Source of the DNA: an uncultured Gammaproteobacteria bacterium | Lineage (GTDB): Bacteria; Patescibacteriota; Microgenomatia; UBA10105; UBA927 | Reading direction: 5' to 3' | Assembly: GCA_964609895.1 (NCBI GenBank) | Contig: CAZSTG010000004.1 | Span: 16,288-80,287 of the forward strand | Length of the DNA stretch: 64,000 nucleotides | Shown: positions 1-64,000 of the stretch, one piece after another | Layout: each line of letters starts with the position of its first letter | How positions within the stretch are numbered: the stretch's first letter is position 1 | Position numbers and translations under genes: made by a program | The notes under the pieces: model-generated | What the model was told of the DNA's origin: nothing | Database searches by the model: none | Seen by the model: the letters and a program-made list of their open reading frames with translations, nothing else

Positions 1-537
1 CCATTCCGACAAGCCCTCCAACCAGAAGTCCTAACGCGTGCCAAATATGGGATGCATGTTTTGTATGATGCTCCACTGTCTCGACAACCTGCTTTTTCTT
101 GTTAATAAGCAATAGATGAATTCCGTATACAGCAACAAGTATCCATCCCTCAAATTGTGTTAGTTTCCCGTCCCAGAGCGCCACAGCAGGAGTAAAGATA
201 ACAAACGAAGACATGCCAATATCAAATACCGACAACCCGTGATCAAGTTTAATTCGCTTTAACACAATTGCGCTGCCGCCCATAACAAACGACAACAAAA
301 GAATAGATCCTCCAAGGAGATTCCCAACAGACAACTGTGGCACGCCATCATGAATTGCTTGGTAGGCAACAAGCATTTCAGGGATGGTCGTCGCAAATCC
401 CAAAAGTAAAAAGCCAAGAAGAAAACTTCGAATATGTGCTTTCTTCGCGATAAATGTGGTCGCTTTCAAAACCCAATCAGCACTTTTGGCAAGCACAAAC
501 CCCAAAAAAAGAAACGCGATTGCGTATAAGAGAGCAT
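1..537 (-). CDS. Ca2+/cation antiporter (CaCA/YrbG family) membrane protein; N-terminal part only, the gene runs off the window start
   Basis: Minus-strand translation from ATG at 535-537 reads MNALLYAIAFLFLGFVLAKSADWVL...GNLLGGSILLLSFVMGG... It is multi-TM with the CaCA alpha-repeat motif GNxxGGS. It is open at the window edge, so it is absent from the ORF track. Confidence 0.5.
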
Positions 538-2259
538 TCATTGTATAGACTCCTGATTATGATACATCGTTTCTAGCTCGCTGACTGTTGTAATTTGTTG
601 TGCGCTTTTATCAGTTCGAATTCGAACAAGTCGAGGAAATCGTAAGGCAAACTGCGCCCCGTGTGACGGAGATTTCGTGATATCATCTGCAGCAATTTCA
701 ACAACTATTTTTGGTATTATCCACACATCCGGAATAAATGTCTTATCAACATTTGTATATTCTTTTGGTTGCTCTTTTGATGCATTCGCTTCAAAAAGCA
801 CCTTCATTTCTTTCCATAAATCATCTGTTACTCCGGTTCCAATTTTTGTCATCGTGACAAATGATTCGCCTTTTTTCACTCCCACCAAAAATGCGCCGAT
901 TCCAAAACCCGTTCGCTTCCCCTCCCCTTTGTAATACCCCATGACCACTGCATCCACCGTATCTGCCAATTTTCCCACTTTATTTTCTTCCTTAAATTTT
1001 ACCCACGTATACCCGCGTCGCCCAGGTTCATACACAGCTTCCCATTTCTTCACAACAACGCCTTCAAGACCTGAAGCAATTTGTTCTGCATGATACGTAC
1101 GGAGCGTTTGAATGTTGTCAGTCACGATATGGGGAGAAACAGATAAAATTGATCCTTTCGCAATAGTGTGCTCCAAAATATCCCGTCGTTTTGAAAGTGG
1201 AACACCCATAAGGTCTTCCCCGTCTTTTTCTAAAATATCAAACACAAAAAAACGCAAGGGCACGCTCTGTGTCGCACCGACAATATTATGCTTCCGTTTT
1301 CTCGTCATGGTTTCCTGAAACGGAATAATGCGGTGCATTTTTTCATCAAAACCGACTGCCTCACTGTCAAGAATCACGCTGTCGGCGTCAATTTGACCCG
1401 CAATTTTTTCAAGCTCCGGATACATTGCGGTCGTATTCTCCAGATTTCTTGAAAAACTCGAGACAAAGTGCATGCCGTTTTTCCTGAAAAAATGTATTTG
1501 CGTCCGGACGCCGTCATATTTTGGCTCAACATCCACTTCACCCATTTTTGTAATCATCTCTTCGGCGTTTTTCAGACGCTGACAAAGCGCCGCAAGAATC
1601 GGCGCGCCGACAACGGGTTTCACATGCGAAACCCCCTGTATCCCATGTTTTTTGATTTGTGTCGCAATATATCCGAGATCTGGTCGTACCTCATACGCCG
1701 CTTCAATTACCCCTTTGTGGGATTTGTCAGCCGTAAGCATCCATGACAATGCATCAATCATCGTCATATCTGAAAAACCCAAGCGAAGCTTATCAAGCGG
1801 GATTCTGACAAGATATCGAACGGAAAGCGAATCAGAATGGATAAACAAATCCGATAATGCCTCAATTTTTTGCTCTTGGGAACCTTCCCCTCCCATGAGT
1901 GCAATCGCCTTTAAGTGTTCAAACACCTCATGGATTGAATATCCTGCATCACGTTTTTTATCGCCCGCAATTTTTTCAGCTGCTGTTCCCAGATCCCCAT
2001 ATTTTTTAAAAAGCGCTGTCACATCCGCGTCCGTTATCTTATAGGTGTGCGCGATCGCACGAATCATCAACTTGTCGGCAATCCCGAATTCTATGGCTTC
2101 ATAGAGCGGTGCAACGCGCCCTTGCAGCAGGTAGCATAATTCACCGATTTCTTCAATTTCGGCATGGGAAAAAAGATCGGCAAGAATCTCCGTCATCGCG
2201 TTTCGAGAAGGAGTGTTTTCCAGTTTTTGAACGTAAACAGCAAGGGCTTGGAATCTCAT
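538..2259 (-). CDS. lig: ATP-dependent DNA ligase
   Basis: 573 aa. Adenylation motif I KYDGVR (EPKYDGVRTQIH). The length and domain order fit an ATP-dependent ligase. Confidence 0.8.
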   Translation of the reverse strand: MRFQALAVYVQKLENTPSRNAMTEILADLFSHAEIEEIGELCYLLQGRVAPLYEAIEFGIADKLMIRAIAHTYKITDADVTALFKKYGDLGTAAEKIAGDKKRDAGYSIHEVFEHLKAIALMGGEGSQEQKIEALSDLFIHSDSLSVRYLVRIPLDKLRLGFSDMTMIDALSWMLTADKSHKGVIEAAYEVRPDLGYIATQIKKHGIQGVSHVKPVVGAPILAALCQRLKNAEEMITKMGEVDVEPKYDGVRTQIHFFRKNGMHFVSSFSRNLENTTAMYPELEKIAGQIDADSVILDSEAVGFDEKMHRIIPFQETMTRKRKHNIVGATQSVPLRFFVFDILEKDGEDLMGVPLSKRRDILEHTIAKGSILSVSPHIVTDNIQTLRTYHAEQIASGLEGVVVKKWEAVYEPGRRGYTWVKFKEENKVGKLADTVDAVVMGYYKGEGKRTGFGIGAFLVGVKKGESFVTMTKIGTGVTDDLWKEMKVLFEANASKEQPKEYTNVDKTFIPDVWIIPKIVVEIAADDITKSPSHGAQFALRFPRLVRIRTDKSAQQITTVSELETMYHNQESIQ

Positions 2260-2271
2260 TGGTGTGCTGTG

Positions 2272-3315
2272 TTATCCTTTCAGGATATAACGAACGCCTT
2301 TTGTAGAACCTTGTTTTGAAAGTATGCCTTTTTTCATCAGATCTTTGATTTCCCGAAGTACCGTATCTTCGCTGATCATCGGAAATAATTCAAAAAACGC
2401 CTTGTTCTGCAAAAATCCATTCTCCTGAATAAACTCCACAATTTTTATCTGCCGTTCCGAAAGTGTCAGCTGTTGTCCGCCGAGTTGTTTCTTCATCTTC
2501 AAATCTGTTGACAATGTCTTAACCTTGTCCTTAATGCGTGAGAGCTCAATGGCTAGTCCTTCAGTAAAATATTCAAGCCAATGGGTGAGATTGCCATTTT
2601 CGACTGCAACGCTCTGAAGCGCCTGATAATAATTCAATGGTTCCCTGTCATAATATTCTTCCAGCGAAAAAAACCGCTTAATGTCGTATCCATCTCGAAA
2701 TAAGACAAGTGTTGCAATAGCCCGAGCTGCACGTCCGTTTCCGTCTAAGAAAGGGTGGATGCGGACAAGTTCATAATGGGTAATGCCGGCTTTGAGTGCC
2801 GCGTGCATTTCATCAGGCGCTGCATTCTTCAACCATAAAAGAAAATCGGAAACCAAAAAAGGAACTTCGACTGCCGGCGGAGGACGGAACGTAATTTCGC
2901 CCGTCTGGCTGTTTTTTACGACAACCTGCGATTTCCTGTATTCACCGACTACCGCTTCCGGCAATATGCGGTCAGCAATAAGCGAATGCACATGTTTCAC
3001 CGTCTCATCACTGATGGCGCCACCGTCATAGGATTCAATAAATTTTAAGACATTCCGATAATTTAATACTTCCTGAATATCACGATCCCTGCCGACTACT
3101 TTTGCACCCGCCAACACTTTTTCCGCTTCCGTAAAGTTCAATTCATTTCCCTCGATGTGTGTTCCGTGATGCACCGTCCGCACAATTGCCTCTTCCCTGA
3201 ATTTTGCTTCCCATGCGGGAACAAGCGGTGCATTTTCAATGACTTCTTTGGCGGCCTCAATGATGCCGATATTTTTCAGAATTTTATTGGTGATATTGAA
3301 GGTTGGCGTATACAT
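2272..3315 (-). CDS. Fic family protein (putative AMPylator/adenylyltransferase) with C-terminal winged-HTH
   Basis: Canonical Fic motif HPFLDGNGRAARA. An N-terminal THIEGN segment resembles the class II inhibitory helix. Start trimmed to the internal ATG at 3313-3315 to avoid overlap with the + strand ORF at 3343; the track ORF extends to 3393. Confidence 0.75.
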   Translation of the reverse strand: MYTPTFNITNKILKNIGIIEAAKEVIENAPLVPAWEAKFREEAIVRTVHHGTHIEGNELNFTEAEKVLAGAKVVGRDRDIQEVLNYRNVLKFIESYDGGAISDETVKHVHSLIADRILPEAVVGEYRKSQVVVKNSQTGEITFRPPPAVEVPFLVSDFLLWLKNAAPDEMHAALKAGITHYELVRIHPFLDGNGRAARAIATLVLFRDGYDIKRFFSLEEYYDREPLNYYQALQSVAVENGNLTHWLEYFTEGLAIELSRIKDKVKTLSTDLKMKKQLGGQQLTLSERQIKIVEFIQENGFLQNKAFFELFPMISEDTVLREIKDLMKKGILSKQGSTKGVRYILKG

Positions 3316-3342
3316 ATAGGGATATAGGTATATAATAAAGGT

Positions 3343-3603
3343 ATGGAAACCAAAAAACAATCCAAGGCAATGGCGCGGGCAATGTTGAAACAAATGATAG
3401 CATTGTCAACAGCTGCATTTGGACTTGTTGCAGCATTGGCATGGAATACGGTCATACAGGCGGCAATTGATACATACATCAAGCCATATATGCCAAAAGG
3501 AAGCGTTGTATTCTCCCAACTTGTGTATGCGGTGGTGGTTACCGCGCTGGCGCTTCTTGTGACGTATCTTCTGATGAAAATCAACGAAAAAATCGAAAAA
3601 TAA
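3343..3603 (+). CDS. small hypothetical membrane protein (two predicted TM helices)
   Basis: 86 aa with hydrophobic stretches AALAWNTVIQAAI and VYAVVVTALALLVTYLL. A TATAAT-like element at 3331-3336 lies just upstream. Confidence 0.45.
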   Translation: METKKQSKAMARAMLKQMIALSTAAFGLVAALAWNTVIQAAIDTYIKPYMPKGSVVFSQLVYAVVVTALALLVTYLLMKINEKIEK

Positions 3604-3618
3604 TGCGGTGCAATGTTG

Positions 3619-4410
3619 TTACAACAGCAGTGTTTTCATTGTTGTAGGAATCTGTAGAGCCAAATCGGTTGCATTAAAAAACGGCCCGACTGTTGTATAA
3701 AGATCATCACCTGCAGCCTTGTTGATAAAACTGCCGGCTACCGCTGCCAAAAAAGGATCATGTGTACATGCAAGTGCAGCAATAAGACCGGCAAGGACAT
3801 CTCCTGTTCCTCCTTTTGTCATTCCCGCGTTTCCGCCGGAAATTTTTTCTTCATGGATTCCATCCGTTATCACATCAATTTGCCCCTTTTCCACAACTAT
3901 ACAGGTATGTTGTTTGGCAAATGCAGTGGGGGTAATAGTGGGGTTTCCGTTTTGCAGCAGTGCAAATTCCTGATGATGTGGCGTCAAAATTGCATGCTGA
4001 GGAATATGCGCTGTATCCATCATCTGCAACGCGCCGGCATCAATCACCCATTGTTTATGTGGATAGGCTTGTAACAATCCGTCAGTTAATGTTTTGGTTT
4101 CCCGTGTCCGTTCCATTCCGGGACCAATCAGAATACAGTCATCCTCTTCAATATATGCAGGAAGCGCATTTCTCTGGATGACAATCCCATTTTTAAATGC
4201 TTCCTTTGCCGACTGGACTATCGCGTTGTTTTCAGGCGTTGATGCAAAATGTACCAAATCAACGATACGGGAAGCGACCGTGAGTGACCAAATGCTGGCC
4301 GCGTGGAACAAATCCGATCCGCCGATAATGAGAAGCTTTCCGTTCTGGCCTTTATGGGAATCGGGGTGGGGCAACCGCACATGCTCTTTGATGAATGTTT
4401 TATCAATCAT
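3619..4410 (-). CDS. nnrD: ADP-dependent NAD(P)H-hydrate dehydratase (YjeF C-terminal domain family)
   Basis: 263 aa. GGSDLF... and GGTGDVLAGLIAAL motifs of the carbohydrate-kinase-like YjeF_C domain. Confidence 0.75.
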   Translation of the reverse strand: MIDKTFIKEHVRLPHPDSHKGQNGKLLIIGGSDLFHAASIWSLTVASRIVDLVHFASTPENNAIVQSAKEAFKNGIVIQRNALPAYIEEDDCILIGPGMERTRETKTLTDGLLQAYPHKQWVIDAGALQMMDTAHIPQHAILTPHHQEFALLQNGNPTITPTAFAKQHTCIVVEKGQIDVITDGIHEEKISGGNAGMTKGGTGDVLAGLIAALACTHDPFLAAVAGSFINKAAGDDLYTTVGPFFNATDLALQIPTTMKTLLL

Positions 4411-4419
4411 ACGATACGC

Positions 4420-5505
4420 TTATTGTACTCTATGTACGACCGGCAATTGAATAATCTCGGCATTATGCAATTGTTTGAGCATGGGCAACAACTCTTCTTC
4501 TGCGGAGGTAATAATGGTTTGTTGGTGGTTAATGACGGAAAATACTATGCGCCGACTGTCTTCGTCAAGCTCGGAAAAAATATCATCAAGAAGTAACACG
4601 GGTCTGTCCCCTGATGACTTCTCAATAAAGGAAAGTTCCGCAAGTTTAAGCCATAATATAGCAAGCCGCTGTTCCCCCCGTGATCCGAATCTGGCAAGAT
4701 CAATGTATGCATGTTCACTCCCTATCTTTTCAAACCGGAAATCATCGCGTTGCGGACCAACGAGTGTAGACTTTGCCGCAATTTCTTCTTCTTTATATTG
4801 AAGCAGCCGAGAAGCTGAAATGACGCTTGGATCATACACAATGCGGTAAGAAAGGTCATCGAGTATATATGCATTGACCGCATCAATATATGCCTTTCTC
4901 TTCTCAGTAATATACGATCCTGTTTTGATAAGCAACTGATCCCAAAAGAACAACTGTGAACGTGTGGCATCACCTTCATGAATGCGGTCAAGCAGCGAAT
5001 TTCTCTGTCGCAATCCACGTTCATAGGATTGCAGATTTCGTCTGTATTCGCGGTCAATCTGCACCAACACGGTATTGAGATATTCCCGTCTGACACTGGG
5101 GCTTTCTGTAACTAACTTCAAATCAGTCGGCGAAAACAGCACCGCGCGGAGATTACCAATAAAATCAACCTGACGTCGTGGAATTCCGTTGACCAGATAT
5201 TTTTTTCCCTGTGTTTTTTGTCCCTGCACCATGCCTGTTGTCAGAATAATTTCCAACATTGTTTCAACGTTTTTTGCATCACACACCACATGTGTCACCC
5301 GCGCGAGTTCGTTTTCCCACAAAATCATGTCGCTGTCTTTGACGGCACGAAAACTTTTTCCAACCGCCGCCAGCGCTATTGCTTCAAGAATATTTGTTTT
5401 TCCTACTGCATTCTGCCCGACAAGCACTGTAACACCGGCTGAAAAAATAAATGTCTGTTTTGTATACAAGCGAAACTTCTGGAGAGTTGTTTGTACGATA
5501 CGCAT
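4420..5505 (-). CDS. recF: DNA replication and repair protein RecF
   Basis: 361 aa. N-terminal Walker [18 protein letters not shown]-like C-terminal signature and D-loop [11 protein letters not shown]. Confidence 0.85.
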
Positions 5506-5539
5506 GCTCTCATTGTATCATTTTCCGTTCTTTGGGTTA

Positions 5540-5569
5540 TTGCATCACCTGCGGTTTGTTGTGTATAAT
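5540..5569 (+). promoter_or_regulatory. sigma70-like promoter for rpmH operon (TTGCAT - 18 bp - TATAAT), nearly leaderless
   Basis: TTGCAT at 5540-5545 and TATAAT at 5564-5569. The predicted TSS is about 2-3 nt before the rpmH ATG at 5579, and there is no Shine-Dalgarno sequence. Confidence 0.4.
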
Positions 5570-5578
5570 AATGAGATT

Positions 5579-5719
5579 ATGGCAACGAAACGTGTTTATC
5601 ATCCAAGTAAAGCAAAACGTTCACGCACGCATGGATTTCGTACCCGCATGAAAACCAAAGGCGGACGAAGAGTGTTGAAACGACGTCGGGCAATAGGTCG
5701 AAAAACGCTTACCGTCTAA
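5579..5719 (+). CDS. rpmH: 50S ribosomal protein L34
   Basis: [46 protein letters not shown], 46 aa. The track fuses it to an antisense-of-recF shadow ORF (5189..5719). Confidence 0.9.
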
Positions 5720-5772
5720 GACTGGAATCCTTCAAACAAACCGAAACGGTTCGTTTCAGGTATAATACCCGT

Positions 5773-6102
5773 ATGCTTCCTTCTCGGTACAGATTATCAA
5801 AAAAAGATTTTATCCGAATCTTGCGTCGGGGCATTCGATCACAAAGCGGTGGTATACAGTTTATCTCAATGCAAACCGAAGCGTCATATGCACATCTGGG
5901 TATTCTTGTCACGAAGAAATACAGTAAGAAGGCGGTAGAACGAAATTGGATAAAAAAACGCATTGCTATGGCGTTTTTACCGTATCTGAAGGCAGAAACC
6001 ATCAGTACCGATATTGTCTGTAAAATTATGCAGCCGATGCGGGAAGACACAGTGAAAAACATACACACAACAATACAAAATTTCATCACTTCCCGGTTAT
6101 GA
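5773..6102 (+). CDS. rnpA: ribonuclease P protein component
   Basis: 109 aa, basic. Position directly after rpmH is the conserved rpmH-rnpA arrangement. Shows the RNR-like basic motif. Confidence 0.8.
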   Translation: MLPSRYRLSKKDFIRILRRGIRSQSGGIQFISMQTEASYAHLGILVTKKYSKKAVERNWIKKRIAMAFLPYLKAETISTDIVCKIMQPMREDTVKNIHTTIQNFITSRL

Positions 6103-6344
6103 AAAAAATATTGCTTGGTGCTATCCGGTTGTACCAACGCTATCTTTCACTCGACACAGGTTTGATACAACAGGTATGGAAAACCGGTAGTGTATGCCGG
6201 TTTACCCCCACCTGCAGTGAATACACATATCAGGCAATCGATCGCTATGGTATAATGATCGGATCGTGGTTAGGGTTCAAACGCATTATTCGTTGCCATC
6301 CATGGAATAAAGGCGGTTTTGACCCGATTCCCAAATCATTATGA
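6099..6344 (+). CDS. yidD: membrane protein insertion efficiency factor YidD
   Basis: 81 aa. Conserved cysteines C..PTCSEY. ATGA overlap with rnpA. Confidence 0.85.
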   Translation: MKKILLGAIRLYQRYLSLDTGLIQQVWKTGSVCRFTPTCSEYTYQAIDRYGIMIGSWLGFKRIIRCHPWNKGGFDPIPKSL

Positions 6345-7132
6345 CAAATCCCACCATCTGGAATCAGTTACTTGTCTGGCCAATCACCAATCTTCTCATG
6401 GTTTTTTATAAAATCTGTGAATGGCTGCATCTGCCTGGACCTTTGGGATTTGCTATTATTCTGCTCACTATTGCCGTTCGCCTTGTGCTCTATCCGTTAA
6501 TGCAGGCACAACTCAAAAGCGCAAAAAAGATGTCCGACATGAAACCGCACCTTGATGAACTGTCAAAAAAACATAAAGATGATAAACAGGCGCTGCAACA
6601 GGCGCAGCTTGCTCTCTATAAAGAACACGGTGTCAATCCCGCCGCAGGTTGCCTTCCAACACTAATTCAGTTTCCTATTCTTATTGCGCTCTATAATGTG
6701 TTTTATCAGGTGTTGGGAAACGGCAATGTGGGCAAAATGATGGAAGACATCAATGCTATCGTATATAACAAGTCGCTGCAGGTCACTGTATTGGATGTAA
6801 CATTCTTCGGTATGAATCTCGGCGTCAAACCAAGTGATTGGCAGCAATATGGCTGGTGGTTGTTGTTGGTACCTGTAATCACCGCGCTCCTGCAACTGTA
6901 TCAATCCAAACTTATGACACCTGCAACACCAAAAACAACAACTGCAATTGAGAAAACTGGAGAAGAGAAAAAACAAGATTCCATGGCGGACATGCAGAAA
7001 CAAATGATGTTCATCACGCCAATCATGTTTGGATTTTTCGCTTTCCAACTGCCTATTGGTCTAGCGTTGTACTGGAATATCTTCGGCCTTTTTGGTATCA
7101 TGCAGCAATTACAGGTAAATAAAGGAAAATAA
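6341..7132 (+). CDS. yidC: membrane protein insertase YidC (short, Gram-positive/CPR type)
   Basis: 263 aa, multi-TM. Position in the rnpA-yidD-yidC-jag operon. Conserved YidC core segments (LLTIAVRLVLYPL..., ALYWN). Confidence 0.8.
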   Translation: MTNPTIWNQLLVWPITNLLMVFYKICEWLHLPGPLGFAIILLTIAVRLVLYPLMQAQLKSAKKMSDMKPHLDELSKKHKDDKQALQQAQLALYKEHGVNPAAGCLPTLIQFPILIALYNVFYQVLGNGNVGKMMEDINAIVYNKSLQVTVLDVTFFGMNLGVKPSDWQQYGWWLLLVPVITALLQLYQSKLMTPATPKTTTAIEKTGEEKKQDSMADMQKQMMFITPIMFGFFAFQLPIGLALYWNIFGLFGIMQQLQVNKGK

Positions 7133-7133
7133 T

Positions 7134-7592
7134 ATGGAAGCAGCGGCAAAAATTAAAGAAGTCACAGAAGATCTTTTGCTTCGTCTCGGCATTACGGGTG
7201 AAGTCACAGTTGACATGGACGAATCCGGAGCGCATCGTGTCAACATAAACACGGAAGAAACAGGTCTCCTGATCGGATTTCATGGAAGGACACTGGAGAG
7301 TTTTCAAATGATTCTAGGGATGATTGTCGCAAAGACACTGGGAACATGGGAACGGGTGTATGTCAATGTCGGCGACTACCGCGAAAAACGGGAGGAAGCG
7401 CTGATGTATATGGCGCAGCGTGCTGCGGAACGGGCTATCACAGCAGGAAAACCCGTGGAATTATCTCACTTATCTGCAGCAGAACGGCGTGTTATTCATC
7501 TGACGCTTTCAGGAGATGAACGGGTAAGCACGGAGTCAGCGGGTGAAGGACGAGATCGAAAACTTATTATCACGCCGAAATCCACTGCATAA
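7134..7592 (+). CDS. khpB: RNA-binding protein Jag/KhpB (KH + R3H domains)
   Basis: 152 aa. R3H-like C-terminus ...ERRVIHLTLSGDERVSTESAGEGRDRKLIITP. Operon position after yidC. Confidence 0.8.
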   Translation: MEAAAKIKEVTEDLLLRLGITGEVTVDMDESGAHRVNINTEETGLLIGFHGRTLESFQMILGMIVAKTLGTWERVYVNVGDYREKREEALMYMAQRAAERAITAGKPVELSHLSAAERRVIHLTLSGDERVSTESAGEGRDRKLIITPKSTA

Positions 7593-7631
7593 TTTGCAAG
7601 GCACAGCATTCCCCTTCTATACTTGCTGTAG

Positions 7632-8891
7632 ATGCATATTTTTGAATGGTTTTTTTATCTGACTATTCTCCTGCTTCCAACTCAACTTGGACTCCACTTC
7701 TGGCCCGATTGGACACTGGTTTTGGGCAGACGTGTTGATTACCTGTCTCCCACAATTTTTCTAACTGACATCACAATTCTCATCACGCTGTGCATGTGGT
7801 TTCTACAAAAACAAGCCATAAAAAATCTCATCGAAAAAATGAAGCATACCACAGCAATTGTCATCATAATGACAATCGGCATTGTTCTCAACTGTATATA
7901 TTCATCAAGTCCGTTCCTAACACTGTATAAATGGGGAAAAGTATGTGAATATCTCCTCTTCTTTTATTATATATGTGTATCAAAACCTTCGATAAAAAAA
8001 ATTACGTATGTACTTGGCATCGGTATACTCTACTCCTCAATCATCGCCATTGCACAATTTTACATGCAACACACAATTGGCGGAATATTCTGGTTTTTCG
8101 GTGAACGAACATTTTCAGGCAGTACTCCGGGAATTGCAAAAGTAAACTGGTGCTGGAGAACAGTCAGCACCTGCAAGGAACTGCTCAGACCCTACGCAAC
8201 ATTTCCACATCCAAATGTTCTGGGAGGTTTTTTGGCAACCACCACGCCTTTGCTCGTCCTTGCTTTTCAAAAGGAAAAGAATACACTGGTACGACTTTTT
8301 TTACTTCTAAGCATCGCTATAGGAATATTTACAATGGGAATTACATTTAGTCGAAGCGCATGGATTATTGGTGTCAGTGCGCTTGTATTCACACTCCTCT
8401 ATTTGTATACCAAAAAAAAGTTACTGTGTTGGAGTATCGGCTTACTCTGTTTAGTGCTCCTGATAATTGCATGGCCGTATCTGCAAACTCTTACTGCGGA
8501 AAGCGAAAGTATTTTTATCCGACTTGATCTTGCAGAAGCGGCAATCAAAATATTTAAAGATCATCCGATTACAGGAACTGGACTTGGAACATTTTTGACG
8601 GAACTGCCGCATGTTCTAAATATTCGCGGTCTGTTTTTTCTGCAACCTGTCCACAATATATATCTCTTGTTTCTGAGTGAAACAGGAATTGTCGGAATTG
8701 TACTCGCTGCCACCATTCTTGGCGCAATACGTAAATCATTTATGATAACAAAACAAAAAAAGTTTATACTCATACCCATAGTGGCAATTGGACTTCTTGG
8801 GCTTATTGATCACTATCCTGTTACCGTTCAGCAGGGACAACTTCTGATGACATGTTTTCTTGCGCTCCCCTTTCTAAAAACTGATTCCTGA
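7632..8891 (+). CDS. O-antigen ligase/Wzy-like polytopic membrane protein
   Basis: 419 aa with about 10 TM segments. Wzy_C-like loop IFKDHPITGTGLGTF. Confidence 0.55.
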   Translation: MHIFEWFFYLTILLLPTQLGLHFWPDWTLVLGRRVDYLSPTIFLTDITILITLCMWFLQKQAIKNLIEKMKHTTAIVIIMTIGIVLNCIYSSSPFLTLYKWGKVCEYLLFFYYICVSKPSIKKITYVLGIGILYSSIIAIAQFYMQHTIGGIFWFFGERTFSGSTPGIAKVNWCWRTVSTCKELLRPYATFPHPNVLGGFLATTTPLLVLAFQKEKNTLVRLFLLLSIAIGIFTMGITFSRSAWIIGVSALVFTLLYLYTKKKLLCWSIGLLCLVLLIIAWPYLQTLTAESESIFIRLDLAEAAIKIFKDHPITGTGLGTFLTELPHVLNIRGLFFLQPVHNIYLLFLSETGIVGIVLAATILGAIRKSFMITKQKKFILIPIVAIGLLGLIDHYPVTVQQGQLLMTCFLALPFLKTDS

Positions 8892-8908
8892 TACAATAGA
8901 AGACGGGT

Positions 8909-10144
8909 ATGAAAAAAACAATTGCATTCAATACACTTGCACAAATTGTCGGAAAAATTATTTCCGGCGGAACTACATTTTTTGTCAGCATTCTTCTTGC
9001 ACGCGCGCTCGGCGTCGACGGATATGGAGATTTTACGAAAATTACAACCTATGTTGCCTTCTTTTATCTCTTTTGTGATTTCGGCCTGAATGCCGCGTAT
9101 CTGCAACTGAAAGAACAACATACAGCCACACAATGGAAAAATGCTTTGTTTACCTCCAGATTTATCTTCAGCATCATACTGATGTTTATCACCCTTGCAA
9201 TTATCTCGTTTCTTCCCGGATCATCTACACAGGGGTATTCAGCGATGGTTAAAATGGGTATCATTCTGTTTACGCCGACTATTCTGTTCCAAGCACTCAT
9301 TACAACAACAAATGCATTTTTTCAGGAACGACTGCGTTATGACTTCGCAGCATATGCGACAATTGCAGGATCTATCACAACGCTCTTCTGTATCCTTGCG
9401 CTGACAAAAATACTTCTTCCGGAAGCGATGGTGTTTGGAAGTTTATTTTCGTTTTTGCTCGGATCTATTGCCACAACTGTTGTTGCTCTTTTTTTTGTCA
9501 AAAAAACCGGCGCTTTGCCGTCGCTGACTGTTGATCTGCAGACAATAAAAACACTTATATCCACTGCTCTGCCATTAGGAATTACGCTGTTGTTTAATGT
9601 CGTCTATTTCAGAATAGACAGCGTTGTCCTTACCATAACTAGATCAACCGCAGAAGTCGGAACATATGGTCTTGCCTATAAGTTTTTTGAAATGACATTA
9701 ATTCTTCCGACGTTTTTTATGAATGCCGCGCTTCCGTCATTACTGCGTGCAAAAAAAGAGTCGGATATAAAAAAACTGCATGCACAAATCCGAGGATCTG
9801 GCATTACACTGTGTATTCTTTCCGTCTGTGCTGCGGTTGTAGGATGGATACTTTCCCCGCTGATTACCATGATTAAGCCAGAGTTTGCCGCAAGCATTCC
9901 TCCATTTAAAATACTACTTTTGGGTCTGCCGGTATTTTATCTGAGTTCACTTACTATGTGGGTGTTGGTCATTGAAAAAAGACGGATACAAATGTTGATA
10001 ATTTATGCACTTTCCATGACGCTCAACATCTTTGCCAACATCATACTTATTCCCTCCTATGGGTACATGGCGGCGGCAGTAATAACAATCCTTTCGGAAT
10101 TTTTCATATTGCTTACTTCATATGTTGCTATCAGACATGCTTGA
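8909..10144 (+). CDS. polysaccharide biosynthesis protein / Wzx-like oligosaccharide flippase (MOP superfamily)
   Basis: 411 aa with about 12 TM segments. Its N-terminal part reads like a MOP flippase N-terminus. Confidence 0.6.
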   Translation: MKKTIAFNTLAQIVGKIISGGTTFFVSILLARALGVDGYGDFTKITTYVAFFYLFCDFGLNAAYLQLKEQHTATQWKNALFTSRFIFSIILMFITLAIISFLPGSSTQGYSAMVKMGIILFTPTILFQALITTTNAFFQERLRYDFAAYATIAGSITTLFCILALTKILLPEAMVFGSLFSFLLGSIATTVVALFFVKKTGALPSLTVDLQTIKTLISTALPLGITLLFNVVYFRIDSVVLTITRSTAEVGTYGLAYKFFEMTLILPTFFMNAALPSLLRAKKESDIKKLHAQIRGSGITLCILSVCAAVVGWILSPLITMIKPEFAASIPPFKILLLGLPVFYLSSLTMWVLVIEKRRIQMLIIYALSMTLNIFANIILIPSYGYMAAAVITILSEFFILLTSYVAIRHA

Positions 10145-10175
10145 CAGAAACAAAGTGAAACGCGATACTTGTGCC

Positions 10176-10595
10176 ATGAACAACACGTATACTATACATA
10201 CAGACGGAGGAGCAAGAGGCAACCCAGGACCCGCTGCAATTGGCGTAGTTATTGAGAAAAACGGAACTTTGCTTGCCGAATTTGGCGAACCAATAGGGGA
10301 AACCACCAACAACGTTGCGGAATATACAGCTGTGCTCAAGGCCCTTCAGTATCTTCACGAGAAAAAGGAAACTACCGGAAACATTACATTTATTCTGGAT
10401 TCTCTTCTTGTCGTCAATCAGCTCATGGGCAAATTTAAAATCAAGGATGTAAAACTGCAAACGCTTGCATCACAGGTCGCATCTCTTGAACAACATTTTT
10501 GTGGAAAAGTTATCTACACAGCAGTCAGACGAGAACTGAACCGAAGGGCGGATTTTTTTGTAAATCAGGCACTTGACGCTTCAAGCAAACCATAA
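10176..10595 (+). CDS. rnhA: ribonuclease HI (RNase H-like)
   Basis: Start trimmed to MNNTYTIHTDGGARGNPGPAAIG. DEDD catalytic residues are present (TDGG, AEYTA, LDS, RRADF). Confidence 0.7.
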   Translation: MNNTYTIHTDGGARGNPGPAAIGVVIEKNGTLLAEFGEPIGETTNNVAEYTAVLKALQYLHEKKETTGNITFILDSLLVVNQLMGKFKIKDVKLQTLASQVASLEQHFCGKVIYTAVRRELNRRADFFVNQALDASSKP

Positions 10596-10753
10596 GTTTA
10601 TATCGCCAACTCACATCAAAACATCCAAAAAAATCGAACCTTCTCGTCACTCATGTCGAAGTACAAAAAAACGACACTGAGCGCACCATATAATCAGGTT
10701 GTTTTCGTATTTCCTTTTTGTCATAATACATCTGCTCCAACGCGCGAACTTCT

Positions 10754-13267
10754 ATGAAAACAGACAACAAAACAGAAATCCATAACGAAACAATCGCTTC
10801 ACCTGTGGTACGTATAGACGCGCTTGACGAAAACTTTATAGAACCGCTACGGGAATTTTTTGCGTTAAATGGTTGCGAGGTGTTTGTAAATTCATCCCCC
10901 AGTTCATACGCAACATATCACCTGATTGTCGGAGATCTCCAATTCGTGAAATATATTCTCGATAACCATAAAATTACCGGCCAGAAATCCATGAACATCA
11001 TATGGGATACAAACGAAAATGCAGTATTGGAATTCCATAGTCACCATTCCAAATTTGCACTGATCGATCCCAAACAAATAACATCTGAGGTTCTTGCTAA
11101 ACTGTGCAATTTCTTTTTTACCAGTTCGCAAAAAATTCTTGATCTGCAACAGAGTCCGAAACAAGGACAAACAAGACTAGAAGAAAAAACACAAACAACA
11201 GAAAAAACACCTAAACTACGTGAGCAAGAAAAAACAGTCGCACCCAATATGGAGCGCGATACACAACGGATCGCACACACCATAGCACAGACGTTCTCAC
11301 CGCAGGGGAAAAAAGAAAAACCGATATCAAAAACTCCCGTCGCCCTGAAAGGGAAAAAACGGAAAGTCACCGGCATAGTACTAGGGACACTGGCATGCAC
11401 ATGTATGCTTCCTCTATGTCTCTATGCACTTTCTGTTATCGCAATGCTCATCATCATATACCGGCAATCCGTGTGTATCACCAAACCAAACCTTCCGTGT
11501 ATCAGGGAACCAAGTCGCTCTATTCAATCATGGTCCACACATGCACGAAGGATGCTTCCGTATGCAAGAATACCGTTTCATCTGATCCATCAGGATACTA
11601 TCATCAATGATGACAGCATAACCACACTGGAAAAAATATCGGCGACTCTTGCTTCAGCAGGAGACATTGAAGTGTTGGCGACAGATTTCAGCAGGTCGTT
11701 CTTCACCACTGATCTCTCAAAAGCAGACGCAACAACAACAGTCGTGCAGGTCGAAAAATTAAAGACGCAGTTTTTTTCTCTTCATACCAACTTGGATATG
11801 TCCTACCGTCTGATGGAACATAGTATGGAAAATCCAACTTTTCCATTATCAATTCCGTACGTGAAACACAAAATAGAAAAGGGGATAGAGATGCTTCAGG
11901 TTATCCGAACAAGACTGCAGACTGCCGAACGGCTCCTCTTACTGTACCCGTACATCGCAGGTTTTAAAGAGCCCCTGCACCTACTGGTTCTTTTTCAAAA
12001 CAGTACGGAACTTCGGCCAACAGGAGGATTTATTGGATCGCTTATGGAGGTGTCCATAGAAGACGGCGTTGTCAGTTCTATGGAAGTTCAGGACGTCTAC
12101 ACCGTCGACGGACAGCTGCGCGGACATGTCGATCCGCCAACGCCTATCCGTGACCTTCTGTCTCAGGAGCATTGGTATCTGCGCGACAGCAATTGGGATC
12201 CGAATTTTGAGGAATCTGCAAAACGAGCCATGTGGTTTTATGAAAAGGAATCAGGAAAAACCGTACAGGGAGTCATTGCAATCAATTCATCGCTGATTAT
12301 TCAAATTCTTCACATGCTTGGATCAATTCAAATGCCTGACACAAATGACGTCATTACAGCGGACAACTTCTACGAAAAATCCATTTCCTATACACAAACA
12401 GATTTCTTTCCGGGATCAACACAAAAAAAGGATTTTCTCGGCAGCCTCGTCAAAACCGTTATGGCTTCTTTCTTGGGAAACAAAAAAATATCAGGCATGC
12501 AAGCATTTGGCATTATTGATGAAGCGTTGCGAAACCGCACTATTCAGATGTATTTTGTTCATCCGGAAGCGCAGCAACTGTCCAAACAGTTTGCTTGGGC
12601 GGGCAGTATCCCCAGCAAGACATACTGCAAAGACGAAACCATCCGGTGCATATTTGACTACAACACCATTATTGAATCCAATCTTGGCGTAAACAAGGCA
12701 AACTACTACATCCGGCGTGAAGACACACGAGATATTACCGTTGATGCCGAAGGAAAACTGACGGAAACCATAACAAGAACAATACACAACACATCAGATA
12801 ATCAGGCGGGGAGCGGGATATACAAAAACTATATGCGCTTCTATGTTCCTGTTCAGGCTCATATCACAAGTTTTACGATTGACAACGTCTCTGTGCCCGC
12901 AAAACCAACAGGGAAAAAAGCGCTCATCCTCCCGTATGGCGAACTAGATACGACACCTACTGGTTTCTCTGTCGTTGCGGTTGCATCTGCTCTTGCTCCA
13001 TCTCACAGTACAACAGTGTCCATGCAATACGAATATACAACAAAGGAAACGGATGTCTCAAAACAACTTAACCTATATATCTATGGACAAAAACAATCAG
13101 GAATTGATCTGGTGCCGACAATTGTCCGTGTGCGGTATCCCGCCGTCTGGAAACTGCAGAATATGGGTGAATCTGCAGGCGTCACTCTTGCAAACGAAGG
13201 GTATCTCGAGTACAATAGCACGATGTCGGCAGACTCCGACATACACATACGTTTTATAAAGGAATAA
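10754..13267 (+). CDS. large membrane-anchored hypothetical protein (DUF4012-like extracytoplasmic domain)
   Basis: 837 aa: an N-terminal cytosolic region of about 230 aa, one TM (GIVLGTLACTCMLPLCLYALSVIAMLIII), then a large domain carrying the motif ELRPTGGFIGS that I recall from DUF4012. Confidence 0.5.
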   Translation: MKTDNKTEIHNETIASPVVRIDALDENFIEPLREFFALNGCEVFVNSSPSSYATYHLIVGDLQFVKYILDNHKITGQKSMNIIWDTNENAVLEFHSHHSKFALIDPKQITSEVLAKLCNFFFTSSQKILDLQQSPKQGQTRLEEKTQTTEKTPKLREQEKTVAPNMERDTQRIAHTIAQTFSPQGKKEKPISKTPVALKGKKRKVTGIVLGTLACTCMLPLCLYALSVIAMLIIIYRQSVCITKPNLPCIREPSRSIQSWSTHARRMLPYARIPFHLIHQDTIINDDSITTLEKISATLASAGDIEVLATDFSRSFFTTDLSKADATTTVVQVEKLKTQFFSLHTNLDMSYRLMEHSMENPTFPLSIPYVKHKIEKGIEMLQVIRTRLQTAERLLLLYPYIAGFKEPLHLLVLFQNSTELRPTGGFIGSLMEVSIEDGVVSSMEVQDVYTVDGQLRGHVDPPTPIRDLLSQEHWYLRDSNWDPNFEESAKRAMWFYEKESGKTVQGVIAINSSLIIQILHMLGSIQMPDTNDVITADNFYEKSISYTQTDFFPGSTQKKDFLGSLVKTVMASFLGNKKISGMQAFGIIDEALRNRTIQMYFVHPEAQQLSKQFAWAGSIPSKTYCKDETIRCIFDYNTIIESNLGVNKANYYIRREDTRDITVDAEGKLTETITRTIHNTSDNQAGSGIYKNYMRFYVPVQAHITSFTIDNVSVPAKPTGKKALILPYGELDTTPTGFSVVAVASALAPSHSTTVSMQYEYTTKETDVSKQLNLYIYGQKQSGIDLVPTIVRVRYPAVWKLQNMGESAGVTLANEGYLEYNSTMSADSDIHIRFIKE

Positions 13268-13271
13268 CACT

Positions 13272-13940
13272 ATGAGTTCACATAAACTCCAAGGAGAAAT
13301 CAGAACAATAACAGGAAAAAAGGTTAGGACAGTCCGTGCTGACGGGTATACGCCTGCGACTGTATATGGAAAAGGTGTTGAGGCACAAACAATCAGCATT
13401 CTCACAGGTGAATTAAAAAAAGTATATCGTGAAGCAGGGGAAACAGGGCTTATTGAACTGGAGATCAGCGGGAAAAAACATCCTGTCTTAATCCACACCG
13501 TACAAATACATCCCATCACAGGTGTCATGCTGCATGTTGAATTCCATGAAGTGAATTTGAAGGAAAAAGTGCATGCGGAAGTCCCAATTGAGCTTATTGG
13601 AGAACCTACGGCAATCAAGGAAAAAGTCGGAGTACTAATGCCGCTCATGGATCACGTGGAGGTAGAAGCACTTCCAGCCGAACTGCCTGAAAAAATCGAA
13701 ATAGATATTACAGCTCTTGCTGCGGTCAATGATCAGATTATGGTCGGAGAATTGACTGTTCCTGCAGGTGTTGCGGTATTGACAGATCCAACGCTTATCG
13801 TGGTAAAAATCGGAGCATTCGTGGTCGAAAAAGAACCGGAACCGGTAGCAGCCGAAACGCCTGCAGAAGGGGAAGCTGTGCCGGTGGAAGAAGGGGAAAA
13901 CAACGGAGAAAAACCAATGGAAGAGACCAAGGAAGAATAA
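13272..13940 (+). CDS. rplY: 50S ribosomal protein L25 / general stress protein Ctc
   Basis: 222 aa. N-terminal L25 fold sequence with an acidic C-terminal tail. Confidence 0.8.
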   Translation: MSSHKLQGEIRTITGKKVRTVRADGYTPATVYGKGVEAQTISILTGELKKVYREAGETGLIELEISGKKHPVLIHTVQIHPITGVMLHVEFHEVNLKEKVHAEVPIELIGEPTAIKEKVGVLMPLMDHVEVEALPAELPEKIEIDITALAAVNDQIMVGELTVPAGVAVLTDPTLIVVKIGAFVVEKEPEPVAAETPAEGEAVPVEEGENNGEKPMEETKEE

Positions 13941-13943
13941 CTC

Positions 13944-14546
13944 CTACAGTAACACTCCGAGTTGTGCCGCAAACTCCTTGACCGCTGCGTTGTTTGGATC
14001 CAGAGCATACGCCGCATTGATGTACGTCATTGCCGCGTCCTGTTTGTCCAAACGAAAACAAATGGCTGCAAGTGTCATATATGCATCCCGATAATCCGGA
14101 TGCTGTTCCACAACCGTCTTCCAAAACGCATAGGAACGGAGAATATAAGTCCGATCTTGTTCCCATCGGTTCAACATATCCTTTGGCTCTGACTGCACGC
14201 CAAGCACGCGTGGAACGAGTAGGGAAAAGGGCAAAGGAAATGTCCCAACCTGATCAGCCAACTGCAATTCTTTTGTGGCATCCGAAGTGTTTCCCAGTGT
14301 ATACAACCGCTGCCCGAATCGCATATGGTTGGCACTCGAAAAAGGGGAAATAATGAGATCCAGACGCTCTGTAATCAATGGATTGGGATGTACATGGATC
14401 ATCCAGACATTGAGCGCTATAAACGCCAGAAATGAGGCTAACGCGACGAAGCGGAATTGAGACAATTCAGGCAATGCGGAGAATATTCGGGAAATATGCG
14501 GTAATAACTGCTTTTGCACCCATGGTAAAATACGTATACGCAACAT
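13944..14546 (-). CDS. tetratricopeptide-repeat-like hypothetical protein
   Basis: 200 aa. The C-terminal half shows TPR-like A/L/Y periodicity (AAMTYINAAYALDPNNAAVKEF). Confidence 0.4.
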   Translation of the reverse strand: MLRIRILPWVQKQLLPHISRIFSALPELSQFRFVALASFLAFIALNVWMIHVHPNPLITERLDLIISPFSSANHMRFGQRLYTLGNTSDATKELQLADQVGTFPLPFSLLVPRVLGVQSEPKDMLNRWEQDRTYILRSYAFWKTVVEQHPDYRDAYMTLAAICFRLDKQDAAMTYINAAYALDPNNAAVKEFAAQLGVLL

Positions 14547-14584
14547 TAATGTTTATTGTATTGATGAGAGCGTTATAACGCAAT

Positions 14585-15289
14585 ATGACAGATTCTTTAC
14601 GCAGACAAACTGTTATAACACTTCTTGAAAAAACGTATCCAGACGCACACATCATGCTGTCATATCACTCTTCATGGGAGCTTCTTGTTGCTGTTATGCT
14701 CTCGGCGCAATGCACTGACAAAATGGTAAATACAGTCACTCCCACGTTATTTTCCATATATCCAACTGTACAAGCTATGGCATCTGCACCGATACAACAC
14801 GTAGAAATGCTCATCAAAAAAACAGGATTTTACAAAAACAAAGCAAAAAATATTGTCGAAACAGCAAAGCGCATCACGTCTGTATATAACGGAGAAGTGC
14901 CACACACAATGGATGAACTACTTACACTCAAAGGGGTAGCAAGAAAAACAGCAAATGTAGTGCTTACAAATGCCTTTGGCGTAGCAGAGGGCATCGCTGT
15001 TGACACACACGTCATCCGCTTAAGCCAACGACTTCGCCTCGTATCGCTACCCGCAATCGGAGGCAAAACATATACATATGTAGATTCAGATCATAAAACA
15101 ATTGATTTTATGAAGGATGCCGTACCAGAAAAAATTGAAAAAGAATTACAACAAGTACTGCCAAAAGAAAAATGGAATACAATCACGTATGAGCTTATCG
15201 ATCATGGCAGAGGAGTGTGTAAAGCGATCCGACCGCTGTGTCATTCCTGTGTGCTTGCACCATATTGTCCTTCAAAACGAACGATATAA
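14585..15289 (+). CDS. nth: endonuclease III (DNA glycosylase/AP lyase)
   Basis: 234 aa. HhH-GPD motif LTLKGVARKTANVVL. C-terminal 4Fe-4S cysteines C-x6-C-x2-C-x5-C. Confidence 0.85.
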   Translation: MTDSLRRQTVITLLEKTYPDAHIMLSYHSSWELLVAVMLSAQCTDKMVNTVTPTLFSIYPTVQAMASAPIQHVEMLIKKTGFYKNKAKNIVETAKRITSVYNGEVPHTMDELLTLKGVARKTANVVLTNAFGVAEGIAVDTHVIRLSQRLRLVSLPAIGGKTYTYVDSDHKTIDFMKDAVPEKIEKELQQVLPKEKWNTITYELIDHGRGVCKAIRPLCHSCVLAPYCPSKRTI

Positions 15290-15361
15290 CTTCTCCATTT
15301 TCTTGTTTCACCAAACCAAACATGATAGGATAATAGGCGTACCAAGCACATTCTGTCCAAT

Positions 15362-16072
15362 ATGTATAAAAAGGAGCACGTTATGGCAACAAAAAAAGCG
15401 AAAACAGCAAAAAAATCTGCAGCAAAAAGTGAAAAACTAGTTGTGTCTATACCGAAGGAATTATCTTCCACAACTCCGTATTCAAATTGGAGACCTGCTG
15501 GAATCTCCAAAACCGGAACTATTGCCATTTTTCTTGGCATCATTATTTTGGGACTTCTTGCAGTAAACCGCGGGCTTGTGATTGCTGCTGTAGTCAACAA
15601 TAAGCCAATTTTTCGGACGTCAGTAAATAATGCGCTCATGGCTCGATATGGCACGCAGACACTAGAAAACATGATTACGGAACAACTCATTAGTGACGAA
15701 GCAGCCAAACAAAAAGTGACTGTCACAAAAGAGGAAATTGAAGCAAAAGAACAAGAAATCCTCGCAAGTTTTGGTGGAAATGTCACGCTTGAAGAGGTAT
15801 TAAGTTATCAAGGAATGACAAAAGAAGATTTTGATCAACAAATCAAACTGCAGATGCAGCTTACCAAAATTATCGGCAAAGACATCACCATCACAGACGA
15901 AGAAGTCACAACGTATATTGCAGATAACCCGTCAACCTTAGTTGCCACAGATTCTGACGGCATGAGAAAAGAAGCGCGGGAAGCAATTCTCACACAAAAA
16001 GTGAGCGAACAGCTACAAACATGGTACCAATCGGTAAAAGAGAAGGCAAAAATATACCGACTGATGAAATAA
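15362..16072 (+). CDS. membrane-anchored SurA-N-terminal-domain-like chaperone-type hypothetical protein
   Basis: 236 aa. Lys-rich N-terminus, one TM, then a helical domain without a PPIase domain. An alternative ATG lies at 15383. Confidence 0.4.
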   Translation: MYKKEHVMATKKAKTAKKSAAKSEKLVVSIPKELSSTTPYSNWRPAGISKTGTIAIFLGIIILGLLAVNRGLVIAAVVNNKPIFRTSVNNALMARYGTQTLENMITEQLISDEAAKQKVTVTKEEIEAKEQEILASFGGNVTLEEVLSYQGMTKEDFDQQIKLQMQLTKIIGKDITITDEEVTTYIADNPSTLVATDSDGMRKEAREAILTQKVSEQLQTWYQSVKEKAKIYRLMK

Positions 16073-16081
16073 GGAGGAACT

Positions 16082-16351
16082 ATGCATTGGTTCAATGGAG
16101 ATACAGTACAGATGCTTCCGTGGATGAGTATCGGATTCATTCCTACCATGCTTTGGAGTCTTGGATGGAAAGGACTCGCGTTGTGGCACGCGGCAAAACG
16201 AAATGAAAAATGGTGGTTTATCGGAATGTTGGTTATAAACACAGTAGGAATTCTGGAAATCTGCTATCTTTTGTTTGCCGTAAAACTGTTTGCGGGGACA
16301 GATACAAAGACGGTGATGAAAAAACCAACGCAAAAAAAGCGTTCTTCATGA
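16082..16351 (+). CDS. small hypothetical membrane protein
   Basis: 89 aa with two hydrophobic helices. ATGA overlap with epmA. Confidence 0.4.
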   Translation: MHWFNGDTVQMLPWMSIGFIPTMLWSLGWKGLALWHAAKRNEKWWFIGMLVINTVGILEICYLLFAVKLFAGTDTKTVMKKPTQKKRSS

Positions 16352-17385
16352 AAACGTGGCAGGCCTTACGGCAACATCCGGAGCTTTGGAATCGCTATTT
16401 CGTTCGGGAACATGTTATCCGCGCGGTGCGGGCATTCTTTCAGACAGAACAATTTCATGAGGTGGAAACCCCGTTGCTTCTGAATGCTCCTGCTGCAGAA
16501 AGCTACTTGGACGTTTTTGAGACAACGCTTCTTGATCGAGATAGAAAAAAAACAACGGCATATTTATCAACCTCTCCCGAACTTGCACTCAAAAAACTGA
16601 TTGTTGCAGGTATCGGAAACTGTTACAGCATCACCAAAAGTTTCCGGAATATGGAGACAGACAGTCACACACATAATCCGGAATTCACCATCCTCGAATG
16701 GTACAGAATTGGAGCAACATATACATCGATCATGGATGACTGTCAAAAATTGCTCCTTGCAATCAATACGTCCCTTGGAAGGGGAAACACCATTACCTAT
16801 CAAGGAATCACGTTTCATATAAGAGAACCGTGGGAAAAAATAACAGTCAAAGAGGCATTTGCTAAATGGGCAGCTGTCAATTTTGACGAGTTCTTGGATG
16901 ATAAAACGGCGAGGCTAATCGCACAAAAAAAGGGGTACACCGTAGAGGACAGAAATACATGGGAAGAACTCTATGATCAGATATTTTTAAATGAAGTGGA
17001 ACCGCATCTTGGGAAAGAAAGACCGACGATCATATATGAATTTCCGGGAAATCTTGCGGCGCTGTCGAAGAAAAAACAGGATGACCCGCGGTATGCCCAA
17101 CGGTTTGAACTGTATATTGGAGGCTTGGAACTGGGAGACTGCTACACAGAGCTGACTAATTGGAAAGAACAACAGGATCGGTTTGAGTTCGAACTTACAG
17201 AAATTGAGAGACTCGGAAAAACCAAATATGACTATGACCATGATTTCATCGAGGCACTCAAAATGGGCATGCCGGACACAAGCGGCATTGCCGTCGGCCT
17301 TGACCGACTGGTCATGTTGTACGCAGACACCACACATATTGCCGATACACTCTTTTTCCCGAGTGTTGAATTGTTTGAAAAATAA
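16348..17385 (+). CDS. epmA: elongation factor P--(R)-beta-lysine ligase (LysRS paralog lacking anticodon-binding domain)
   Basis: Class II aaRS motif 2 FRNMETDSHTHNPEFTILEWY and motif 3 GIAVGLDRLVML. About 345 aa with no OB-fold N-domain. Sits directly upstream of efp. Start taken at the internal ATG at 16348; the track ORF starts at 16210. Confidence 0.7.
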   Translation: MKTWQALRQHPELWNRYFVREHVIRAVRAFFQTEQFHEVETPLLLNAPAAESYLDVFETTLLDRDRKKTTAYLSTSPELALKKLIVAGIGNCYSITKSFRNMETDSHTHNPEFTILEWYRIGATYTSIMDDCQKLLLAINTSLGRGNTITYQGITFHIREPWEKITVKEAFAKWAAVNFDEFLDDKTARLIAQKKGYTVEDRNTWEELYDQIFLNEVEPHLGKERPTIIYEFPGNLAALSKKKQDDPRYAQRFELYIGGLELGDCYTELTNWKEQQDRFEFELTEIERLGKTKYDYDHDFIEALKMGMPDTSGIAVGLDRLVMLYADTTHIADTLFFPSVELFEK

Positions 17386-17410
17386 GCCTATTCGTGGGAT
17401 AATAGCTTCC

Positions 17411-17974
17411 ATGTCATCCATAACCACATCTGATTTCAAAAATGGAATTTTCATTACCTTTAAGGATCAGCCGCACCAAATTGTGGAATTCCAGCGCGTC
17501 AATCCAGGCAAAGGTTCAGCATTTGTCAGAACCAAACTGAAATCACTTACCACAGGAAAAGTGCAGGAGTTCACCTATAAGTCAGGAGAATCTGTAGAAG
17601 AACTTCCAGTCGAGACGCAGGAGATGCAATATTTATATCCCGAAGGGGACGACTACGTATTCATGAATAACCAGACATTTGATCAGGTAACAGTCAAAGG
17701 AACACTTATCGGTGATTTCATCAAATTCCTGAAACCAAACGACACATATCAGATTCTTGTTCATGAAGAAGAGGCTGTTGGCATCCGACTTCCGAAAAAA
17801 GTCAGACTGATCGTCACTGAGGCAACTGAAGGAGCAAAAGGAAATACCATGTCAGGGGCAACCAAAACAGTGACTGTCGAAACGGGCGCCATTGTTACAG
17901 TTCCTCTTTTTATCAAAGAAGGCGAACTCATTGCTATCGATCCTGAAACAGGAAGCTACGTCGAACGGGCATAA
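17411..17974 (+). CDS. efp: elongation factor P
   Basis: 188 aa, MSSITTSDFKNGIFITFKDQPHQIVEFQRVNPGKGSAFVRTKLK. Conserved PGKG loop lysine. The track ORF starts upstream at 17183. Confidence 0.85.
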   Translation: MSSITTSDFKNGIFITFKDQPHQIVEFQRVNPGKGSAFVRTKLKSLTTGKVQEFTYKSGESVEELPVETQEMQYLYPEGDDYVFMNNQTFDQVTVKGTLIGDFIKFLKPNDTYQILVHEEEAVGIRLPKKVRLIVTEATEGAKGNTMSGATKTVTVETGAIVTVPLFIKEGELIAIDPETGSYVERA

Positions 17975-18031
17975 ATGACTCTCTTCTTATAATTGACACT
18001 GTTTCCAACTCGTGAAACAATAACAAATACT

Positions 18032-18928
18032 ATGGATGACGAATCAACTTCTTTTGATCCAAAAACCCCGCAGCCGAATATCCAGTATGAAGAAACGCCG
18101 GTCATTACTCCTGTCGAAGAACAGACTCTGCAACCTGAAACGGCTGCTCCTCCTGTTGAAGAGCCAGCATTTCAAGAACAACAGACGGAAATGCCGGCTG
18201 CGCCCCCGAAAAAACGTTCGCCTAAAGCTGTTATCAAGGGTATTTTCATTTTTCTTATTCTGTTTATCGTAGGGTACGCGTTAAGCGGCGTTATACGGAC
18301 CATCATCACGCAAACGGGCACATCAGTTGCCACAAAAACAGCCCCAGAACCAACAAGCGCTCCGGTTGAAGTATTACCCACAACAACGGCTGCCACAGAA
18401 AGTGGTTTGACAGTCCTTCCTATACCAAAAATTTCCACGACGCCGACGTTGACTGCTTCCTCAAGTGCTTGGAAGCAATACAACCCGGTTCACGGGGCAT
18501 CACGCTCTCCCATTACATCTATCCGGTTCAGTCTTCCGACAACAATCCTCGCACCTGTCTGTGACGGATCATCCTGTGGATCTCAAGGAACATATTTGCC
18601 AGGCGGCACCCGACTTACTATAGCACCGCGGGGGGTAGGGGAAGTGCTTGCTGATTATCGAGGAAAAATCATCAGTGATGCCTCAGGGAAAGCTCTTATT
18701 ACCAAAGAAACAACCATTGGCGGCAAGAAAGCAACGGAATACACAACAGATACCACAGGGTCGACAGTCGGAGGATATGGGTTTACTATGATGCATGGGT
18801 ATATGGTGGAGGTCACAGACACACTTTCATTTGAAATTAATCATTTTTCACCAAACGGCATAACCACAGATTTTGCAGCAGACGACGTGCTTTTCAAATC
18901 GATTATAGGAACGATTCAATTCAACTAA
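18032..18928 (+). CDS. hypothetical single-pass membrane protein with Pro/Thr-rich linker and extracytoplasmic domain
   Basis: TM segment IFIFLILFIVGYAL, followed by a low-complexity T/P/A stretch. Confidence 0.45.
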   Translation: MDDESTSFDPKTPQPNIQYEETPVITPVEEQTLQPETAAPPVEEPAFQEQQTEMPAAPPKKRSPKAVIKGIFIFLILFIVGYALSGVIRTIITQTGTSVATKTAPEPTSAPVEVLPTTTAATESGLTVLPIPKISTTPTLTASSSAWKQYNPVHGASRSPITSIRFSLPTTILAPVCDGSSCGSQGTYLPGGTRLTIAPRGVGEVLADYRGKIISDASGKALITKETTIGGKKATEYTTDTTGSTVGGYGFTMMHGYMVEVTDTLSFEINHFSPNGITTDFAADDVLFKSIIGTIQFN

Positions 18929-18934
18929 CCAAAG

Positions 18935-21079
18935 TTATACTGCTGGCCATGCAGAAATAATCAGCTTGTTGTCATGTTGCCGCGGCAGTTGTCCCCAAAT
19001 ACTTTCAGTCACAAATGGCATAAACGGATGCAACAGTTTCAGTACGGTCAGAAGAATATGACGGTACACGGCAAGAGCTTGTGTGTCTCCTTGTTTGAAC
19101 CGCTCTTTATTCTGTTCCAAATAGTCATCAGCTAGTGTGTGCCATGTAAAATCATAGAGCATCTGCGCCGCATCAGAATATCTGTACGTATCCATATATT
19201 TTGTTGTCGTCTTCACAGTCACTTCAAGTTTTTTTAACATTGCCAGATCACTCTTGTCTACATCTTTATCCATTGTCTTGTCATAAAAGGGAAGGTCTTT
19301 GATGTTCTCGGTATTCATTAAAAAAAGACGCGAAATATTCCAAAGTTTATTGGCAAAATTTCGCATACCTCGAATTTTATCCTCAGAAAGGGATATATCA
19401 TTACCTGCTGCTGCTCCAAACACAAGCGCCATACGCAAGGCATCTGCTCCGTACAAATCTACCATCTTAATGGGATTGACCACATTGCCTTTGCTCTTAC
19501 TCATCTTTTGTCCTTTACTGTCCCGAACCAATCCATGAAGATACACTTTTTTAAACGGCACCTGACCGGTCACATACAACCCTACCATCAGCATACGACA
19601 CACCCACCACGGTAAAATATCGTAGCCCGTTTCCATCACGGAAGTAGGGTAGAAGGTGTCAAAATCAGTGTTATCACTGTTGGCCTTCAGTGTGGCAAAC
19701 GGCCACTGTGCACTGGAAAACCACGTATCAAAAACATCCTCGTCTTGTGTGAGAACTGTGCCTCCACATGTCGGACATTTTTCTGGAACGCTTCCATCTG
19801 TAATAATCCATTCTTTCCCAACATTCGTTTTCGCACATGCCTCACATCGCCACGCAGGAATTCTGATTCCCCATACGATTTGACGGCTGATATTCCAGTC
19901 ATGAAAATCATTCAACCATTGAGTTGCGGTTTTTTCAAACCGTTTCGGCACAAATGACACTTCCTTTTTGGCAATTGCAGTGATTGCCCGATCTGCAAGC
20001 GGTTTAATTTTCACAAACCACTGGGACATGGGGAGCGGCTCGAGTGTCGTTCCGCATTTATAGCAGGTGCCGACGGTATGTACATACCCTTCATCCACAT
20101 GGTCAATAAGTCCTTTTACCTTCAGATCTTCAACAACCTTTGCCCGCGCCGCTTTTATGCGAAGCCCTGCATACGAACCGGTCACGGCAGTCAGTTTTCC
20201 GTCAAATCCGATTACCTGTACAAGCGGAAGATTGTGGCGCTTGCCGATTTCGAAGTCTGTCACATCATGGCTAGGCGTCACTTTCACAACGCCTGTACCA
20301 AATGCGGGATCAACCGCCTCATCGGCAACAACTTTGAGCTTCACTTTACCGATAAGCCCATCAAATTCAATTTCTTTTCCAACATAGTCTTTGTAGCGTT
20401 TATCTGTCGGATGAACGGCAACTGCCGTATCGCCGAATTTCGTTTCAGGACGCACGGTTGCCAGCACAAACGGGCCGTATTTGAGATAGTAGAGTGGGTC
20501 AATCTGCTCCACGTGCTTCACTTCCAAATCAGAAAAACTTGTACCGCATTTGGTGCAGTAATTCACCAACCGTTCTCCGCGATAGATAAGCCCGTCATCA
20601 TGCATTTTCTTAAATGTCTTATACACAATAGCAATGATTGCAGGATCAAGTGGAAATTTAAGTCGCGGCCAATCCAAAGAAAAACCCATCCGACGAAGCT
20701 GTGACTCCATACTGCCACGGTTATTTTGCGCAAAATCCCAAATCGCTTTATAGAGTTCATCCCGCGAATAGTCAAAACGGCTTTTCCCTTGTTTAGCCAA
20801 AAATTTCTCAAAGACATACTGTGTCTCGAATCCCGCGTGATCAAATCCGGGTTGCCATAATGTAACATCACCCTTCATCCGGTGATACCGGATCATAATA
20901 TCCTCAATAGTAAACATCGCGTGTCCCAAATGAAGATCACCGTTGGCATTTGGAAGAGGAAGGATAACACAGAATGGGTCTTTTCCTGTTTTTTTGACCG
21001 GAGCAAAACAATGCTCTTGTTCCCATGAGGAATAGATTGTCTCTTCAAACGATTTTGGAGCGTAGGCTGTATCCATCAC
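18935..21079 (-). CDS. valS: valine--tRNA ligase (compact form)
   Basis: 714 aa. HIGH region PNANGDLHLGHA. KMSKS is present as KMSKSKGN. WNISRQ class-Ia motif. ValRS-type TVRPETKFGDTAVAVHP segment. Confidence 0.65.
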   Translation of the reverse strand: MMDTAYAPKSFEETIYSSWEQEHCFAPVKKTGKDPFCVILPLPNANGDLHLGHAMFTIEDIMIRYHRMKGDVTLWQPGFDHAGFETQYVFEKFLAKQGKSRFDYSRDELYKAIWDFAQNNRGSMESQLRRMGFSLDWPRLKFPLDPAIIAIVYKTFKKMHDDGLIYRGERLVNYCTKCGTSFSDLEVKHVEQIDPLYYLKYGPFVLATVRPETKFGDTAVAVHPTDKRYKDYVGKEIEFDGLIGKVKLKVVADEAVDPAFGTGVVKVTPSHDVTDFEIGKRHNLPLVQVIGFDGKLTAVTGSYAGLRIKAARAKVVEDLKVKGLIDHVDEGYVHTVGTCYKCGTTLEPLPMSQWFVKIKPLADRAITAIAKKEVSFVPKRFEKTATQWLNDFHDWNISRQIVWGIRIPAWRCEACAKTNVGKEWIITDGSVPEKCPTCGGTVLTQDEDVFDTWFSSAQWPFATLKANSDNTDFDTFYPTSVMETGYDILPWWVCRMLMVGLYVTGQVPFKKVYLHGLVRDSKGQKMSKSKGNVVNPIKMVDLYGADALRMALVFGAAAGNDISLSEDKIRGMRNFANKLWNISRLFLMNTENIKDLPFYDKTMDKDVDKSDLAMLKKLEVTVKTTTKYMDTYRYSDAAQMLYDFTWHTLADDYLEQNKERFKQGDTQALAVYRHILLTVLKLLHPFMPFVTESIWGQLPRQHDNKLIISAWPAV

Positions 21080-21101
21080 TCACATATTGTAGCGCGTGGG
21101 G

Positions 21102-21962
21102 TTATAACTCTTCAAGCTTCACGTTCTCGGACTGTTGTCCTTTGATAAGCTCCAGATATTTTTCCGTTGTTGACAACCGTTTATGTCCAACCAGCTTGGA
21201 AAGCGTCATAATCGGAGTACCTGCCATCAGATGATGGGCGATAAACGTGTGACGGAGATCATTGACTTTCGCACCCTCGATACCTGCAATCCTGAAGTAC
21301 CGGTCAATCGCGGTACGGATGTTCCGAATAAGGAGCGGTCTTCCTGTTTTTGTAATAAAGAGCGCATTGCTTTTTGCTTCGCTGTTTCTGATTGCCATAT
21401 ATTTACGAAGCGCTTCAAGAGCTGCTTTATTTAATGGCACCATTCGTTCCTCATGACCTTCCTGACTTGCAATGTGCAGTTCCGTTGCTTTGACATCACT
21501 GAGTGTAAGTGAAGCAAGCTCTCCTATACGAACACCGGTCTGCAAAAACAACTCAACGATTGCATACATCCGGATATCACCCCGACACGCGTCACGAAGA
21601 GCTCGGTATTCCAGCTTAGACAAAATCCGTGGCGGTTTTACATCATATTTCGGGTGTTCCACCTCAAGTGCAGGATCCGAGGCAATCAAATTGGAAATTT
21701 TCAGGAACCGAAAATAGGTTTTAATGGAATTGATTTTTCTCGACACTGACTTTGGGGTATAGCTGTCACTGGTAAGTTTCTTCAGAAATGCATCAATTTC
21801 GTCTTTTGTAATGTCTCCTACGGACTTTTTTTCTGCCGTCTGAAAAAACGTCAACATTTGGTCAATGTCTTTTTTATATGCTACGATGGTAGCACGTGCC
21901 CGCTTTCGGGACAGCAGATATTCAACAAACTGTTCATTTGTAGCCTTAAGATCAACACTCAT
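21102..21962 (-). CDS. tyrosine site-specific recombinase (XerC/XerD-like)
   Basis: 286 aa. Catalytic region with R...HxxR...Y (RHTFIAHHLMAG...TTEKYL). Confidence 0.75.
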   Translation of the reverse strand: MSVDLKATNEQFVEYLLSRKRARATIVAYKKDIDQMLTFFQTAEKKSVGDITKDEIDAFLKKLTSDSYTPKSVSRKINSIKTYFRFLKISNLIASDPALEVEHPKYDVKPPRILSKLEYRALRDACRGDIRMYAIVELFLQTGVRIGELASLTLSDVKATELHIASQEGHEERMVPLNKAALEALRKYMAIRNSEAKSNALFITKTGRPLLIRNIRTAIDRYFRIAGIEGAKVNDLRHTFIAHHLMAGTPIMTLSKLVGHKRLSTTEKYLELIKGQQSENVKLEEL

Positions 21963-22074
21963 ATACTGTATATTTTTGAAGCAGGACTAATAATGAGGCA
22001 ATCGCCTCAGGCAAGATAAAGCCTATAATATCACATATAAACGACAATAACAAGGCATAAAAAATAAATACGCT

Positions 22075-22425
22075 ATGAAGCAAAAACCCATAGTTCGATT
22101 ATTCCCATTTCTGCTGCTCATTAGCCTCATTTTTGGGTGTATTAGCCTCATTTCCTCCATCTCATCCACGATGAAACGACAAAATGCGAGAGAGGAACGG
22201 GAAAAAATCCTATTTTCTTTACAAAAACGAGAGGCTGAGCTTCAAAAAACGCTCGAATTTGCTAAATCTCCAGAATTTATTGAATCTGAGGCACGAACAA
22301 AGCTCAATATGGCTCGTCCAGGGGAAACAATTATCCTTATGGATCAGAGTCGGGGAAACACGGAGATACTGGAAAAAACCGATGCAAAGACCAATTGGAA
22401 AATCTGGTGGGAGTTATTTAACTAA
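22075..22425 (+). CDS. septum formation initiator family protein (FtsB/DivIC-like)
   Basis: 116 aa. N-terminal TM, then a coiled-coil (QKREAELQKTLEFAKSPEFIESEARTKLNMARPGE) typical of FtsB/DivIC. Confidence 0.55.
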   Translation: MKQKPIVRLFPFLLLISLIFGCISLISSISSTMKRQNAREEREKILFSLQKREAELQKTLEFAKSPEFIESEARTKLNMARPGETIILMDQSRGNTEILEKTDAKTNWKIWWELFN

Positions 22426-22430
22426 ACTTG

Positions 22431-22502
22431 TGTCAGCGGCGGGGATCGGACCTGCGACACACGCCTTATGAAGGCGCTGCTCTACCACTGAGCTACGCTG
22501 AC
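22431..22502 (-). tRNA. tRNA-Met (anticodon CAT; elongator vs initiator vs Ile2-lysidine identity not resolvable by eye)
   Basis: Minus-strand read GTCAGCG-TA-GCTC-AGTGGTA-GAGC-A-GCGCC-TTCATAA-GGCGT-GTGTC-GCAGG-TCCGATC-CCCGC-CGCTGAC-A. Perfect 7-bp acceptor stem, U8/A9, 4-bp D-stem, U33 and A37 flanking CAT. One A-C mismatch in the T-stem and a non-canonical T-loop. Confidence 0.7.
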
Positions 22503-22512
22503 AATTGAAGCT

Positions 22513-22541
22513 ATTGTACGGGATTTACCCAGCAAAAACAA
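22513..22541 (-). promoter_or_regulatory. candidate promoter for tRNA-Met (TTGTTT - 17 bp - TACAAT on minus strand)
   Basis: Reverse complement of 22513-22541 gives TTGTTT-ttgctgggtaaatcccg-TACAAT, ending 10 nt upstream of the tRNA 5' end. Confidence 0.35.
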
Positions 22542-22743
22542 CCATTAATACAGAAGAATGTGTGGTCGTGCCGGCAAAAGATTGGTTGCCACACTCTACC
22601 CAGTCGGTTGTAGTGTTTACACCAGTTCCGAAAGGAATGTAGGTTTCTTTCAAAAAAGATGTGGCAGTGTGCCCAACACATTCACCGCCTCGCTATACAA
22701 AATGGTCAAAATCAGGTATACTCAGCTTTGTTCTTTAACGAAC

Positions 22744-22813
22744 CGCGGGGTAGTGTAAAGTTGCACAGAAGGCTCATAATCTTCTAGACCAGGTGCGATT
22801 CCTGGCTCCGCAA
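22744..22813 (+). tRNA. candidate second tRNA with CAT anticodon (non-canonical features)
   Basis: CGCGGGG-TA-GTGT-AAAGTT-GCAC-A-GAAGG-CTCATAA-TCTTC-TAGA-CCAGG-TGCGATT-CCTGG-CTCCGCA-A. Cloverleaf folds with U33/A37, a 4-nt variable loop and a 6-nt D-loop. C1 is opposite A72 (mismatch) and the T-loop TGCGATT lacks the usual TTC. A TATACT -10 element sits about 25 nt upstream. Confidence 0.4.
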
Positions 22814-22829
22814 CAAAGTTGACGACGTA

Positions 22830-22838
22830 TGCTATACT
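22830..22838 (+). promoter_or_regulatory. extended -10 promoter element (TGcTATACT)
   Basis: TG at 22830-22831 and TATACT at 22833-22838. No well-spaced -35. Would drive a short transcript toward tRNA-Trp. Confidence 0.4.
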
Positions 22839-23017
22839 AGTTGCCAAGTGAATAAATGTCACAGGAAGATTGATTGGGATCTTCCTATCGATGAAAATCG
22901 AGACTGAGAAGGCTACCTGCGCATTGAGCGAGGATGTCTGATCCAGAAGCTTACCTGTAAAAATAAAGCGCCATGTGTCGCGTTCCTGCGGAGCATGTAA
23001 TAAGATTTCTTACATGT

Positions 23018-23041
23018 CCCTCGCATAGGCGGGGGATTTTT
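23018..23041 (+). terminator. intrinsic-terminator-like hairpin (CCCTCGC-atag-GCGGGGG followed by ATTTTTGT)
   Basis: 7-bp GC-rich stem with one U-G pair, 4-nt loop and a T-rich tail. Confidence 0.45.
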
Positions 23042-23080
23042 GTAAGCGATGAAACAAGGTGGAACAGCCTTTTTATGTAG

Positions 23081-23129
23081 GCCCTTGTAAGTTACCAAAA
23101 CTATTTTGGTGATTTACAAGGGCTTTTTT
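23081..23129 (+). terminator. strong rho-independent terminator (GCCCTTGTAA ... TTACAAGGGC + TTTTTT)
   Basis: 10-bp perfect stem (23081-23090 / 23114-23123) with internal sub-hairpin, then a T6 run at 23124-23129, ending 8 nt before tRNA-Trp. Confidence 0.6.
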
Positions 23130-23136
23130 CGTTTGT

Positions 23137-23207
23137 AGGGGTGTAGTGAAACGGTATCACGGCAGTCTCCAAAACTGCTATTTCAGGTTCAAATCCTGAC
23201 ACCCCTG
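23137..23207 (+). tRNA. tRNA-Trp (anticodon CCA)
   Basis: AGGGGTG-TA-GTGA-AACGGTA-TCAC-G-GCAGT-CTCCAAA-ACTGC-TATT-TCAGG-TTCAAAT-CCTGA-CACCCCT-G. All stems perfect. Canonical TTCAAAT T-loop. U33 and A37 flank CCA. Confidence 0.85.
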
Positions 23208-23297
23208 CCTATGAATCACTATACACAAACATCGTGGAGGACATACTGGCGAAGCAATTCGTTTGTATTAACCCGTAAAAATTTTGGAAAAGGAACT

Positions 23298-24599
23298 ATG
23301 AAAAAACAAAATAATGAAATACTAGCAAAAACATATTTGAACTTACCGCACTTTTTAAAAAAGTATGGGGTAGGTTTGCCGGATCCGTATTTGCACCCAA
23401 AAACAAAAAAGGTGCTGCAACCTGAAGATCTAGCGCCAATTTTTCCGCGTGAACTCATACGACAGGAAACAACATTGAAAAAATCAGTAGTGATACCGGA
23501 TGAGGTGTATGAGCTGTATAAAACTTACAGACCATCCCCATTATTGCGGCTGCGGCGGCTTGAAAAACGGCTAGGGACGCCTGCGCATATCTATGCAAAA
23601 TATGAAGGCGTCTCGCCTGTGGGAAGCCACAAATTTAATACTGCCTTGGCACAGGCCTATTACAACAAAAAGGAGGGGATAACGACGCTCACAACGGAAA
23701 CGGGTGCAGGACAGTGGGGGTCAGCACTAACACTCGCAACAAGAATGTTTGGGATGAAGTGCATTGTCTTCATGGTGCAGAGTTCGTATGACCAAAAACC
23801 GTACAGAAAAACGGTCATGCATCTCTATGGAGGAGTGGTACATGCAAGTCCGTCGACCAACACCACTTCAGGAAGACAATTTCTTAAAGACTATCCGCAT
23901 ACGAATGGCAGTTTGGGGATGGCGATATCTGAAGCGATTGAAACTGCAGTTTGTGGTAAGAACACAAGATACGCGCTGGGCAGTGCGCTCAATCACGTGA
24001 TGCTGCATCAAACCATCATCGGTCAGGAAGCGAAAAAACAGTTAGAACAGACAGATACATGTCCTGACATAATCATCGGCTGTTGCGGAGGAGGAAGTAA
24101 TTTCGCAGGAATCGCATTTCCTTTTCTTGCGGACAAATTAGCGGGTAAAACGAAAAACACTCGCTTTATCGCAGTTGAACCAACGGCATGTCCGTCGCTC
24201 ACTAAGGGCGAGTACCGCTATGATTATGGTGATACTGCAGGGATGACACCCCTCATGAAAATGTATACCGTCGGCAGCGGATATATACCGTCGCCGATTC
24301 ATGCAGGAGGACTTCGATACCACGGAGTGGCACCACTCGTAAGTTTTTTATATCATAAAAAACTCATCGAAGCTGCCGCATATGGACAGAAAGAAGTATT
24401 TGATGCAGCAAAGCTCTTTATTGAAACCGAAGGCATTATTCCTGCACCGGAATCAGCACACGCGATTAAACATGTGTTAGTTGAAGCGCTACGGGCGAAA
24501 AAAGAAGAGAAAAAGAAAACAATTCTGTTTAATTTGTCGGGACATGGACTGTTGGATCTCGGCGCGTATGAAACATATTTGGAAGGAAAAATGAAATAA
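23298..24599 (+). CDS. trpB2: TrpB2-type tryptophan synthase beta-like PLP enzyme (stand-alone; putative indole + serine -> tryptophan)
   Basis: Start at MKKQNNEIL (RBS aaaaggaact). PLP-lysine motif GSHKFN. Gly-rich loop GCCGGGSNFAGIAF. About 433 aa, the long TrpB2 form. No trpA is adjacent. Confidence 0.65.
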   Translation: MKKQNNEILAKTYLNLPHFLKKYGVGLPDPYLHPKTKKVLQPEDLAPIFPRELIRQETTLKKSVVIPDEVYELYKTYRPSPLLRLRRLEKRLGTPAHIYAKYEGVSPVGSHKFNTALAQAYYNKKEGITTLTTETGAGQWGSALTLATRMFGMKCIVFMVQSSYDQKPYRKTVMHLYGGVVHASPSTNTTSGRQFLKDYPHTNGSLGMAISEAIETAVCGKNTRYALGSALNHVMLHQTIIGQEAKKQLEQTDTCPDIIIGCCGGGSNFAGIAFPFLADKLAGKTKNTRFIAVEPTACPSLTKGEYRYDYGDTAGMTPLMKMYTVGSGYIPSPIHAGGLRYHGVAPLVSFLYHKKLIEAAAYGQKEVFDAAKLFIETEGIIPAPESAHAIKHVLVEALRAKKEEKKKTILFNLSGHGLLDLGAYETYLEGKMK

Positions 24600-24607
24600 G
24601 AAAGAAA

Positions 24608-24632
24608 GCGGGCGGGAACATACCCCGCCCGC
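24608..24632 (+). terminator. GC-rich hairpin (GCGGGCGGG-aacatac-CCCGCCCGC) between trpB2 and trpS; weak U-tract
   Basis: Perfect 9-bp stem. The downstream ATGTATAAATAC is only partly U-rich. Could be an attenuating or processing structure rather than a full terminator. Confidence 0.4.
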
Positions 24633-24674
24633 ATGTATAAATACAAATGATACAATGAAGGAAAGGAACATTAT

Positions 24675-26045
24675 ATGAAACGAATATTGTCAGGCATCAC
24701 ACCAAGCGGGGATGGGACACTCCACATAGGAAACTATCTCGGCGCGGTAAAACAGTTTATTGACATGGCTCGCACTAATGAGTGCTTTCTTTTTGTGGCT
24801 GATTTACACGCACTCACCACTATCCAAAATAAAAATCAGTTACAAAAAAATGTAGAGTCACTCATTCTTAATGAGCTAGCTTTACTGAAAGGATTCTTAA
24901 CACCAGAAGAATTTGAAAGGCTTGTTTTTTACAGACAATCTGACCTTGCAGGAATGCATCCGGAACTGCAAACAATTCTGAACAACATAACACCGCTTGG
25001 CCTGTTAAAACGAGCGCATGCGTACAAAGACAAACTACAAAAAGACATCATGGAAGATGACATCAATGTCGGGTTATTTTGCTACCCGATTCTCATGGCA
25101 TCAGACATTCTGCTCTACAAGCCAGATCTTGTACCAGTTGGGAAAGACCAAAAACAGCATGTGGAAATTGCCAGAGATGTCGCAGAGCGGTTTAACCGCG
25201 TCTACAAAAAACAAATATTCAAACTTCCGGAACCGTTTATTCCGGAATCAGTCGCCACCATTCTTGGCACCGACGGAAAAAGGAAAATGAGCAAGTCCTT
25301 AGGAAATATCATTTCTATTTTTGAGTCCGAAGACACAATCAAAAAACAGGTAATGGCAACATACACCGATCCGACACGGGCTCACGCTACAGACGCTGGA
25401 CATATCGAAGGAAACATGGTGTTTACATACCTCGACTTTTTTGGGAAAAAGGAAAAAGTAGATGAAATGAAAAATGCGTACACGAAGGGGCAAATAGCAG
25501 ATGTTGAAGTCAAACACTATTTATATGATTCTTTGCTGAAATACTTTCAAAACGCACGCGCTGCATATGAAGAGCTTAAAAATAATCAGGGAATGGTCAA
25601 GGAAATTTTGTCAAAAGGAAAAGAAAAAGCTATAGCCGTTGCAGAACAGACAATAAAAGAGGTCAGAGAGACAATCGGACTGCAAAACATCTATTCTCTT
25701 GGGGAAAGCAAAAAAACAGTCATTTCCATCGATGATTTTGCCGCCGTAGATATCAGAGTGGGGAAGGTAGAATCCGCTGAACATGTGGAAAAAAGTGAAA
25801 AACTGATCCGTCTCCACATAAACTTTGGCAATTTAGGAAAGCGGATTATTTTCACTGGCGTCAGACAATATGGATATACGGCCGACAGCTTTATCGGAAA
25901 ACAGTTTTTCTTTATCGTGAATCTTGCCCCACGAAAGATGATGGGTGAAGAATCACAGGGAATGATCATGGCCGCTGATGCGGAGGATGGAAAACCAATA
26001 TTTTTATCAGGCGACAATCTTCCTCTTGGATCAAAAATACGGTAA
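24675..26045 (+). CDS. trpS: tryptophan--tRNA ligase fused to C-terminal Trbp111/EMAP-II-like tRNA-binding (OB-fold) domain
   Basis: HIGH-region equivalent GITPSGDGTLHIGNYLGA and KMSKSLGN. About 330-aa catalytic core. An extra C-terminal tail of about 110 aa (DIRVGKVESAEHVEKSEKLIRLHINFGN...GEESQGMIMAA) resembles the MetRS-C/Trbp111 tRNA-binding fold. Confidence 0.75.
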   Translation: MKRILSGITPSGDGTLHIGNYLGAVKQFIDMARTNECFLFVADLHALTTIQNKNQLQKNVESLILNELALLKGFLTPEEFERLVFYRQSDLAGMHPELQTILNNITPLGLLKRAHAYKDKLQKDIMEDDINVGLFCYPILMASDILLYKPDLVPVGKDQKQHVEIARDVAERFNRVYKKQIFKLPEPFIPESVATILGTDGKRKMSKSLGNIISIFESEDTIKKQVMATYTDPTRAHATDAGHIEGNMVFTYLDFFGKKEKVDEMKNAYTKGQIADVEVKHYLYDSLLKYFQNARAAYEELKNNQGMVKEILSKGKEKAIAVAEQTIKEVRETIGLQNIYSLGESKKTVISIDDFAAVDIRVGKVESAEHVEKSEKLIRLHINFGNLGKRIIFTGVRQYGYTADSFIGKQFFFIVNLAPRKMMGEESQGMIMAADAEDGKPIFLSGDNLPLGSKIR

Positions 26046-26070
26046 ACAGAGGTGAAATAAGAAGATTATT

Positions 26071-27123
26071 CTATATCCTCAACTTCTTTGTCGGATGCGC
26101 GATTGCATGATACAACACACTTACGCAAAGCGTTGCAACAAAAGACAGGAGTAAACGAATGCCATATCCCAGATGAAAAGAAACGCCCACATGCTCCAAA
26201 AAAAACCGTATTATTGGCAGCTGAAACATAATAAATTCAAAACTAATGGCGCCAAGAAACAGAAAAATGTTTTTAGATAACAGCCAAGAAACTGAACCTC
26301 TGGCATAGGCAAAAAGCAACAGACATATACTCACGCTTGGCAGAAAAAACATGCTAAAACGGTATGCATCGGGAACATATTCCGCCAGAAAAATACTCAT
26401 TCCTAGAATACTTATGCTCTCCAGTTCTAGCACGGTTGCTATCCGGCGGGTAAAATGTTTCGTCATTGGATGAGATACAAAAAAAACGTATAACAGCATC
26501 CCTGTTACAAACTCGAATATTTTCGAAAATGGCGATATATATAAAAAATACGCCGCGTGACGCACACCAAAAAAATAGATGATGAAAAATTCTATCATCC
26601 AAAGCAATAAAATTGTTGACCATGAATGAAATCGATAGATGACCCGCAAGAGAAAGGGGAACGCTATCCAGCAAAAAATTAACGAGGATAAACTCCAAGC
26701 AACAGAATTAAAGGAATAGGCATATTGCAGTGAAGGAATATACGATTGCAGTAACAGCAGATTCGCTATCAACATGCTCCAAAATCGTTCTCCATATTCA
26801 TGAACAACAAAAGGAATGGTTATTCCCAACGTTAACAGGTGCAGGGGAAGAATTCGTTTCAGACGTTTGAGGCCATATGTTCCCCAATCAAACGTATGTG
26901 TTTGCAAACGCCACTGATAATTTGCCGTCAGTAAAAAACCGGAAAGAATAAAAAACGCGGTCGTCCCCGCATACCCATATGCAAGAAGCGGCATTTCTAG
27001 CAGATTAATAAAGGGGATCGCGCGAAATAACAGTGTATGATTTAAAAAAATAGCGATAGCTGCAAAAAAACGAATGGAAGTAAGCGGCAGTATACGATGA
27101 AAACTTTTTTCCAACACGCGCAT
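26071..27123 (-). CDS. acyltransferase family 3 (OafA/YrhL-like) integral membrane O-acyltransferase
   Basis: 350 aa with about 10 TM segments. N-terminal LTSIRFFAAIAIFLNH signature. Confidence 0.6.
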   Translation of the reverse strand: MRVLEKSFHRILPLTSIRFFAAIAIFLNHTLLFRAIPFINLLEMPLLAYGYAGTTAFFILSGFLLTANYQWRLQTHTFDWGTYGLKRLKRILPLHLLTLGITIPFVVHEYGERFWSMLIANLLLLQSYIPSLQYAYSFNSVAWSLSSLIFCWIAFPFLLRVIYRFHSWSTILLLWMIEFFIIYFFGVRHAAYFLYISPFSKIFEFVTGMLLYVFFVSHPMTKHFTRRIATVLELESISILGMSIFLAEYVPDAYRFSMFFLPSVSICLLLFAYARGSVSWLLSKNIFLFLGAISFEFIMFQLPIIRFFLEHVGVSFHLGYGIRLLLSFVATLCVSVLYHAIAHPTKKLRI

Positions 27124-27142
27124 AGTTCTTCTTAATCATTTG

Positions 27143-27844
27143 TTAAGACACATGTTTCTCTTTCGATTCCGACACAACTTTTCCCTTCTCCAAATGAATG
27201 ATACGTTGAAATAAATATTTAAACTTTTCTATAGTGTGCGAGCTGGCAACCACTGTTATATCCTTTTGACGAATTAAGCGCTGCAATGTCCTTTTTGTTT
27301 TTCGTCTATAATTAGCATCACCCACGTTAATCATTTCATCAAGTATCAGAATATCGGGCTCTGAATGAATGGCTATTGCAAAACCTAGCCGTAACATCAT
27401 TCCGCTTGAATACGTAAACAACGGCACATCAATAAACCTTCCTATGTCGGCATATGTAATAATTGCTGCGAGTTTCTGATCTATCTCCTTCTTCGACATA
27501 CCAAGCAACATACCGTTAATATAGATATTTTGTAGGCCGGTTAGATCACTGTGAAATCCTGCTTCAAGTCCAATAAGCGATATTATTTTCCCTTCGGTGT
27601 AAACCCGACCACGGGTCGGTGTACAGATACCGGAAAGAATTTTTAAAAGGGTCGTTTTCCCTGATCCGTTGGGACCAACGAAACCGACGCTTTCACCCTT
27701 ATGAATAGTTAAATTAATGGTGTCGAGAGCGAGAAACCGTTCGTCTTTGCCATTAATAAGTTTTTCAACAAGAGTAGGTTTTTCATGATGGATAATATAC
27801 TCTTTGGATATATGATCCAGTTTAATAGCAACAGTATTTTTCAT
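27143..27844 (-). CDS. ABC transporter ATP-binding protein (Wzt/TagH/KpsT-like glycan exporter)
   Basis: Walker A GPNGSGKTTLLKILSG. ABC signature and Walker B ILILDE. Start trimmed to MKNTVAIKLDHISKEY at 27842-27844. Confidence 0.8.
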   Translation of the reverse strand: MKNTVAIKLDHISKEYIIHHEKPTLVEKLINGKDERFLALDTINLTIHKGESVGFVGPNGSGKTTLLKILSGICTPTRGRVYTEGKIISLIGLEAGFHSDLTGLQNIYINGMLLGMSKKEIDQKLAAIITYADIGRFIDVPLFTYSSGMMLRLGFAIAIHSEPDILILDEMINVGDANYRRKTKRTLQRLIRQKDITVVASSHTIEKFKYLFQRIIHLEKGKVVSESKEKHVS

Positions 27845-27848
27845 AGTA

Positions 27849-28616
27849 TTAAATCCAATCATCAAAATTTTTACTCTCTCTCCGAAAGATAAGAATGCCA
27901 AGTGCCGCTATCAAAACAATCAGAGCACTATTTATCTGAAGCATCCGAGAACTCGGAAAAGGCAGGTTTAAAAAACTGTGCTGCAATATAAGAACAATAG
28001 ACGTCATGGGATTAAAATTCCATAAAAAAAGTAATCGTTCTGGAATAACAGACAGGGTATACACAATGGGTGTCGCGTAGAACCACACGGTAAGGAGTGC
28101 TTGAGTAAAAAATGCGACATCACGATATTTTACATGAAGGGCACTTGTCAGAAGACTTAAGCCGGTAGTAAAAACCAACAATAGTATGAGTGCAAAAAAC
28201 AGACTCGGCAGCCTTGCAATAACCTCAAATCCGCCTACTGTTGCGATAATTCCCAATATAAAAAGCGCTAATAAAAAATTAAAAAAATCTGCTAAAATGA
28301 TGGACATCGGAATTACTTCTCTAGGAAAAGCTGCTTTTTTTACCAAAGACCGTTCGTGGACAATGCATTGAGTCGTCTTAGAAAGGGAAATATTAAAAAA
28401 CCCCCATGCCAATAATCCCGTAAACAAATAATAATACTGATTTTGTATTTGCTGCTTAAAAATAAACTGGAAAATAAACCCGATGACAAGCATCTGCAGC
28501 ACTGGATTAATCACCATCCATAAAAAACCAAAAGCTGTATGTTTATAACGTACACGCAATTCTTTATCCGTTAAAGTAAATAACAGTGATATAAAATACC
28601 GTAAGCGCTTCATCAT
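27849..28616 (-). CDS. ABC-2 type transporter permease (Wzm/TagG-like)
   Basis: 6 TM segments. Sits immediately upstream of the ATPase. Start trimmed to MMKRLRYF (track ORF extends to 28676). Confidence 0.7.
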   Translation of the reverse strand: MMKRLRYFISLLFTLTDKELRVRYKHTAFGFLWMVINPVLQMLVIGFIFQFIFKQQIQNQYYYLFTGLLAWGFFNISLSKTTQCIVHERSLVKKAAFPREVIPMSIILADFFNFLLALFILGIIATVGGFEVIARLPSLFFALILLLVFTTGLSLLTSALHVKYRDVAFFTQALLTVWFYATPIVYTLSVIPERLLFLWNFNPMTSIVLILQHSFLNLPFPSSRMLQINSALIVLIAALGILIFRRESKNFDDWI

Positions 28617-28658
28617 CAAGGGGATTATACTACATACTGTTCCTTTTTTGTCTATGGT

Positions 28659-29267
28659 ATGATAAGAAAAACGCATTCCAACAATGAATATATGACTGCT
28701 GTATCACCACACATTTCAGTCTATAAAAGACCTCCCAAACAGATACATGAACAAATTAAACAACTCGGTTATATTTGTTTTGCTAACAAAAAACTAAGTG
28801 AAGTAGAACAGAAAATAAATCAAGACCAGATAACGGCAGATAAACCAGAAAAAGTTATAGTTGCAGTGGAAAATGGCGCGCTTCTTGGAAGAATAAAAAT
28901 ATTCAAAAGAGCTTCAGTATTTGATAACACCCGTATCACTATTGGAGGAATAGGTGGAGTCTGTGTGGAACCACATGTGAGAAATCAGGGAATCGGTTCT
29001 CGTTTACTCCGCGCCGCTTTGGTGGAAATCAAAAAAAGTAATGTTGATATTGCTCTCCTTCTTGTTGATTCTAAGAACAAAAAGGCAATTTCACTGTATC
29101 AAAAATTTGGCTTCACCCTCTTACAAAATAACGTTCTCTACACGGGTAAATCAGGAACACTATATACACAAAAAGGTGCGATGATAGCACCAATACGATC
29201 CAATAACATATACTCCAAGATATGCACCGTAAAAATCCCTGTACATATCGGTTGTGGTAATTTTTAA
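28659..29267 (+). CDS. GNAT family N-acetyltransferase
   Basis: 202 aa. Acetyl-CoA-binding motif GGVCVEPHVRNQGIGSRLLRAAL. Confidence 0.7.
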   Translation: MIRKTHSNNEYMTAVSPHISVYKRPPKQIHEQIKQLGYICFANKKLSEVEQKINQDQITADKPEKVIVAVENGALLGRIKIFKRASVFDNTRITIGGIGGVCVEPHVRNQGIGSRLLRAALVEIKKSNVDIALLLVDSKNKKAISLYQKFGFTLLQNNVLYTGKSGTLYTQKGAMIAPIRSNNIYSKICTVKIPVHIGCGNF

Positions 29268-29317
29268 TTACTTGCTATACTACTAGCACTCTGCCACCAA
29301 CAAATACGCTGCTCCTT

Positions 29318-30289
29318 GTGCGATATAATACATTGCTTATGTATCAGCTCCAATTACTAAAAACCACGATTGCAAATGGCTTTCTTCATGTTGTCATACG
29401 GCTTACTCCACCAATATATGCAAAAAAATATTCCAAAACCACTGGCATAATAACAAAAATTGGGCATAAGTATATAACAATGTATATATTGATGATGAAG
29501 ACGTTTGTGTTCTTTTCTAAACTCTCGCTTGCCACCTGTGTCATTGATGATGGAACATTGACAAAACACGACAAACAAGTTCTTGCAAAACACGTCAGAA
29601 ATATTCGCATCATCAGTGCTTCTGCCGGTCTGAAAGCGGTAAAAAAAATAAAAACAAGATACCCATATATATATAGATACCGCATGGAGACTCATCCAGA
29701 TCTATTTACCCACAACACATGTCTATATGATCTTACGCAGTTGTCAGGATTTAAAAAATTTATTATTCTTGACGCGGATATAGTTTTTTTTAAAAAACCG
29801 ACAACCATTATTAATTGGGTGAATTCAAAAAATGAGCGCACGTATTATATGGCGTTTCCATCCAGCTATCTGTACGCAACAAGTGGATGGGGGAGAATAA
29901 TCCTACAGATTTTTTCCACACTTTGGAAATCAGATATTCCTGTGTTATTTAATGACGGTATTATTTGTGGATATAAGCACTGGTTTACATTAGACGTGCT
30001 CGAGCGACATACGAAAATGGTCTATGCGTATGGATTGCAACATTCTTGGATCAGTCTTATTCTTATCTGGTCAGGCATCTTTTTGCATTTTTCTAAAAAC
30101 CCAAAAACTCCAATCTCACCGCTTCCGGCAGTACACTATGGCATTTTAACTGTAAAAACGCTCCAGTCTCGTCTTAGAAACGCCGTGTTCTCCTATACGT
30201 GTCTACATTATATCGGCCCATTTAAAAACCTGTATCTACCATTGGACGCATATAAGCTATTTATTTCTTACTGCACACATAATCTATGA
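29318..30289 (+). CDS. hypothetical protein, tandem paralog A of uncharacterised DxD family (putative nucleotide-sugar transferase)
   Basis: 323 aa. Shares motifs with the next gene: DDGTLTKHDK / DDGTLTTKDK, ILDADIVFFKKPTTIINW / LLDSDVLFFSRPTAIIDW, and CLHY / IHYH near the C-terminus. Confidence 0.45.
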   Translation: MRYNTLLMYQLQLLKTTIANGFLHVVIRLTPPIYAKKYSKTTGIITKIGHKYITMYILMMKTFVFFSKLSLATCVIDDGTLTKHDKQVLAKHVRNIRIISASAGLKAVKKIKTRYPYIYRYRMETHPDLFTHNTCLYDLTQLSGFKKFIILDADIVFFKKPTTIINWVNSKNERTYYMAFPSSYLYATSGWGRIILQIFSTLWKSDIPVLFNDGIICGYKHWFTLDVLERHTKMVYAYGLQHSWISLILIWSGIFLHFSKNPKTPISPLPAVHYGILTVKTLQSRLRNAVFSYTCLHYIGPFKNLYLPLDAYKLFISYCTHNL

Positions 30290-31227
30290 ACATGGTACTC
30301 AAAAACACAAGGCAAAAACTGATAAAAACGCTTGTGTATCTTCTGTTGCAATGTACAAAACCGGTTGTACTTAATCAAACACAATATAATGTGTCATTTT
30401 GCTCCATGGTGTCTCATAATCATCTCCTCCTCTATATAGTCGCTATCAAATCGTTCATCTATTGGTCACATCTCCATCTGCCAGCAATGATTGTTGATGA
30501 TGGAACACTGACAACAAAAGATAAAGCACTGCTTACTTATCACCTGAAACATTGCCTTGTTATATCAAAAAAAACAGCGGATAAAAAAGCAAAACGGGAG
30601 CTTCGGGCTTATCCTCATTGTCTCACATACAGATTAGATACAACTCACGACATCGAAACACATAATCAAAAATTATTTGACCCTTTTTTATTGTGTCGAA
30701 CGGACTATTTCATTCTTTTGGATTCTGATGTCCTATTCTTTTCCCGCCCCACTGCAATCATTGATTGGATCAAAAGCGACAAAAAACATTTTGTGTATAT
30801 GCAATATAACCCCTTGTATATACAGACATGCAACACATGGGGAATGCTAACAATGAAAATTTTTGCAAAGCTCGTTGGAAATCCAAGTGCAGTTAAACTC
30901 AATTCCGGACTCGTATGCGGCAAAACGTCATTATTTTCACTTGCGAAAGCTGAGCAACTTTGCGCTGCCTATTTTACCTACAGATTAAACCGTACTTGGT
31001 TGGGAGATCAGCCGGTTCTTGCACAGATATTCCTGTCTGAAAAAAAATCAGTCACTAAAAAATCCGGCTTACCAAGCGATACGTTTTGCATACTCACAGA
31101 TGCCAATATGAGAAAAAACTTGTGGAAAAAGGCGTGTATCCACTATCATACAGGCATAAATAAACATCTTTGTTTTATAGACAGTATTCGCTTATTGCTG
31201 AAAACTCAGCTTTTTACAAAATCATAG
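30286..31227 (+). CDS. hypothetical protein, tandem paralog B of the same DxD family
   Basis: 313 aa. ATGA overlap with paralog A. Roughly 30 percent identity to it by eye over the full length. Confidence 0.45.
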   Translation: MNMVLKNTRQKLIKTLVYLLLQCTKPVVLNQTQYNVSFCSMVSHNHLLLYIVAIKSFIYWSHLHLPAMIVDDGTLTTKDKALLTYHLKHCLVISKKTADKKAKRELRAYPHCLTYRLDTTHDIETHNQKLFDPFLLCRTDYFILLDSDVLFFSRPTAIIDWIKSDKKHFVYMQYNPLYIQTCNTWGMLTMKIFAKLVGNPSAVKLNSGLVCGKTSLFSLAKAEQLCAAYFTYRLNRTWLGDQPVLAQIFLSEKKSVTKKSGLPSDTFCILTDANMRKNLWKKACIHYHTGINKHLCFIDSIRLLLKTQLFTKS

Positions 31228-31232
31228 AGTAA

Positions 31233-31979
31233 TTGACAGTATTACATATGAAACACCAATATAGTAATTTTGTCATTCTTACGACACAAAGAACAGGTTC
31301 TACCTATATTGCGCATCTGTTGGATTCCCATCCGTCCGTCGTATCTTATGGCGAAATATTCCACCGGTTCGGCGTTGGTTGGGGAAGCAGGACACAGCGC
31401 ACAAACACGAGGTGGTTATTCTATATGCGCAACATCTTTCCCATCGTGTTTCTCAACACGCAGGTGTTTCATGCATATCCGTCAAACATTCGTGCTGTCG
31501 GTTTTAAACTGATGTACGGTCAAGCTACCCGTTTTCCGTCAGTTCTGCGGTACCTTGCAAATCAGCAAAGTACTATTATTTTTCTCAACCGCAAAAACCT
31601 ACTCGAGTCACTCGTATCACTCAAACGCGCGCAGTATTCCCGTATTTGGACTCTCAAATCAGCATCGGAAAAACCAGCAATCCACATATATATAGATGAA
31701 CAGGAGTGTCTCAATTATTTTATGGAGACGGATTGTCTTCATCGGCAATTCTGTGCGTATTTCAAAAAAAACCCTTCCATGCAGATATATTATGAGGACG
31801 TGTGTCAGAAAGGGACGCATGGACTTGATGCGGTGCAGCGTTTTTTGGCAATCCCCAGAAAACCGCTCTCTTCTCCAATTACAAAACTGAGAGGAGCTCC
31901 GCTAGAGGAAACGGTAGTAAATTACTTCGAGTTGAAAAAAAAGTTTTCCAAAACGAAATGGGCATCATTTTTTCCATGA
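31233..31979 (+). CDS. putative sulfotransferase (Stf0/Sulfotransfer_3-like PAPS-binding N-terminus)
   Basis: N-terminal motif NFVILTTQRTGSTYIAHLL resembles the 5'-PSB loop (x-R-[ST]-G-S-T) of Stf0-type carbohydrate sulfotransferases. About 245 aa. Confidence 0.45.
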   Translation: MTVLHMKHQYSNFVILTTQRTGSTYIAHLLDSHPSVVSYGEIFHRFGVGWGSRTQRTNTRWLFYMRNIFPIVFLNTQVFHAYPSNIRAVGFKLMYGQATRFPSVLRYLANQQSTIIFLNRKNLLESLVSLKRAQYSRIWTLKSASEKPAIHIYIDEQECLNYFMETDCLHRQFCAYFKKNPSMQIYYEDVCQKGTHGLDAVQRFLAIPRKPLSSPITKLRGAPLEETVVNYFELKKKFSKTKWASFFP

Positions 31980-33022
31980 AACGCATTTTATATATATCAT
32001 CGACAGACGAATCAGCTTCCATCCAAAATACGGAAAGAAGAAAGGCTTTGTTGCAGGAGCTCGGTTTTTCCGTCACTCTGTATACGTCAAAACAACAGGG
32101 TCTTTCGGAACTGCTGCAGTTGATTCCACACATACACACCTATACCATGCTCTATATACGTATTGACGGATCCTGTCGCCTTGACAAATTCAGCTTTCTC
32201 AAACTTATTCGTCCTTCACTCAGAATCGTTTGGGAAATTCATGGATTTCCGGAAGAAAATGATAGAAACAGCCACAGTGCACGTACTCATGGGCTCAGTG
32301 CGATCAAGAGACTGGTATATTCCGCATGTGCAAACGGGTATGTTTTTGTCTCTGAAGAGTTGCAGCAATATGCAAAGAAAAAAATACTTCGGCGTCCTCA
32401 AACCGTCATTCCAAATTTTATTCCGTCCGGTTTCAAACAATCCTTTAAACATACGCCGTCCAAAACCCTTAGGTCAAAAGGCACATCGCTTCGATATGTT
32501 TTATGGACCGGCAATGGAGCGTATCCGTGGCATGCGCTCGATATACTCGAACAGGTGGCAAAACTGTCTTACCGGCGCAATAAACATATTCGGTTTATAG
32601 TAATTTCCCCATATCTTTGGCATACGTTTTCCTGGTATCGGAATATCCTGTTTATCGCAGGGGCTCCCAATACCGTGGTACAGAAGTATATTGGGCAAAG
32701 TGATGTGTGTCTTGCGCTGTATCACAAACCGCCCGCATGCCCGTTTTATTTTTCTCCGTTGAAAATTCTCGACTATATGATCAACAAAAAACCTGTTATT
32801 GCAACAGGGTTAGGGCAAATAAACACAGTAATAGCCGATGGGATTAACGGGTATGTCACGGATAATGAGCCTGAAGACATCGTGGAAAAAATTCAGTATC
32901 TCATAACTCACCCTAAGGAAAGAACCGCGATGGGGGATAAGGGGTATGATACCATCACTTGCCAAAGGTCATATGCTAAGGCAAAAAAAGCGTATCAGGC
33001 ATTTTTTAATAAAATATGGTAA
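31958..33022 (+). CDS. glycosyltransferase family 4 (GT-B fold)
   Basis: C-terminal GT4 signature KKPVIATGLGQINTVIADGINGYV. Confidence 0.65.
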   Translation: MGIIFSMKRILYISSTDESASIQNTERRKALLQELGFSVTLYTSKQQGLSELLQLIPHIHTYTMLYIRIDGSCRLDKFSFLKLIRPSLRIVWEIHGFPEENDRNSHSARTHGLSAIKRLVYSACANGYVFVSEELQQYAKKKILRRPQTVIPNFIPSGFKQSFKHTPSKTLRSKGTSLRYVLWTGNGAYPWHALDILEQVAKLSYRRNKHIRFIVISPYLWHTFSWYRNILFIAGAPNTVVQKYIGQSDVCLALYHKPPACPFYFSPLKILDYMINKKPVIATGLGQINTVIADGINGYVTDNEPEDIVEKIQYLITHPKERTAMGDKGYDTITCQRSYAKAKKAYQAFFNKIW

Positions 33023-34236
33023 TAAACCAACAAAAAAAGGCCGTTGTTATCGTACTAGATGAATTTTTCACAAGCGGTATCACCACATTTATTTATTCCT
33101 ATTCCCAGTATCTTCTCTCAGCTGGGTTTGATGTGATTTTGATAGGCAAATCAAAAAATGAATCATGGATCACCCAAAAATTTCATGGGTGTACCCTGTA
33201 CACATTCTCCGAAACCAAACCAGCAAAATTACTCGGAGAAAAGCTGATAACCTATATTCAAAACGTTTTCTGGTACGCCAAGTTGTTTCGAAAAGTACGC
33301 CATAAACATTCCATTCTTGCAGTTCATTTTAATCAGGTGCTCTCAGCTTTTGGCATTCTGCTGTTTTCCCCTTCGGTCTATAGATATCAAAGAATATATA
33401 CGTTTCATGGAGACAGAGCGCAGGAACTCCAAAGTGAACAAGTGGAGCATCCTGTCCGCATACTACATATTGCCGTCATGCAACAGTTGCAGCGTTTTGT
33501 TTTACATCACTGCTCAGCTGTTGTTGCAGTAAGTCTGTATGGACTCAAAAGATTACGCGAGTTACGAACGCCAAATAGTAGATATATTCCTAATGGTATA
33601 TTTATGGATACAACTGGCGCGCGGGGAATAAAAAAAGAAAAAAAACTACAGCGTATGCAATACCATTGCATCAACATATCTCGATTCGAACCGCGAAAAG
33701 GACATATTCTCTTGCTACATGCTATGCGTCAGTTACTCCAAAAAAATATACCCATACAAACGACAATTGCCGGACCTGTTTCAAGTGAGTTATTACCGAT
33801 TCTATACGAATATGGACGGTTAAAATTAACCTCGCATATACGATTCTGTTATCAACCAGACACCGAGACGCAAGCGGCTCTCCTCCGGACGGCTGATCTC
33901 TTTATCATGCCGTCTGTCGCACTAGAAAACTGCCCCTTTACCATTATCGAGGCGCTTGCACACGGAATACCTGTTATCGGAACTCCTGTCGGAGGCATAC
34001 CGGAAATGCTTGAAAAAATCGACTCCCGCCTGATAGCCAAACAGGCTCGTCCGGAGGATCTGGCAAAAACAATTTTATGGTATCTGCGCCTGCCCGCATC
34101 ACAAAAACAGACCATACGGGCAACATGCCGAATCACGGCACAAACCTATTACAATGCTGCGATCAACTATAAAAAATATGTGCGGCTCTATCAGAAGGCA
34201 AAGCGCTCGAACTCCGCTGATAAAAATGTGCAATAA
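33016..34236 (+). CDS. glycosyltransferase family 4
   Basis: EALAHGIPVIGTPVGGIPEML (E-x7-E-like GT4 motif). Confidence 0.7.
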   Translation: MVINQQKKAVVIVLDEFFTSGITTFIYSYSQYLLSAGFDVILIGKSKNESWITQKFHGCTLYTFSETKPAKLLGEKLITYIQNVFWYAKLFRKVRHKHSILAVHFNQVLSAFGILLFSPSVYRYQRIYTFHGDRAQELQSEQVEHPVRILHIAVMQQLQRFVLHHCSAVVAVSLYGLKRLRELRTPNSRYIPNGIFMDTTGARGIKKEKKLQRMQYHCINISRFEPRKGHILLLHAMRQLLQKNIPIQTTIAGPVSSELLPILYEYGRLKLTSHIRFCYQPDTETQAALLRTADLFIMPSVALENCPFTIIEALAHGIPVIGTPVGGIPEMLEKIDSRLIAKQARPEDLAKTILWYLRLPASQKQTIRATCRITAQTYYNAAINYKKYVRLYQKAKRSNSADKNVQ

Positions 34237-34314
34237 AACTGTCACAGGGAGAGCTTCCATGATATACTATACTATTGAATTTGAGCGTATATACAATCTT
34301 TGTTGTAACACACT

Positions 34315-36174
34315 ATGAAAAAAAGGCCGAAGAAAACAGCAGATAACCAAAAGCCGATGAAAATGGCTGAATTCAGGATCAATTTTAACCTTAAAAACAT
34401 CGTCATCGGTTTGCTTATTCTGTTCGTTATTTTTTCTATGTTTGAAAACATGTCCGGTGCCGGAGCTTCAATCACTGAACAACCGTTCACGTCCGTCATC
34501 TCAGATATTAAAGAAAACAAAATCAAAAAAATTGAAGTTGAAGATTCCAAGCTTTCCGTTGTATATACGGACGGAAAAAAAGTGCTGTCGTACAAAGAAC
34601 CGCAGGATTCATTATATTCAATCCTTGAAAAATCCGGTATTGATCCGAAAACAGTGGAAATAAAGGTAAAAGACTTTAACGCGGGACAGCTGTGGATGGG
34701 GATACTTTCAAATGTTTTACCATTGATCCTCACTGTTGTATTTTTTCTGTTTCTGTTTAGACAGGCAAGGGGAGCACAGGATAATGTTTTTTCATTTGGA
34801 CAAAGCAAGGCAAAATTATGGAACAAAGATTTGCCGAAAATCACATTTGCAGACGTTGCGGGAGTGGATGAGGCAAAAAATGAAGTGATGGAGATTGTAG
34901 ATTTTCTCAAAAACCCAGCAAAATACAAAGCCCTCGGCGCCAGAACACCCAAAGGTGTTATTCTTGTCGGCCCATCAGGAACAGGAAAAACGCTCCTTGC
35001 CAAAGCTATGGCCGGAGAAGCAAAAGTACCGTTCTATTCCATCGCGGGAAGTGAATTTATGGAAATGCTTGTCGGTGTGGGAGCTGCCCGTGTCAGAGAC
35101 CTGTTTGCGACGGCTAAAAAAACAGCTCCGGCAATTATCTTCATTGATGAAATAGATGCAATCGGTAGAATGCGCTCTGTTGGCGCCATGGGCGGACATG
35201 ATGAACGGGAACAGACGTTAAACCAGATACTGGTGGAAATGGACGGATTTGAACCGAATACAGCAGTCCTCGTGGTCGCGGCAACAAACCGTGGAGATCT
35301 TCTTGATCCTGCGCTTACCCGTCCGGGAAGGTTTGACAGACGGGTAACACTGGATCTGCCGGACATGGAAGGCCGAAAATCAATCCTTAAAATTCATGCC
35401 AAAGGAAAGCCATTAGCACCGACGGTTGACTGGGATAAAGTCGCAAAGCGTACCGTCGGATTTTCCGGTGCCGATCTTGAAAACATGCTCAATGAGTCAG
35501 CTATTCATGCGGCGCGTCAGGATAAGAAAGTTATTTCCTATGGCGACATAGAAGAATCCGCAACAAAAGTAAAACTCGGACCGGAAAAGAAACGGCTACA
35601 AAGCGACACAGACCGAAAAATGACCGCCTGCCATGAAGCTGGACATGCAGTGGTGAATTACCATCTAATGGATATGGACAAAGTCCACAGAATTTCCATC
35701 ATATCCCGTGGTATGGCACTCGGTTATACGCTCACTCCACCTGAAAAAGACCGGCTGCATGAAACAAAATCACATCTTATCAACCAGATTGCAACAATGA
35801 TGGGAGGACGGGCTGCTGAGGCACTCATCTACAAAGACGTGACGAGCGGCGCTGCCAGTGACATCGATCAGGCAACCAGAATTGCACGATATATGGTGAT
35901 GGAATTCGGTATGAGCCCGCTTGGTCCCATTAATTTCGGACCGAATATGGACGTCACAGAATGGGGCAAGTCACTCATGGAAAATCAGCAAATCTCTCCG
36001 GAAATGCTCGGGAAAATTGACGCGGAAATTCAAAAATTTGTGTTTGAAGGATACCAGACAGCGGAAAATATTCTGAAGAAATACAAAAAACAGCTGGAAC
36101 TAGTTACCAAAGCACTGGTTGAGAAAGAGACGCTAGAAGGGGACGAGTTTGAAGAACTCATGAAAAATTCATAA
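34315..36174 (+). CDS. ftsH: ATP-dependent zinc metalloprotease FtsH
   Basis: 619 aa. Two N-terminal TM segments. AAA Walker A GPSGTGKTLLAKA. SRH and zinc motif HEAGHAV. Confidence 0.9.
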   Translation: MKKRPKKTADNQKPMKMAEFRINFNLKNIVIGLLILFVIFSMFENMSGAGASITEQPFTSVISDIKENKIKKIEVEDSKLSVVYTDGKKVLSYKEPQDSLYSILEKSGIDPKTVEIKVKDFNAGQLWMGILSNVLPLILTVVFFLFLFRQARGAQDNVFSFGQSKAKLWNKDLPKITFADVAGVDEAKNEVMEIVDFLKNPAKYKALGARTPKGVILVGPSGTGKTLLAKAMAGEAKVPFYSIAGSEFMEMLVGVGAARVRDLFATAKKTAPAIIFIDEIDAIGRMRSVGAMGGHDEREQTLNQILVEMDGFEPNTAVLVVAATNRGDLLDPALTRPGRFDRRVTLDLPDMEGRKSILKIHAKGKPLAPTVDWDKVAKRTVGFSGADLENMLNESAIHAARQDKKVISYGDIEESATKVKLGPEKKRLQSDTDRKMTACHEAGHAVVNYHLMDMDKVHRISIISRGMALGYTLTPPEKDRLHETKSHLINQIATMMGGRAAEALIYKDVTSGAASDIDQATRIARYMVMEFGMSPLGPINFGPNMDVTEWGKSLMENQQISPEMLGKIDAEIQKFVFEGYQTAENILKKYKKQLELVTKALVEKETLEGDEFEELMKNS

Positions 36175-36189
36175 AAACAGCACATACCT

Positions 36190-37131
36190 GTGAATCGCCT
36201 CATTATCATTGACGGAAACGCAATTTTACACCGTGCCTTTCACGCACTTCCTCCGCTTACCGCGCCAAACGGCACAACAGTAAATGCGGTGTATGGCTTC
36301 ACTTCTATGCTTCTCAGACTTGTCAATGATCTTTCGCCGACACATCTTGCGGTCGCCTTCGACCGTCCGGCGCCGACGTTCAGAAAAAACCTGTATGAGG
36401 GGTACCAGATCAAGCGGCCAAAAATGGATGAGGGGCTTGCGACGCAGATACCACTAGTGCATGACGTTATTCACGCAATGGAAATTCCCGTATTTGAAAT
36501 GGACGGCTTTGAGGCGGATGATGTCATTGGAACGTTGTGCAGCCATCACACCAAAACCATGGATCAGATCATCATTGTGACGGGAGACAGAGATCTCTTG
36601 CAACTAGTTACAGAAAAGATCAAACTGTATATGCCGACCAAAGGACTCTCTGAAGCAAAACTCTACGGCATTCAGGAAACCATTGAACGGTTAGGTGTTC
36701 CCCCGAAACAGATACCGGATTATAAAGCACTCGCAGGTGACAGCTCGGACAACTATCCGGGAGTACCGGGAATCGGTCCAAAAACCGCATCAGAACTGCT
36801 CCGCATCTATCCATCTATCGACGAAATCTATAAACATATACACAACGCGACCATCAAACCGCTTCTGCAACACAAACTGCAGACCGGTAAAGAGCTTGCG
36901 TTCCTCTCTAAAAAACTTGCCACTATACACCGTGATGTTCCTATACAAAGACAGGTCAAACCTATTGTGACATCCCAACTATCAACAGACCGTGTACGTG
37001 CCCTGCTGCAGCAATTTGGGTTCAATTCACTCATAAAACGGATGGAGCAGCCCAAGGAAGTACCCACGAAGGCAGACAGAAAAAAAGAGGAAAGAAAAAA
37101 AGTTATCGATGAACAAATGTCACTGATATAA
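36190..37131 (+). CDS. 5'-3' exonuclease / flap endonuclease (Pol I N-terminal-domain homolog)
   Basis: 313 aa. MNRLIIIDGNAILHRAFHALP... FEN acidic clusters and a helix-hairpin-helix region. Confidence 0.8.
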   Translation: MNRLIIIDGNAILHRAFHALPPLTAPNGTTVNAVYGFTSMLLRLVNDLSPTHLAVAFDRPAPTFRKNLYEGYQIKRPKMDEGLATQIPLVHDVIHAMEIPVFEMDGFEADDVIGTLCSHHTKTMDQIIIVTGDRDLLQLVTEKIKLYMPTKGLSEAKLYGIQETIERLGVPPKQIPDYKALAGDSSDNYPGVPGIGPKTASELLRIYPSIDEIYKHIHNATIKPLLQHKLQTGKELAFLSKKLATIHRDVPIQRQVKPIVTSQLSTDRVRALLQQFGFNSLIKRMEQPKEVPTKADRKKEERKKVIDEQMSLI

Positions 37132-37146
37132 TCAAGAGAGAGATAT

Positions 37147-38268
37147 ATGCGTGTTGCATTGGTACATGACTATATAAAGGAGTATGGGGGAGCAGAACGG
37201 GTGCTTGAAACACTCCATGAGCTATTTCCTCAAGCTCCGGTGTTTACCAGTGTGTATTGTCCATCCTGTTTAGGGCCGCACAAAGATAGGTTTAGCAATT
37301 GGGATATTCGGCCATCATGGTTACAGCGTATTCCATGGAAAGAAAAACTCATCAGCCCCTTGCGGCTCATTGCTCCATCTGTCTTTGCACATATGGATTT
37401 CTCTCAGTTTGATGTTGTTGTGGTTTCAGCAACGGGCGCATATGCGCCCAATATGATTCATAAAGGAACCTCTCTGCAAATATGTTATTGTCATACACCC
37501 CCACGGTATCTGTATGGATATGCGACGGCAAGAAACTGGAAAAAAAATCCGTTCATCCGCTGGATCGGGGAGTGTGCAAACAGGACACTCCGTGCTGTCG
37601 ACAAGCGGGCAAGTGGCAACGTTGACTTTTTTGTCGCTAATTCCAATGAGGTTGCCACAAGAATCAAAAAATTCTATCAACGCACTGCCACCGTAATTTA
37701 TCCGCCCGTTGATACCCCTCCCATGAATACACCGAAGGAAAAAAAGGGTTTTTTTATTACAGGTGGAAGACTTGCGGCAGCCAAACATATTGATATTGCC
37801 ATTCAAGCCTGTTCATCGCTCAATATACCGCTCAAAGTGTTTGGAAAAAGCTTTGCCGGATATGGAAACACACTCAGGCGGCTTGCGGGGTCATCTGTTG
37901 ATTTTGTAGGAGAAGTCTCTGATGAAGAAAAATGGAGACTGCTTACGGCAGCAAAATGTTTTATATTTCCCTCAGAAGACGAAGACTTCGGCATACTACC
38001 TGTGGAATCCATGGCATCAGGAACCCCAGTGATCGCTTTTCGGTCGGGAGGGGTCAAAGAAACGGTTGTAGAGGGCCAAACGGGATTGTTTTTTGATGAA
38101 TTATCCACACAATCACTTATACAGACCATACGGAAATTTCAACGCACACCCTATCACTGGAGCAACGCGTGCAAAAAACAGGCGAAAAAATTTTCTCGCG
38201 AACGATTTAATACTGAAATGCAGACATATATAAACAACGCCATCATAGAACAAAGCACGAACAAATGA
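37147..38268 (+). CDS. glycosyltransferase family 4
   Basis: 373 aa. N-terminal MRVALVHDYIKEYGGAERV and C-terminal GT-B nucleotide-binding half FPSEDEDFGILPVESMASGTPVIAF. Confidence 0.7.
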   Translation: MRVALVHDYIKEYGGAERVLETLHELFPQAPVFTSVYCPSCLGPHKDRFSNWDIRPSWLQRIPWKEKLISPLRLIAPSVFAHMDFSQFDVVVVSATGAYAPNMIHKGTSLQICYCHTPPRYLYGYATARNWKKNPFIRWIGECANRTLRAVDKRASGNVDFFVANSNEVATRIKKFYQRTATVIYPPVDTPPMNTPKEKKGFFITGGRLAAAKHIDIAIQACSSLNIPLKVFGKSFAGYGNTLRRLAGSSVDFVGEVSDEEKWRLLTAAKCFIFPSEDEDFGILPVESMASGTPVIAFRSGGVKETVVEGQTGLFFDELSTQSLIQTIRKFQRTPYHWSNACKKQAKKFSRERFNTEMQTYINNAIIEQSTNK

Positions 38269-38355
38269 GGTTTGACAAATACCCTGCTTCTCTTTATCAT
38301 AAGCATACGCTGTGCGGGTGATATCGCACACTTTTTTTATAACGTATTATCACGT

Positions 38356-39057
38356 ATGAGCTATAATGATGAAACATTTATTCTTTCACTCGGTGGATCC
38401 CTCGTGGTGCCGAAAACTGGTATTGATACCCAGTTTTTAAAAGAATTTAATACATTCATCAGAAAACAAGTCTCCGAAAAAAAGCGGAGATTTTTTATAG
38501 TTGTAGGCGGGGGAGAAACGGCGGGCAAATTCATCAACGCCGGCAAAGAAACGCTCGGACATGAACTGACCAATGAGGATCTTGACTGGTTGGGTATTCA
38601 TTCAACACGACTGAATGCGCAGCTTGTACGCACAATCTTTCACGATATTGCAGATCCCCGTGTGATTAAACACTATGAAATAATCCTAAAAATTGACCAA
38701 CCTGTTGCAATAGCAGCAGGATGGAAGCCGGGGTGGAGCACGGATTTCTGTGCTGTCACACTCAGTGAAGATTACAATATCAAAGAGGTTGTCAATCTGA
38801 GCAACATCGACAAAGTCTATGATAAAGATCCAAAAACTGATCCTAACGCCAAACCCATAGATACCATTACATGGAAGGACTATCGAAAAATGGTGGGAGA
38901 CATGTGGACACCACGTATGAATGTCCCGTTTGATCCGATTGCATCCAAGCTTGCAGAAAACCTCAACGTTCGGGTAAAAGTGTTGAACGGAAGAAATCTG
39001 GATAATCTGGCACTTGCGCTGGACAACAAGCCGTTTGTCGGCACCACAATCGGCTAA
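38356..39057 (+). CDS. pyrH: amino-acid-kinase-fold protein, archaeal-type UMP kinase-like
   Basis: Pattern ILSLGGSLVVPKTG...FLKEF...RRFFIVVGGGETAGKFI matches the archaeal PyrH layout (GGSVL...VVGGG..AR.YI). Start taken at MSYNDETF (38356). Confidence 0.55.
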   Translation: MSYNDETFILSLGGSLVVPKTGIDTQFLKEFNTFIRKQVSEKKRRFFIVVGGGETAGKFINAGKETLGHELTNEDLDWLGIHSTRLNAQLVRTIFHDIADPRVIKHYEIILKIDQPVAIAAGWKPGWSTDFCAVTLSEDYNIKEVVNLSNIDKVYDKDPKTDPNAKPIDTITWKDYRKMVGDMWTPRMNVPFDPIASKLAENLNVRVKVLNGRNLDNLALALDNKPFVGTTIG

Positions 39058-39648
39058 TTATACCTTCTTGAAGATTTCCCTCATAACAAGTGTTGCCATA
39101 AACACACAAGATCGGAAAAACAGACGAGTATCGTAAAAAAAATTTTTCCTTTGAACATATAAACAGTCATCTCTCATCCATTCATCAAATGTTCGCTGAT
39201 GATAGCCGTTGAATATCCACGGTGACACTATTCCAGGTTTGATCTTTTGCCGTTCTTTTTGCCATGGAAGCAGGTGTTTTGCTTCCGAAAGGGGAAGCGG
39301 TCGCGGTCCAAACAGTGCCATATCTCCGACCAACACATTCCATAGTTGTGGAAGTTCATCAAGACCCGTGTGACTTAAAAACCTCCCGAATGAAGTAAAT
39401 CTGGGATCATTATGAATTTTAAACACCGGCCCTCTGGCTTCATTCTGTAGCCGGTATTTTTTTTGATCCTGTTCTGCATGTAGATACATGGTTCTGAATT
39501 TATACATAATAAACGGCACGCCATCCTTGCCGACGCGTCGTTGACGAAAAAAAACCGGTCTTCCCGAAAAGCAGAAAACACCAATGCTGATCACCGCAAA
39601 AACGGGGGAAAGTACCAATAACAGGAAAAAAACAAAAACCGTGTACAT
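39058..39648 (-). CDS. PglC/WbaP-type small phosphoglycosyl transferase (initiating sugar-1-phosphate transferase)
   Basis: 196 aa. One N-terminal re-entrant helix, then GRPVFFRQRRVGKDGVPFIMYKFRTM and DELPQLWNVLVGDMALFGPRP signature. Confidence 0.8.
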   Translation of the reverse strand: MYTVFVFFLLLVLSPVFAVISIGVFCFSGRPVFFRQRRVGKDGVPFIMYKFRTMYLHAEQDQKKYRLQNEARGPVFKIHNDPRFTSFGRFLSHTGLDELPQLWNVLVGDMALFGPRPLPLSEAKHLLPWQKERQKIKPGIVSPWIFNGYHQRTFDEWMRDDCLYVQRKNFFYDTRLFFRSCVFMATLVMREIFKKV

Positions 39649-39761
39649 AACGAAAAAGCCTAATAATGATCATACTATAGCGTATTGGGGATGACTTGGA
39701 CAATATGACGTGCCCTTTTATCGGAAAAGCCGTACAATGAATCAATCTGTGACCCATAGAC

Positions 39762-40694
39762 ATGTGCACATATATGATTTCGATTCTTATTGCCACATAC
39801 CAAAGACCGCTACAGTTAAAAAGATGTTTGCTATCCATCAAAGCAACCGGATATACCACGTATGAGGTGCTCATTATAGATCAGAGCAAGGACGGTAGGA
39901 CAAAAAGTCTGATAACGCTGCTTAATGATCCGCGCTTGATCTATATACACGAACCGACAATAAACAAATCCGTCGCACTGAATACGGGAATACGGAAAGC
40001 TAAGGGAGATATCCTCGCATTTACTGATGACGATTGTATCGTCTCCAAACGCTGGCTTGCAACCATACAAAGAGATATGGATTCCCGTCAGCACATCGGC
40101 GGGGTCTTCGGTTCAACGCTTCCATATCATACATCCGCACATCACGGTTTATATTGTGTCAGCACATACACACACAAAAAAAACACCATTGTGTCCAAAC
40201 CGTGCAAGCATTCGGAACACATCGGATATGGAAACAATATGGCGTGGAGGAAAAACATGTGCGCCGCCATCAGATTTGAACCTTGGCTCGGTCCGAACAG
40301 TGTGGGACAAAATGCGGAAGATGCTGATTTCACCCTCCGTCAGCTTATTGCCGGAAACAAAATTTTTTGTGATCCTACCATGGTGGTTTGGCACGATCAT
40401 TGGGTAAACAGAAAACTCTATGAACTGCAAAGCGGCATCTATATCCATGGAGAAATGGCATGTTACGGAAATCTTGCTTTACAGGGATGGACATTTGCCA
40501 AAAAAGTTGTGTGTCAAAATGGTATGTCTTCCCTGCGGGAATTCAAGCGGTGCGTAAGGTATACGATAAGACAAAAAAAGACAACGGCAGATCTGTGGAG
40601 TGCTGCTGTACGCTTTTTCTTGGCTCGAGTGACGGGAATTACTGTTGGGACGATATATTTTTTGAAAAACAAATTCAGGCTATTTGATGTGTAA
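39762..40694 (+). CDS. glycosyltransferase family 2
   Basis: ISILIATYQRP...LIIDQSKDG... and DxD as FTDDDCIV. Confidence 0.7.
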   Translation: MCTYMISILIATYQRPLQLKRCLLSIKATGYTTYEVLIIDQSKDGRTKSLITLLNDPRLIYIHEPTINKSVALNTGIRKAKGDILAFTDDDCIVSKRWLATIQRDMDSRQHIGGVFGSTLPYHTSAHHGLYCVSTYTHKKNTIVSKPCKHSEHIGYGNNMAWRKNMCAAIRFEPWLGPNSVGQNAEDADFTLRQLIAGNKIFCDPTMVVWHDHWVNRKLYELQSGIYIHGEMACYGNLALQGWTFAKKVVCQNGMSSLREFKRCVRYTIRQKKTTADLWSAAVRFFLARVTGITVGTIYFLKNKFRLFDV

Positions 40695-41835
40695 GACGGG
40701 AAATTTTCCTTTCCCAGCTGTTTGCGATTGCTATATCCCTTTGTGCCCGCCTGTAAGAGGCGGGCCAAGGCTTTGACAGGATGTTCCGGATAAGAGATTC
40801 CCAGTCCTCCGGTTTTTTGCCGATCCGGATAAATTTGGAATACCGCCGCAATTCCTCAATCGGCGTCGCAAGAACAGGTTTGCCCATATAAAAATATTCC
40901 ATTACTTTCATGGGGAAACAATATAGATTAAACACGTCGGATACAGCATAGGGGATGATGCAGAGGTCAAAAGACGCAATCACAGAAGGTAACTTTTGTT
41001 TGGAGACAAAACCTTTCCAACACACATTGGCAAGAGAAAAAAATGTGTGTATGTCGTCGTCAAGTTCCCCATTGGTATCAAGCACATCTGATCGGCAAGA
41101 CCCATACAGTTGAAACGTGATGTCCGGCATGCGTTTGGCAACGGCTGTCAGCAGGCGGTAGTCAATCCTGCGGGTAATACCGCCAACAAACCCGACAATA
41201 TGACCCGCGTGGGATTTTTCCCGCGCCGGTGTAACCCGTTGAAACACCTCCTTGGCAAAACCCAACGGAACAAAACGTATATCTGGGCGATATTGACGAA
41301 ATTTCCGCACCAGCGTTCTTGAATTGGCAAACACGTATGTGACTGTCCGCAATAATGACTGGTCCTGCATGTTCAATTGTTTGGACACGCCCTGATAGTA
41401 ATCCACACAGTCGTACACAGACGTGAAATGTGAGAAGTATCCGATAATAGACGAAATATACAGGGGATCAAAAAACCAAAATATTTTTTTTCTGTACTTG
41501 TATTTTTTTTGCAGGAACCAGTGAAGAAACCAGGCATTAAGCCGGTAATTAAGCAGCTTTATGTTTCCAAATCGCTGACCAGGAATACAAAAAAACGGGT
41601 GAAACAACAACGCGTTTTGCTTTTTTTCGAAAAAACGGATGGGGGAGTTCGTATGGAAAATATCTTTCCACGAAATGGTATCTTCCGAACAAAAAACTAC
41701 AACAGTGTTGTGTCTGGATAGCACCCGCATGGTTTGTACCGCGTAATCACACCAGTACGCAAGCTTGTCGTTGAGTACCATCAGAATGAGGGCGTTTTGC
41801 AGCGTAGCCATAAGAAAACCAAACATATTATACAT
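40675..41835 (-). CDS. glycosyltransferase (GT-B, family 1/4-like)
   Basis: 386 aa. C-terminal nucleotide-sugar-binding half MEYFYMGKPVLATPIEEL. Confidence 0.55.
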   Translation of the reverse strand: MYNMFGFLMATLQNALILMVLNDKLAYWCDYAVQTMRVLSRHNTVVVFCSEDTISWKDIFHTNSPIRFFEKKQNALLFHPFFCIPGQRFGNIKLLNYRLNAWFLHWFLQKKYKYRKKIFWFFDPLYISSIIGYFSHFTSVYDCVDYYQGVSKQLNMQDQSLLRTVTYVFANSRTLVRKFRQYRPDIRFVPLGFAKEVFQRVTPAREKSHAGHIVGFVGGITRRIDYRLLTAVAKRMPDITFQLYGSCRSDVLDTNGELDDDIHTFFSLANVCWKGFVSKQKLPSVIASFDLCIIPYAVSDVFNLYCFPMKVMEYFYMGKPVLATPIEELRRYSKFIRIGKKPEDWESLIRNILSKPWPASYRRAQRDIAIANSWERKISRLTHQIA

Positions 41836-41896
41836 TTTTGTTGTTATAAAAAGAAAACATTGTTACAATAAAGGCCAACTTGTCCCGAAAATCACT

Positions 41897-42904
41897 ATGA
41901 ACAAAAAACTGCGGGTCGTCATCATTGGCTGCGGCTATTTCGGACAAAAACGCCTGCAGGCTTGTCTACACCTCAAAAATAAACTGCAGATTGTAGGTGT
42001 TGTTGACGCAGATAAAAAACGAGCCGCGGACACGGGTAAAGCATACCGCCTTCCGTTTGCCTTTTCCCTGTCTGAATTTTTCGGGTTCGCCACCGCCGAC
42101 ATTGCCATCATTGCAGTGCCAAACAATCAACATGCCGCGTTGGTTGTGGAGGCGCTCAAACACGGACTGCATGTGTTGTGTGAAAAACCGCTTGCTGTTT
42201 CCTCAAGCGAAGCGGGAAAAATTGTTGCTGCGGCAAAAACATATGGTCGGTTTGTAAAAACCGGATCAAACCACCGCTTCTTTCCAACAGTCAGAAAGGC
42301 ACACGACATTGTACAACAAGGAACTATCGGACGCGTGCTTTGTATAAAGGGGAATATCGGCACAAATGGATCCCACACAAAACAATCATGGTTCTGGAAT
42401 AAAAATCTGTCAGGAGGAGGAACATATATAGACAACGCGTGCCACCTGTTGGATATCACCAGATGGTTTATGGGTAATTTTTCTTCCTGCACAGGCATGA
42501 TTGGCAACGTCTACTGGAAAAAAGCGTCGGTCGAAGACTGTGCGGGCGGACTATATAAAACCAAAGATGGACGGCTGGCAATAATAACTTCTTCATGGAC
42601 ACAATGGACCGGCTATATGTCTCTGGAAATCTGGGGAGATAAAGGCTACATTCTTATTGATTCCAAACAGGGAGATTTTATTATCGTCGGAGACAAACTA
42701 TCACAGAAGAAAAGAGTGTTTGATTTTTCCAACAAGCCCCTTTCGTCCTACGAGGACGAACTGTCTTATTTCATATCCTGTGTCCGGAATAACGAAGAAC
42801 CGAGACCAAATGCAGAAGATGGAGCAGCGGTGATCCGCATGATTGAAGGTGTCTATGCTGCGGCAAAACAGAAAAAACAAATTCTATTGCTCAAACGATC
42901 ATGA
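41897..42904 (+). CDS. Gfo/Idh/MocA family NAD(P)-dependent sugar oxidoreductase (WbpB-like)
   Basis: Start at MNKKLRVVIIGCGYFGQKR (Rossmann GxGxxG). EKP motif LCEKPLAV. Confidence 0.75.
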   Translation: MNKKLRVVIIGCGYFGQKRLQACLHLKNKLQIVGVVDADKKRAADTGKAYRLPFAFSLSEFFGFATADIAIIAVPNNQHAALVVEALKHGLHVLCEKPLAVSSSEAGKIVAAAKTYGRFVKTGSNHRFFPTVRKAHDIVQQGTIGRVLCIKGNIGTNGSHTKQSWFWNKNLSGGGTYIDNACHLLDITRWFMGNFSSCTGMIGNVYWKKASVEDCAGGLYKTKDGRLAIITSSWTQWTGYMSLEIWGDKGYILIDSKQGDFIIVGDKLSQKKRVFDFSNKPLSSYEDELSYFISCVRNNEEPRPNAEDGAAVIRMIEGVYAAAKQKKQILLLKRS

Positions 42905-44007
42905 TTCCCGTCAATAAACCAAGAATGTATCCGGAAATGTATACCCTGACAAAAACGGCATTGGATTCAGGTTGGCTCAGCGCCGAGGGGCCAATGGTAA
43001 AAACATTTGAAAAAAACTTTTCCCGATATATCACTATGCGATTTGGCGCGGCAACAAATTCAGGTACGGCCGCATTGCATCTTGCATGTGCTGCACTTGG
43101 CATAGGAAAAGGCGATGAGGTGCTTGTGCCATCATTAACCATTGCCTCGTGTTATTTTGCTGTGTGGTACGTGGGGGCAACCGCTGTTCCCGTTGATGTA
43201 ACTCCCGATACATATACCATGGACCCCCGCCTTATTGAAAAAAACATCACAAAAAAAACGAAGGCAATTATGCCGGTGCATCTGTATGGCCATCCCGCTG
43301 ACATGGATCCGATTATGGAGGTAGCAAAAAAACATAATCTTTTTGTGATTGAAGATGCGGCGGAAGCGCACGGGGCCGAATATAAAGGAAAAAAAGTCGG
43401 TTCATTTGGCGATATTTCTATTTTCAGTTTTTATGCAAACAAATTGGTGACCTGTGGAGAAGGAGGGATGGTTCTGACAAATAATACAAGGATATATGAA
43501 CGTGTCGTGCGTTTAAAAAGTCTGTTTCATTCCAAAGAAACGCGGTTTGTCCATGATGCAATCGGCTATAACTACCATATGTCCAATCTGCAGGCCGCCG
43601 TCGGTCTTGCCAGTCTTTCCCACATTCAGGAATCCATCAAACAAAAACAGACAATGGCAAAATTGTACAACACTGGGCTTGAAAAAATTGCGGGGGTACT
43701 GACACCGGAAGAAAAACCATGGGCAAAAAATGTCTATTGGATGTATGCCATACGCATTCAAGGAAAAAAGTTCGGTATGTCCAGAAACGCGGTTGCTAAA
43801 AAACTGCTGCAACAGGGTATCCAAACGAGAACCTTTTTCTTTTCACCCCGCACCGCATTTAAAAAACTCGGCATGTACCAAACCAAACACTTTCCTGTCG
43901 CCGAACTGGTGGAGCGGGAGGGAATATATTTACCCTCGGGATTAGGTAATACAAAAAAAGACTTTTTGGAAACAATCGGGCAGATGCAGCGGTTACACAC
44001 GCAGTAA
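42901..44007 (+). CDS. DegT/DnrJ/EryC1/StrS family PLP-dependent sugar aminotransferase (WbpE-like)
   Basis: 368 aa. PLP-lysine segment SIFSFYANKLVTCGEGGMV. ATGA overlap with the oxidoreductase. Confidence 0.8.
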   Translation: MIPVNKPRMYPEMYTLTKTALDSGWLSAEGPMVKTFEKNFSRYITMRFGAATNSGTAALHLACAALGIGKGDEVLVPSLTIASCYFAVWYVGATAVPVDVTPDTYTMDPRLIEKNITKKTKAIMPVHLYGHPADMDPIMEVAKKHNLFVIEDAAEAHGAEYKGKKVGSFGDISIFSFYANKLVTCGEGGMVLTNNTRIYERVVRLKSLFHSKETRFVHDAIGYNYHMSNLQAAVGLASLSHIQESIKQKQTMAKLYNTGLEKIAGVLTPEEKPWAKNVYWMYAIRIQGKKFGMSRNAVAKKLLQQGIQTRTFFFSPRTAFKKLGMYQTKHFPVAELVEREGIYLPSGLGNTKKDFLETIGQMQRLHTQ

Positions 44008-44751
44008 CGAGCACACCTTCCGGACGGCTGATCGAACAATAAACCATAGTGTATATACTGCTATAACCACATACCGTTTGCCAAGACGTTGTGGCTCTTG
44101 CATAAAACGAAAAAACCACTCCAAACCGGATGCCCTCATCCATGCGGGCGCCTGTTTTTTTATACCGGAAATAAAATCAAAGGCAGCGCCGACACCAATA
44201 GATACATTGGCGTAAATATGTTGTTTTGCGAAAAACATCCACTGTTCTTGTTTTGGCGTGCTTAAACCGACAAACACAATCTGCGCTTTCGATGTATTCA
44301 CTAAGGTATATATTTTCTGAAGTTCCGCCTTGGAAAATGGGGCAAGGGGAGGAGCATAGACACCCGCGATAATAAGCTTCGGAAAAATTTTTTTCAGCTG
44401 AAATGAAAGGTGGGTAAGTGTTGCCTGAGTGGTGCCAAAGAGAAAGATTCTCATGTTGTTTTGTTCCGCCATTGCACACACTCGCAACATAAAATCGGGT
44501 CCGTATATTCGGGTAACATGCGGCCGCCCCATCAACTTCCCCATCCACACAAGCGGCATGCCGTCGCAAACGGTTGCGCTTGCCGTGTTCAGTATCCGTT
44601 GAAATGCGCTGTTGCGCTGAGCTTCAACCACGCCGTGCAGACTTGTAAGACATATATAGGTATGTCTATTGTGTTGCACCATTTTCCGTATCCGCTCGAC
44701 CAGCTTCCCGGACGGAGAATCAAAAAAACGGATACCAAGTGTAGTAAACAT
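43993..44751 (-). CDS. WecB/TagA/CpsF family glycosyltransferase (GT26; ManNAc/ManNAcA-type transferase acting on lipid-linked acceptor)
   Basis: 252 aa. MRIFLFGTT...VFVGLSTPKQEQWM signature. Confidence 0.75.
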   Translation of the reverse strand: MFTTLGIRFFDSPSGKLVERIRKMVQHNRHTYICLTSLHGVVEAQRNSAFQRILNTASATVCDGMPLVWMGKLMGRPHVTRIYGPDFMLRVCAMAEQNNMRIFLFGTTQATLTHLSFQLKKIFPKLIIAGVYAPPLAPFSKAELQKIYTLVNTSKAQIVFVGLSTPKQEQWMFFAKQHIYANVSIGVGAAFDFISGIKKQAPAWMRASGLEWFFRFMQEPQRLGKRYVVIAVYTLWFIVRSAVRKVCSLLRV

Positions 44752-44754
44752 ACA

Positions 44755-45705
44755 TCAGATAAAATATTGATATGGTTTCGTATATAATGGCCACCTTGCT
44801 TGAATAGAAATTCTTTTCCGTTTTATTACGCTCCACAAACGGATAACTTCTCTATATGCATGAAAAGAACTTCTCTCAAACACAATCGTATAGAGAAAAA
44901 TACCAATATCATAAAATATGATAGCCGGCGCATCCCGTAAAAAAAACGGTACCGCGTCGTTTTTTAATAACAACAGATATCTGTTGCGGAGACCAAGCAG
45001 TCTCAGCTGTGGGGAAACGTTCTTTCTTTGACCAGAACGGAAGGTTCGTATGTGCCACGCAACAGCACGCGGAACAAACAGGGAAATCCAACCCGCGCGC
45101 TGTGCCCTCCATGCAACATCCACATCCTCTTTGTGCATAAAAAAATCCTCATCAAATATTTCTTTCTCGATGGCGATATCTTCCAGCATTATTCTCCGAT
45201 AAAACGCGGCCGCTCCGTCGGGACCAAAAATACGACCACCTGCCAACGGGTGTATTTTTTCGCCTTCGTGACACAATCCCTGCCTTCTGTTTTTTCTCAT
45301 AAACAGCCCCGCTCCATCTATGGCAAACGGTTTTATGTCCATCCCATCTGTTCTTAGAAGCAACCCCGCCGCAGAACCGGCCTGCGGATTTTGATCAAGT
45401 GCCACCACCATGGTTTTCAAAAAATCCGGCTTCAGAAAAACATCAGGGTTCAAGGTAAGAACGTATGTGCTTTTTGTTAAACGCAGTGCTTGATTGTGAG
45501 CAGCCGCGTAACCGACGTTATGCTTGTTATGATGCACCACAACAAATGGAAATGATTTACAGATGGAAACAGTCTTGTCCGACGATGCGTTGTCAACAAT
45601 ATGAACAGAAAAATCCGTATATGTCTGTTGCGATAAACACAGAAGACACTTCTGTATGAGTTTTTCACTGTTATATGTGACAATATGAACAGAAACAGTT
45701 TTCAT
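44755..45705 (-). CDS. glycosyltransferase family 2
   Basis: VSVHIVTYNSEKLIQKCLLCLSQQTYTDFSVHIVDNASSD. Start trimmed to MKTVSV at 45703-45705. Confidence 0.7.
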   Translation of the reverse strand: MKTVSVHIVTYNSEKLIQKCLLCLSQQTYTDFSVHIVDNASSDKTVSICKSFPFVVVHHNKHNVGYAAAHNQALRLTKSTYVLTLNPDVFLKPDFLKTMVVALDQNPQAGSAAGLLLRTDGMDIKPFAIDGAGLFMRKNRRQGLCHEGEKIHPLAGGRIFGPDGAAAFYRRIMLEDIAIEKEIFDEDFFMHKEDVDVAWRAQRAGWISLFVPRAVAWHIRTFRSGQRKNVSPQLRLLGLRNRYLLLLKNDAVPFFLRDAPAIIFYDIGIFLYTIVFERSSFHAYREVIRLWSVIKRKRISIQARWPLYTKPYQYFI

Positions 45706-45721
45706 ATAAAAACATCTCCTG

Positions 45722-46744
45722 TTACTCCATGGCCGCAAGTATCGGCTTCATCCACCGAATATTGTAGTAAATAGGAGACGAATATCTCCTATACCGCGCG
45801 TTTCCCTGAATGGACGCTACCAGTGGCGATATTGCCTGCAAAAAACTGATGCGTGGTTTAAAATGCAGGACTTTTGCGGCTTTTTTAGTTGATACTTTAT
45901 AGGATCGGTCTGGTGTTGTGCACTGCATATATTGTTGTTTTACGGAAAAAGAAAGCTTTTTTCTAAAGAAGGAAACCACTCCGGCCGCCACTTCTTTTAC
46001 CTGATAATTGTTTTCCGCAATATTAAAAATTTCCCCCTGTATGGAAGAGGGAGGAGAACGTAATACCCGATAATACGCCTCCGCGACATCCTCAACTGCA
46101 ACAAGTGGACGCCATTGTAGCCCTCCATTATACACAACGATCTGCTTTTTTCGAAGCGCATCACTCACCATCGTATTAATAATAAGATCATACCTCATGC
46201 GGGGAGAGAAACCGTAGATTGTTCCCTTCCGCAGGATTGTCACAAAAAAACGGTTCGTGCACATTTTTAACAGCTCTTGTTCAGCTAAAAATTTGGATAG
46301 CGAATATGGATTTTTGGGAAAGACGGCGGCACTCTCGGATTGCGTCTTGTTATATTGTGGTTCCCTGTTATAGATGGAACAGCTGGAAGCAAAAATGAAG
46401 CGCCTGACTCCGGCGTGTTGTGCCATGCGTGCAACCGCGATTGTACCTTCTTTGTTTATCTGCATATTGGCAGTGGGATTAAACTCCGCTGTGGGATCGT
46501 TGGACAACGCAGCCAGATGAATAACTGCATGGACGTCGTCAAACAATCCACAAGGGGGGTTCCGGACGTCACCTTTCACAACCCGGATTTGTTTCAAAAC
46601 ACCCCGAAGAGACGCGCCGCCGAAATAAAACGAATCAAAAACTGTTATGTTATACCCACGCTGAAGGAGATAGGGAACTAAAACGGAACCGACATATCCC
46701 GCTCCTCCTGTAACAAGCACGTGCTGTTTTGTTGTTTTTTTCAT
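45722..46744 (-). CDS. NAD-dependent epimerase/dehydratase family protein (SDR, nucleotide-sugar modifying)
   Basis: VLVTGGAGYVGSVLVPYLL Rossmann motif. YxxxK catalytic dyad region. Confidence 0.7.
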   Translation of the reverse strand: MKKTTKQHVLVTGGAGYVGSVLVPYLLQRGYNITVFDSFYFGGASLRGVLKQIRVVKGDVRNPPCGLFDDVHAVIHLAALSNDPTAEFNPTANMQINKEGTIAVARMAQHAGVRRFIFASSCSIYNREPQYNKTQSESAAVFPKNPYSLSKFLAEQELLKMCTNRFFVTILRKGTIYGFSPRMRYDLIINTMVSDALRKKQIVVYNGGLQWRPLVAVEDVAEAYYRVLRSPPSSIQGEIFNIAENNYQVKEVAAGVVSFFRKKLSFSVKQQYMQCTTPDRSYKVSTKKAAKVLHFKPRISFLQAISPLVASIQGNARYRRYSSPIYYNIRWMKPILAAME

Positions 46745-46770
46745 AGAGAATTGTGCAGTGCAAGTATAAC

Positions 46771-47331
46771 TTATTCAAAAGCTGGATGCTCCAGATATGT
46801 CTTTAATGTCATTCCGTGTGTATCACGGGAAGACAAAAGCGGAGGAGTTGTTATTGGCCAGCGGACAGCAACCGCTGAATCATTCCAAAGGAGTGTGCCT
46901 TCCGCTGAAGGCGTATAATATCCCGTCTGTTTATATTGCATCTCGGCAAACGGCGAAAGCGTCAAAAAACCCAGCGCAAACCCAACAGGAACATACAGCA
47001 TTTTTTTGTTCCTTGCCGAAAGAACCGTCGCATACCATTTTCCAAATGTGGCAGATGAAACACGCAAATCCACCGCAACCTCAAATACTGAACCGAGTGT
47101 ACAGCGGACGAGTTTACCCATCGGGGCAGACATATCTTGATAATGTAAACCGCGAAGCACGCCTTTTTTAGATCTAGAATGACCCTCCTGAACAAACTCC
47201 TCGCAAAACCCAGCCTCCTGAAAAACTCTTTTATTCCACGGCTCAATAAAAAACCCGCGGGCGTCCTGAAAATATTCTATTTGAAAATTCAACAACCCTT
47301 GAAAATCGGTTGGTAAGATGGTTGTTTTCAT
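46771..47331 (-). CDS. rfbC: dTDP-4-dehydrorhamnose 3,5-epimerase
   Basis: 186 aa cupin. ...FQDARGFFIEPWN...GLHYQD... RmlC signature. Confidence 0.75.
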   Translation of the reverse strand: MKTTILPTDFQGLLNFQIEYFQDARGFFIEPWNKRVFQEAGFCEEFVQEGHSRSKKGVLRGLHYQDMSAPMGKLVRCTLGSVFEVAVDLRVSSATFGKWYATVLSARNKKMLYVPVGFALGFLTLSPFAEMQYKQTGYYTPSAEGTLLWNDSAVAVRWPITTPPLLSSRDTHGMTLKTYLEHPAFE

Positions 47332-47355
47332 TGTTGGATACTCCTAGTATATAAT

Positions 47356-48342
47356 TTGTCTAGAAGTTTTTACACATATATGATCGTTACCTGTATTATA
47401 TCAAGCGCCGGATATCCGAAAAATCTGCCCGTTCTTTCCAAATGCATCAGATCGCTTATTGTCGCAAAGACGAACAAAACAAAACTGCGGATTATTGTCA
47501 CCACAAACAATCATAAACATCTCATCGAAAAAAACAGACACATAGATCACATATGCGTCTCCCCAAAAAGCTCCGGGTTTGTGGGGATCAACAATGCTGC
47601 CGTCATAAACACGATGCGCAAAAAAAGCGATTATTATCTCATCATCAACGATGATGCGTGGGTTGACAGAAACTTTTTCCACAATTTAAACAAGACTGTT
47701 CAGATTCATCCTGAACACAAAGATATTGTTATTCCGTTCATATTTGATGGTTCCAGTACGGCTGTTGATTCCTTCGGCGTTGAATATTTTCGCACAGGCT
47801 ATCCAAAAAACGCCTCTATGGAAACCGTTCAAACCTCTCTAGCCTCTATGTCCTGTTTGTTACTAAAAACAGAATTCCTAAAAAAAATGATTTCCTCCTA
47901 TGGATATTTTCTGAATCCATTACTCACGTGGTATCTGGACGACGTTGAGTTTTCCGTTCGCGCGCTTGCACTAGGAGGAAATCTGTATAGGGACAAAACC
48001 ATCGTCGCACACCATCTTCGCACTTACACATGGGGGAGAAAAAGTTATGCTGTTATATACTACAGCTTTCGTAACCTTATTTGGGTAATACTGTTAACTT
48101 GGCCAAAACGGGTGATAATAAACAACTTGCCTCGTATTATCTGTTGGCAAATACTTACCTGTGTGTACTGTCTTCTCAAATATTCCCCGCTATTATACCC
48201 GAAAATAATTTGGGACACCTGTGTACATTGGCGCATGCTGATGAAGGAAAGAAAAAACATTCTCTCTAAATATAAAAAGATAAATGCGTTCAATGCTATG
48301 TTTTCTTCTCTTGAAATCCGTCATGATAGAGTCACGTTTTGA
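47356..48342 (+). CDS. glycosyltransferase family 2-like protein
   Basis: 328 aa. DxD-like YYLIINDDAWVD. Assignment is weaker than for the other GT2 genes. Confidence 0.45.
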   Translation: MSRSFYTYMIVTCIISSAGYPKNLPVLSKCIRSLIVAKTNKTKLRIIVTTNNHKHLIEKNRHIDHICVSPKSSGFVGINNAAVINTMRKKSDYYLIINDDAWVDRNFFHNLNKTVQIHPEHKDIVIPFIFDGSSTAVDSFGVEYFRTGYPKNASMETVQTSLASMSCLLLKTEFLKKMISSYGYFLNPLLTWYLDDVEFSVRALALGGNLYRDKTIVAHHLRTYTWGRKSYAVIYYSFRNLIWVILLTWPKRVIINNLPRIICWQILTCVYCLLKYSPLLYPKIIWDTCVHWRMLMKERKNILSKYKKINAFNAMFSSLEIRHDRVTF

Positions 48343-48452
48343 AGTGCTGTTCTGTTAATGACAGGTGAGGAAATATGCAAAAAACTGATCGGCCGGCGCC
48401 GACAGGTCTGTTCACAAATTTATAAATTGTTCAATCAATAAAACGGTGGTTC

Positions 48453-49904
48453 TTACAACCATGTAGTTATTGCCGCATAAAGAAAATAAACAAAAATAAA
48501 ATTATTTGGAGCGGTATTTTCAAACAGCCCAATAAGATAAAACATGACTAACGAGGTATAAAATGTCAACGAATAAATGATTTGTCGCTCACTCTTTTTT
48601 TTAATAGACTCACATAAAGCCGCCCTGACCCGTTTTAGTACTAAAAAATTAATGGTTATATATATAAAAATACCCAAAACACCGGTTTCAGCAAGCACGG
48701 TTAATAGATCGTTGTGAGATGAAACGGCTTCACGATCTATTTCCCTAACCTCGTTTTCTCCGAATTCGCCCGTCTTATCATAAAAATGAAGTCGAACGGG
48801 TCGCTCTACTTCATATTGATAATTCCCTGCTCCAATCCCGACAAGGGGAGAGGCTAAAAACGCCGATATTGCTTGTCCATATAAAAACGTTCTGCCGAGA
48901 GTATAAGATACATCCCTCTCTTTCTCCTTCAGCAAAAAACGGTCAATGAGGCTATATCGAAATACAAGAGAGGCAAGAATAAGAGCTCCCGCTGCAGCCA
49001 CGCCAATCGGTATTAAAATTTTTCTCAAGGTGTTAACAGAGAGCAGTTTTGTGTGTAGCAAAACGCCTGTGTAGAAAATCGAGCCAAGCAAGAAACATAA
49101 TGTTAACCAACGAAAATTTGAGATAATAAAGGAAAAGGGAATTAAAAATATTCCTGACAGAACATATATAAGATGCAGGAGTTTATGACTTTTTTTTAAA
49201 AACACTGCGGAGCCGATAAAAAATGCGTAGCTGACAACGATATCTCCCCACTGCGGGCCTCTTCCTCTGCTCAAATCCTGAGCAATACTATATGCGGCGT
49301 CCCCAAACAAAAACTTCTTCGCAAAAAGAATGGCTTGGTCTCGAAACGCCACCTGAAACAGACTAATGGCGGAAATTCCAAGAGTTGTTAAACCAATCAC
49401 ATATATGGCTCTTTTCTGTTCCTTGTCAGAAAACCTCATCAGACGGATTATAAAAAAGTGCACCGTCGCAACCAATAATAATCGGAAGCTGGTTAAGTCA
49501 AAAATGTAAGGATTTTTTAGTAAAGAAAGCGCATTGACAATAATATATCCCACCACAAGCCAATCAATTAGGCGTATCTTTTTTTGCATATGAAGCTGTT
49601 TTTTTGCCGCAAGAAAAATAAAAAGTATCAGCTCGCACACCGCGACACCCGTTGAGAGTCCAATGCTGGTTTTTGGACGAAGGGGAAGCGGAGACGAAAA
49701 AACAACAACAATTCCCAAAATGTTTTGCACAGAGATAAAAAAAAGTAAATATTCTCTTTGAATTACTGTGTCCCAAATCCGCTGAATTGTTTTAAATAGC
49801 ACCATATGACACCACCGGCGTCTGTTAGTATACCCGAACACATCCTTTTTCAAAAGCTGTTGGTCTGTGATATAAATAACAGGACACATGACAACAAAAG
49901 GCAA
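48453..49904 (-). CDS. O-antigen ligase/Wzy-like polytopic membrane protein (second copy)
   Basis: 483 aa with about 11 TM segments. Wzy_C signature ...VGIGAGNYQYE... and SHNDLLTVLAETGVLG. Start uncertain (an alternative internal ATG exists). Confidence 0.6.
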   Translation of the reverse strand: MPFVVMCPVIYITDQQLLKKDVFGYTNRRRWCHMVLFKTIQRIWDTVIQREYLLFFISVQNILGIVVVFSSPLPLRPKTSIGLSTGVAVCELILFIFLAAKKQLHMQKKIRLIDWLVVGYIIVNALSLLKNPYIFDLTSFRLLLVATVHFFIIRLMRFSDKEQKRAIYVIGLTTLGISAISLFQVAFRDQAILFAKKFLFGDAAYSIAQDLSRGRGPQWGDIVVSYAFFIGSAVFLKKSHKLLHLIYVLSGIFLIPFSFIISNFRWLTLCFLLGSIFYTGVLLHTKLLSVNTLRKILIPIGVAAAGALILASLVFRYSLIDRFLLKEKERDVSYTLGRTFLYGQAISAFLASPLVGIGAGNYQYEVERPVRLHFYDKTGEFGENEVREIDREAVSSHNDLLTVLAETGVLGIFIYITINFLVLKRVRAALCESIKKKSERQIIYSLTFYTSLVMFYLIGLFENTAPNNFIFVYFLYAAITTWL

Positions 49905-51093
49905 AACAACAACCGAAAGACTTCTTGTGTTTCACACGGAGTGTGTTTACCTGCGCGGCGGAGAAAAATATATTTATGAACACATAAAATATGCTTCCAA
50001 GCGGCGCCCCGTTATATTGTTTGTAGAAAAAATTTCTCCTTATTGGGAAAAAATTTATTTTGACCTGCGCGTTCCAGTCTTCCTTCTTTGGAAACCAAAA
50101 AAATTCTACTGGGCACTTTTGCCAATAACATTGTTTGTTAATTTTCTTAGGCTCCGGAATACTATACAAAAAGGGGACGTCATTTTTGCGTCAATTTTTC
50201 CTTTGACGTTTTTGTCTGTCTTGCTCTCTAAAAGAACGATCGTATTTTGCTTTGAACCATTAAACATTTTTTATGACAAAGTTTTTATTCGAAATCTACC
50301 GACGCGGTCACAACACATAGTGCGTTTGCTGAAGTTTCTCTACCGTCCTCTGGACTCATATGCCATTTATAACGGGGGCGCGCTAGCCACATTAAACTTG
50401 GATGTTAAAAGGGCGGTAAAAAATCAATATGGAAAATTAGCGCGTTTTTTAATTCCAAACGGAGTTGACACTTCCTTTTTTACTCCAAAAGCGACGCCTC
50501 TCTTTTCTTTTAAACGGCGGGGGAGAACCGTTATTGGACATAGCACAGACTATACGCCTCTTAAGGGAACCGAATATTTACTTCGTGCTCTTCCCAGCGT
50601 GATACGAAATAACAAATCGGTTATTGTTTTAATCTCTGAAACCATTTCCAATCCGCAAAAAAAGAAGGAATATCAACAGTTAATTAAATCACTGCGCATA
50701 CAACAGCATGTGTTCTTTGTCGGGACAATTGAACAGAAGGATCTTCCGGGCTTCTACACCTCTTGCCACATTTTTTGTTTTTGCGGGTCTTCTTTTTGCG
50801 TTGGTGCATTTACCGCAAGTCTGTCTGTTATAGAAGCGCAATCATGTGGTTTGCCTGTGTTACGCACGGCAGGAAACAGGGGAGAAATAAAAATTAACAA
50901 AACTGGTTATTTTATATATCCGGAACAAACTTTTTCCTTCTCAAAAAAAATTCTTTTAGTAACAAGGTTTTCTAAGTCAAAATTGCGGGCGATGCAAAAA
51001 CATTGCCGTCAACATGCCAAAAGCTTCGACTGGGGTCTCTCGGCGGGTGCATTACACAAAGCAATACAGTTTATTTCTCGTCAGAAAAAATAG
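49888..51093 (+). CDS. glycosyltransferase family 4
   Basis: C-terminal FFVGTIEQKDL...SVIEAQSCGLPVL GT4 motif. Confidence 0.65.
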   Translation: MTTKGKTTTERLLVFHTECVYLRGGEKYIYEHIKYASKRRPVILFVEKISPYWEKIYFDLRVPVFLLWKPKKFYWALLPITLFVNFLRLRNTIQKGDVIFASIFPLTFLSVLLSKRTIVFCFEPLNIFYDKVFIRNLPTRSQHIVRLLKFLYRPLDSYAIYNGGALATLNLDVKRAVKNQYGKLARFLIPNGVDTSFFTPKATPLFSFKRRGRTVIGHSTDYTPLKGTEYLLRALPSVIRNNKSVIVLISETISNPQKKKEYQQLIKSLRIQQHVFFVGTIEQKDLPGFYTSCHIFCFCGSSFCVGAFTASLSVIEAQSCGLPVLRTAGNRGEIKINKTGYFIYPEQTFSFSKKILLVTRFSKSKLRAMQKHCRQHAKSFDWGLSAGALHKAIQFISRQKK

Positions 51094-51922
51094 AAATAAT
51101 CTGGGGGTTAATATTAATGTTGGAAAGCGATATGTAGAGAGGTTCTCCGATTTTGACTGTCTGAGTATAACCAAAGTACATTTCTTTCCCGACTTTTCTC
51201 GTAAGAATATCCATTATCAAAGTGACGTCTCTTCTTGATGGATCAGCGTTTAATAACACAAGTCTACCCAGATCTTTATATGAACCTCCATAAATAGCCT
51301 GCGGGTTTTCCGTAACCACCGTCTTTTCCGAGATGGATTCCTCCTTCTGTAAAACCCGCGCAACCTCTCGACCGGAATTATCACTCATCGTATCTCCAAC
51401 CAGAATTGCATCTGCCTGCCAAGGGAAAATATTATACCAGCGAACAGTCACTCTTTGAACTTGCGGCTGATCAATTTCCTGCACCCCTTCCAGCCCAATA
51501 ACATTCGCGTACATTTGTACATTTCCGGGGGAAATCTCGATCGTGGCGCCTATTTCAAGAGGGTTTTGACGAAAGCGATATTTTTTGGTTCTCAAATTTT
51601 TTGTTACAAGCAGTCGAGCGTGAAGAATCATTGTCTCTCTGTCTAAATAATCAAACTTCTGAACACCAAGAATCTCAACAATTTTTTTTCCTGTCATGTC
51701 ATATTCAACTGCGCCTCTCTGAACGGGTTCACCAAGCCAATAAGGGGGAGATGCCGTACCCCACCACCACTCTCCTCCTGTAACATACAGGTCGGCCGTA
51801 AGATAAGTTTTTTTTTGAAAAAAGCTCAAGGAAAAAACCACACCACTAAGAATAATTGCCACAAGAATAAGAAGGGCAAATAATGTTCTTTTTTTTGTTC
51901 GTTGGAGATTGCGCTTTTTCAT
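51071..51922 (-). CDS. hypothetical membrane-anchored extracytoplasmic protein
   Basis: 283 aa. N-terminal TM LFALLILVAIILSGVVFSLSFF. No recognisable catalytic motif. Confidence 0.4.
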   Translation of the reverse strand: MKKRNLQRTKKRTLFALLILVAIILSGVVFSLSFFQKKTYLTADLYVTGGEWWWGTASPPYWLGEPVQRGAVEYDMTGKKIVEILGVQKFDYLDRETMILHARLLVTKNLRTKKYRFRQNPLEIGATIEISPGNVQMYANVIGLEGVQEIDQPQVQRVTVRWYNIFPWQADAILVGDTMSDNSGREVARVLQKEESISEKTVVTENPQAIYGGSYKDLGRLVLLNADPSRRDVTLIMDILTRKVGKEMYFGYTQTVKIGEPLYISLSNININPQIISIFSDEK

Positions 51923-52030
51923 TTTCTAAACACTCATTCTCTTCACGGATACTGTACTACACTTTTAAAAGCAAAACAACCGCCCTTGTTTTTTGTGCAT
52001 TATTGACAAATTGAAATGGCAAGTTTATAT

Positions 52031-52049
52031 TGTGGATAAGTTGTCCACA
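52031..52049 (+). promoter_or_regulatory. two adjacent DnaA boxes upstream of dnaA (TGTGGATAA = perfect box on minus; TTGTCCACA one mismatch)
   Basis: 52031-52039 and 52041-52049, within 20-40 nt of the dnaA ATG at 52069. Suggests autoregulation or part of the origin. Confidence 0.6.
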
Positions 52050-52068
52050 TCTCTTGCCCTCATATATT

Positions 52069-53442
52069 ATGGAACCTCAACGGCTTTGGAAATCTGTGCT
52101 TACGGAGCTTGAGTTGTCTGTCTCAAAGGCAACGTTTCAAACGCATTTTTCTCAAAGTGACCTTCTTTCTCTCCATGATGGCGTCGCCACCATTGGACTT
52201 GCCAATCCTATGGTAAGAACCATGGTGGAAACTCGATATTATTCGCTTGTAAAAAGCATCATCGACCACAATACAAACGCCAATGTAAGCCTTGTGTTTG
52301 TCGTGGTTCCCAAAAAACAACAGCTTTCGGAAAAAGACGCGGGCCCCTTGTTCTCCCAAACAATTGATGTGCCTCGCGTGGACGCAATAAGTGCCGCCAA
52401 AAGACTGCACATTCAGCCAGAGTACACTTTTGAAACCTTTGCTGTGTCTACGACAAATCAAATCGCATATGCCGCCGCGTCTGCCGTTGCAAAAAGTCCG
52501 GGGTCCGCATACAACCCACTGTTTTTATATGGAGGCGTTGGAGTGGGGAAGACACATCTGATGCATGCGGTTGCAAACAGTATGCTTTCCAAAAAACCAG
52601 CCACGAAGGTGGTATATTGTATGGGAGAAGAGTTTTTGAATGAAATTATCGAATCAATTCAGACCAAATCTGTCAGACAATTCAAACAAAAATACAGGTC
52701 TGCAGAACTATTGTTGGTGGACGACGTACAATTTATTGCGGGAAAACAGACCGCACAGGAGGAATTTTTTCACACATTCAACGCGGTACACAGAGAGGGA
52801 GGACAGATTATTCTGACAAGCGACAGGTCGCCGGGGGAAATTTCCAGACTGGAAGACAGGCTCAGATCTCGGTTTGAAGGAGGACTTTTGGTTGACATCT
52901 CTCCGCCAGACTTTGAGCTCCGTGCGGCCATTGTCAACATCAAGGCTCGGGCGATGGGGTTACAGCTTAATACGGACGGCGCCCGCGTTGTCGCCGCAAA
53001 CTTTACAGACACAAGAGCCATTGAGGGTTTTTTAAAACGGCTCACCACGGAAGTAAGCGCGCACAAAACCGAACTTACTCCCGACTCCATAACGGCGCTT
53101 TTATCTTCGCGAGGCCAGACAAGCGGAGCGGTGCCCGCCACCAAAAGAAGGGTAACGCCGCAGGAGGTTCTAGACGCTGTTGCCAATTATTACAACATCA
53201 AGCCCTCAACCATTAAGGGGCCAAAGAGAGACAGACCCGTAGCAAGACCAAGACAGCTTATTATGTATCTGTGTAAAGTCGAGCTTGGCCTCACTCTCGA
53301 TGACATCGGCGGAATTCTTGGTGGAAGAGATCATACAACAATTATGCACGGAGTGGACCTGATTGCACACGAATTACCCACAAACGAACACTTGCGTGAG
53401 GCGGTGGGGGGGATAAAACAACAATTATGGGCCTCTTCATAA
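52069..53442 (+). CDS. dnaA: chromosomal replication initiator protein DnaA
   Basis: Start at MEPQRLWKSVLTELE. AAA+ Walker A GGVGVGKTHLMHAV. C-terminal DNA-binding domain with LTLDDIGGILGGRDHTTIMHGV. Confidence 0.9.
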   Translation: MEPQRLWKSVLTELELSVSKATFQTHFSQSDLLSLHDGVATIGLANPMVRTMVETRYYSLVKSIIDHNTNANVSLVFVVVPKKQQLSEKDAGPLFSQTIDVPRVDAISAAKRLHIQPEYTFETFAVSTTNQIAYAAASAVAKSPGSAYNPLFLYGGVGVGKTHLMHAVANSMLSKKPATKVVYCMGEEFLNEIIESIQTKSVRQFKQKYRSAELLLVDDVQFIAGKQTAQEEFFHTFNAVHREGGQIILTSDRSPGEISRLEDRLRSRFEGGLLVDISPPDFELRAAIVNIKARAMGLQLNTDGARVVAANFTDTRAIEGFLKRLTTEVSAHKTELTPDSITALLSSRGQTSGAVPATKRRVTPQEVLDAVANYYNIKPSTIKGPKRDRPVARPRQLIMYLCKVELGLTLDDIGGILGGRDHTTIMHGVDLIAHELPTNEHLREAVGGIKQQLWASS

Positions 53443-53625
53443 AGAGTTTTCCACTTATCCACAAAACGGATTTTTTTATCAACAGAGTTATCCACACTCT
53501 TTTGTCCGTCTTTTGCTCTCGCGACCTTGCTTGTTTAGAAGATTACCGCCGTTCGTTGACAAGACACCAGAAAAATCATACACTTTTCCACGCGCATTAC
53601 TATTACTACTACTTATAGAAATAAT
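53443..53625 (+). promoter_or_regulatory. probable oriC: dnaA-dnaN intergenic region with two perfect same-orientation DnaA boxes and an AT-rich unwinding element
   Basis: TTATCCACA at 53455-53463 and 53488-53496. A weaker TTGTCCGTC at 53502-53510. AT-rich tattactactacttatagaaataat at about 53590-53623. Confidence 0.65.
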
Positions 53626-54732
53626 ATGAAGTTTACGCTGTTACAAACAAATCTAATGAGCGCTCTTACAAAGACGTCTCGTATTATCTCCTCCAAGGCT
53701 CAGATTCCTGTATTACAAACCGTGCTTTTGGAAACCAAAGAGGAATTTTTATATATTGTGGGAACAAATACGGAAACAACAATAGTGACAAAAATAAACG
53801 CAAAGGTTACCCGTCAAGGAGGACTTTGTGTACCTGCGAAGATATTCCTTGAATTTATATCTACTCTTCCTGATGCACCCGTGGTTTGTGAGGAAAAAGA
53901 AGGGTCGCTTCATGTTGTGTGTGAGGGGTATGAAGCAACAATTCCAGGGGTATCAAAAAAAGAATTTCCTGAGATACCGGACGCACAAAAAGGGAAAGAA
54001 ACGGAGATTAAAAAAGATAAGTTTTTAAGAGCAATGGAGCAAGTCATCTTTTCTGCGGCAACAGATGAAGGGAGACCTATTTTAGCAGGGGTCAAAGTAA
54101 AAAAAACAGACAAAGGGGTGCTTCTGGTTACAACAGACGGATACCGACTGTCTTTAAAAAGGGAAGATGTCTCTTTTGGTGGAGAGACAGATGTTATAAT
54201 ACCTGCCAAAACGCTTACAGAGGTCATACGCATAGGAGCAGAAGAAAAAGAGAGTGAAAAGATTCTATTTAAACAGATAGCAGGGGCGCAACTGGTATTC
54301 TTTGTGGGAAACACAGAAATATACACGAGGGTAATTGACGGAGAATATCCAAACTTTGAAAAAATTCTTCCGAAGAGCCACACAACAAAAGTGGTTTTTG
54401 AAAAAGAGACGTTTTTAAGAGCGGTTAAGTCCTCCGCTTTGTTTGCAAGAGATAATGCAAATATTATAAAAATGCGCATCGAAGAAGAAAAAGTGAGTAT
54501 CTCCGCGAACGCACCGACAATCGGACAAAATAATGTTGAAATTTTTACCAACACAGAAGGGGAGGTTGGAGAAATTGCCTTTAACAGCAGATTTTTGCTG
54601 GAATTTTTAGGGAACTTTGAAGGAGAAAAAATAGCGTTTGAAATGACGGGATCATTGAATCCTGGAGTGTTTACGTCTGCGGACGGCGACGACTACCTTC
54701 ACATCATCATGCCTGTAAGAACCACAGCATAA
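53626..54732 (+). CDS. dnaN: DNA polymerase III subunit beta (sliding clamp)
   Basis: 368 aa. MKFTLLQTNLMSALTKTSRIISSK... three-domain clamp length. Directly follows dnaA. Confidence 0.85.
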   Translation: MKFTLLQTNLMSALTKTSRIISSKAQIPVLQTVLLETKEEFLYIVGTNTETTIVTKINAKVTRQGGLCVPAKIFLEFISTLPDAPVVCEEKEGSLHVVCEGYEATIPGVSKKEFPEIPDAQKGKETEIKKDKFLRAMEQVIFSAATDEGRPILAGVKVKKTDKGVLLVTTDGYRLSLKREDVSFGGETDVIIPAKTLTEVIRIGAEEKESEKILFKQIAGAQLVFFVGNTEIYTRVIDGEYPNFEKILPKSHTTKVVFEKETFLRAVKSSALFARDNANIIKMRIEEEKVSISANAPTIGQNNVEIFTNTEGEVGEIAFNSRFLLEFLGNFEGEKIAFEMTGSLNPGVFTSADGDDYLHIIMPVRTTA

Positions 54733-54735
54733 AGG

Positions 54736-55737
54736 TTATTTTGTGGCAGAAATAACAGTTGTTGTTGAGAGCGTGTTGCCTGAAGAGTCGCTCCCTCTTC
54801 CTGAAAAAAGAAACACGGGGGCAAGAAAATCCTCTAAAGGGGAAAAAAGGTATCCCAGTTGTATATCATAAATAGTGCTCCTCGCGGGGGGAGAGCTCGG
54901 TTGAAGAATGATGTTTTTTTTTGTTTTTTCACCTGTGTAGGAAAATTCGACAAGCGTGGCCTTACCGGAAAAAAGCGCATTTTTTGCCTCCGCGTAGGAT
55001 AGAATGGGAGATTGCTCCGTGTTCGCCGCAAATGAGGGGAACACATATGTTCGGAAAGACAAAATTTTTTTGTTGGCATCAAGTCCGACGGAAATGCTTT
55101 CCATATTGAAAGATCGGGAAACCAGAGGGCGGTTATTGAGAGAGAGTCGATAATTTGCCAAAAAAACACTCGCCTCAGACGGGTTGTTAACCGGAACGAA
55201 ATCCTTTCCCGACACAGAGAGAAAAGCCGTTGATGTGAGTTCGGGTGATGCTCCGCCAAAAAGAGTTGTGAGGTCGGAGAGAAAAGAAAAAGCGGCAATT
55301 TCATATTGAGAGACGGAAGAAGATAGGATGCCTGTTGAGCTGGCGTCGACAGAATAAGAAATTTCAAGAGGGGAACCGCCGACAATTAAGGTTTTTCCCG
55401 ACTCATTCCAGATGGAATATGTTCCCTTTGACCCCATAATGGTTTTTGGCTCAGAAGAAAAAGAGAAAAAGCGCGTCAGGAAAGAAGAGATTGTCTCCAT
55501 CTGAACAGGCGTAGAAAAGCTGTATGTCGTTATAAAAGAGGGAAAGTCGCGTTGTTGGTCGATGATATAGGTCGGTTGTATGGCAGAAACTCCCGTTATG
55601 GGAATAGACTCTTTTGTTTTTGATGAGGGCGGAGAGATTTTTGATTGTGAAGAAGGCGAAGATTTTTTTTGGGAAAAAAAGAGACCCAGTAGTAACCCGA
55701 GCGTGACAATGGCTGTAAAGATAATAAGCTTTTTCAT
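54736..55737 (-). CDS. hypothetical secreted/membrane-anchored Ser/Thr-rich protein (last gene of the T4SS-like operon)
   Basis: Start at MKKLIIFTAIVTLGLLLGLFF (signal/TM). Stop codon lies 3 bp from the dnaN stop (convergent). Confidence 0.4.
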   Translation of the reverse strand: MKKLIIFTAIVTLGLLLGLFFSQKKSSPSSQSKISPPSSKTKESIPITGVSAIQPTYIIDQQRDFPSFITTYSFSTPVQMETISSFLTRFFSFSSEPKTIMGSKGTYSIWNESGKTLIVGGSPLEISYSVDASSTGILSSSVSQYEIAAFSFLSDLTTLFGGASPELTSTAFLSVSGKDFVPVNNPSEASVFLANYRLSLNNRPLVSRSFNMESISVGLDANKKILSFRTYVFPSFAANTEQSPILSYAEAKNALFSGKATLVEFSYTGEKTKKNIILQPSSPPARSTIYDIQLGYLFSPLEDFLAPVFLFSGRGSDSSGNTLSTTTVISATK

Positions 55738-55738
55738 A

Positions 55739-57919
55739 TTATGGACACCCCGACGGTAATGATAGTGTACCAGATCCTTTGTATCCAAAATGCAAATGAG
55801 GACCCTTTCCAAGCCCCCCTGATCCAAATGTATACCCTGTGGTGTCTGAATATCCGATTACTTCTCCTGCATGGATAATTGTTTTGTTTTGGTAGGCACT
55901 GATTATTGCGGGCGTTACATCAAGAAAATGAGCATAAATTGTACAGAATGTCTTGCCGGAAGCATCTGTTCCGACAAGGACGACGTTGTTGCCAAAGCTG
56001 GCATATTTATATTCATTTGGTTGAAACGTAGTCACCAACGAAGTTACATAGCCGTCATGTGATGCGTGTATTGGTGTTCCATTTCCACATCCGAAATCAT
56101 ACGCCTGTGATTGATAGTGAGATGTTCCTTGTGGGGTGTTTGGCCCTTGAGTGATGGGGGCATGGACAGGACAATAAGAAATGGATGTTGATGGTGGCGC
56201 AGGACCAGACCACGCACACGAAAAACCAGCGCCTGTGTTTATACCTGGTTGACCAGTTGGAAACACGCCCCCCACGCCATTGATATATGCATTATCCTGA
56301 CTTGTTTGTTGAAAAAACACATTTCCGACAATGGTGAGTGGGGTAAAAGAAAGAGCAAACAACGCCGCCACCAATCCAACAAGCACGATGCTAATGATAA
56401 ACACAGGATCTTTGTAGAGTGGGGTGCTGTTATAGTTCCCCGAAATAAGCCGACTAAGCCAGTCGAATGTTATAAAACCAAAACCCTTTTTTATTCCCTT
56501 CCATAGACCCCCAATAATTTTATCAAACAAAACAGCCCCAACAAATGATCCAACGGGGCCCCCCTCGCTCCCGAGAACTCCTCCGACTATTTTCCCAATG
56601 GTTGTTCCTGCGGCTTTTTCCGCGACTTTTGTCCCAACAACCCTCGCCCCCTTTTTGGCGGCCACAGATACTCCTTGTTGCGCCAACAACCCCGCATAGT
56701 GTGTGGCAATCGACGGGTTTTGCGGCACATAACCCACTCCTGCCAATTGCAGATATACCTCGGAAACCTGTGGATGAAACACTGTAACAAAAATATCGGA
56801 AAAAAAGGACTGTGTTTTGGTAAAAACAGCGGCTTTTCCTGCTGATTGAAAAAGCGAGTTGCCTTTAGCAATAGCTCGTTGTACAGGTGGAGAATCAAGA
56901 AGTGGGCCAAGTGTTTGCTGCATCCACGTGTTGTTGGACACCTCTTTGTTCCATGATGAGGCCATTACTCTCAAGACTATCGCCTCTTGTGTTTTTTGTG
57001 GAAACAAAGAAAACACAGTGTCTGCAAGGGGAGCAAGCACTTTTTCTACGGCGGATCCGTTTTTGCTGACAAGTGAAAAAAACCCCGCATAATCCAATGG
57101 AGCCTGTATTTCTGCCGTTTGTATTGCCGCGTGTGTTTTTGCGAGTATTTCTGCTTTTTTTGTCAGTTCTGGCATATCTGTCGCGCGAGGACCTGTTTCC
57201 GTTCCATAGGTTTGAATTGCTTCAACCGCGACTGTTGGATTGTCTGACCTCAAAACAGCCTGAATAATTTGTTGTTCGATGACAGACGTGCTATTTGCTT
57301 GGGAAGAACGAATTGCATCTTTCACAGGTTTTTGTTTTTGAAGTTCACGCACCGACTCTTGTGAAGTTTGGTGGACGGTTTTTGCTGCAGTCTGGATGAT
57401 TTCCTGCGAAGATGTTTCCGGATACGATTCCGCCGCGGCAATTACCGCGTTTGAGAAAGCGGCCGCCTCATCAGGAGTAAGTTTTGAATAGTTTTTAACC
57501 AGTCGTTCAATAAATTCCCGATTTTGTTTTCGCTTGGCGTTATACACAACTTCAGCGGTTTTATGTGTTTTTTCAAGAGCCTGTTTTACATTGTTAACGC
57601 GCCGCGACAATTCTTCGTCCGTTGGTTGTGTCGCCTGCATTTTTTGCTTTGTGTTGAGCTGGATCTGATATGGTTGTTCAGACAACCCCTTTAAAAAATC
57701 AGATTGCGCCTTTTGTAGAATACCCGCAAGTGTGTTGATATCCTTGGCTTGAATTGCTCTAGTTATTTCTGTGGCATGAAGCTGAAGAAGCGCTTGGAGC
57801 TCCGGATATGAAGTCATCTGATAATACACCGAGAGCGCCCGATCTTCGGTTGTGCCAACCGTTTGACCTAAAGAAACAACAAAGTCTCGTGTTGTTTCCG
57901 AGCTTTTAACATCTGTCAT
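55739..57919 (-). CDS. M23 family metallopeptidase with large N-terminal cytosolic Q/A-rich domain and TM segment (putative T4SS-associated cell-wall hydrolase)
   Basis: 726 aa. C-terminal M23 motifs HASHDGYV... and PHLHFGYK. One or two TM helices around residues 480-560. Confidence 0.65.
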   Translation of the reverse strand: MTDVKSSETTRDFVVSLGQTVGTTEDRALSVYYQMTSYPELQALLQLHATEITRAIQAKDINTLAGILQKAQSDFLKGLSEQPYQIQLNTKQKMQATQPTDEELSRRVNNVKQALEKTHKTAEVVYNAKRKQNREFIERLVKNYSKLTPDEAAAFSNAVIAAAESYPETSSQEIIQTAAKTVHQTSQESVRELQKQKPVKDAIRSSQANSTSVIEQQIIQAVLRSDNPTVAVEAIQTYGTETGPRATDMPELTKKAEILAKTHAAIQTAEIQAPLDYAGFFSLVSKNGSAVEKVLAPLADTVFSLFPQKTQEAIVLRVMASSWNKEVSNNTWMQQTLGPLLDSPPVQRAIAKGNSLFQSAGKAAVFTKTQSFFSDIFVTVFHPQVSEVYLQLAGVGYVPQNPSIATHYAGLLAQQGVSVAAKKGARVVGTKVAEKAAGTTIGKIVGGVLGSEGGPVGSFVGAVLFDKIIGGLWKGIKKGFGFITFDWLSRLISGNYNSTPLYKDPVFIISIVLVGLVAALFALSFTPLTIVGNVFFQQTSQDNAYINGVGGVFPTGQPGINTGAGFSCAWSGPAPPSTSISYCPVHAPITQGPNTPQGTSHYQSQAYDFGCGNGTPIHASHDGYVTSLVTTFQPNEYKYASFGNNVVLVGTDASGKTFCTIYAHFLDVTPAIISAYQNKTIIHAGEVIGYSDTTGYTFGSGGLGKGPHLHFGYKGSGTLSLPSGCP

Positions 57920-57940
57920 AATCCATATTATATCAAGGTG

Positions 57941-59809
57941 TTATGTCTTTGGTTGTGAGGGAATTGTCTCTACAGTAAAAAGGGGCCGATTGTCTATTGT
58001 CGGTTGGACGTTGGTGTTTTGAGAAAGCTCTTTTTTCTTCTGCACATCCTGCGGTTTTGTTGTGGCAAGTGCATGTTCTTCCGGACTGGCAATAATCCGT
58101 ATTGCCGCATGAGCGGGGCCGGCAAACAAAAGCCCCTCGCCGATTTCAGAAGAAAGAAGCAGGTGTTTTTCTCCTTCGGAAAGGTAGAAAATTTCCGCCA
58201 CCCTGTCTATTGCCGCAGTGGACTGCTTGAGGAGTATCTGCATACTGCTGTTCTGAATAATAGTTTTGCCGAGGTCTCCGGCAAGAAAATCCTCCACATC
58301 TTGGGTGATGGTGGTGAGTCCAAGGTAATATTTTCTGCTTCGTTTTGCGATAGAATTTAGAAATTGCGCAGAGTCGGGGTATTTCATAAGATACCACGCT
58401 TCATCAACTACAAGAATTCTTCTTTTGATTGACCGTCTGATTTTTGTCCAGATAAAATCGAGAATGAGATACATTGCGGTTGGTCGAAGTTCATCTTCTA
58501 GATCGCGGATCGAGAAAACCGTAAGAGGATTGGTGATTTCCATATTTGATTGTTCGTCAAAGATGCCCACCAGACTTCCTTTGACAAACTTTTCTATTCT
58601 GTCCGCAAGTGTTTTTGCCGTTTGATCCTCCATGCCCACGAGAGTTTTATACAGGTCTTCCATAAGTGGAGGCTCTTTTGATTGTGTTGCAGGATCTGGG
58701 GTAATGCCCTTTTGTTTATATGTGAGTACAAGCGCCCGGTCAAGGGTTGCGTCTTCTGTCGGCGTGAGTTTTCCCATGACAACGCGGAAAAACCCATGCA
58801 GAGAAAGAATCTTCTGATTTAAGTCGTTTTCTTCCGATCCGCCGTCTTTTAAAGCCGCAAGATCGAATGGATTGATTTTTGTTTTTCCACGGAATTCAAA
58901 CCTGATGTATTCGCCTCCGAGGGTTTCGGTCAGCGCCTCATATTCATTTTCAGGATCAATAATGATAACCTCAGAGCCAAACATCATGCTTCTGATCACT
59001 TCAAGCTTCACCATGTAGGATTTTCCTGATCCGGACTTCCCAAACACAACAGTGTTTGCGTTTTCCAAAGTGAAACGGTCGAACACCACAAGACTTTCGT
59101 TGCCCTCGTTAATGCCATAAAGTATACCTTCGTTTGCGGTAAGCTCCGATGTGGTAAACGGAAAAGTGGTGGCAAGTGAGGTCGTGTCCATGTTTCTGGT
59201 TATCATAAGCCGATCTTGCCCCATAGGAAGCGTTGTTTTAAACCCCTCTTCCATCTGTAGAATTGCTTTTTTAGTGACGATCATTAAAGATGCAAGAGTC
59301 GCCTCAACCTGTTTGGTTGTTTTATCCAGATCTTCTTTTGTTTTGGATGGAATGGTGACATACAGCCCAAACTGAAAAAACCGCTGCGCGCCCTTTGCAA
59401 GTTCCTGTTGTAGTCCTAAGGCGTCTTCTAGTGCAACTTGCACAGAAGGTTCAATGACGCGTCCGCGTTTTAGATCTGACTGAATGGTTGCTTCCATCTC
59501 TCCGACTTTACGCTTCAGGTTTTCGAGAATTTCTTCGGATTTGGACGGATACACATACATGGAAACGTCCAGTGTGTGGTTGAATGAAATAAGTGGCTCA
59601 AGCCAGTTTGCGCTGACATATCTCGGGTATCCTGCAACAAACAGCGTTCTCACCATCTGTTCACCGATGGTGAGAAAGTCAAAATCTACCTCTACTGCCG
59701 GCGGCGCGACGATATCTTTTGTTGTGAGTGGACCTGTCGGCGTCGGACCGCTGAGTAGGCTGGGCGGCTGCATGGTAATAAATGTCTTGATGGTGTTTTT
59801 GATATTCAT
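57941..59809 (-). CDS. VirB4/TrbE/CagE-family T4SS ATPase (ATPase part)
   Basis: 622 aa. Walker A VVFGKSGSGKSYMVK. Walker B region RILVVDEAWYLMK. C-terminal RSRKYYLGLTTITQ motif. Confidence 0.8.
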   Translation of the reverse strand: MNIKNTIKTFITMQPPSLLSGPTPTGPLTTKDIVAPPAVEVDFDFLTIGEQMVRTLFVAGYPRYVSANWLEPLISFNHTLDVSMYVYPSKSEEILENLKRKVGEMEATIQSDLKRGRVIEPSVQVALEDALGLQQELAKGAQRFFQFGLYVTIPSKTKEDLDKTTKQVEATLASLMIVTKKAILQMEEGFKTTLPMGQDRLMITRNMDTTSLATTFPFTTSELTANEGILYGINEGNESLVVFDRFTLENANTVVFGKSGSGKSYMVKLEVIRSMMFGSEVIIIDPENEYEALTETLGGEYIRFEFRGKTKINPFDLAALKDGGSEENDLNQKILSLHGFFRVVMGKLTPTEDATLDRALVLTYKQKGITPDPATQSKEPPLMEDLYKTLVGMEDQTAKTLADRIEKFVKGSLVGIFDEQSNMEITNPLTVFSIRDLEDELRPTAMYLILDFIWTKIRRSIKRRILVVDEAWYLMKYPDSAQFLNSIAKRSRKYYLGLTTITQDVEDFLAGDLGKTIIQNSSMQILLKQSTAAIDRVAEIFYLSEGEKHLLLSSEIGEGLLFAGPAHAAIRIIASPEEHALATTKPQDVQKKKELSQNTNVQPTIDNRPLFTVETIPSQPKT

Positions 59810-60462
59810 GGGTTTTTTTGTATTGGGTCTGTCTTTGTTGTTGGTACGACAACTCCTGGATTATACAAGGAAAAAAACAACTGTATGATTTGGTCATTTG
59901 TTAATTGTTGCGCTTTCAAACCTATTTTGGATAAGAGGCGGATAAGATGGTCTCTTTTTGGAGAAAGTGCAATAAGCGCCCGTTCAAAGATATACGCTTT
60001 GGGATACGGAAGCCCGCTTGTTTTTGTCCCAAGAAGCACTTTTGACGAAACGCCAAGTTCCAGATTGGAAAATGGTACGACAATATAAAATTTTTTATCG
60101 AGAACCTCTTTTTCCTTGACTGTCTGTTCAATAAAGGCTCTGTATCCATGGATGCTTTTGGCAAGTTTTGGATTGGTTTGTTCCCGCTCCTTTTCTTCCA
60201 AAAGCCGAAGATACGCGCTCACGTCTTTGTGTTTGGATCTGATAAGAATTTGAATTGGAAAAGACAGGGAGTTGAGTAGGTTGGCATAGGAATAGATAAT
60301 AACTTCCTGCTCCTTTTCAGACAACAGGCTGAAGTTGACCGCGGACACGCTGATAATGAGCGCACAGGATCCATTGGAGAACAGAATGATATTCTGCGCA
60401 ACATCCTCAATCTCGGTAAACTGTTGAGTGGATGCTCTGATTGGTACCACAGAATTTGCCAT
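59806..60462 (-). CDS. hypothetical protein resembling the N-terminal domain of VirB4/TrbE (possible split VirB4)
   Basis: 218 aa, no TM. Pattern EDVAQNIILFSNGSCALIISVSAVNFSLLSEKEQEVIIYSYANLLNSLSFPIQIL resembles the VirB4 N-terminal domain. ATGA overlap with the ATPase ORF. Confidence 0.45.
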   Translation of the reverse strand: MANSVVPIRASTQQFTEIEDVAQNIILFSNGSCALIISVSAVNFSLLSEKEQEVIIYSYANLLNSLSFPIQILIRSKHKDVSAYLRLLEEKEREQTNPKLAKSIHGYRAFIEQTVKEKEVLDKKFYIVVPFSNLELGVSSKVLLGTKTSGLPYPKAYIFERALIALSPKRDHLIRLLSKIGLKAQQLTNDQIIQLFFSLYNPGVVVPTTKTDPIQKNP

Positions 60463-60463
60463 A

Positions 60464-61741
60464 TTATGTATTGGTTGTTTGTCCGAAAATTTGTTTTACC
60501 AGCACTTCGCGGTCAATATCCCGTTTGCTTTTTGCCACAATCTCAATTGCGGGAAGCACGGATCCATTCAGGGTGATTTGTGCGCGGTCAAATATATATC
60601 GTCCTCGGGGATCTTCAACCTCAATAAAAAATATGCCGTTTGGCAGTTGTGTTGAGGCGGCAAACTGCCCGATTTTGTTGGTTTTGAGCGCGCGGAGCGG
60701 TACCCCCTCTTTGTCGCGGACGGTTACGAGCACCCCTGGAAGGAGACCTCCTTGGTTGTCTTTGATAATGCCTGTGACCACGTTTGCAAACGTTGTGAGT
60801 CTGGGAAGCCCTGCGCGGGTTGCCGCATCGGGTGATATGATTTTTACCGTCGGCCCCGCGGGGGGTGGAGTTACTACTCCTGCGGGTTTTGCGGGCGCAA
60901 CCGGTTCTTTTAGTGTTGTTTTGGTTTTCATAGATATAATCCGCTCTTCCATTTCCTGTTTTTGTTTTTTGATTTCGCTGATTTCCTTTTGTAATTCTAA
61001 CACCCTGTCTTCAACATTGGTTTTTCCACTTAACTCGGTTTGTAGTTTAGATATCTGCTCCTGCAGTTTTTCAAGTTCAGGATTTTTTTCCGTTGCAATA
61101 ATAGGAGGCCGCATTCCCTGCGCCGTGGGAGGTGGTGTTGTCTGTGCAGCCGGCGGATTCATGCGCACGGCGTCAGCAACACGAGCTGTGTTTATAACGG
61201 TTGCAGAAGGTTGAGGGTGTGGAGGTGGAAACAGCGTATCCACCCATGAAAACAGCGAATCAATCAACGATTTTTTGCGGGGCGCTGCGGATTGTGTATA
61301 AAATCCCTGCAGTGCCGCGGCTATCGGTTTTGCTGCACCCTGTTGAGTAGGGGTGGACGGTGTCGGTTGCGCAGCGTGTGGAACAACTGGGGCAGTAGCT
61401 ACCCCTGCAGATGTTGGAACAGGTGGGGGTGTTATGGGTTTTTGGGGGGTGGGTTGGGTTCTGTGCCAGACAAACTGTGTCGGCGCATACACGCTTTTTA
61501 AGAAAGACAGCACCCACACATCCATCGGGCGCTCTTCTATGGGGATAAAGGCAAACCCGATGCCGAGGAACGCAAAAATAACCGTAAGTGGCCATGTAAA
61601 AAAGAACGGAAGTGGAAGAATATAGGAAATGTAGGCAAGTATAGCTCCGCCCGCAAGGTATCCGAACTGTTTAATCGTCATGTCTCCGATTAAACGGAAC
61701 TGAAAAGTCGTGACATTTTGCGGGACAGGATGTTGTTCCAT
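60464..61741 (-). CDS. PrgI/VirB3-like two-TM protein fused to Pro-rich linker, coiled-coil and C-terminal beta-sandwich-like domain
   Basis: Start at MEQHPVPQNVTTFQFRLIGDMTIKQFGYLAGGAILAYISYILPLPFFF (PrgI-family N-terminus). Long P/T/A-rich segment. Coiled-coil LEKLQEQISKLQTELSGK. The track ORF starts at TTG at 61837. Confidence 0.5.
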   Translation of the reverse strand: MEQHPVPQNVTTFQFRLIGDMTIKQFGYLAGGAILAYISYILPLPFFFTWPLTVIFAFLGIGFAFIPIEERPMDVWVLSFLKSVYAPTQFVWHRTQPTPQKPITPPPVPTSAGVATAPVVPHAAQPTPSTPTQQGAAKPIAAALQGFYTQSAAPRKKSLIDSLFSWVDTLFPPPHPQPSATVINTARVADAVRMNPPAAQTTPPPTAQGMRPPIIATEKNPELEKLQEQISKLQTELSGKTNVEDRVLELQKEISEIKKQKQEMEERIISMKTKTTLKEPVAPAKPAGVVTPPPAGPTVKIISPDAATRAGLPRLTTFANVVTGIIKDNQGGLLPGVLVTVRDKEGVPLRALKTNKIGQFAASTQLPNGIFFIEVEDPRGRYIFDRAQITLNGSVLPAIEIVAKSKRDIDREVLVKQIFGQTTNT

Positions 61742-61871
61742 AGAACTCTCTTTATTGTAAAGAACAATAAGCGGTCTTTCAAGGGGAAAAAGCGCGTTAG
61801 AATCGTGAAAACTTATTATTTTCATTTCACGAAACAAATCAAAACACTTTTTATTATGATATGATTACTTC

Positions 61872-64000
61872 ATGGACGCAGATTGCGTTGTTGTAGAGGT
61901 CAAAAACACGAGAGACAGCGAAGAAACTCCACTTGTCATGGAGCAGGTATTTGCTGCGATGGGCATGGGGAGTCGAACCAGTTTTTTAGACAAGCTATTC
62001 GGCGGCAAGACAAAAAAAACATGGCTGAGTTTTGAGATTGTTGCATACAAAAGCGCAATTCATTTTTATCTGGTGACTAAAAAACAGACACTTGCATATA
62101 TTGAAAGTCAGCTGACAGCGCAATATCCCAAGCTTGCGATTACTCCTGTAACGGACATGTTGCCGCATTTGTTTGAAACGACCCACGCAACAACACAGTT
62201 GGTGTTATCTAGTCCACAGTATTATCCATTAAAAACATATAAGGATGTCCGAGATATTGATTTACTTGCAAGCGTGCTTGGGTGTCTGGCAAAACTGACT
62301 GGGGATCAATCCGCGGCAATTCAGATTCGTGTCTCGCCTGCGGGTTCTGCATGGCAACAACAGGCATTTTCCATCGTTGCGCGAGGCATTCCGGATCCAA
62401 CGTCTACAATTCCGGGTAAAACGAAGAACCATCCGCACGCGAAGCTTATTGAAACTAAAACAAATCAGGTTGGATTTCAAACGGCAATCCGTATTGTTGC
62501 AACCGGAATTTCAGAAGAACAGGCAAACACAACACTTGCAACAATTGCGGGTACGTATGGCGTATTTAGTCTTGGCGAGGGAAACGCGCTTATTGTTGCC
62601 AAACCAACATTTTGGCAGAAGAAGAAACTAGAAACCGCAATTGTTGAACGCACCGGTGATGGTGCGCCGAAGAGTCATGTGTTCGGAGCGTCGGAATTGG
62701 CAACCCTGTGGCATCCGCCAGGGATTCTTCTTTCCGCAATCAGAAATATTTCTTGGGGAACAAAATTGACGGGAGAGGCGCCGGAAAATCTGCCGATTGC
62801 GACAGAAAATGAAGAAGAAAAAAAGAAAATCAACTTCTTTGCTAGAACAGAATTTAAAAATAAACCGACAACATTCGGGATAAAAAGCGACGACAGGAGA
62901 AAACATCTGTATGTGGTGGGAAAAACCGGCACGGGAAAATCAACCATGATTGCCAATATGGCAATCAACGATATGCGGAACGGCGAAGGTATGGCAGTGA
63001 TTGACCCCCACGGGGATTTGACGGATGCACTGTTGGATTTTATTCCCTCATTCAGGCTCAATGATGTGGCGTATCTTGATCCTGCAGACATAGTCCATCC
63101 GTTTCATCTGAATCCGTTAGAGCTTAACAATGTGGCACACAGGGAGCTGGTTGCTTCGGGCATTGTATCCATTTTTTATAAACTGTATCACTACTCATGG
63201 GGTCCGCGTCTGGAATATATTTTACGGAACTGTATTTTGACGCTTTTACATGTTCCAAACTCGACATTGTTGCAGGTTCCCGAGATACTGACAAATGACA
63301 GGTATCGGGAAAAGATTGTGTCGGGTCTTTCCGATCATGTGCTGAAAAACTTCTGGCTTAACGAGTTTAATAAAATGTCTCCGCAGATGCGAAGCGAATC
63401 CATTATGCCGATTTTAAACAAGGTGGGGCAGTTTTTATCTTCCCAAACTATCAGAAACATTGTCGGCAACCCGAAATCCACTATTGATCTTGAGGAGATG
63501 ATGAATAAAGGAAAAATAATTCTTGTTAATTTGTCACAGGGCAAACTTGGAGAGGACAACAGTGCACTTTTGGGCGCCATGATTATCACAAAAATTCAGC
63601 TAGCCGCGATGAATAGGGTGTATGAGCAGGAACAGACACGAAAAGATTTTTATTTGTATGTGGATGAGTTTCAGAATTTTGCAACGAATTCATTTATCAA
63701 GATTCTTTCCGAAGCGCGGAAATACCGTCTTAACTTGACGCTTGCCAATCAGTATATCGGGCAAATTGACGAAGATGTACAGAATGCAATTTTTGGGAAC
63801 GCAGGATCCATTATTTCGTTTTGTGTCGGTGCCACAGATGCGCGACCCCTAGCAAGGGAGTTCGGGCTCAAATACAAAGAAGAGGAATTGGTGCAACTTG
63901 GCAATTATCAAATCGTCTTAAAGCTTTCTATTGATAATCATACATCAAGCCCGTTTTCGGCAACCACCCTCCCACTTCCGAGAAGCCACAATCAAAGCAG
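61872..64000 (+). CDS. VirD4/TraG-family type IV coupling protein-like ATPase (partial, runs off window end)
   Basis: Read by eye from the sequence, not in the ORF track because there is no stop in the window. MDADCVVVEVKN... Walker A YVVGKTGTGKSTMIAN. T4CP-type Walker B YLYVDEFQNFAT. RKYRLNLTLANQYIGQI motif. Confidence 0.65.
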   Translation, partial: MDADCVVVEVKNTRDSEETPLVMEQVFAAMGMGSRTSFLDKLFGGKTKKTWLSFEIVAYKSAIHFYLVTKKQTLAYIESQLTAQYPKLAITPVTDMLPHLFETTHATTQLVLSSPQYYPLKTYKDVRDIDLLASVLGCLAKLTGDQSAAIQIRVSPAGSAWQQQAFSIVARGIPDPTSTIPGKTKNHPHAKLIETKTNQVGFQTAIRIVATGISEEQANTTLATIAGTYGVFSLGEGNALIVAKPTFWQKKKLETAIVERTGDGAPKSHVFGASELATLWHPPGILLSAIRNISWGTKLTGEAPENLPIATENEEEKKKINFFARTEFKNKPTTFGIKSDDRRKHLYVVGKTGTGKSTMIANMAINDMRNGEGMAVIDPHGDLTDALLDFIPSFRLNDVAYLDPADIVHPFHLNPLELNNVAHRELVASGIVSIFYKLYHYSWGPRLEYILRNCILTLLHVPNSTLLQVPEILTNDRYREKIVSGLSDHVLKNFWLNEFNKMSPQMRSESIMPILNKVGQFLSSQTIRNIVGNPKSTIDLEEMMNKGKIILVNLSQGKLGEDNSALLGAMIITKIQLAAMNRVYEQEQTRKDFYLYVDEFQNFATNSFIKILSEARKYRLNLTLANQYIGQIDEDVQNAIFGNAGSIISFCVGATDARPLAREFGLKYKEEELVQLGNYQIVLKLSIDNHTSSPFSATTLPLPRSHNQS

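Follow-up and report, generated by a model that had tools for sequence, protein, structure and literature searches.

A conserved Microgenomates housekeeping string and two putative surface-glycan cassettes at its ends

The locus raises the question of whether a 25-kb stretch rich in glycan genes is a glycan island with housekeeping genes embedded in it, as had been proposed, or an assembly of another kind. It occupies positions 26071 to 51093, both true ORF ends according to an ORF check, of the window, the 64,000-nucleotide stretch of contig CAZSTG010000004.1 that was analysed here. The source organism is an uncultivated, ultra-small Microgenomates/CPR bacterium. Gene families were assigned by Pfam profile searches of about 54 ORFs of the window and checked against the curated cutoffs of NCBIfam. 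Every family named in the preliminary description was confirmed, and the GT26 transferase (TIGR00696, 156 bits against a cutoff of 69), RmlC (TIGR01221, 209 against 156), FtsH (TIGR01241, 737 against 600) and the UMP kinase (TIGR02076, 169 against 158) passed their cutoffs. Three ORFs of the interval, starting at 29318, 30286 and 47356, had no Pfam match, and all three were read as glycosyltransferases. Twelve glycosyl- or phosphoglycosyltransferases, an exporter pair, five sugar-modifying enzymes and a Wzy_C protein were found among 25 genes, a density far beyond chance. The analysis established how the genes of the locus fall into families and folds, its mosaic make-up and synteny, and the exchange of modules within it; its gene content is in itself ordinary. 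In our reading, to which we give even chances, the interval is a Microgenomates housekeeping string carrying two surface-glycan cassettes, and their product would be a glycan primed by a PglC-type enzyme, exported by an ABC transporter and transferred by a Wzy_C protein of WaaL fold.

The middle of the interval holds, all on the plus strand, genes for the FtsH protease (34315-36174), a stand-alone 5'-3' exonuclease of the Pol I N-terminal type (36190-37131; PF02739, PF01367), a cytoplasmic GT4 glycosyltransferase (37147-38268; Pfam GT4) and an archaeal-type UMP kinase, PyrH, of the AA_kinase family (38272-39057). Homologs of this GT4 gene were confirmed by tblastn in 222 species genomes; in the best 80 of them it was 51-78% identical and its syntenic position was unchanged. 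Among the best 80 related loci, counting those that were assessable for each gene, the exonuclease lay upstream of it in 69 of 71, FtsH in 58 of 58 and TyrRS in 46 of 51, and PyrH lay downstream in 54 of 60. TyrRS-FtsH-exonuclease-GT4-UMP kinase is thus an old conserved string of the Microgenomates group, present in about 80 genomes. Homologs of the glycan genes of the locus occurred in only 6 of the 80 related loci, and the gap between TyrRS and FtsH was 8269 bp in the window versus a median of 256 bp in related loci. In Levybacteria the string continues with Fpg-PyrH-RecF-NAD(P)HX dehydratase-GpsA-Fic-ligase, and the glycan genes are absent there. The glycan cassettes were added later, at the ends of the string and in restricted lineages. 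The proposed embedding is therefore reversed, and the suggestion that the interleaving of core genes reflects the centrality of surface glycans was not borne out, since the string is old and the cassettes are lineage-restricted. The earlier view that the locus is not one tidy island holds, in the form of a backbone string with two cassettes. GT4(37147), previously counted among the island glycosyltransferases, is instead a conserved backbone gene outside the variable cassettes; NCBIfam and PDB searches gave no specific family for it.

Cassette A (26071-34236, 8.2 kb, partly of lower GC) lies between TyrRS and FtsH, a placement seen only in the window and its closest relative. Its left part is a minus-strand unit encoding a Wzm/TagG-type ABC-2 permease (27849-28676, likely start 28613; PF01061, ABC2_membrane), a Wzt/TagH-type ABC ATPase (27143-27901; Pfam ABC_tran) and, as the last gene, an Acyl_transf_3 membrane O-acyltransferase (26071-27123; PF01757, 56 bits; GC 0.395) with about 7-10 TM segments by hydropathy. 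The ATPase is a nucleotide-binding domain alone, lacking the C-terminal carbohydrate-binding domain, with Walker A (GPNGSGKTT) and signature (YSSGM) motifs recognised on inspection. Its top NCBIfam matches were galactan Wzt/RfbE and TagH at about 161 bits, versus 120 for DrrA, and its best PDB matches were Aquifex aeolicus Wzt (6amx/6oih/7k2t, 190 bits), followed by TarH, TagH and Mycobacterium tuberculosis RfbE, with the next class (ABCA) at about 100 bits. The permease matched only galactan Wzm and KpsM in NCBIfam, and in the PDB it matched Wzm (6m96_B/6oih_D), TarG (6jbh_C), TagG (9cfp) and M. tuberculosis Wzm (9qfx). Judged by these matches, the pair belongs to the glycan-exporter clade, as first described; a drug exporter was rejected because Wzt/Wzm, TarGH, TagGH and RfbE/Wzm rank first as its solved relatives.

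The plus-strand part of cassette A opens with a GNAT N-acetyltransferase (28659-29267; Pfam Acetyltransf_1/9/7), which has the lowest GC3 of the region (0.276) and is a candidate amino-sugar N-acetylase. Two tandem GT8-like GT-A glycosyltransferases follow (29318-30289 and 30286-31227), paralogs with 33% mutual identity. The first was assigned by paralogy and by its DDG and DxD motifs, and its long ORF is supported by the ortholog in L002, which is 88% identical across 317 aa. For the second, an AF2 model (pLDDT 91) gave WbbM (6u4b), XXYLT1, glycogenin, LARGE1 and LgtC as top Foldseek matches in the PDB. WbbM, which ranks first, is a polymerising glycosyltransferase from an ABC-dependent O-antigen pathway and offers a precedent for these genes. 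The second paralog belongs to a rare family: 5.8e9 proteins yielded 36 homolog clusters, one of them with PF01501; residues D72, G73, D146, D148 and H286 are invariant, and two of three homolog contexts examined were glycan clusters, one of them with ABC_tran and Acyl_transf_3. The protein at 31233-31979 (plus strand) is a borderline sulfotransferase-like candidate: it scored 26.3 bits for Sulfotransfer_3 against a GA of 27, 21.6 against 22 for Pfam Stf0 and only 17 for NCBIfam Stf0, and inspection revealed a PAPS-loop-like TQRTGST motif. The window showed no PAPS pathway. A GT-B glycosyltransferase of GT1/GT4 type (31958-33022, plus strand; Glyco_trans_1_4, Glycos_transf_1) and a GT4 glycosyltransferase (33016-34236, plus strand; Glycos_transf_1, 86 bits, and Glyco_transf_4) complete the insertion. 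From GNAT to PyrH, ten genes run on the plus strand with gaps of -22 to +78 bp between them, so co-transcription is possible. In an operon check by intergenic distances, this run could accordingly be one unit; cassette B could not, since it breaks up into at least eight short units whose strand alternates.

Cassette B (39058-51093) occupies the interval between the UMP kinase and dnaA in a small Gottesmanbacteria-like subclade. The interval running from PyrH to the DUF4330-like protein, dnaA and dnaN is shared by L002, L088, L089 and L090, with a common core and differing modules in each slot. On the right flank, a single-TM DUF4330-like protein (51071-51922, minus strand; 25 bits against a GA of 27.6) is followed by dnaA (52030) and dnaN (53626); its orthologs adjoin dnaA in L088-L090 with 53-65% identity. 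DnaA boxes and a GC-skew minimum were found near dnaA, and in this genome about 13 kb separate the housekeeping string from dnaA/oriC. Identity is 75-94% in the flanking genes (DnaA 87-91%, VirB4 83-92%) versus 35-76% in the genes of cassette B.

The core begins with a small monotopic, PglC-type phosphoglycosyltransferase of 196 aa (39058-39648, minus strand; Bac_transf, 169 bits). This predicted initiating enzyme aligns with the EPS_sugtrans/WbaP/WcaJ models in their C-terminal catalytic domain alone, has an N-terminal hydrophobic helix with an S-P break, a DE dyad and a PRP motif, and has orthologs in L002, L004, L089 and L090. A GT2 glycosyltransferase (39762-40694, plus strand; PF00535) is present in five of five related genomes (35-64% identity), and a GT-B glycosyltransferase (40675-41835, minus strand; Glyco_trans_1_4), with TuaH as its best, sub-threshold NCBIfam match (72 bits against a cutoff of 550), has orthologs of 47-69% identity. 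A GFO/IDH/MocA sugar dehydrogenase (41765-42904, plus strand; Pfam) overlaps by 4 nt the start of a DegT-family sugar aminotransferase (42901-44007, plus strand; Pfam, 369 bits). The dehydrogenase scored below the NCBIfam cutoffs for myo-inositol 2-dehydrogenase (135 bits) and UDP-GlcNAc 3-dehydrogenase (114 bits) and was closest in the PDB to the glycoside 3-oxidoreductase DgpA. The aminotransferase was closest there to GDP-perosamine synthase (3bn1, 276 bits; WbpE, 162), with every NCBIfam match under the equivalog cutoffs. A divergent GT2-like, rhamnosyltransferase-like protein (47356-48342, plus strand) was recognised by hhalign against a GT2 alignment (97.3% probability, E 1.6e-11; TIGR01556, 37 bits), and its orthologs occur in five of five related genomes with 56-60% identity.

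Around this core, modules are exchanged: GT26 plus GT2 alternates with a single GT2, RmlC plus SDR may be there or not, and the GT4 may come alone or with a methyltransferase. The WecG/TagA/CpsF-family GT26 transferase (43993-44751, minus strand), which scored 104 bits against a cutoff of 350 for the TarA model, is present in the window and L089; an unrelated GT2 fills the slot in L002, L088 and L090. The GT2 travelling with it (44755-45738, minus strand; PF00535) is 60% identical to its L089 partner and 24-25% to the GT2 of that slot. An extended-SDR enzyme (45722-46744, minus strand; Pfam Epimerase), without an ortholog in L089, is a candidate NDP-sugar epimerase, dehydratase or reductase, with GalE, RmlB and LegB equal at about 91-96 bits, far under cutoff, and 6vo6 as the best PDB match. 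Next to it is the dTDP-4-dehydrorhamnose 3,5-epimerase RmlC (46771-47331, minus strand), likewise optional; RmlA, RmlB and RmlD were not found among the window ORFs by profile scan. The variable GT4 (49888-51093, plus strand; Glycos_transf_1) recurs at 46% identity in L088 and L090, accompanied there by a methyltransferase, and is missing from L089. In its conserved flanks, conserved core and swappable modules, cassette B is like an O-antigen locus, and the swappable glycan cassettes as a whole resemble the variable loci for O-antigen or S-layer glycan in ordinary bacteria.

The Wzy_C-family membrane protein of the core (48453-49904, minus strand; PF04932, 47.5 bits) has 450 aa from its annotated start (48453-49805). 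It has 17 homolog clusters, and all contexts inspected were cassette B. Arginines 180, 182, 232, 289, 297 and 305 are among its invariant residues, as is an H364-N-x-x-L...E373-x-G motif. With an AF2 model (pLDDT 79.6), WaaL (7tpg) was the sole significant fold match in the PDB (E 1.7e-4, TM 0.52-0.57), which makes the protein a candidate ligase or O-oligosaccharyltransferase. A polymerase is a possible alternative, as a match with a TM score of only about 0.5 does not tell the three activities apart.

We infer a single glycan as the target of both cassettes. The phosphoglycosyltransferase would load a sugar-1-phosphate onto polyprenyl phosphate at the cytoplasmic face, and the GT26, GT2, GT4 and GT8-like enzymes would then extend the chain, with an amino sugar presumably supplied through GFO/DegT (and perhaps GNAT) and a 6-deoxyhexose through RmlC/SDR. 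The Wzm/Wzt exporter would carry the finished lipid-linked glycan outward, Wzy_C(48453), acting as a ligase rather than a polymerase, would transfer it to a protein (for example a pilin or S-layer protein) or a wall component, and the O-acyltransferase would decorate it outside the cell. No acceptor protein was seen in the window. The design has a precedent in the S-layer glycan (slg) clusters of Gram-positives, which are low in GC and combine a phosphoglycosyltransferase, Wzm/Wzt, a Wzy_C O-oligosaccharyltransferase and rml genes (PMC2943079).

The data are also consistent with cassettes A and B making two independent polymers. Cassette A has four glycosyltransferases of its own, cassette B itself encodes no translocase, and in L089 and L090 an exporter is missing from the 10 kb around cassette B that were inspected. 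The exporter of the window shares, moreover, only 50-59% identity with its counterparts in L003-L005, less than the neighbouring core genes do, so these exporters may not be orthologous. Against this, the exporter pair sits inside cassette B in L005 and L088, directly after PyrH and without a separate set of glycosyltransferases, and adjoins the phosphoglycosyltransferase in L004, which ties the exporter to cassette B and favours a single glycan. Classical wall teichoic acid, the logic originally proposed, was not supported: genes for a TagO/WecA-type PNPT, TagB/F, TagD and an LCP ligase were absent among the roughly 54 window ORFs scanned. The GT26 transferase is, moreover, a swappable module, missing from the closest relative.

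The preliminary description also proposed a second, polymerase-dependent route joining two Wzy_C proteins with a Wzx flippase. Such a module does exist outside the interval, as a plus-strand string of Wzy_C (7632-8891), a Wzx-like Polysacc_synt flippase (8909-10144), RNase H (10122-10595) and a DUF4012 protein (10754-13267), all assigned by Pfam; the Wzy_C and Wzx genes are 17-18 kb away from the interval. The two Wzy_C proteins are not to be pooled into one route, since Wzy_C(7632) lies in a conserved string and Wzy_C(48453) in a variable cassette. The best 120 of 292 Wzx homolog clusters were 44-80% identical, and the whole string was kept in all three relatives inspected (L085-L087). Wzx is 46-54% identical in these relatives, whereas cassette B was found in its subclade alone, so Wzx(8909) is probably not the flippase of cassette B. 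The Wzy_C(7632)-Wzx(8909)-DUF4012 string is a separate conserved pathway, to which GT4(37147) probably also belongs.

The ORF map and the Pfam scans of positions 26071–51093 bore out, each at its place, all gene families named in the preliminary description, which had called this interval a glycopolymer super-locus with embedded housekeeping genes. Besides an exporter pair, 12 glycosyl/phosphoglycosyl transferases and four nucleotide-sugar enzymes, the interval encodes a Wzy_C protein, an O-acyltransferase, a GNAT acetyltransferase and a sulfotransferase with a borderline score (numbers in brackets after gene names are start positions in the window). Curated NCBIfam cutoffs were passed by the archaeal-type UMP kinase (PyrH), RmlC and FtsH, and by the GT26 protein for its superfamily model. 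Three ORFs without a Pfam match were additional transferases, namely two GT8-like proteins and a divergent GT2 (47356–48342; hhalign 97%) whose match to a rhamnosyltransferase was weak. Most GTs in the region obtained no specific family assignment from NCBIfam. Sugar specificities were not assigned to DegT, GFO and SDR, as none of them reached an equivalog cutoff: the best matches of DegT diverged (perosamine synthase, LegC, WbpE), those of GFO were DgpA and inositol dehydrogenase, and SDR scored equally as GalE, RmlB and LegB. Since these best matches conflict, a bacillosamine or 3-amino-sugar pathway was not adopted. Promoter and terminator scans of 24.5–53 kb gave counts equal to the shuffled expectation and were of no use for defining operons.

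GT4(37147) was used as the query to collect 80 loci (±10 kb) from species-representative genomes, and the window proteins were mapped onto them. The comparisons cover the 64-kb window and the ±10-kb neighbourhoods of relatives, so that "absent" means absent from those stretches, and retrieval of the relatives by pattern searches is biased toward close homologs. The closest genomes bearing GT4(37147) were MAGs labelled Microgenomates group, Gottesmanbacteria, Levy(i)bacteria, Woesebacteria and Shapirobacteria, which assigns the window to an uncultivated bacterium of the Microgenomates group (Patescibacteria/CPR). In the assessable loci, the exonuclease was conserved in 69 of 71, FtsH in 58 of 58, TyrRS in 46 of 51 and PyrH in 54 of 60, and GT4(37147) itself was 51–78% identical across all 80. 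Homologs of the glycan genes of the locus were found in only 6 of the 80 loci, and the gap between TyrRS and FtsH had a median of 256 bp in the relatives versus 8269 bp in the window. Because the order TyrRS–FtsH–exonuclease–GT4–PyrH is near-universal in these loci, the housekeeping genes are an old scaffold, and GT4(37147), by its sequence conservation, is a gene of this scaffold and not of an island. The embedded housekeeping genes had been read as a possible sign of how central surface glycans are to the organism; their position instead reflects insertion of cassettes into an old string of genes, not functional integration.

No specific function was accepted for GT4(37147): all of its NCBIfam matches were far below cutoff, and its best PDB matches were heterogeneous (a WbaZ-1 fragment, a pterin glucosyltransferase and a sucrose-phosphate-synthase-like protein). 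The genes inserted beside it in Levybacteria were non-glycan genes (MFS, hydrolase, FabD-like), so its neighbours give no clue to its function. The TyrRS of the window (24675–26045) is a protein of 456 aa with a C-terminal tRNA_bind domain and is 59–82% identical to Gottesmanbacteria-like relatives, while the syntenic TyrRS in Levy-, Woese- and Shapirobacteria loci has 325–347 aa and 31–38% identity, which suggests a domain gain or an in-place gene replacement.

A Levybacteria representative showed the gene order MurD–TGT–TyrRS–FtsH–x–exonuclease–GT4–Fpg–PyrH–RecF–NAD(P)HX dehydratase–GpsA–Fic–DNA ligase. In the window, the block from RecF to the ligase is inverted (5505–538) and synteny breaks exactly after PyrH, which suggests a rearrangement whose breakpoint directly follows this gene (39057). 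An origin-spanning inversion was considered as a possible cause. Fpg and GpsA of the Levybacteria string were missing from the window. In Levybacteria (locus L045:13082–19379), PyrH is followed on its own strand by the genes for RecF, NAD(P)HX dehydratase, Fic and the ATP-dependent DNA ligase; in the window (538–5505, minus strand) and in the related locus L085, the inverted block lies upstream of rpmH. In two other relatives (L086 and L087), dnaA does not adjoin rnpA/yidC.

Cassette A (26071–34236) carries the exporter, an Acyl_transf_3 protein, the GNAT protein, the two GT8-like transferases, the sulfotransferase-like protein and two GT4-type transferases. It was found between TyrRS and FtsH in the window and the closest relative (L002) only, and the segment shared by the two has 78.5% nucleotide identity. 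In the left half of the cassette, which extends from the O-acyltransferase through both GT8-like genes, the GC content is 0.36–0.395 and GC3 falls to 0.28, compared with a GC content of 0.43–0.47 in the backbone. Ten consecutive plus-strand genes, GNAT to PyrH, are spaced by −22 to +78 bp. The exporter pair of sister genomes was 50–60% identical and was placed elsewhere than between TyrRS and FtsH: it lies between GT4 and PyrH in locus L003, adjoins the phosphoglycosyl transferase (PGT) gene after PyrH in L004, and is located directly within cassette B in L005/L088. The stretch L003:11191–19657 (Gottesmanbacteria) encodes an ABC permease, a methyltransferase, an ABC ATPase, a PIG-L deacetylase, a GT2, an NTP_transf_5 protein and a PMT_2 GT-C. 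Given this cassette between GT4 and PyrH, the backbone accepts glycan cassettes at three or more different sites. No mobile-element scars were detected around the cassettes, as there was no tRNA at the boundaries (three are located at 22.4–23.2 kb) and no transposase; an Rfam scan found the three tRNAs and nothing else. Flanking direct or inverted repeats did not exceed chance, and the sole real repeat was the tandem duplication of the GT8-like gene.

The two GT8-like genes (29318–30289 and 30286–31227) are tandem paralogs, and their family is rare (36 clusters among 5.8 billion proteins). Neither paralog matched the Pfam GT8 model. The AF2 model had a pLDDT of 91, and Foldseek matched it to WbbM (top), XXYLT1, glycogenin and LgtC with E values of 1e-8 to 1e-7 and TM scores of about 0.5–0.65, and also to LARGE1. 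DDG, D146xD148 and H286 were invariant in the family. On the modelled structure, the paralogs are predicted to be GT-A-fold enzymes of the GT8 clan that form a divergent sister family. This very small family is scattered over phyla (Omnitrophota, cyanobacteria, Chthoniobacteraceae). Two of the three homolog contexts inspected were glycan clusters, one of them with an ABC ATPase and an Acyl_transf_3 gene, and the whole picture fits horizontal spread within glycan cassettes. The sulfotransferase-like gene (31233–31979) scored just below threshold for Sulfotransfer_3 (26.3 versus 27 bits) and Stf0 (21.6 versus 22 bits). Its product has a PSB/PAPS-loop-like TQRTGST motif and is 64% identical to the ortholog in L002; no genes for PAPS synthesis were found in the window. 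A sulfated glycan would be unusual for a CPR bacterium.

The ABC pair consists of adjacent genes for an ABC-2 permease (PF01061) and a nucleotide-binding domain (NBD) protein (PF00005). The best PDB matches of the ATPase were Aquifex aeolicus Wzt (190 bits), TarH (154), TagH (151 and 139) and mycobacterial RfbE (135), followed as the next class by ABCA lipid transporters at about 100 bits. The permease matched Wzm, TarG, TagG and Mtb Wzm. The top NCBIfam matches of the pair were Wzt/RfbE, TagH, Wzm and KpsM, with equivalog cutoffs missed by both the ATPase (161 bits versus 320–538) and the permease (60 versus 380). The assignment of the pair by sequence to the Wzm/Wzt–TagGH clade is solid at the family level only. 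The preliminary description had named a drug exporter as the identity that would overturn its reading; this identity was rejected, since the nearest NCBIfam and PDB relatives were glycan exporters (Wzt/Wzm, TarGH, TagGH). The C-terminal carbohydrate-binding domain of Wzt recognises the capped chain end and marks one subtype only. The ATPase encoded here has 252 aa and aligns to residues 10–226 of the 404-aa A. aeolicus Wzt; as it stops at the NBD, it belongs to the subtype lacking the carbohydrate-binding domain.

Cassette B (39058–51093) begins after PyrH. Its PGT matched PF02397 with 169 bits over residues 4–182 of 196 and thus has a single catalytic domain of the small PglC type; in NCBIfam it aligned solely to the C-terminal part of large PGT models and reached no equivalog cutoff. 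The protein contains the motifs LSPVF, GLDELPQ and GPRP, which we take to be the N-terminal re-entrant helix, the Asp-Glu dyad and the PRP motif. Look-ups of the homologs of Wzy_C(48453) yielded three further genomes with the corresponding chromosomal interval, which with L002 and the window made five genomes for comparison. The interval runs from PyrH to DUF4330-like, dnaA, dnaN, a protein of about 330 aa, an M23 peptidase and a VirB4-like ATPase. The core of cassette B in the five genomes comprises GT2(39762), GT-B(40675), GFO and DegT, Wzy_C(48453) and the divergent GT2(47356); in most cases the small PGT belongs to it as well. Other slots vary: GT26 and GT2 are present in the window and L089, versus one unrelated GT2 in L002, L088 and L090; RmlC and SDR are absent from L089; the GT4(49888) slot occurs with or without a methyltransferase and is absent from L089; and the slot immediately after PyrH holds either the PGT or the exporter. 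The idea that GT26 was unique to this genome was dropped, as L089 also carries the GT2–GT26 module. Identity across the five genomes was 75–94% for the flanks versus 35–76% for the cassette genes. By sequence comparison, cassette B is best described as an O-antigen- or cps-type variable locus at a fixed address.

Glycan loci are normally unidirectional operons, and alternating strands are unusual. Between 39058 and 51922, at least eight units of one to four genes alternate in strand, a pattern that is kept in the relatives. Convergent ends overlap by 15 nt (DegT/GT26), 20 nt (GT2/GT-B) and 23 nt (GT4/DUF4330-like). The GFO and DegT genes overlap by 4 nt.

The genes dnaA and dnaN are located at 52.0–54.7 kb of the window. 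DnaA-box clusters were found at 52031–52049, at the start of dnaA, and at 53455–53496, in the dnaA–dnaN spacer (three in 42 bp); consensus sites with at most one mismatch numbered 40 in the whole window versus 18 expected. The cumulative GC skew had its minimum and turned at 51–54 kb. The replication origin is likely in the dnaA region, about 1–2.4 kb away from where the glycan cassette ends, and the DnaA boxes together with the skew minimum place the right end of the interval 26071–51093 against it.

Wzy_C(48453) had 17 homolog clusters, and every context inspected was a cassette B. The protein matched PF04932 with 47.5 bits (gathering threshold 31.7) and has about 10 hydrophobic segments. 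Its AF2 model (pLDDT 79.6) had a single significant fold match in the PDB, the ligase WaaL (7tpg; E 1.7e-4, TM 0.52–0.57), with SEDS proteins next at E > 0.1. A PDB sequence search returned no match for either Wzy_C protein, and WaaL was found by the fold search alone. Invariant positions included Arg and His residues and an H-N-x-x-L...E-x-G motif. The fold model supports a place for Wzy_C(48453) in the ligase/O-OTase family; a polymerase role is also compatible with it.

The other Wzy_C gene (7632) lies with Wzx(8909) and a DUF4012 gene in a separate string. The best 120 of 292 homolog clusters of Wzx(8909) were 44–80% identical and came from records labelled Gottesmanbacteria and Patescibacteria; a pattern scan of metagenomes with Wzx(8909) gave no relative, and the homologs were obtained by protein search and contig look-ups. 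The order rnpA–yidC–jag–...–Wzy_C–Wzx–RNase H–DUF4012–L25–TPR–HhH-GPD–SurA_N–AsxRS was present in all three relatives inspected (L085–L087), in which Wzx was 46–54% identical. Since the string is kept in all three, Wzy_C(7632)–Wzx(8909)–DUF4012 represents a conserved module, and its sequence conservation indicates that it probably handles an invariant substrate. DUF4012 is CPR-enriched and was earlier linked to a bifidobacterial CPS/EPS cluster (PMC6744442). RNase H is always wedged between the flippase gene and DUF4012, and the genes for L25 and a small TPR protein follow on the opposite strand (7632–13267; L085–L087).

We consider it about an even chance that cassettes A and B are wired into one PGT-primed, Wzm/Wzt-exported glycan. 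The 196-aa PGT, with its family, DE dyad and PRP motif, would prime polyprenyl phosphate. Cytoplasmic GTs would then lengthen the chain, with an amino sugar from GFO and DegT, perhaps acetylated by GNAT, and a 6-deoxyhexose handled by RmlC and SDR. The lipid-linked product would be exported by Wzm/Wzt and passed to an acceptor by the WaaL-fold protein, and the Acyl_transf_3 protein, perhaps also the sulfotransferase-like protein, may decorate it. Three observations join the two cassettes: sister genomes carry the exporter within cassette B or next to it; the conservation of Wzx(8909) is too high for a flippase dedicated to a hypervariable glycan; and PGT, Wzm/Wzt, a Wzy_C O-OTase and rml genes with low GC are known together from Gram-positive S-layer glycan clusters (PMC2943079). 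A possible but less probable reading, close to the polymerase-dependent second route of the preliminary description, has two independent routes, in which cassette A makes a self-contained ABC-dependent polymer with its own GT8-like and GT4 enzymes, while the PGT-primed unit of cassette B is flipped in trans by Wzx(8909) and polymerised by Wzy_C(48453). Cassette A does have four GTs and decorating enzymes beside the exporter, and cassette B has a PGT, five to six GTs and a Wzy_C protein but, in the window, L002, L089 and L090, no exporter encoded in cis. A Wzx gene is present in the window, and pairs of PGT and GT26 are known in Wzx/Wzy pathways, for example GumD/GumM of xanthan. However, this Wzx-like Polysacc_synt gene is 30 kb from the repeat-unit GTs, and its string also occurs in the relatives with 46–54% identity, which makes it a poor match for a cassette B that is subclade-restricted and hypervariable. 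Furthermore, the exporter is within cassette B with no other set of GTs in L005/L088, an initiating enzyme is absent from cassette A, a Wzz/PCP chain-length regulator was not found in the window, and the model of Wzy_C(48453) matches WaaL only.

The preliminary description had also seen in this gene set the logic of wall teichoic acid. A classical wall teichoic acid or a TagO/TagA-primed secondary cell-wall polymer, with GT26 as TagA, the ABC pair as TagGH and LCP proteins attaching the polymer to peptidoglycan, would agree with the GT26 score for the WecG/TagA/CpsF superfamily model TIGR00696 (156 versus 69), with the relationship of the ATPase and permease to TagH/TarH and TagG/TarG, and with the Gram-positive-like envelope that CPR bacteria are thought to possess (PMC6744442). 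However, among about 54 window ORFs scanned there was no PNPT (TagO/WecA, PF00953), Glyphos_transf protein (TagB/TagF), cytidylyltransferase (TagD/TarI; TarIJ) or LCP protein, and a Bac_transf PGT takes the place of TagO as initiator. GT26 reached 104 of the 350 bits needed for the TarA equivalog and is dispensable among relatives (missing from L002, L088 and L090), and Wzt/Wzm is closer than TagGH (190 versus 139–154 bits). Because TagO, TagB/F, TagD and LCP are missing from the window and GT26 is dispensable, we regard such a polymer as very unlikely. Even less credible is a chance neighbourhood of unrelated transferases with an ABC pair that exports a drug or a lipid. The many short units on alternating strands, the lack of specific assignments for most GTs and the promoter and terminator scans without signal would be compatible with it, but the core set and order of cassette B are kept in five genomes, the nearest characterised relatives of the exporter are all exporters of lipid-linked glycans, and the combination of an initiator and GTs with nucleotide-sugar enzymes and a Wzy_C protein makes up the logic of a complete pathway.

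Among known systems, the S-layer O-glycan (slg) clusters of Geobacillus stearothermophilus and Paenibacillus alvei contain WsaP/WsfP, Wzm/Wzt, Rml and WsaB/WsfB (PMC2943079). The locus shares with them the unusual pairing of a Bac_transf-family initiator with a Wzm/Wzt exporter (PMC2943079), multiple GTs, rml gene(s), a Wzy_C-domain transferase, tight packing with partial gene overlap, a GC content below that of the surroundings and a monoderm host. It differs in its minimal 196-aa PglC-type initiator, compared with the 5-TM WbaP type, in having only RmlC of the rml set, and in the arrangement of its genes in two cassettes around housekeeping genes on alternating strands in an uncultivated CPR bacterium. 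Unlike in slg clusters, no S-layer or other acceptor gene was identified in the window. The best NCBIfam and PDB relatives of the exporter come from Klebsiella pneumoniae O2a galactan (Wzm/Wzt, WbbM/N/O) and mycobacterial galactan export (RfbD/RfbE), which also have an NBD-only Wzt. WbbM of the O2a system is the top fold match of the GT8-like transferases, and here, too, a WaaL-fold protein could act once the glycan has been exported. The galactan systems use WecA-type PNPT priming on GlcNAc, with ligation to lipid A-core or assembly on the wall linker, whereas the locus has a PGT primer and no outer membrane or lipid A, and its equivalog scores are all far below cutoff.

The Tag/Tar pathway likewise has a TagA-family GT26 and a TagGH-related ABC-2 exporter, but the search of the window gave none of its TagO, TagB/F, TagD and LCP proteins, its initiator is of another class, and the GT26 of the window is swappable and dispensable. 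As in galF–gnd O-antigen and streptococcal cps/rgp loci, conserved flanks (PyrH; DUF4330-like–dnaA) enclose shared and replaced modules in the same slots, divergence is far more rapid in the cassette genes than in their flanks, and the GC content of some genes is lower (five genomes compared); unlike in those loci, the flanks are housekeeping genes by the replication origin and the genes form alternating-strand units, not one operon. The en bloc protein glycosylation systems of Neisseria and Campylobacter also combine a small PglC-type PGT, DegT, an acetyltransferase, few GTs and a Wzy_C-family (PglL/WaaL-like) protein, but the nearest translocase here is of the ABC-2 exporter type and not PglF/PglK. 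A diNAcBac pathway is not demonstrable from the window genes: its dehydratase step has no assigned enzyme, and the acetyltransferase belongs to the GNAT family, not to the left-handed beta-helix enzymes. All gene families of the locus are known, and in its architecture it can be recognised as a variant of the ABC-dependent, O-antigen-like type of locus.

To our knowledge, there is almost no experimental knowledge of the envelope glycans of CPR/Patescibacteria. The literature search found no description of this type of locus in Microgenomates; rhamnose wall polysaccharides in Patescibacterium are a hypothesis only (PMC11809585), and glycosylation in Saccharibacteria was called unexplored (PMC11623550). 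The CPR lifestyle, with host-cell attachment and phage exposure, should depend heavily on surface structures. A hypervariable locus at a fixed address between the UMP kinase gene and dnaA could be used in metagenomes to tell strains or serotypes apart. GT4(37147) and Wzy_C–Wzx–DUF4012 are widely conserved envelope-glycan genes and candidates for essential functions, and the rare GT8-like family, tied to glycan clusters in several phyla, is a third testable handle. It is conceivable, though rather unlikely, that bacteria of the Microgenomates group, as monoderm CPR cells, build a two-tier envelope glycoconjugate resembling a core plus O-antigen. Its invariant part would come from GT4(37147) and Wzy_C(7632)–Wzx(8909)–DUF4012. 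Its hypervariable part would come from the oriC-proximal cassettes, with Wzy_C(48453) and its WaaL fold as the attaching enzyme; this part might carry O-acyl or sulfate groups and would decide how these episymbiont-like organisms recognise, or are recognised by, hosts, phages or partners.

A 17-kb contig of the public run SRR8925774 had 100% identity to part of the window. Typical CPR features in the window were the ATP-dependent DNA ligase, DUF4012 and T4SS-like genes. At 21102–23209, the gene for an XerC/D-type tyrosine recombinase adjoins a DivIC-like gene and the tRNA cluster (2 tRNA-Met, 1 tRNA-Trp); no evidence of a tie between this recombinase and the glycan cassettes was found. The T4SS-like set (55739–61837, minus strand) encodes a 726-aa M23 peptidase, a VirB4/TraG P-loop ATPase, a TraC-like protein and a PrgI-family protein, and is kept beside dnaN in L088–L090 with a VirB4 identity of 83–92%.

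Follow-up and report, generated by a model that had tools for sequence, protein, structure and literature searches.

A tandem pair of putative GT8-like glycosyltransferases in a glycan locus, one with a remodelled predicted donor-sugar subsite

Two adjacent genes of a glycan locus, hereafter A and B, probably encode a pair of GT8-like alpha-glycosyltransferases of a glycan pathway that depends on an ABC transporter; A would be either respecialised or non-catalytic. The proteins match no Pfam-A or NCBIfam model and belong to a family whose named members are all called "hypothetical protein", and which is likely a very divergent sister branch of CAZy GT8/GT24, whose members include the retaining alpha-transferases LgtC, the C-terminal domain of WbbM, glycogenin and the N-terminal domain of LARGE1. 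The most interesting point, absent from the original prediction made on this DNA, is the loss in A of the residues aligned with the donor-sugar contacts of LgtC. The biology is otherwise as expected in a glycan locus, and the surprise for a specialist is moderate.

Positions are given in the numbering of the window, the whole stretch of 64,000 nt that was analysed. The ORF of A (29318..30289, +) runs over 323 aa from a GTG start and encodes a GT8-like GT-A protein in which the predicted donor-sugar subsite is remodelled. Its probable true start is the ATG at 29339, which gives 316 aa and matches the start of an orthologue with 88% identity (P0098); residue numbers of A count from the GTG at 29318. 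B (30286..31227, +; 313 aa, ATG start) encodes a GT8-like GT-A protein in which the motif set is complete. The two ORFs overlap by an ATGA at 30286..30289 (+): in the window sequence, positions 30284-30292 read CTATGAACA, and the TGA stop of A shares bases with the ATG of B. Translation of the two genes may be coupled through this overlap. A and B are 30% identical across 277 aa (BLASTP, E 9e-50), far beyond chance. The ORF list, the junction sequence and the BLASTP alignment thereby bear out the original prediction, which had described two paralogous ORFs joined by an ATGA overlap, and the motifs that it quoted are found both in A (DDGTLTKHDK, ILDADIVFF, PTTIINW and LHYI) and in B (DDGTLTTKDK, LLDSDVLFF, PTAIIDW and IHYH).

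We modelled both proteins with AlphaFold2 using the family alignment. The models of A (pLDDT 91.7, pTM 0.90) and B (pLDDT 90.9, pTM 0.91) show an identical order of secondary-structure elements, and a GT-A fold with a DxD motif is predicted for each. When the PDB was searched with Foldseek, the predicted model retrieved a GT8/GT24 set at E ~1e-8, with GlyE, glycogenin and UGGT among the matches, and the nearest structural neighbours of these GT-A-fold models are GT8 enzymes. Sequence searches gave little: with the cut-off relaxed to E<=1, neither A nor B matched a Pfam-A or NCBIfam model, PF01501 (Glyco_transf_8) included, in line with the earlier remark that they do not resemble GT2/GT4 signatures. 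Weak matches to Pfam GT8 were seen in 9 of 37 relatives (best 5e-6), and searches of PDB sequences by phmmer and by hmmsearch with 37- and 148-sequence profiles returned chance matches only (RIG-I, a phytase and 2oo3). We then compared the family profile by hhalign with a small GT8 alignment, in which the chain sequences of LgtC, 3tzt and WbbM were combined with GT8 domains taken from two fusion proteins. Profile and alignment matched over 207 columns with a probability of 94.2% (E 1.1e-7). As no curated GT model or PDB sequence matches, the GT8 homology rests on profile-profile and fold comparison. The idea of a novel, DxD-containing GT-A-like family was essentially right, except that the family is not kinless and is a remote relative of GT8.

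A relationship to GT2 was rejected, since hhalign against a GT2 alignment gave 3.2% and aligned the DxD strand alone; Glyco_tranf_2_3 matched one of the 37 members marginally (E 0.25). It is very improbable that A and B are Stealth-like hexose-1-phosphate transferases building phosphodiester-linked, teichoic-acid-like or capsule-like polymers; the Pfam conserved regions Stealth_CR1-CR4 have no match in A or B.

One of the nearest points of comparison is LgtC, the Neisseria alpha-1,4-galactosyltransferase (CAZy GT8; PDB 1g9r/1ga8), for which the structure-based identity is 12-15%. Compared with LgtC, family members carry about 35 additional N-terminal residues that form a helix and a strand, together with an HDDGTL motif, and lack the PW that follows the basic residue; A further lacks equivalents of R86, D188 and Q189. 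The C-terminal GT8 domain of WbbM, which acts in Klebsiella O-antigen galactan synthesis (PDB 6u4b), is part of a two-domain protein recognised by the Pfam GT8 model, whereas A and B are separate single-domain paralogs that match no curated model. The catalytic domain of UGGT (GT24), glycogenin and the N-terminal GT8 domain of LARGE1 together fall in GT-A clade 9 (Taujale et al. 2020). These are eukaryotic enzymes that act on proteins or glycogen, and the KPW lysine is a feature of the GT8/GT24 clade (PMC7185993); in the family studied here, by contrast, all that is left of KPW is one basic residue, which is R in most members and K in A and B. KPW itself occurs in 2 of 162 family sequences, while HYxGxx[RK], with the spacing of LgtC K250, occurs in 90 of the 162 and in A.

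We used the LgtC structure as a guide to the active site, taking residue equivalences from the sequence-profile alignment. According to PMC13128908, which describes the structure of Persson et al., R86 and the DxD of LgtC make contact in the sugar-phosphate region, D188 forms a hydrogen bond with the donor sugar, Q189 places donor and acceptor, and K250 holds the diphosphate. The common core of GT-A enzymes comprises the DxD, the G-loop, the xED position and the C-His (PMC7185993). All four features have counterparts in B, together with a predicted Rossmann-like core. Starting from the N terminus, DDGTLT (30496..30513, +), with D71, D72 and G73 at the end of beta-2, aligns with L-D37-A-G39 of LgtC and may be an acidic site for nucleotide binding. 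In HNQKLFD (30661..30681, +), K129 aligns with the sugar-phosphate contact R86, and D132 is nearly invariant in the family. The DxD of LDSDVLFF (30718..30741, +), D146 and D148, aligns with D103/D105, and the G-loop residues N206 and G208 of LNSGL (30898..30912, +) align with N153/G155. TWLGDQP (30994..31014, +) carries D241-Q242 at the place of D188-Q189, the xED-equivalent position and a donor-sugar contact. Finally, IHYHTGINK (31138..31164, +) contains H286, aligned with the C-His H244, a metal ligand. K293 is likely the equivalent of K250, with one residue inserted relative to HYxGxx[RK]. The three donor-sugar contacts R86, D188 and Q189 are thus matched in B by K129, D241 and Q242. Residues conserved in at least 90% of the family are D72, G73, R116, D132, D146, D148, P155, N206, G208, Y267 and H286, and a (D/E)-Q dyad is found in about 89%.

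On this alignment, B would bind its metal through D146/D148 and H286, hold the donor sugar with K129 and D241-Q242, form its G-loop with N206/G208 and contact the diphosphate through the basic residue after HY. B is most likely a canonical enzyme that adds an alpha-linked hexose from a UDP-sugar.

Much of this site is also present in A. DDGTLT (29546..29563, +; residues 77-82), the DxD of LDADIVFF (29768..29791, +; D152 and D154) and the G-loop of FNDGI (29948..29962, +; N212 and G214) are all retained. LHYIGPFK (30203..30226, +) supplies the C-His H297 and K303, with an H-Y-x-G-P-x-K spacing equal to that of HYCGPAK in LgtC. The metal ligands of LgtC (D103, D105 and H244) align with D152/D154/H297 of A as they do with D146/D148/H286 of B, so that a putative Mn2+-ligand set of DxD and C-His is present in both proteins. 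A departs from the family at the donor-sugar contacts, where it has C135, L247 and I248. In HNTCLYD (29711..29731, +), Cys135 occupies the family Lys/Arg site equivalent to R86, and in SWISLILIW (30044..30070, +), L247-I248 occupies the site of the (D/E)-Q dyad equivalent to D188-Q189. A accordingly has three of the four common-core features, without the acidic residue of the xED position and without the Gln.

These replacements recur across the A lineage. Both orthologues of A (P0098 and P0181, with 88% and 53% identity) have the same Cys and carry L-I or L-V at the dyad site, so that Lys/Arg has become Cys, the acidic residue Leu, and Gln either Ile or Val in all three sequences, which at the same time keep the DDG, the aspartate at the D132 position of B, the DxD, the N-x-G, the C-His and an LgtC-like HYIGPFK. 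The triple replacement is unique to this lineage among 162 family sequences and 86 ORFs of other genomes; several other lineages of the family change only the Gln, which becomes Leu, Glu, Met or Pro. A single-copy relative, P0134, located in another setting of GT2, methyltransferase and GT4 genes, is 38.6% identical to A and to B and keeps the canonical residues. Being canonical and equally close to both, it indicates that the duplication occurred within this subfamily and that the state of A is derived.

We compared the gene order with that of close relatives. A Microgenomates-group MAG encodes a hypothetical protein that shares 84% identity with B, on a 1.02-Mb contig that keeps the order PALP enzyme, tRNA synthetase, acyltransferase, Wzt, Wzm, GNAT, A and B, followed by sulfotransferase, GT4, GT4, FtsH, 5'-3' exonuclease and GT4. 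A second, remoter lineage (53% identity for A and 42% for B) has the order GNAT, sulfotransferase, A, B, sulfotransferase, GT4, GT4 and GT2; it adjoins Wzm/Wzt, has APS kinase, FdtA and DegT nearby, and its gene boundaries overlap by 4 nt. An APS kinase is nearby throughout relatives L004-L006. In every case A lies immediately upstream of a canonical B, with stop and start overlapping or 3 nt apart. Compared with their Microgenomates orthologues, the two genes of the window have dN/dS values of 0.12 (A) and 0.19 (B), showing that both genes are intact and under purifying selection and that A is the slower-evolving of the two. Pseudogenes were ruled out on the same grounds, A and B being intact in the relatives.

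We somewhat favour A being still a transferase, with a remodelled and more hydrophobic sugar pocket and a different donor or acceptor. Its metal and nucleotide residues are kept, whereas COSMC, a documented GT-A pseudoenzyme, has lost its DxD (PMC7185993). The slower evolution of A than of B also argues for an active enzyme, as does the xED position, which varies among retaining GT-As (PMC7185993). A hydrophobic pocket could, speculatively, suit a deoxy or acetamido sugar. As for the proposal that the two genes are GT-A glycosyltransferases duplicated for two successive additions, fold and motifs agree with the first part, and the second is the reading towards which we lean, provided that A is remodelled; the pair would then perform two different additions.

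The loss of the residues aligned with R86, D188 and Q189 may also abolish the activity of A. We therefore weighed, as a possible but less probable explanation, that A is a non-catalytic pseudo-glycosyltransferase that binds nucleotide and metal or serves as a scaffold within an obligate heterocomplex with an active B. Among plants, GAUT7 and GAUT1 form a GT8 pseudo-glycosyltransferase partner pair. Like COSMC/C1GALT1, CHPF/CHSY and GAUT7/GAUT1, the locus combines a duplicated GT-A paralog that has lost catalytic-site residues with an intact one beside it. All three LgtC donor-sugar contact positions are hydrophobic or Cys in 3/3 A-lineage sequences, the combination is found nowhere else in the sequences surveyed, A always directly precedes a canonical B, and two of four other multi-copy loci similarly pair one variant copy with one canonical copy. 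These points are weakened by the differences from known pseudo-glycosyltransferase partners: A keeps the DxD, the C-His, the G-loop and the diphosphate-binding Lys, and it is under stronger purifying selection than B and more conserved (52% identity to its L004 orthologue, compared with 43% for B). Furthermore, the Gln also varies in other family members and the acidic position varies in retaining GT-As. It is doubtful, although conceivable, that A acts as a GT8-like pseudo-glycosyltransferase or specificity subunit, with UDP and Mn2+ bound, in an obligate, translationally coupled heterocomplex with B. If it did, A and B would be the first example of a GT-A family of more than 3,000 clusters, as yet unannotated, that serves ABC-exported surface glycans, here probably sulfated, in CPR bacteria and many other phyla. 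The pair also offers a natural comparison of sugar subsites in retaining GT-As, with the same fold and metal site and all three residues aligned with donor-sugar contacts replaced.

We further examined how widespread the family is. An exhaustive profile search of 1.84 billion representative proteins, clustered at 50% identity, yielded 3,118 clusters at a threshold of E<=1e-3, of which 1,263 remain at E<=1e-30. A typical member has ~300 aa, every member with any source name is called "hypothetical protein", and precomputed Pfam domains appear only twice among the matches listed, once as GT8 and once as PF04055. In parallel, a scan of one genome per species, seeded with the pattern DSDVLFFxxP from the 37-sequence alignment and hence biased towards canonical members, collected 178 relatives. 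These come from Verrucomicrobiota (many of them Chthoniobacterales), Planctomycetota, Omnitrophota, Acidobacteriota, Chloroflexota, Patescibacteria, Cyanobacteria (Nostoc, Anabaena, Leptolyngbya and Coleofasciculus), Bacteroidota (Mucilaginibacter and Flavihumibacter) and a few archaea. In longer members, the domain is fused to GT2, GT4, GT-D, canonical GT8, GDSL esterase or DUF6492. Copy number over 87 loci, including the 7 close-relative loci, is mostly one, with nine loci carrying two copies and two carrying three.

The surroundings of the family point to glycan synthesis. Among 137 immediate neighbours at 80 loci, GT4 (32) and GT2 (14) lead, followed by methyltransferases, polysaccharide pyruvyl transferases and GT8. 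A homologue of the Wzm permease of the window lies within <=6 kb at 20 of the 80 loci and a Wzt-like ATPase at 29, while a sulfotransferase homologue is present at a single one. These counts indicate that the association with glycan genes is family-wide and that the association with sulfotransferases is specific to the small clade of the window; a family-wide functional tie to sulfotransferases was accordingly rejected. The suggestion that A and B modify an acceptor together with the adjacent sulfotransferase is very improbable, the linkage being absent from 79 of the 80 other loci. Very improbable too is an alternative in which A and B are protein glycosyltransferases, similar to glycogenin or GlyE, acting on a surface or S-layer protein. 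GT8 does include enzymes that act on proteins, and the structural matches include GlyE, glycogenin and UGGT; on the other hand, family members sit among GT4/GT2 genes and Wzm/Wzt across phyla, and the region of A and B itself encodes an initiating enzyme (Bac_transf) and a Wzy_C protein.

A large family now named "hypothetical protein" would in this way gain a testable function, as metal-dependent GT8-like glycosyltransferases of ABC-exported surface glycans. A family profile would improve the annotation of glycan loci, for example in Nostoc and Mucilaginibacter, both cultivable and amenable to knockouts. A search of the literature on sulfotransferases and glycosyltransferases of Patescibacteria found nothing relevant.

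Domain matches confirm that the neighbours of A and B are glycan genes, as originally described. Directly upstream of A is a GNAT acetyltransferase (28659..29267, +) that is a member of the conserved module. Directly downstream of B is a sulfotransferase-like gene (31233..31979, +), which scores just under the Pfam curated cut-offs for Sulfotransfer_3/Stf0 and is kept in relatives, and then two GT4 glycosyltransferase genes in the same direction (31958-33022 and 33016-34236, +). Divergent from A and B are an ABC-2 permease (Wzm-like; 27849-28676, -) and an ABC ATPase (Wzt-like; 27143-27901, -), which together are an exporter of the Wzt/Wzm or TagH/TagG type, and beyond them lies a membrane protein of the Acyltransferase_3 (Acyl_transf_3) family (26071..27123, -), a probable glycan O-acyltransferase. 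Further along, the locus encodes Bac_transf, a small initiating phosphoglycosyl transferase (39058-39648), as well as GT4, GT2, WecG/TagA (GT26), a DegT aminotransferase, a Gfo/Idh/MocA oxidoreductase, an NAD-dependent epimerase/dehydratase, an RmlC-like epimerase and the Wzy_C protein. The window contains no APS kinase, and no PAPS-synthesis gene or donor-sugar pathway that can be linked to A or B. A promoter/terminator scan around the operon gave chance-level counts (30 against 29.5 expected; 10 against 9.5).

This arrangement suggests a pathway in which A and B would be soluble or peripheral cytoplasmic GT-A-fold enzymes, Mn2+/DxD-dependent and using nucleotide sugars, co-transcribed and translationally coupled with the GNAT, the sulfotransferase-like enzyme and the two GT4s. 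Bac_transf would start a lipid-linked glycan that A and B decorate or extend, B adding its sugar at the cytoplasmic face before the Wzm/Wzt-type ABC transporter exports the product. The analyses show the paralogy, the fold, the motif register with GT8, the conservation, the synteny and the purifying selection; we infer the donor type, the retaining stereochemistry, the acceptor, the order of action and whether A is active. Enzymes of the DegT, FdtA, RmlC-like and GNAT types are present in the locus and its relatives, which we record beside the idea of a deoxy or acetamido sugar. The G+C of the 26-32 kb region is 0.36-0.39, below that of most of the window.

The gene downstream of B, the second of the tandem GT8-like paralogs A and B, encodes a sulfotransferase-like protein (31233-31979, plus strand) whose Pfam matches fall narrowly below the cut-offs, with scores of 26.2 against 27 for Sulfotransfer_3 and 21.5 against 22 for Stf0. 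Despite these sub-cut-off scores, the gene is kept in relatives. In the more distant relative L004, A-B is flanked by two sulfotransferase-like genes, and an APS kinase is also present at the locus (2927-3805, 7249-8004 and 9901-10632 for the three genes jointly). No APS kinase was found within the 64-kb window.

The block comprising the acyltransferase, Wzt, Wzm, GNAT, A, B and sulfotransferase genes (26001-32000) has a G+C content of 0.36-0.39, and the region around the Wzy_C/GT4 genes (48001-52000) one of 0.39-0.40. Both lie below the rest of the window, at about 0.42-0.47, which would fit glycan modules that are exchanged horizontally. Within the first block, the Wzt-like ORF (27143-27901, minus strand; 252 aa from a TTG) overlaps the Wzm ORF (27849-28676, minus strand) by 53 nt. 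Because its orthologues measure 233 aa, the true start probably lies further downstream than the listed TTG.

The glycosyltransferase genes are interrupted by FtsH (34315-36174) and a 5'-3' exonuclease (36190-37131), and this break (34315-37131) is also kept in L001, the Microgenomates relative (12014-14831). Pfam gave no match for three ORFs of 311-363 aa, at E<=1e-3 for 47356-48342 (plus strand) and at E<=1e-4 for 54736-55827 (minus strand) and 17993-18928 (plus strand); the first adjoins the RmlC-like gene within the glycan gene region. An XerC/D-like tyrosine recombinase (21102-21962, minus strand), with Phage_integrase and N-terminal SAM-like domains, adjoins a class I aminoacyl-tRNA synthetase gene.

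DnaA (52030-53442) sits beside DnaN, the DNA polymerase III beta clamp (53626-54732), at the site where the cumulative GC skew of the window reaches its minimum (near 50-54 kb). The window therefore probably holds the chromosomal replication origin region.

Elsewhere in the A/B family, some proteins (P0121, P0115 and P0155) join a canonical GT8 domain to the family domain. P0121, a representative-library protein of 913 aa, carries a C-terminal DUF6492 in addition to both, so DUF6492 may be a glycan-related domain too. At L037, a locus from a Verrucomicrobiae MAG, a second family copy (6606-7708) is broken up into a pair of ORFs that overlap each other (6606-7358 and 6890-7708), which suggests a frameshift, due to either a pseudogene or an assembly error.

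Follow-up and report, generated by a model that had tools for sequence, protein, structure and literature searches.

Rhizobial NodH, LpsS and KpsS are O-sulfotransferases that use PAPS to modify envelope glycans or glycolipids, and dedicated PAPS genes of the nodPQ type often accompany them. The three enzymes, which act on Nod factor, LPS and K-antigen, belong to the same Sulfotransfer_3 class with an 'RXG' 5'-phosphosulfate-binding (PSB) motif (PMC11625862). Hallmarks of polysaccharide sulfotransferases are a lysine or arginine in the PSB loop, a serine in the 3'-phosphate-binding (PB) helix and a glutamate or histidine as base; the PSB residue is an arginine in Stf0 and lies within the 'RXG' motif in NodH (PMC11625862). 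A further enzyme, Stam10 (PDB entry 9VKI), is 84% identical to Sam10, the fucose-2-O sulfotransferase of saccharomicin A biosynthesis, which acts late on a long oligosaccharide (at minimum a heptasaccharide) and has an APS kinase encoded in its cluster (PMC13291958). In Stam10, alanine substitution of S17, E34, H37, Q87 or H155 abolishes activity, the essential E34 contacts the acceptor O2 hydroxyl, and R108 and S117 hold the 3'-phosphate of docked PAPS (PMC13291958). At the level of gene clusters, reports on cyanobacterial and marine Gram-negative loci (synechan, and the CPS of Cobetia and Vibrio) describe clusters in which genes for glycosyltransferases (GTs) and PAPS-dependent sulfotransferases occur together with an exporter gene (PMC13125312, PMC11766843, PMC11641403); these are different lineages, and the comparison with the locus described below covers gene-cluster composition.

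We analyzed a 64-kb stretch of DNA from a Microgenomates (CPR) bacterium (the window) that contains a gene of this enzyme class. To our knowledge, CPR cell envelopes have hardly been studied by experiment, and there are no biochemical or chemical data for any CPR glycan, even though these envelopes mediate attachment to host cells. Judged from its sequence, the gene encodes an intact carbohydrate sulfotransferase of the NodH/Stf0/Sam10 clade, orthologous neither to Stf0 nor to the nodulation enzymes. The gene and its functional elements are as follows.

31248..31979, + strand, sulfotransferase gene, 243 aa, NodH/Stf0/Sam10 type, Sulfotransfer_3
31281..31304, + strand, PSB loop TTQRTGST, aligned with ARSGSS of Stam10 and QRSGST of Stf0
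31353..31364, + strand, E36-I-F-H39, with E36 corresponding to E34 and H39 to H37 of Stam10
31500..31523, + strand, strand/turn GFKLMYGQ, with Q92 corresponding to the essential Q87 of Stam10
31590..31619, + strand, 3'-phosphate-binding strand-turn-helix RKNLLESLVS (R115...S124), corresponding to R108/S117 of Stam10

The initial annotation had placed the gene at 31233-31979. The plus-strand open frame does have this extent and would encode 248 aa from a TTG start, but the start codon was not upheld. An exact look-up of recorded proteins found no entry for the 248-aa product, and the ATG at 31248 is the start both in the public gene call (P0001) and in the orthologs P0002 and P0003 (243 aa, MKHQYSNF...). 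We therefore rejected the TTG in favor of the ATG model, and the five extra codons are probably not translated. The stop of the preceding ORF ends at 31227, which agrees with the close spacing noted earlier, although the exact figure of 6 bp has to be replaced by 5 nt for the TTG and 20 nt for the ATG.

Family models point to a sulfotransferase. The earlier description as Stf0-like, to be checked by HMM searches, was borne out as regards the enzyme class, with matches slightly under the Pfam gathering cutoffs. Sulfotransfer_3 (PF13469) scored 26.2 bits (gathering cutoff 27, E=1.1e-5), slightly too low but with a match from residue 14 to 208 of the protein and from 3 to 213 of the 216 model positions. 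Stf0 (PF09037) scored 21.5 bits (cutoff 22) over residues 113-145 only (33 residues), and Sulfotransfer_1 reached 16.7 bits (cutoff 22). Precomputed PF13469 matches are on record for P0001-P0014 and P0016, the one for P0001 being flagged 'faint'. The protein failed the trehalose-sulfotransferase equivalog NF047724 (17.2 bits, cutoff 400) and the NoeE model (11.1 bits, cutoff 500). Stf0 as the nearest relative was not sustained, since the closest characterised enzymes are Sam10/Stam10, of NodH type. In a comparison of the single sequence with solved structures, the only significant match was 9VKI, deposited as 'LPS sulfotransferase NodH' (E=3.6e-8). A profile of 16 homologs (A1) matched 9VKI (2.3e-21) and Stf0 (1TEX, 1.9e-12) over the full length, and all remaining significant PDB matches were PAPS-dependent as well (the CurM and OLS ST domains, TPST, SULTs, NDST, StaL and Teg). 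With A1 as input, AlphaFold gave a confident model (pLDDT 89.3, pTM 0.87) that has the alpha/beta fold of PAPS-dependent sulfotransferases, with a central parallel beta-sheet and flanking helices, and PAP/PAPS sulfotransferases alone fill the first 45 places of a Foldseek search with it. The likeness to sulfotransferases thus far exceeds chance. A word-indexed search (16 matches) underestimated the size of the family, which the exhaustive profile search showed to be large and common (22,847 representative clusters at E<=1e-3, 2,523 at E<=1e-30). The enzyme type is ordinary and well known, and orthologs have already been annotated automatically, at NCBI as 'sulfotransferase' (Microgenomates group bacterium, Patescibacteria group bacterium, Candidatus Gottesmanbacteria bacterium) and at JGI as 'LPS sulfotransferase NodH'.

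The residues that matter in Stam10 are largely retained. The protein contains the motif TTQRTGSTYIAHLL, and the resemblance of its N-terminal loop to a PSB loop, pointed out from the start, is confirmed by the alignments listed above: R15-x-G17-S18-T19 aligns with R13, G15, S16 and S17 of Stam10, so that the catalytic lysine or arginine followed by G-S/T is present, and S18 is conserved in at least 90% of the 16 homologs. In the single-sequence alignment with 9VKI (chain index minus 20 gives native Stam10 numbering), R13, S16, S17, E34, H37, Q87, R108 and S117 correspond to R15, S18, T19, E36, H39, Q92, R115 and S124, respectively. By this count, seven of eight PAPS-binding or essential Stam10 residues are conserved (R15, S18/T19, E36, H39, Q92, R115, S124), and H155 of Stam10 falls outside the aligned region. 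R15, G17, E36, R115 and S124 are invariant in 16/16 homologs, and within the family the same holds for G85, F86, K87, M89 and Y90. A 3'-phosphate motif further towards the C-terminus, which the initial annotation had proposed to look for, was found in R115 and S124 (the arginine and helix serine). The alignment also makes E36 a candidate general base facing the acceptor. Taken together, the likeness to Stam10/Sam10 comprises the best sequence match, the PSB sequence R-x-G-S-S/T, EIFH with the essential Glu and His, the Q in GFKxxxxQ, the R...S(+9) 3'-PB pair and a single-domain soluble protein of ~245 aa, although the identity is only ~25-30%.

The protein has no transmembrane segment (maximum Kyte-Doolittle value 0.98 over 19 aa, pI 9.8) and should therefore act in the cytoplasm. 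The gene is under purifying selection and shows no sign of decay. The ortholog in the closest relative, the 'Microgenomates group bacterium' MAG GCA_049287205.1 (L002; JBAQFJ010000001.1, a single contig of 1,020,031 bp), has equal length and no indels, with dN=0.25 and a saturated dS of ~2.1 (dN/dS 0.115). This ratio falls within the range of fourteen neighbouring genes (0.04-0.19). The region from 23 to 42 kb of the window is fully syntenic in this relative (64-94% amino acid identity), and the sulfotransferase, at 64%, is the least conserved member of its gene block, tied with one GT2. This relationship places the organism in the CPR/Patescibacteria, in line with the initial annotation.

The surrounding genes are mostly those of a glycan locus, in keeping with the placement in the initial annotation, which can be extended from the GTs to a Wzm/Wzt exporter and an initiating enzyme.

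26071..27123, - strand, Acyl_transf_3 membrane acyltransferase, glycan O-acylation type
27143..27901, - strand, Wzt/TagH-like ABC ATPase, nucleotide-binding domain only
27849..28676, - strand, Wzm/ABC2 permease
28659..29267, + strand, GNAT acetyltransferase, first gene of the plus-strand block
29318 or 29492 to 30289, and 30286-31227, + strand, two tandem paralogs with DxD-like LDADIVFF/LDSDVLFF
31958..33022, + strand, GT4-like glycosyltransferase, 354 aa, overlapping the end of the sulfotransferase gene by 22 nt
33016..34236, + strand, GT4 glycosyltransferase, 406 aa
37147..38268, + strand, GT4 glycosyltransferase, 373 aa
39058..39648, - strand, polyprenyl-phosphate glycosylphosphotransferase (Bac_transf), initiating enzyme
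39762..40694, + strand, GT2
40675..41835, - strand, TuaH-like Glyco_trans_1_4
41765..51093, remaining glycan region: GFO_IDH_MocA oxidoreductase, DegT aminotransferase, WecG/TagA-family GT, GT2, NAD-epimerase/dehydratase, RmlC-like epimerase, a GT-A-like ORF (47356-48342), a Wzy_C protein and a GT4

On the plus strand, the GNAT gene, the two paralogs, the sulfotransferase, the GT4-like gene and the GT4 gene form an operon-like block (overlaps of 4, 22 and 7 nt). When 26-42 kb was scanned for promoters and terminators, the counts stayed at the level of shuffled sequence (40 versus 39.1, and 18 versus 14.4). The upstream ORFs are true paralogs, as first described (31-32% identical to each other), and the GT4-like and GT4 genes downstream are the two GT4 genes that the same description had reported. 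Neither paralog matched a Pfam, NCBIfam or PDB profile, and an AF2 model made from the two sequences reached a pLDDT of 33; both are conserved in the closest relative, and one homolog occurs in another CPR locus (L014, see below). The block is followed by FtsH, a 5'-3' exonuclease, a GT4 and PyrH, and then by glycan genes up to ~51 kb, so that the housekeeping genes FtsH, exonuclease and PyrH interrupt the glycan locus. The AA_kinase gene at 38272-39057 was rejected as a sulfate-related kinase, because it is the archaeal-type UMP kinase PyrH (169 bits, cutoff 158). Other genes in the window include dnaA/dnaN, those for tRNA synthetases and T4SS-like ones.

The Wzm/Wzt pair is the glycan exporter of the locus; its best NCBIfam matches (galactan export Wzt, TagH) are all well under the curated cutoffs. 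With permease, ATPase, Bac_transf, WecG/TagA, GT4 and GT2 all present, the locus has the make-up of an ABC-transporter-dependent (Wzm/Wzt, TagGH-like) pathway. We also considered sulfate as an export-coupled chain terminator read by Wzt; this role is not supported, as the Wzt protein has ~250 aa and is without a C-terminal carbohydrate-binding module.

The setting differs from that of the characterised enzymes. The substrate of Sam10 is an actinomycete secondary metabolite, a heptadecaglycoside, whereas the window gene lies in a CPR surface-glycan locus with Wzm/Wzt. Stf0, the mycobacterial trehalose 2-sulfotransferase, is related, but the window lacks the sulfolipid context (pks2/papA/mmpL8). 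No nod genes were found in the window, in contrast to NodH and NoeE, so that 'NodH' is only a generic JGI and PDB label here. Unlike rhizobia, the host is presumably a monoderm-type CPR cell without LPS.

Five more CPR-type loci contain members of the sulfotransferase sub-family, with 34-41% identity and the invariant residues retained. In all five, a gene for PAPS synthesis lies 1-8 kb from the sulfotransferase gene.

L005, a Logan contig: ~320-aa NMNAT-like plus APS kinase fusion, between wzm and wzt (e.g. L005:1262-2227)
L013, 'Patescibacteria group bacterium', 1.23-Mb contig: ~320-aa NMNAT-like plus APS kinase fusion, between wzm and wzt
L014, 1.09-Mb contig: ~320-aa NMNAT-like plus APS kinase fusion, beside wzm/wzt and adjoining an NMT1/ABC importer
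L015, Candidatus Gottesmanbacteria GCA_016218205.1: 574-aa PUA_2 + ATP-sulfurylase + APS_kinase protein, ~1.2 kb from the sulfotransferase
L016, GCA_040960625.1: same 574-aa enzyme type as in L015, ~1 kb from the sulfotransferase

The APS kinase domain of the fusion is clearly recognizable (PF01583, E=2.4e-43; TIGR00455, 167.8 bits, cutoff 138.7). As a side possibility, this NMNAT-like adenylyltransferase-APS kinase fusion of ~320 aa may be a new minimal PAPS synthase. The kinase-bearing loci resemble the window in other genes, too (52-57% identity for Wzm/Wzt, 50-60% for Bac_transf, 34-39% for the 354-aa GT), and the 354-aa GT is a recurrent neighbour of the sulfotransferase (L002, L005, L013). 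They represent one type of cassette, which may or may not include the kinase: Wzm and Wzt are directly adjacent in the window, and it is between or beside them that the fusion is found in related loci. Four additional loci carry the fusion (L009-L012); no A1-type sulfotransferase was found in them within 8 kb, and L009 alone has a borderline Sulfotransfer_2 ORF (21.8 bits versus 22). Altogether, the sulfotransferase is linked to PAPS synthesis in 5/7 loci examined, the window and its closest relative being the exceptions, and this linkage speaks strongly, if indirectly, for PAPS-dependent sulfation of glycans in CPR bacteria. The initial annotation had argued that such small genomes often lack PAPS genes; this did not hold for the related CPR-type loci, all five of which encode either an APS kinase or a complete PAPS synthase.

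We consider it likely that the gene product is a soluble cytoplasmic PAPS-dependent O-sulfotransferase which acts on an exported polyprenyl-linked glycan to give a sulfated anionic surface or wall polymer. In this scheme, the glycan would be started by Bac_transf and built by the adjacent GT4 and GT2 enzymes on the cytoplasmic face of the membrane. By homology, R15, S18 and T19 of the PSB loop would hold the 5'-phosphosulfate of PAPS, and R115 and S124 its 3'-phosphate. E36 would deprotonate a sugar hydroxyl for in-line attack on the sulfur, with release of PAP. Sulfation of the glycan hydroxyl would take place on the cytoplasmic face, before the neighbouring Wzm/Wzt exports the polymer, and would leave the Microgenomates cell with a sulfated, anionic polymer on its surface or in its wall. 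We infer the glycan acceptor from the gene neighbourhood; in support, the nearest characterised enzyme acts late on a long oligosaccharide and has an APS kinase in its own cluster (PMC13291958). The analysis as a whole favors an exported glycan that carries sulfate, with donor, acceptor, timing before export and sulfated product each predicted.

A different type of enzyme is extremely unlikely. A divergent P-loop nucleotide kinase or another NTP-binding enzyme of the same fold should have a Walker-A motif GxxxxGK[ST], which is missing; the loop is QRTGST instead, the type known from Stf0 and NodH. Every significant sequence match is a sulfotransferase, the protein retains the Arg/Ser pair of the 3'-PB site and the Glu on the acceptor side, and sulfotransferases outrank kinases by 3 Z units. 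The nature of the acceptor leaves more room for debate. A sulfotransferase that modifies a small glycolipid, a disaccharide or a diffusible oligosaccharide, and not an exported polymer, is unlikely, but would fit the characterised close relatives, all of which use oligosaccharides or glycolipids and not long polymers (PMC11625862): trehalose for Stf0, a lipochitooligosaccharide for NodH and a secondary-metabolite oligosaccharide for Sam10. The acceptor-binding part of the fold is conserved with no solved structure (13-17% identity), which is also compatible with a small acceptor. Against this, the gene overlaps a GT gene and is kept beside GTs, Wzm/Wzt and the initiating phosphotransferase in at least six CPR loci, and no nod, trehalose, polyketide or PapA-type acyltransferase context was found in the window. 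Moreover, a lipid-linked oligosaccharide intermediate would itself be an 'oligosaccharide' acceptor, so that the two readings partly converge.

The supply of PAPS is a separate matter. ATP sulfurylase (PF01747), APS kinase (PF01583), PAPS reductase and CysQ domains were not found in the 64-kb window, which means that a complete system of ATP sulfurylase and APS kinase was not found within it. Likewise, tblastn with both types of CPR PAPS synthase yielded nothing at E<=1, either for the window or for the syntenic 20.7 kb of the relative. A tblastn match of the fusion at 47935-48306 of the window (E=0.39) was dismissed as chance, as the underlying ORF is GT-A-like (weak MGAT4 and NTP_transferase matches, 'INDDAW') and has no kinase motifs. 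Among the best 120 kinase-fusion homologs, which reach down to E ~6e-37 and could leave a canonical cysC or sat-cysC outside, none is located on the 1,020,031-bp contig of the relative or on the source contig of 110,729 bp, so that the close relative probably lacks the fusion type. The Sam10 cluster has a dedicated APS kinase, and so do the related CPR cassettes. With a kinase adjacent in 5/7 related loci, the absence of a linked kinase in the window is conspicuous. The enzyme could then be intact in an organism unable to make PAPS, either idle or dependent on PAPS or APS scavenged from a host or partner; APS does serve Sam10 as a poorer donor (PMC13291958). We regard this as highly unlikely. 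An idle gene is difficult to reconcile with the dN/dS of 0.115 and with orthologs that differ by 31-36% and yet retain every examined PAPS-binding or catalytic residue (three of three). A canonical cysC or sat may lie elsewhere, as the window represents 64 of ~1000 kb. We know of no bacterial PAPS importer. According to MAG surveys, some CPR genomes encode PAPSS and sat (PMC12114108, PMC12153355). The combined case, in which Microgenomates and other CPR bacteria place sulfate on an ABC-exported polymer and the lineage of the window, having lost or never possessed sulfate activation of its own, is fed PAPS or APS by a host or partner, is similarly doubtful, if slightly less so.

Full-text searches of the literature on CPR/Patescibacteria with sulfotransferases, sulfated glycans or PAPS genes gave nothing relevant to sulfation beyond these two MAG gene surveys. 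Sulfated CPR envelope glycans and the kinase cassette thus appear undescribed in the literature searched, even though both follow directly from standard annotation.

Two points are worth following, a sulfation cassette that recurs among CPR bacteria and the donor pathway that is missing in the lineage of the window. For the latter, PAPS genes elsewhere in the genome would be the ordinary outcome and external supply the interesting one: PAPS or APS from a host or partner would, if true, be a previously undescribed metabolic dependency. As for the former, a cassette conserved in several CPR lineages and composed of a sulfotransferase, GTs, Wzm/Wzt and usually a PAPS-making enzyme predicts sulfated CPR surface glycans. 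If this is true, the anionic sulfated polymer would fill the role that teichoic and teichuronic acids have elsewhere, and a sulfated envelope would affect surface charge, recognition by phages and hosts, and sulfur budgeting in very small genomes.

Some glycan loci of CPR bacteria encode a fusion protein of about 320 amino acids in which an NMNAT-like HxGH adenylyltransferase domain is joined to a genuine APS kinase; its gene usually lies between or beside wzm and wzt (the permease and ATPase of the ABC glycan exporter). The NMNAT-like domain contains the motifs GRWSPFHKGH...ISATNIR, and its top PDB match is MJ0541/archaeal NMNAT. The fusion is represented by more than 70 clusters at >50% identity, several of them from contigs of about 1 Mb. 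Should the N-terminal domain adenylylate sulfate, the fusion may act as a minimal PAPS synthase. In L015, from a Candidatus Gottesmanbacteria MAG, and L016, from a second MAG, a sulfotransferase gene of the window's sub-family lies 1-1.2 kb from the gene for a canonical, complete PAPS synthase of 574 amino acids (PUA_2, ATP-sulfurylase and APS-kinase domains). There are therefore two distinct solutions for PAPS supply among CPR glycan loci, the kinase fusion and the complete enzyme.

L005, 1262-2227: APS-kinase fusion
L009, 8001-9002: APS-kinase fusion
L011, 8001-8969: APS-kinase fusion
L013, 10001-10963: APS-kinase fusion
L014, 10001-10960: APS-kinase fusion
L015, 9115-10839: canonical PAPS synthase
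L016, 11731-13455: canonical PAPS synthase

Directly upstream of the fusion, an NMT1-type binding protein, an ABC ATPase and a BPD_transp_1 permease are encoded (L014, 7449-9955; L005, 1-422). This set is an importer of the nitrate/sulfonate/taurine type, and may provide dedicated sulfate or sulfonate uptake for the cassette. Immediately upstream of the L016 sulfotransferase, region 6972-10001 encodes a protein of the sulfatase family and a radical-SAM enzyme with a B12-binding domain. This is a hint that sulfate on the same glycan is turned over, or that the glycan is modified further.

Two tandem paralogs with 31-32% mutual identity precede the sulfotransferase in the window.

29318-30289: tandem paralog 1
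30286-31227: tandem paralog 2

Neither was matched in Pfam, NCBIfam or PDB-profile searches, and the AF2 model was not usable (pLDDT only 33). Both contain DxD-like motifs (ILDADIVFF / LLDSDVLFF), their counterparts in L002, the syntenic locus of a Microgenomates relative, are 84-88% conserved, and a 30% homolog is encoded in L014 (14676-15614). The paralogs may represent an unclassified GT-A-like family linked to the sulfation cassette.

We compared dS between the genes of window 26071-41835 and L002. Values were low (0.44-0.71) for Wzt, Wzm, GNAT, both tandem paralogs and the 406-aa GT4, and high (1.6-2.3) for FtsH, the exonuclease, the sulfotransferase, the 354-aa GT, GT2 and the TuaH-like GT. 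This mosaic suggests that part of the locus was recently exchanged between the two lineages.

Three MAG contigs (L010, L011 and L012; TPA assemblies) are named 'uncultured Gammaproteobacteria' or 'Pseudomonadales'. All three encode the CPR-type kinase fusion together with Wzm/Wzt and Bac_transf proteins that share 50-58% identity with the window's, and their taxonomic labels look doubtful.

The remaining window genes include the following.

538-2259: ATP-dependent DNA ligase
2272-3393: Fic protein
10122-10595: RNase H/RVT_3 protein
21102-21962: tyrosine recombinase, adjoining tRNA genes
22430-23209: two tRNA-Met and one tRNA-Trp
55739-57919: M23-peptidase-domain protein, adjoining the T4SS-like genes
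57941-61837: T4SS-like genes (TraG P-loop ATPase, PrgI-family protein)

The housekeeping genes for FtsH, a 5'-3' exonuclease and PyrH, an archaeal-type UMP kinase (TIGR02076, 169 bits versus a cutoff of 158), lie among glycosyltransferases (34315-39057), an order also kept in L002. Regions 7632-10144 and 48453-49904 between them encode a Polysacc_synt flippase and two proteins of the Wzy_C type, which resemble O-antigen ligases/polymerases. Because these share the window with Wzm/Wzt, a Wzx/Wzy-type pathway may run beside the ABC-type one in the same cell.
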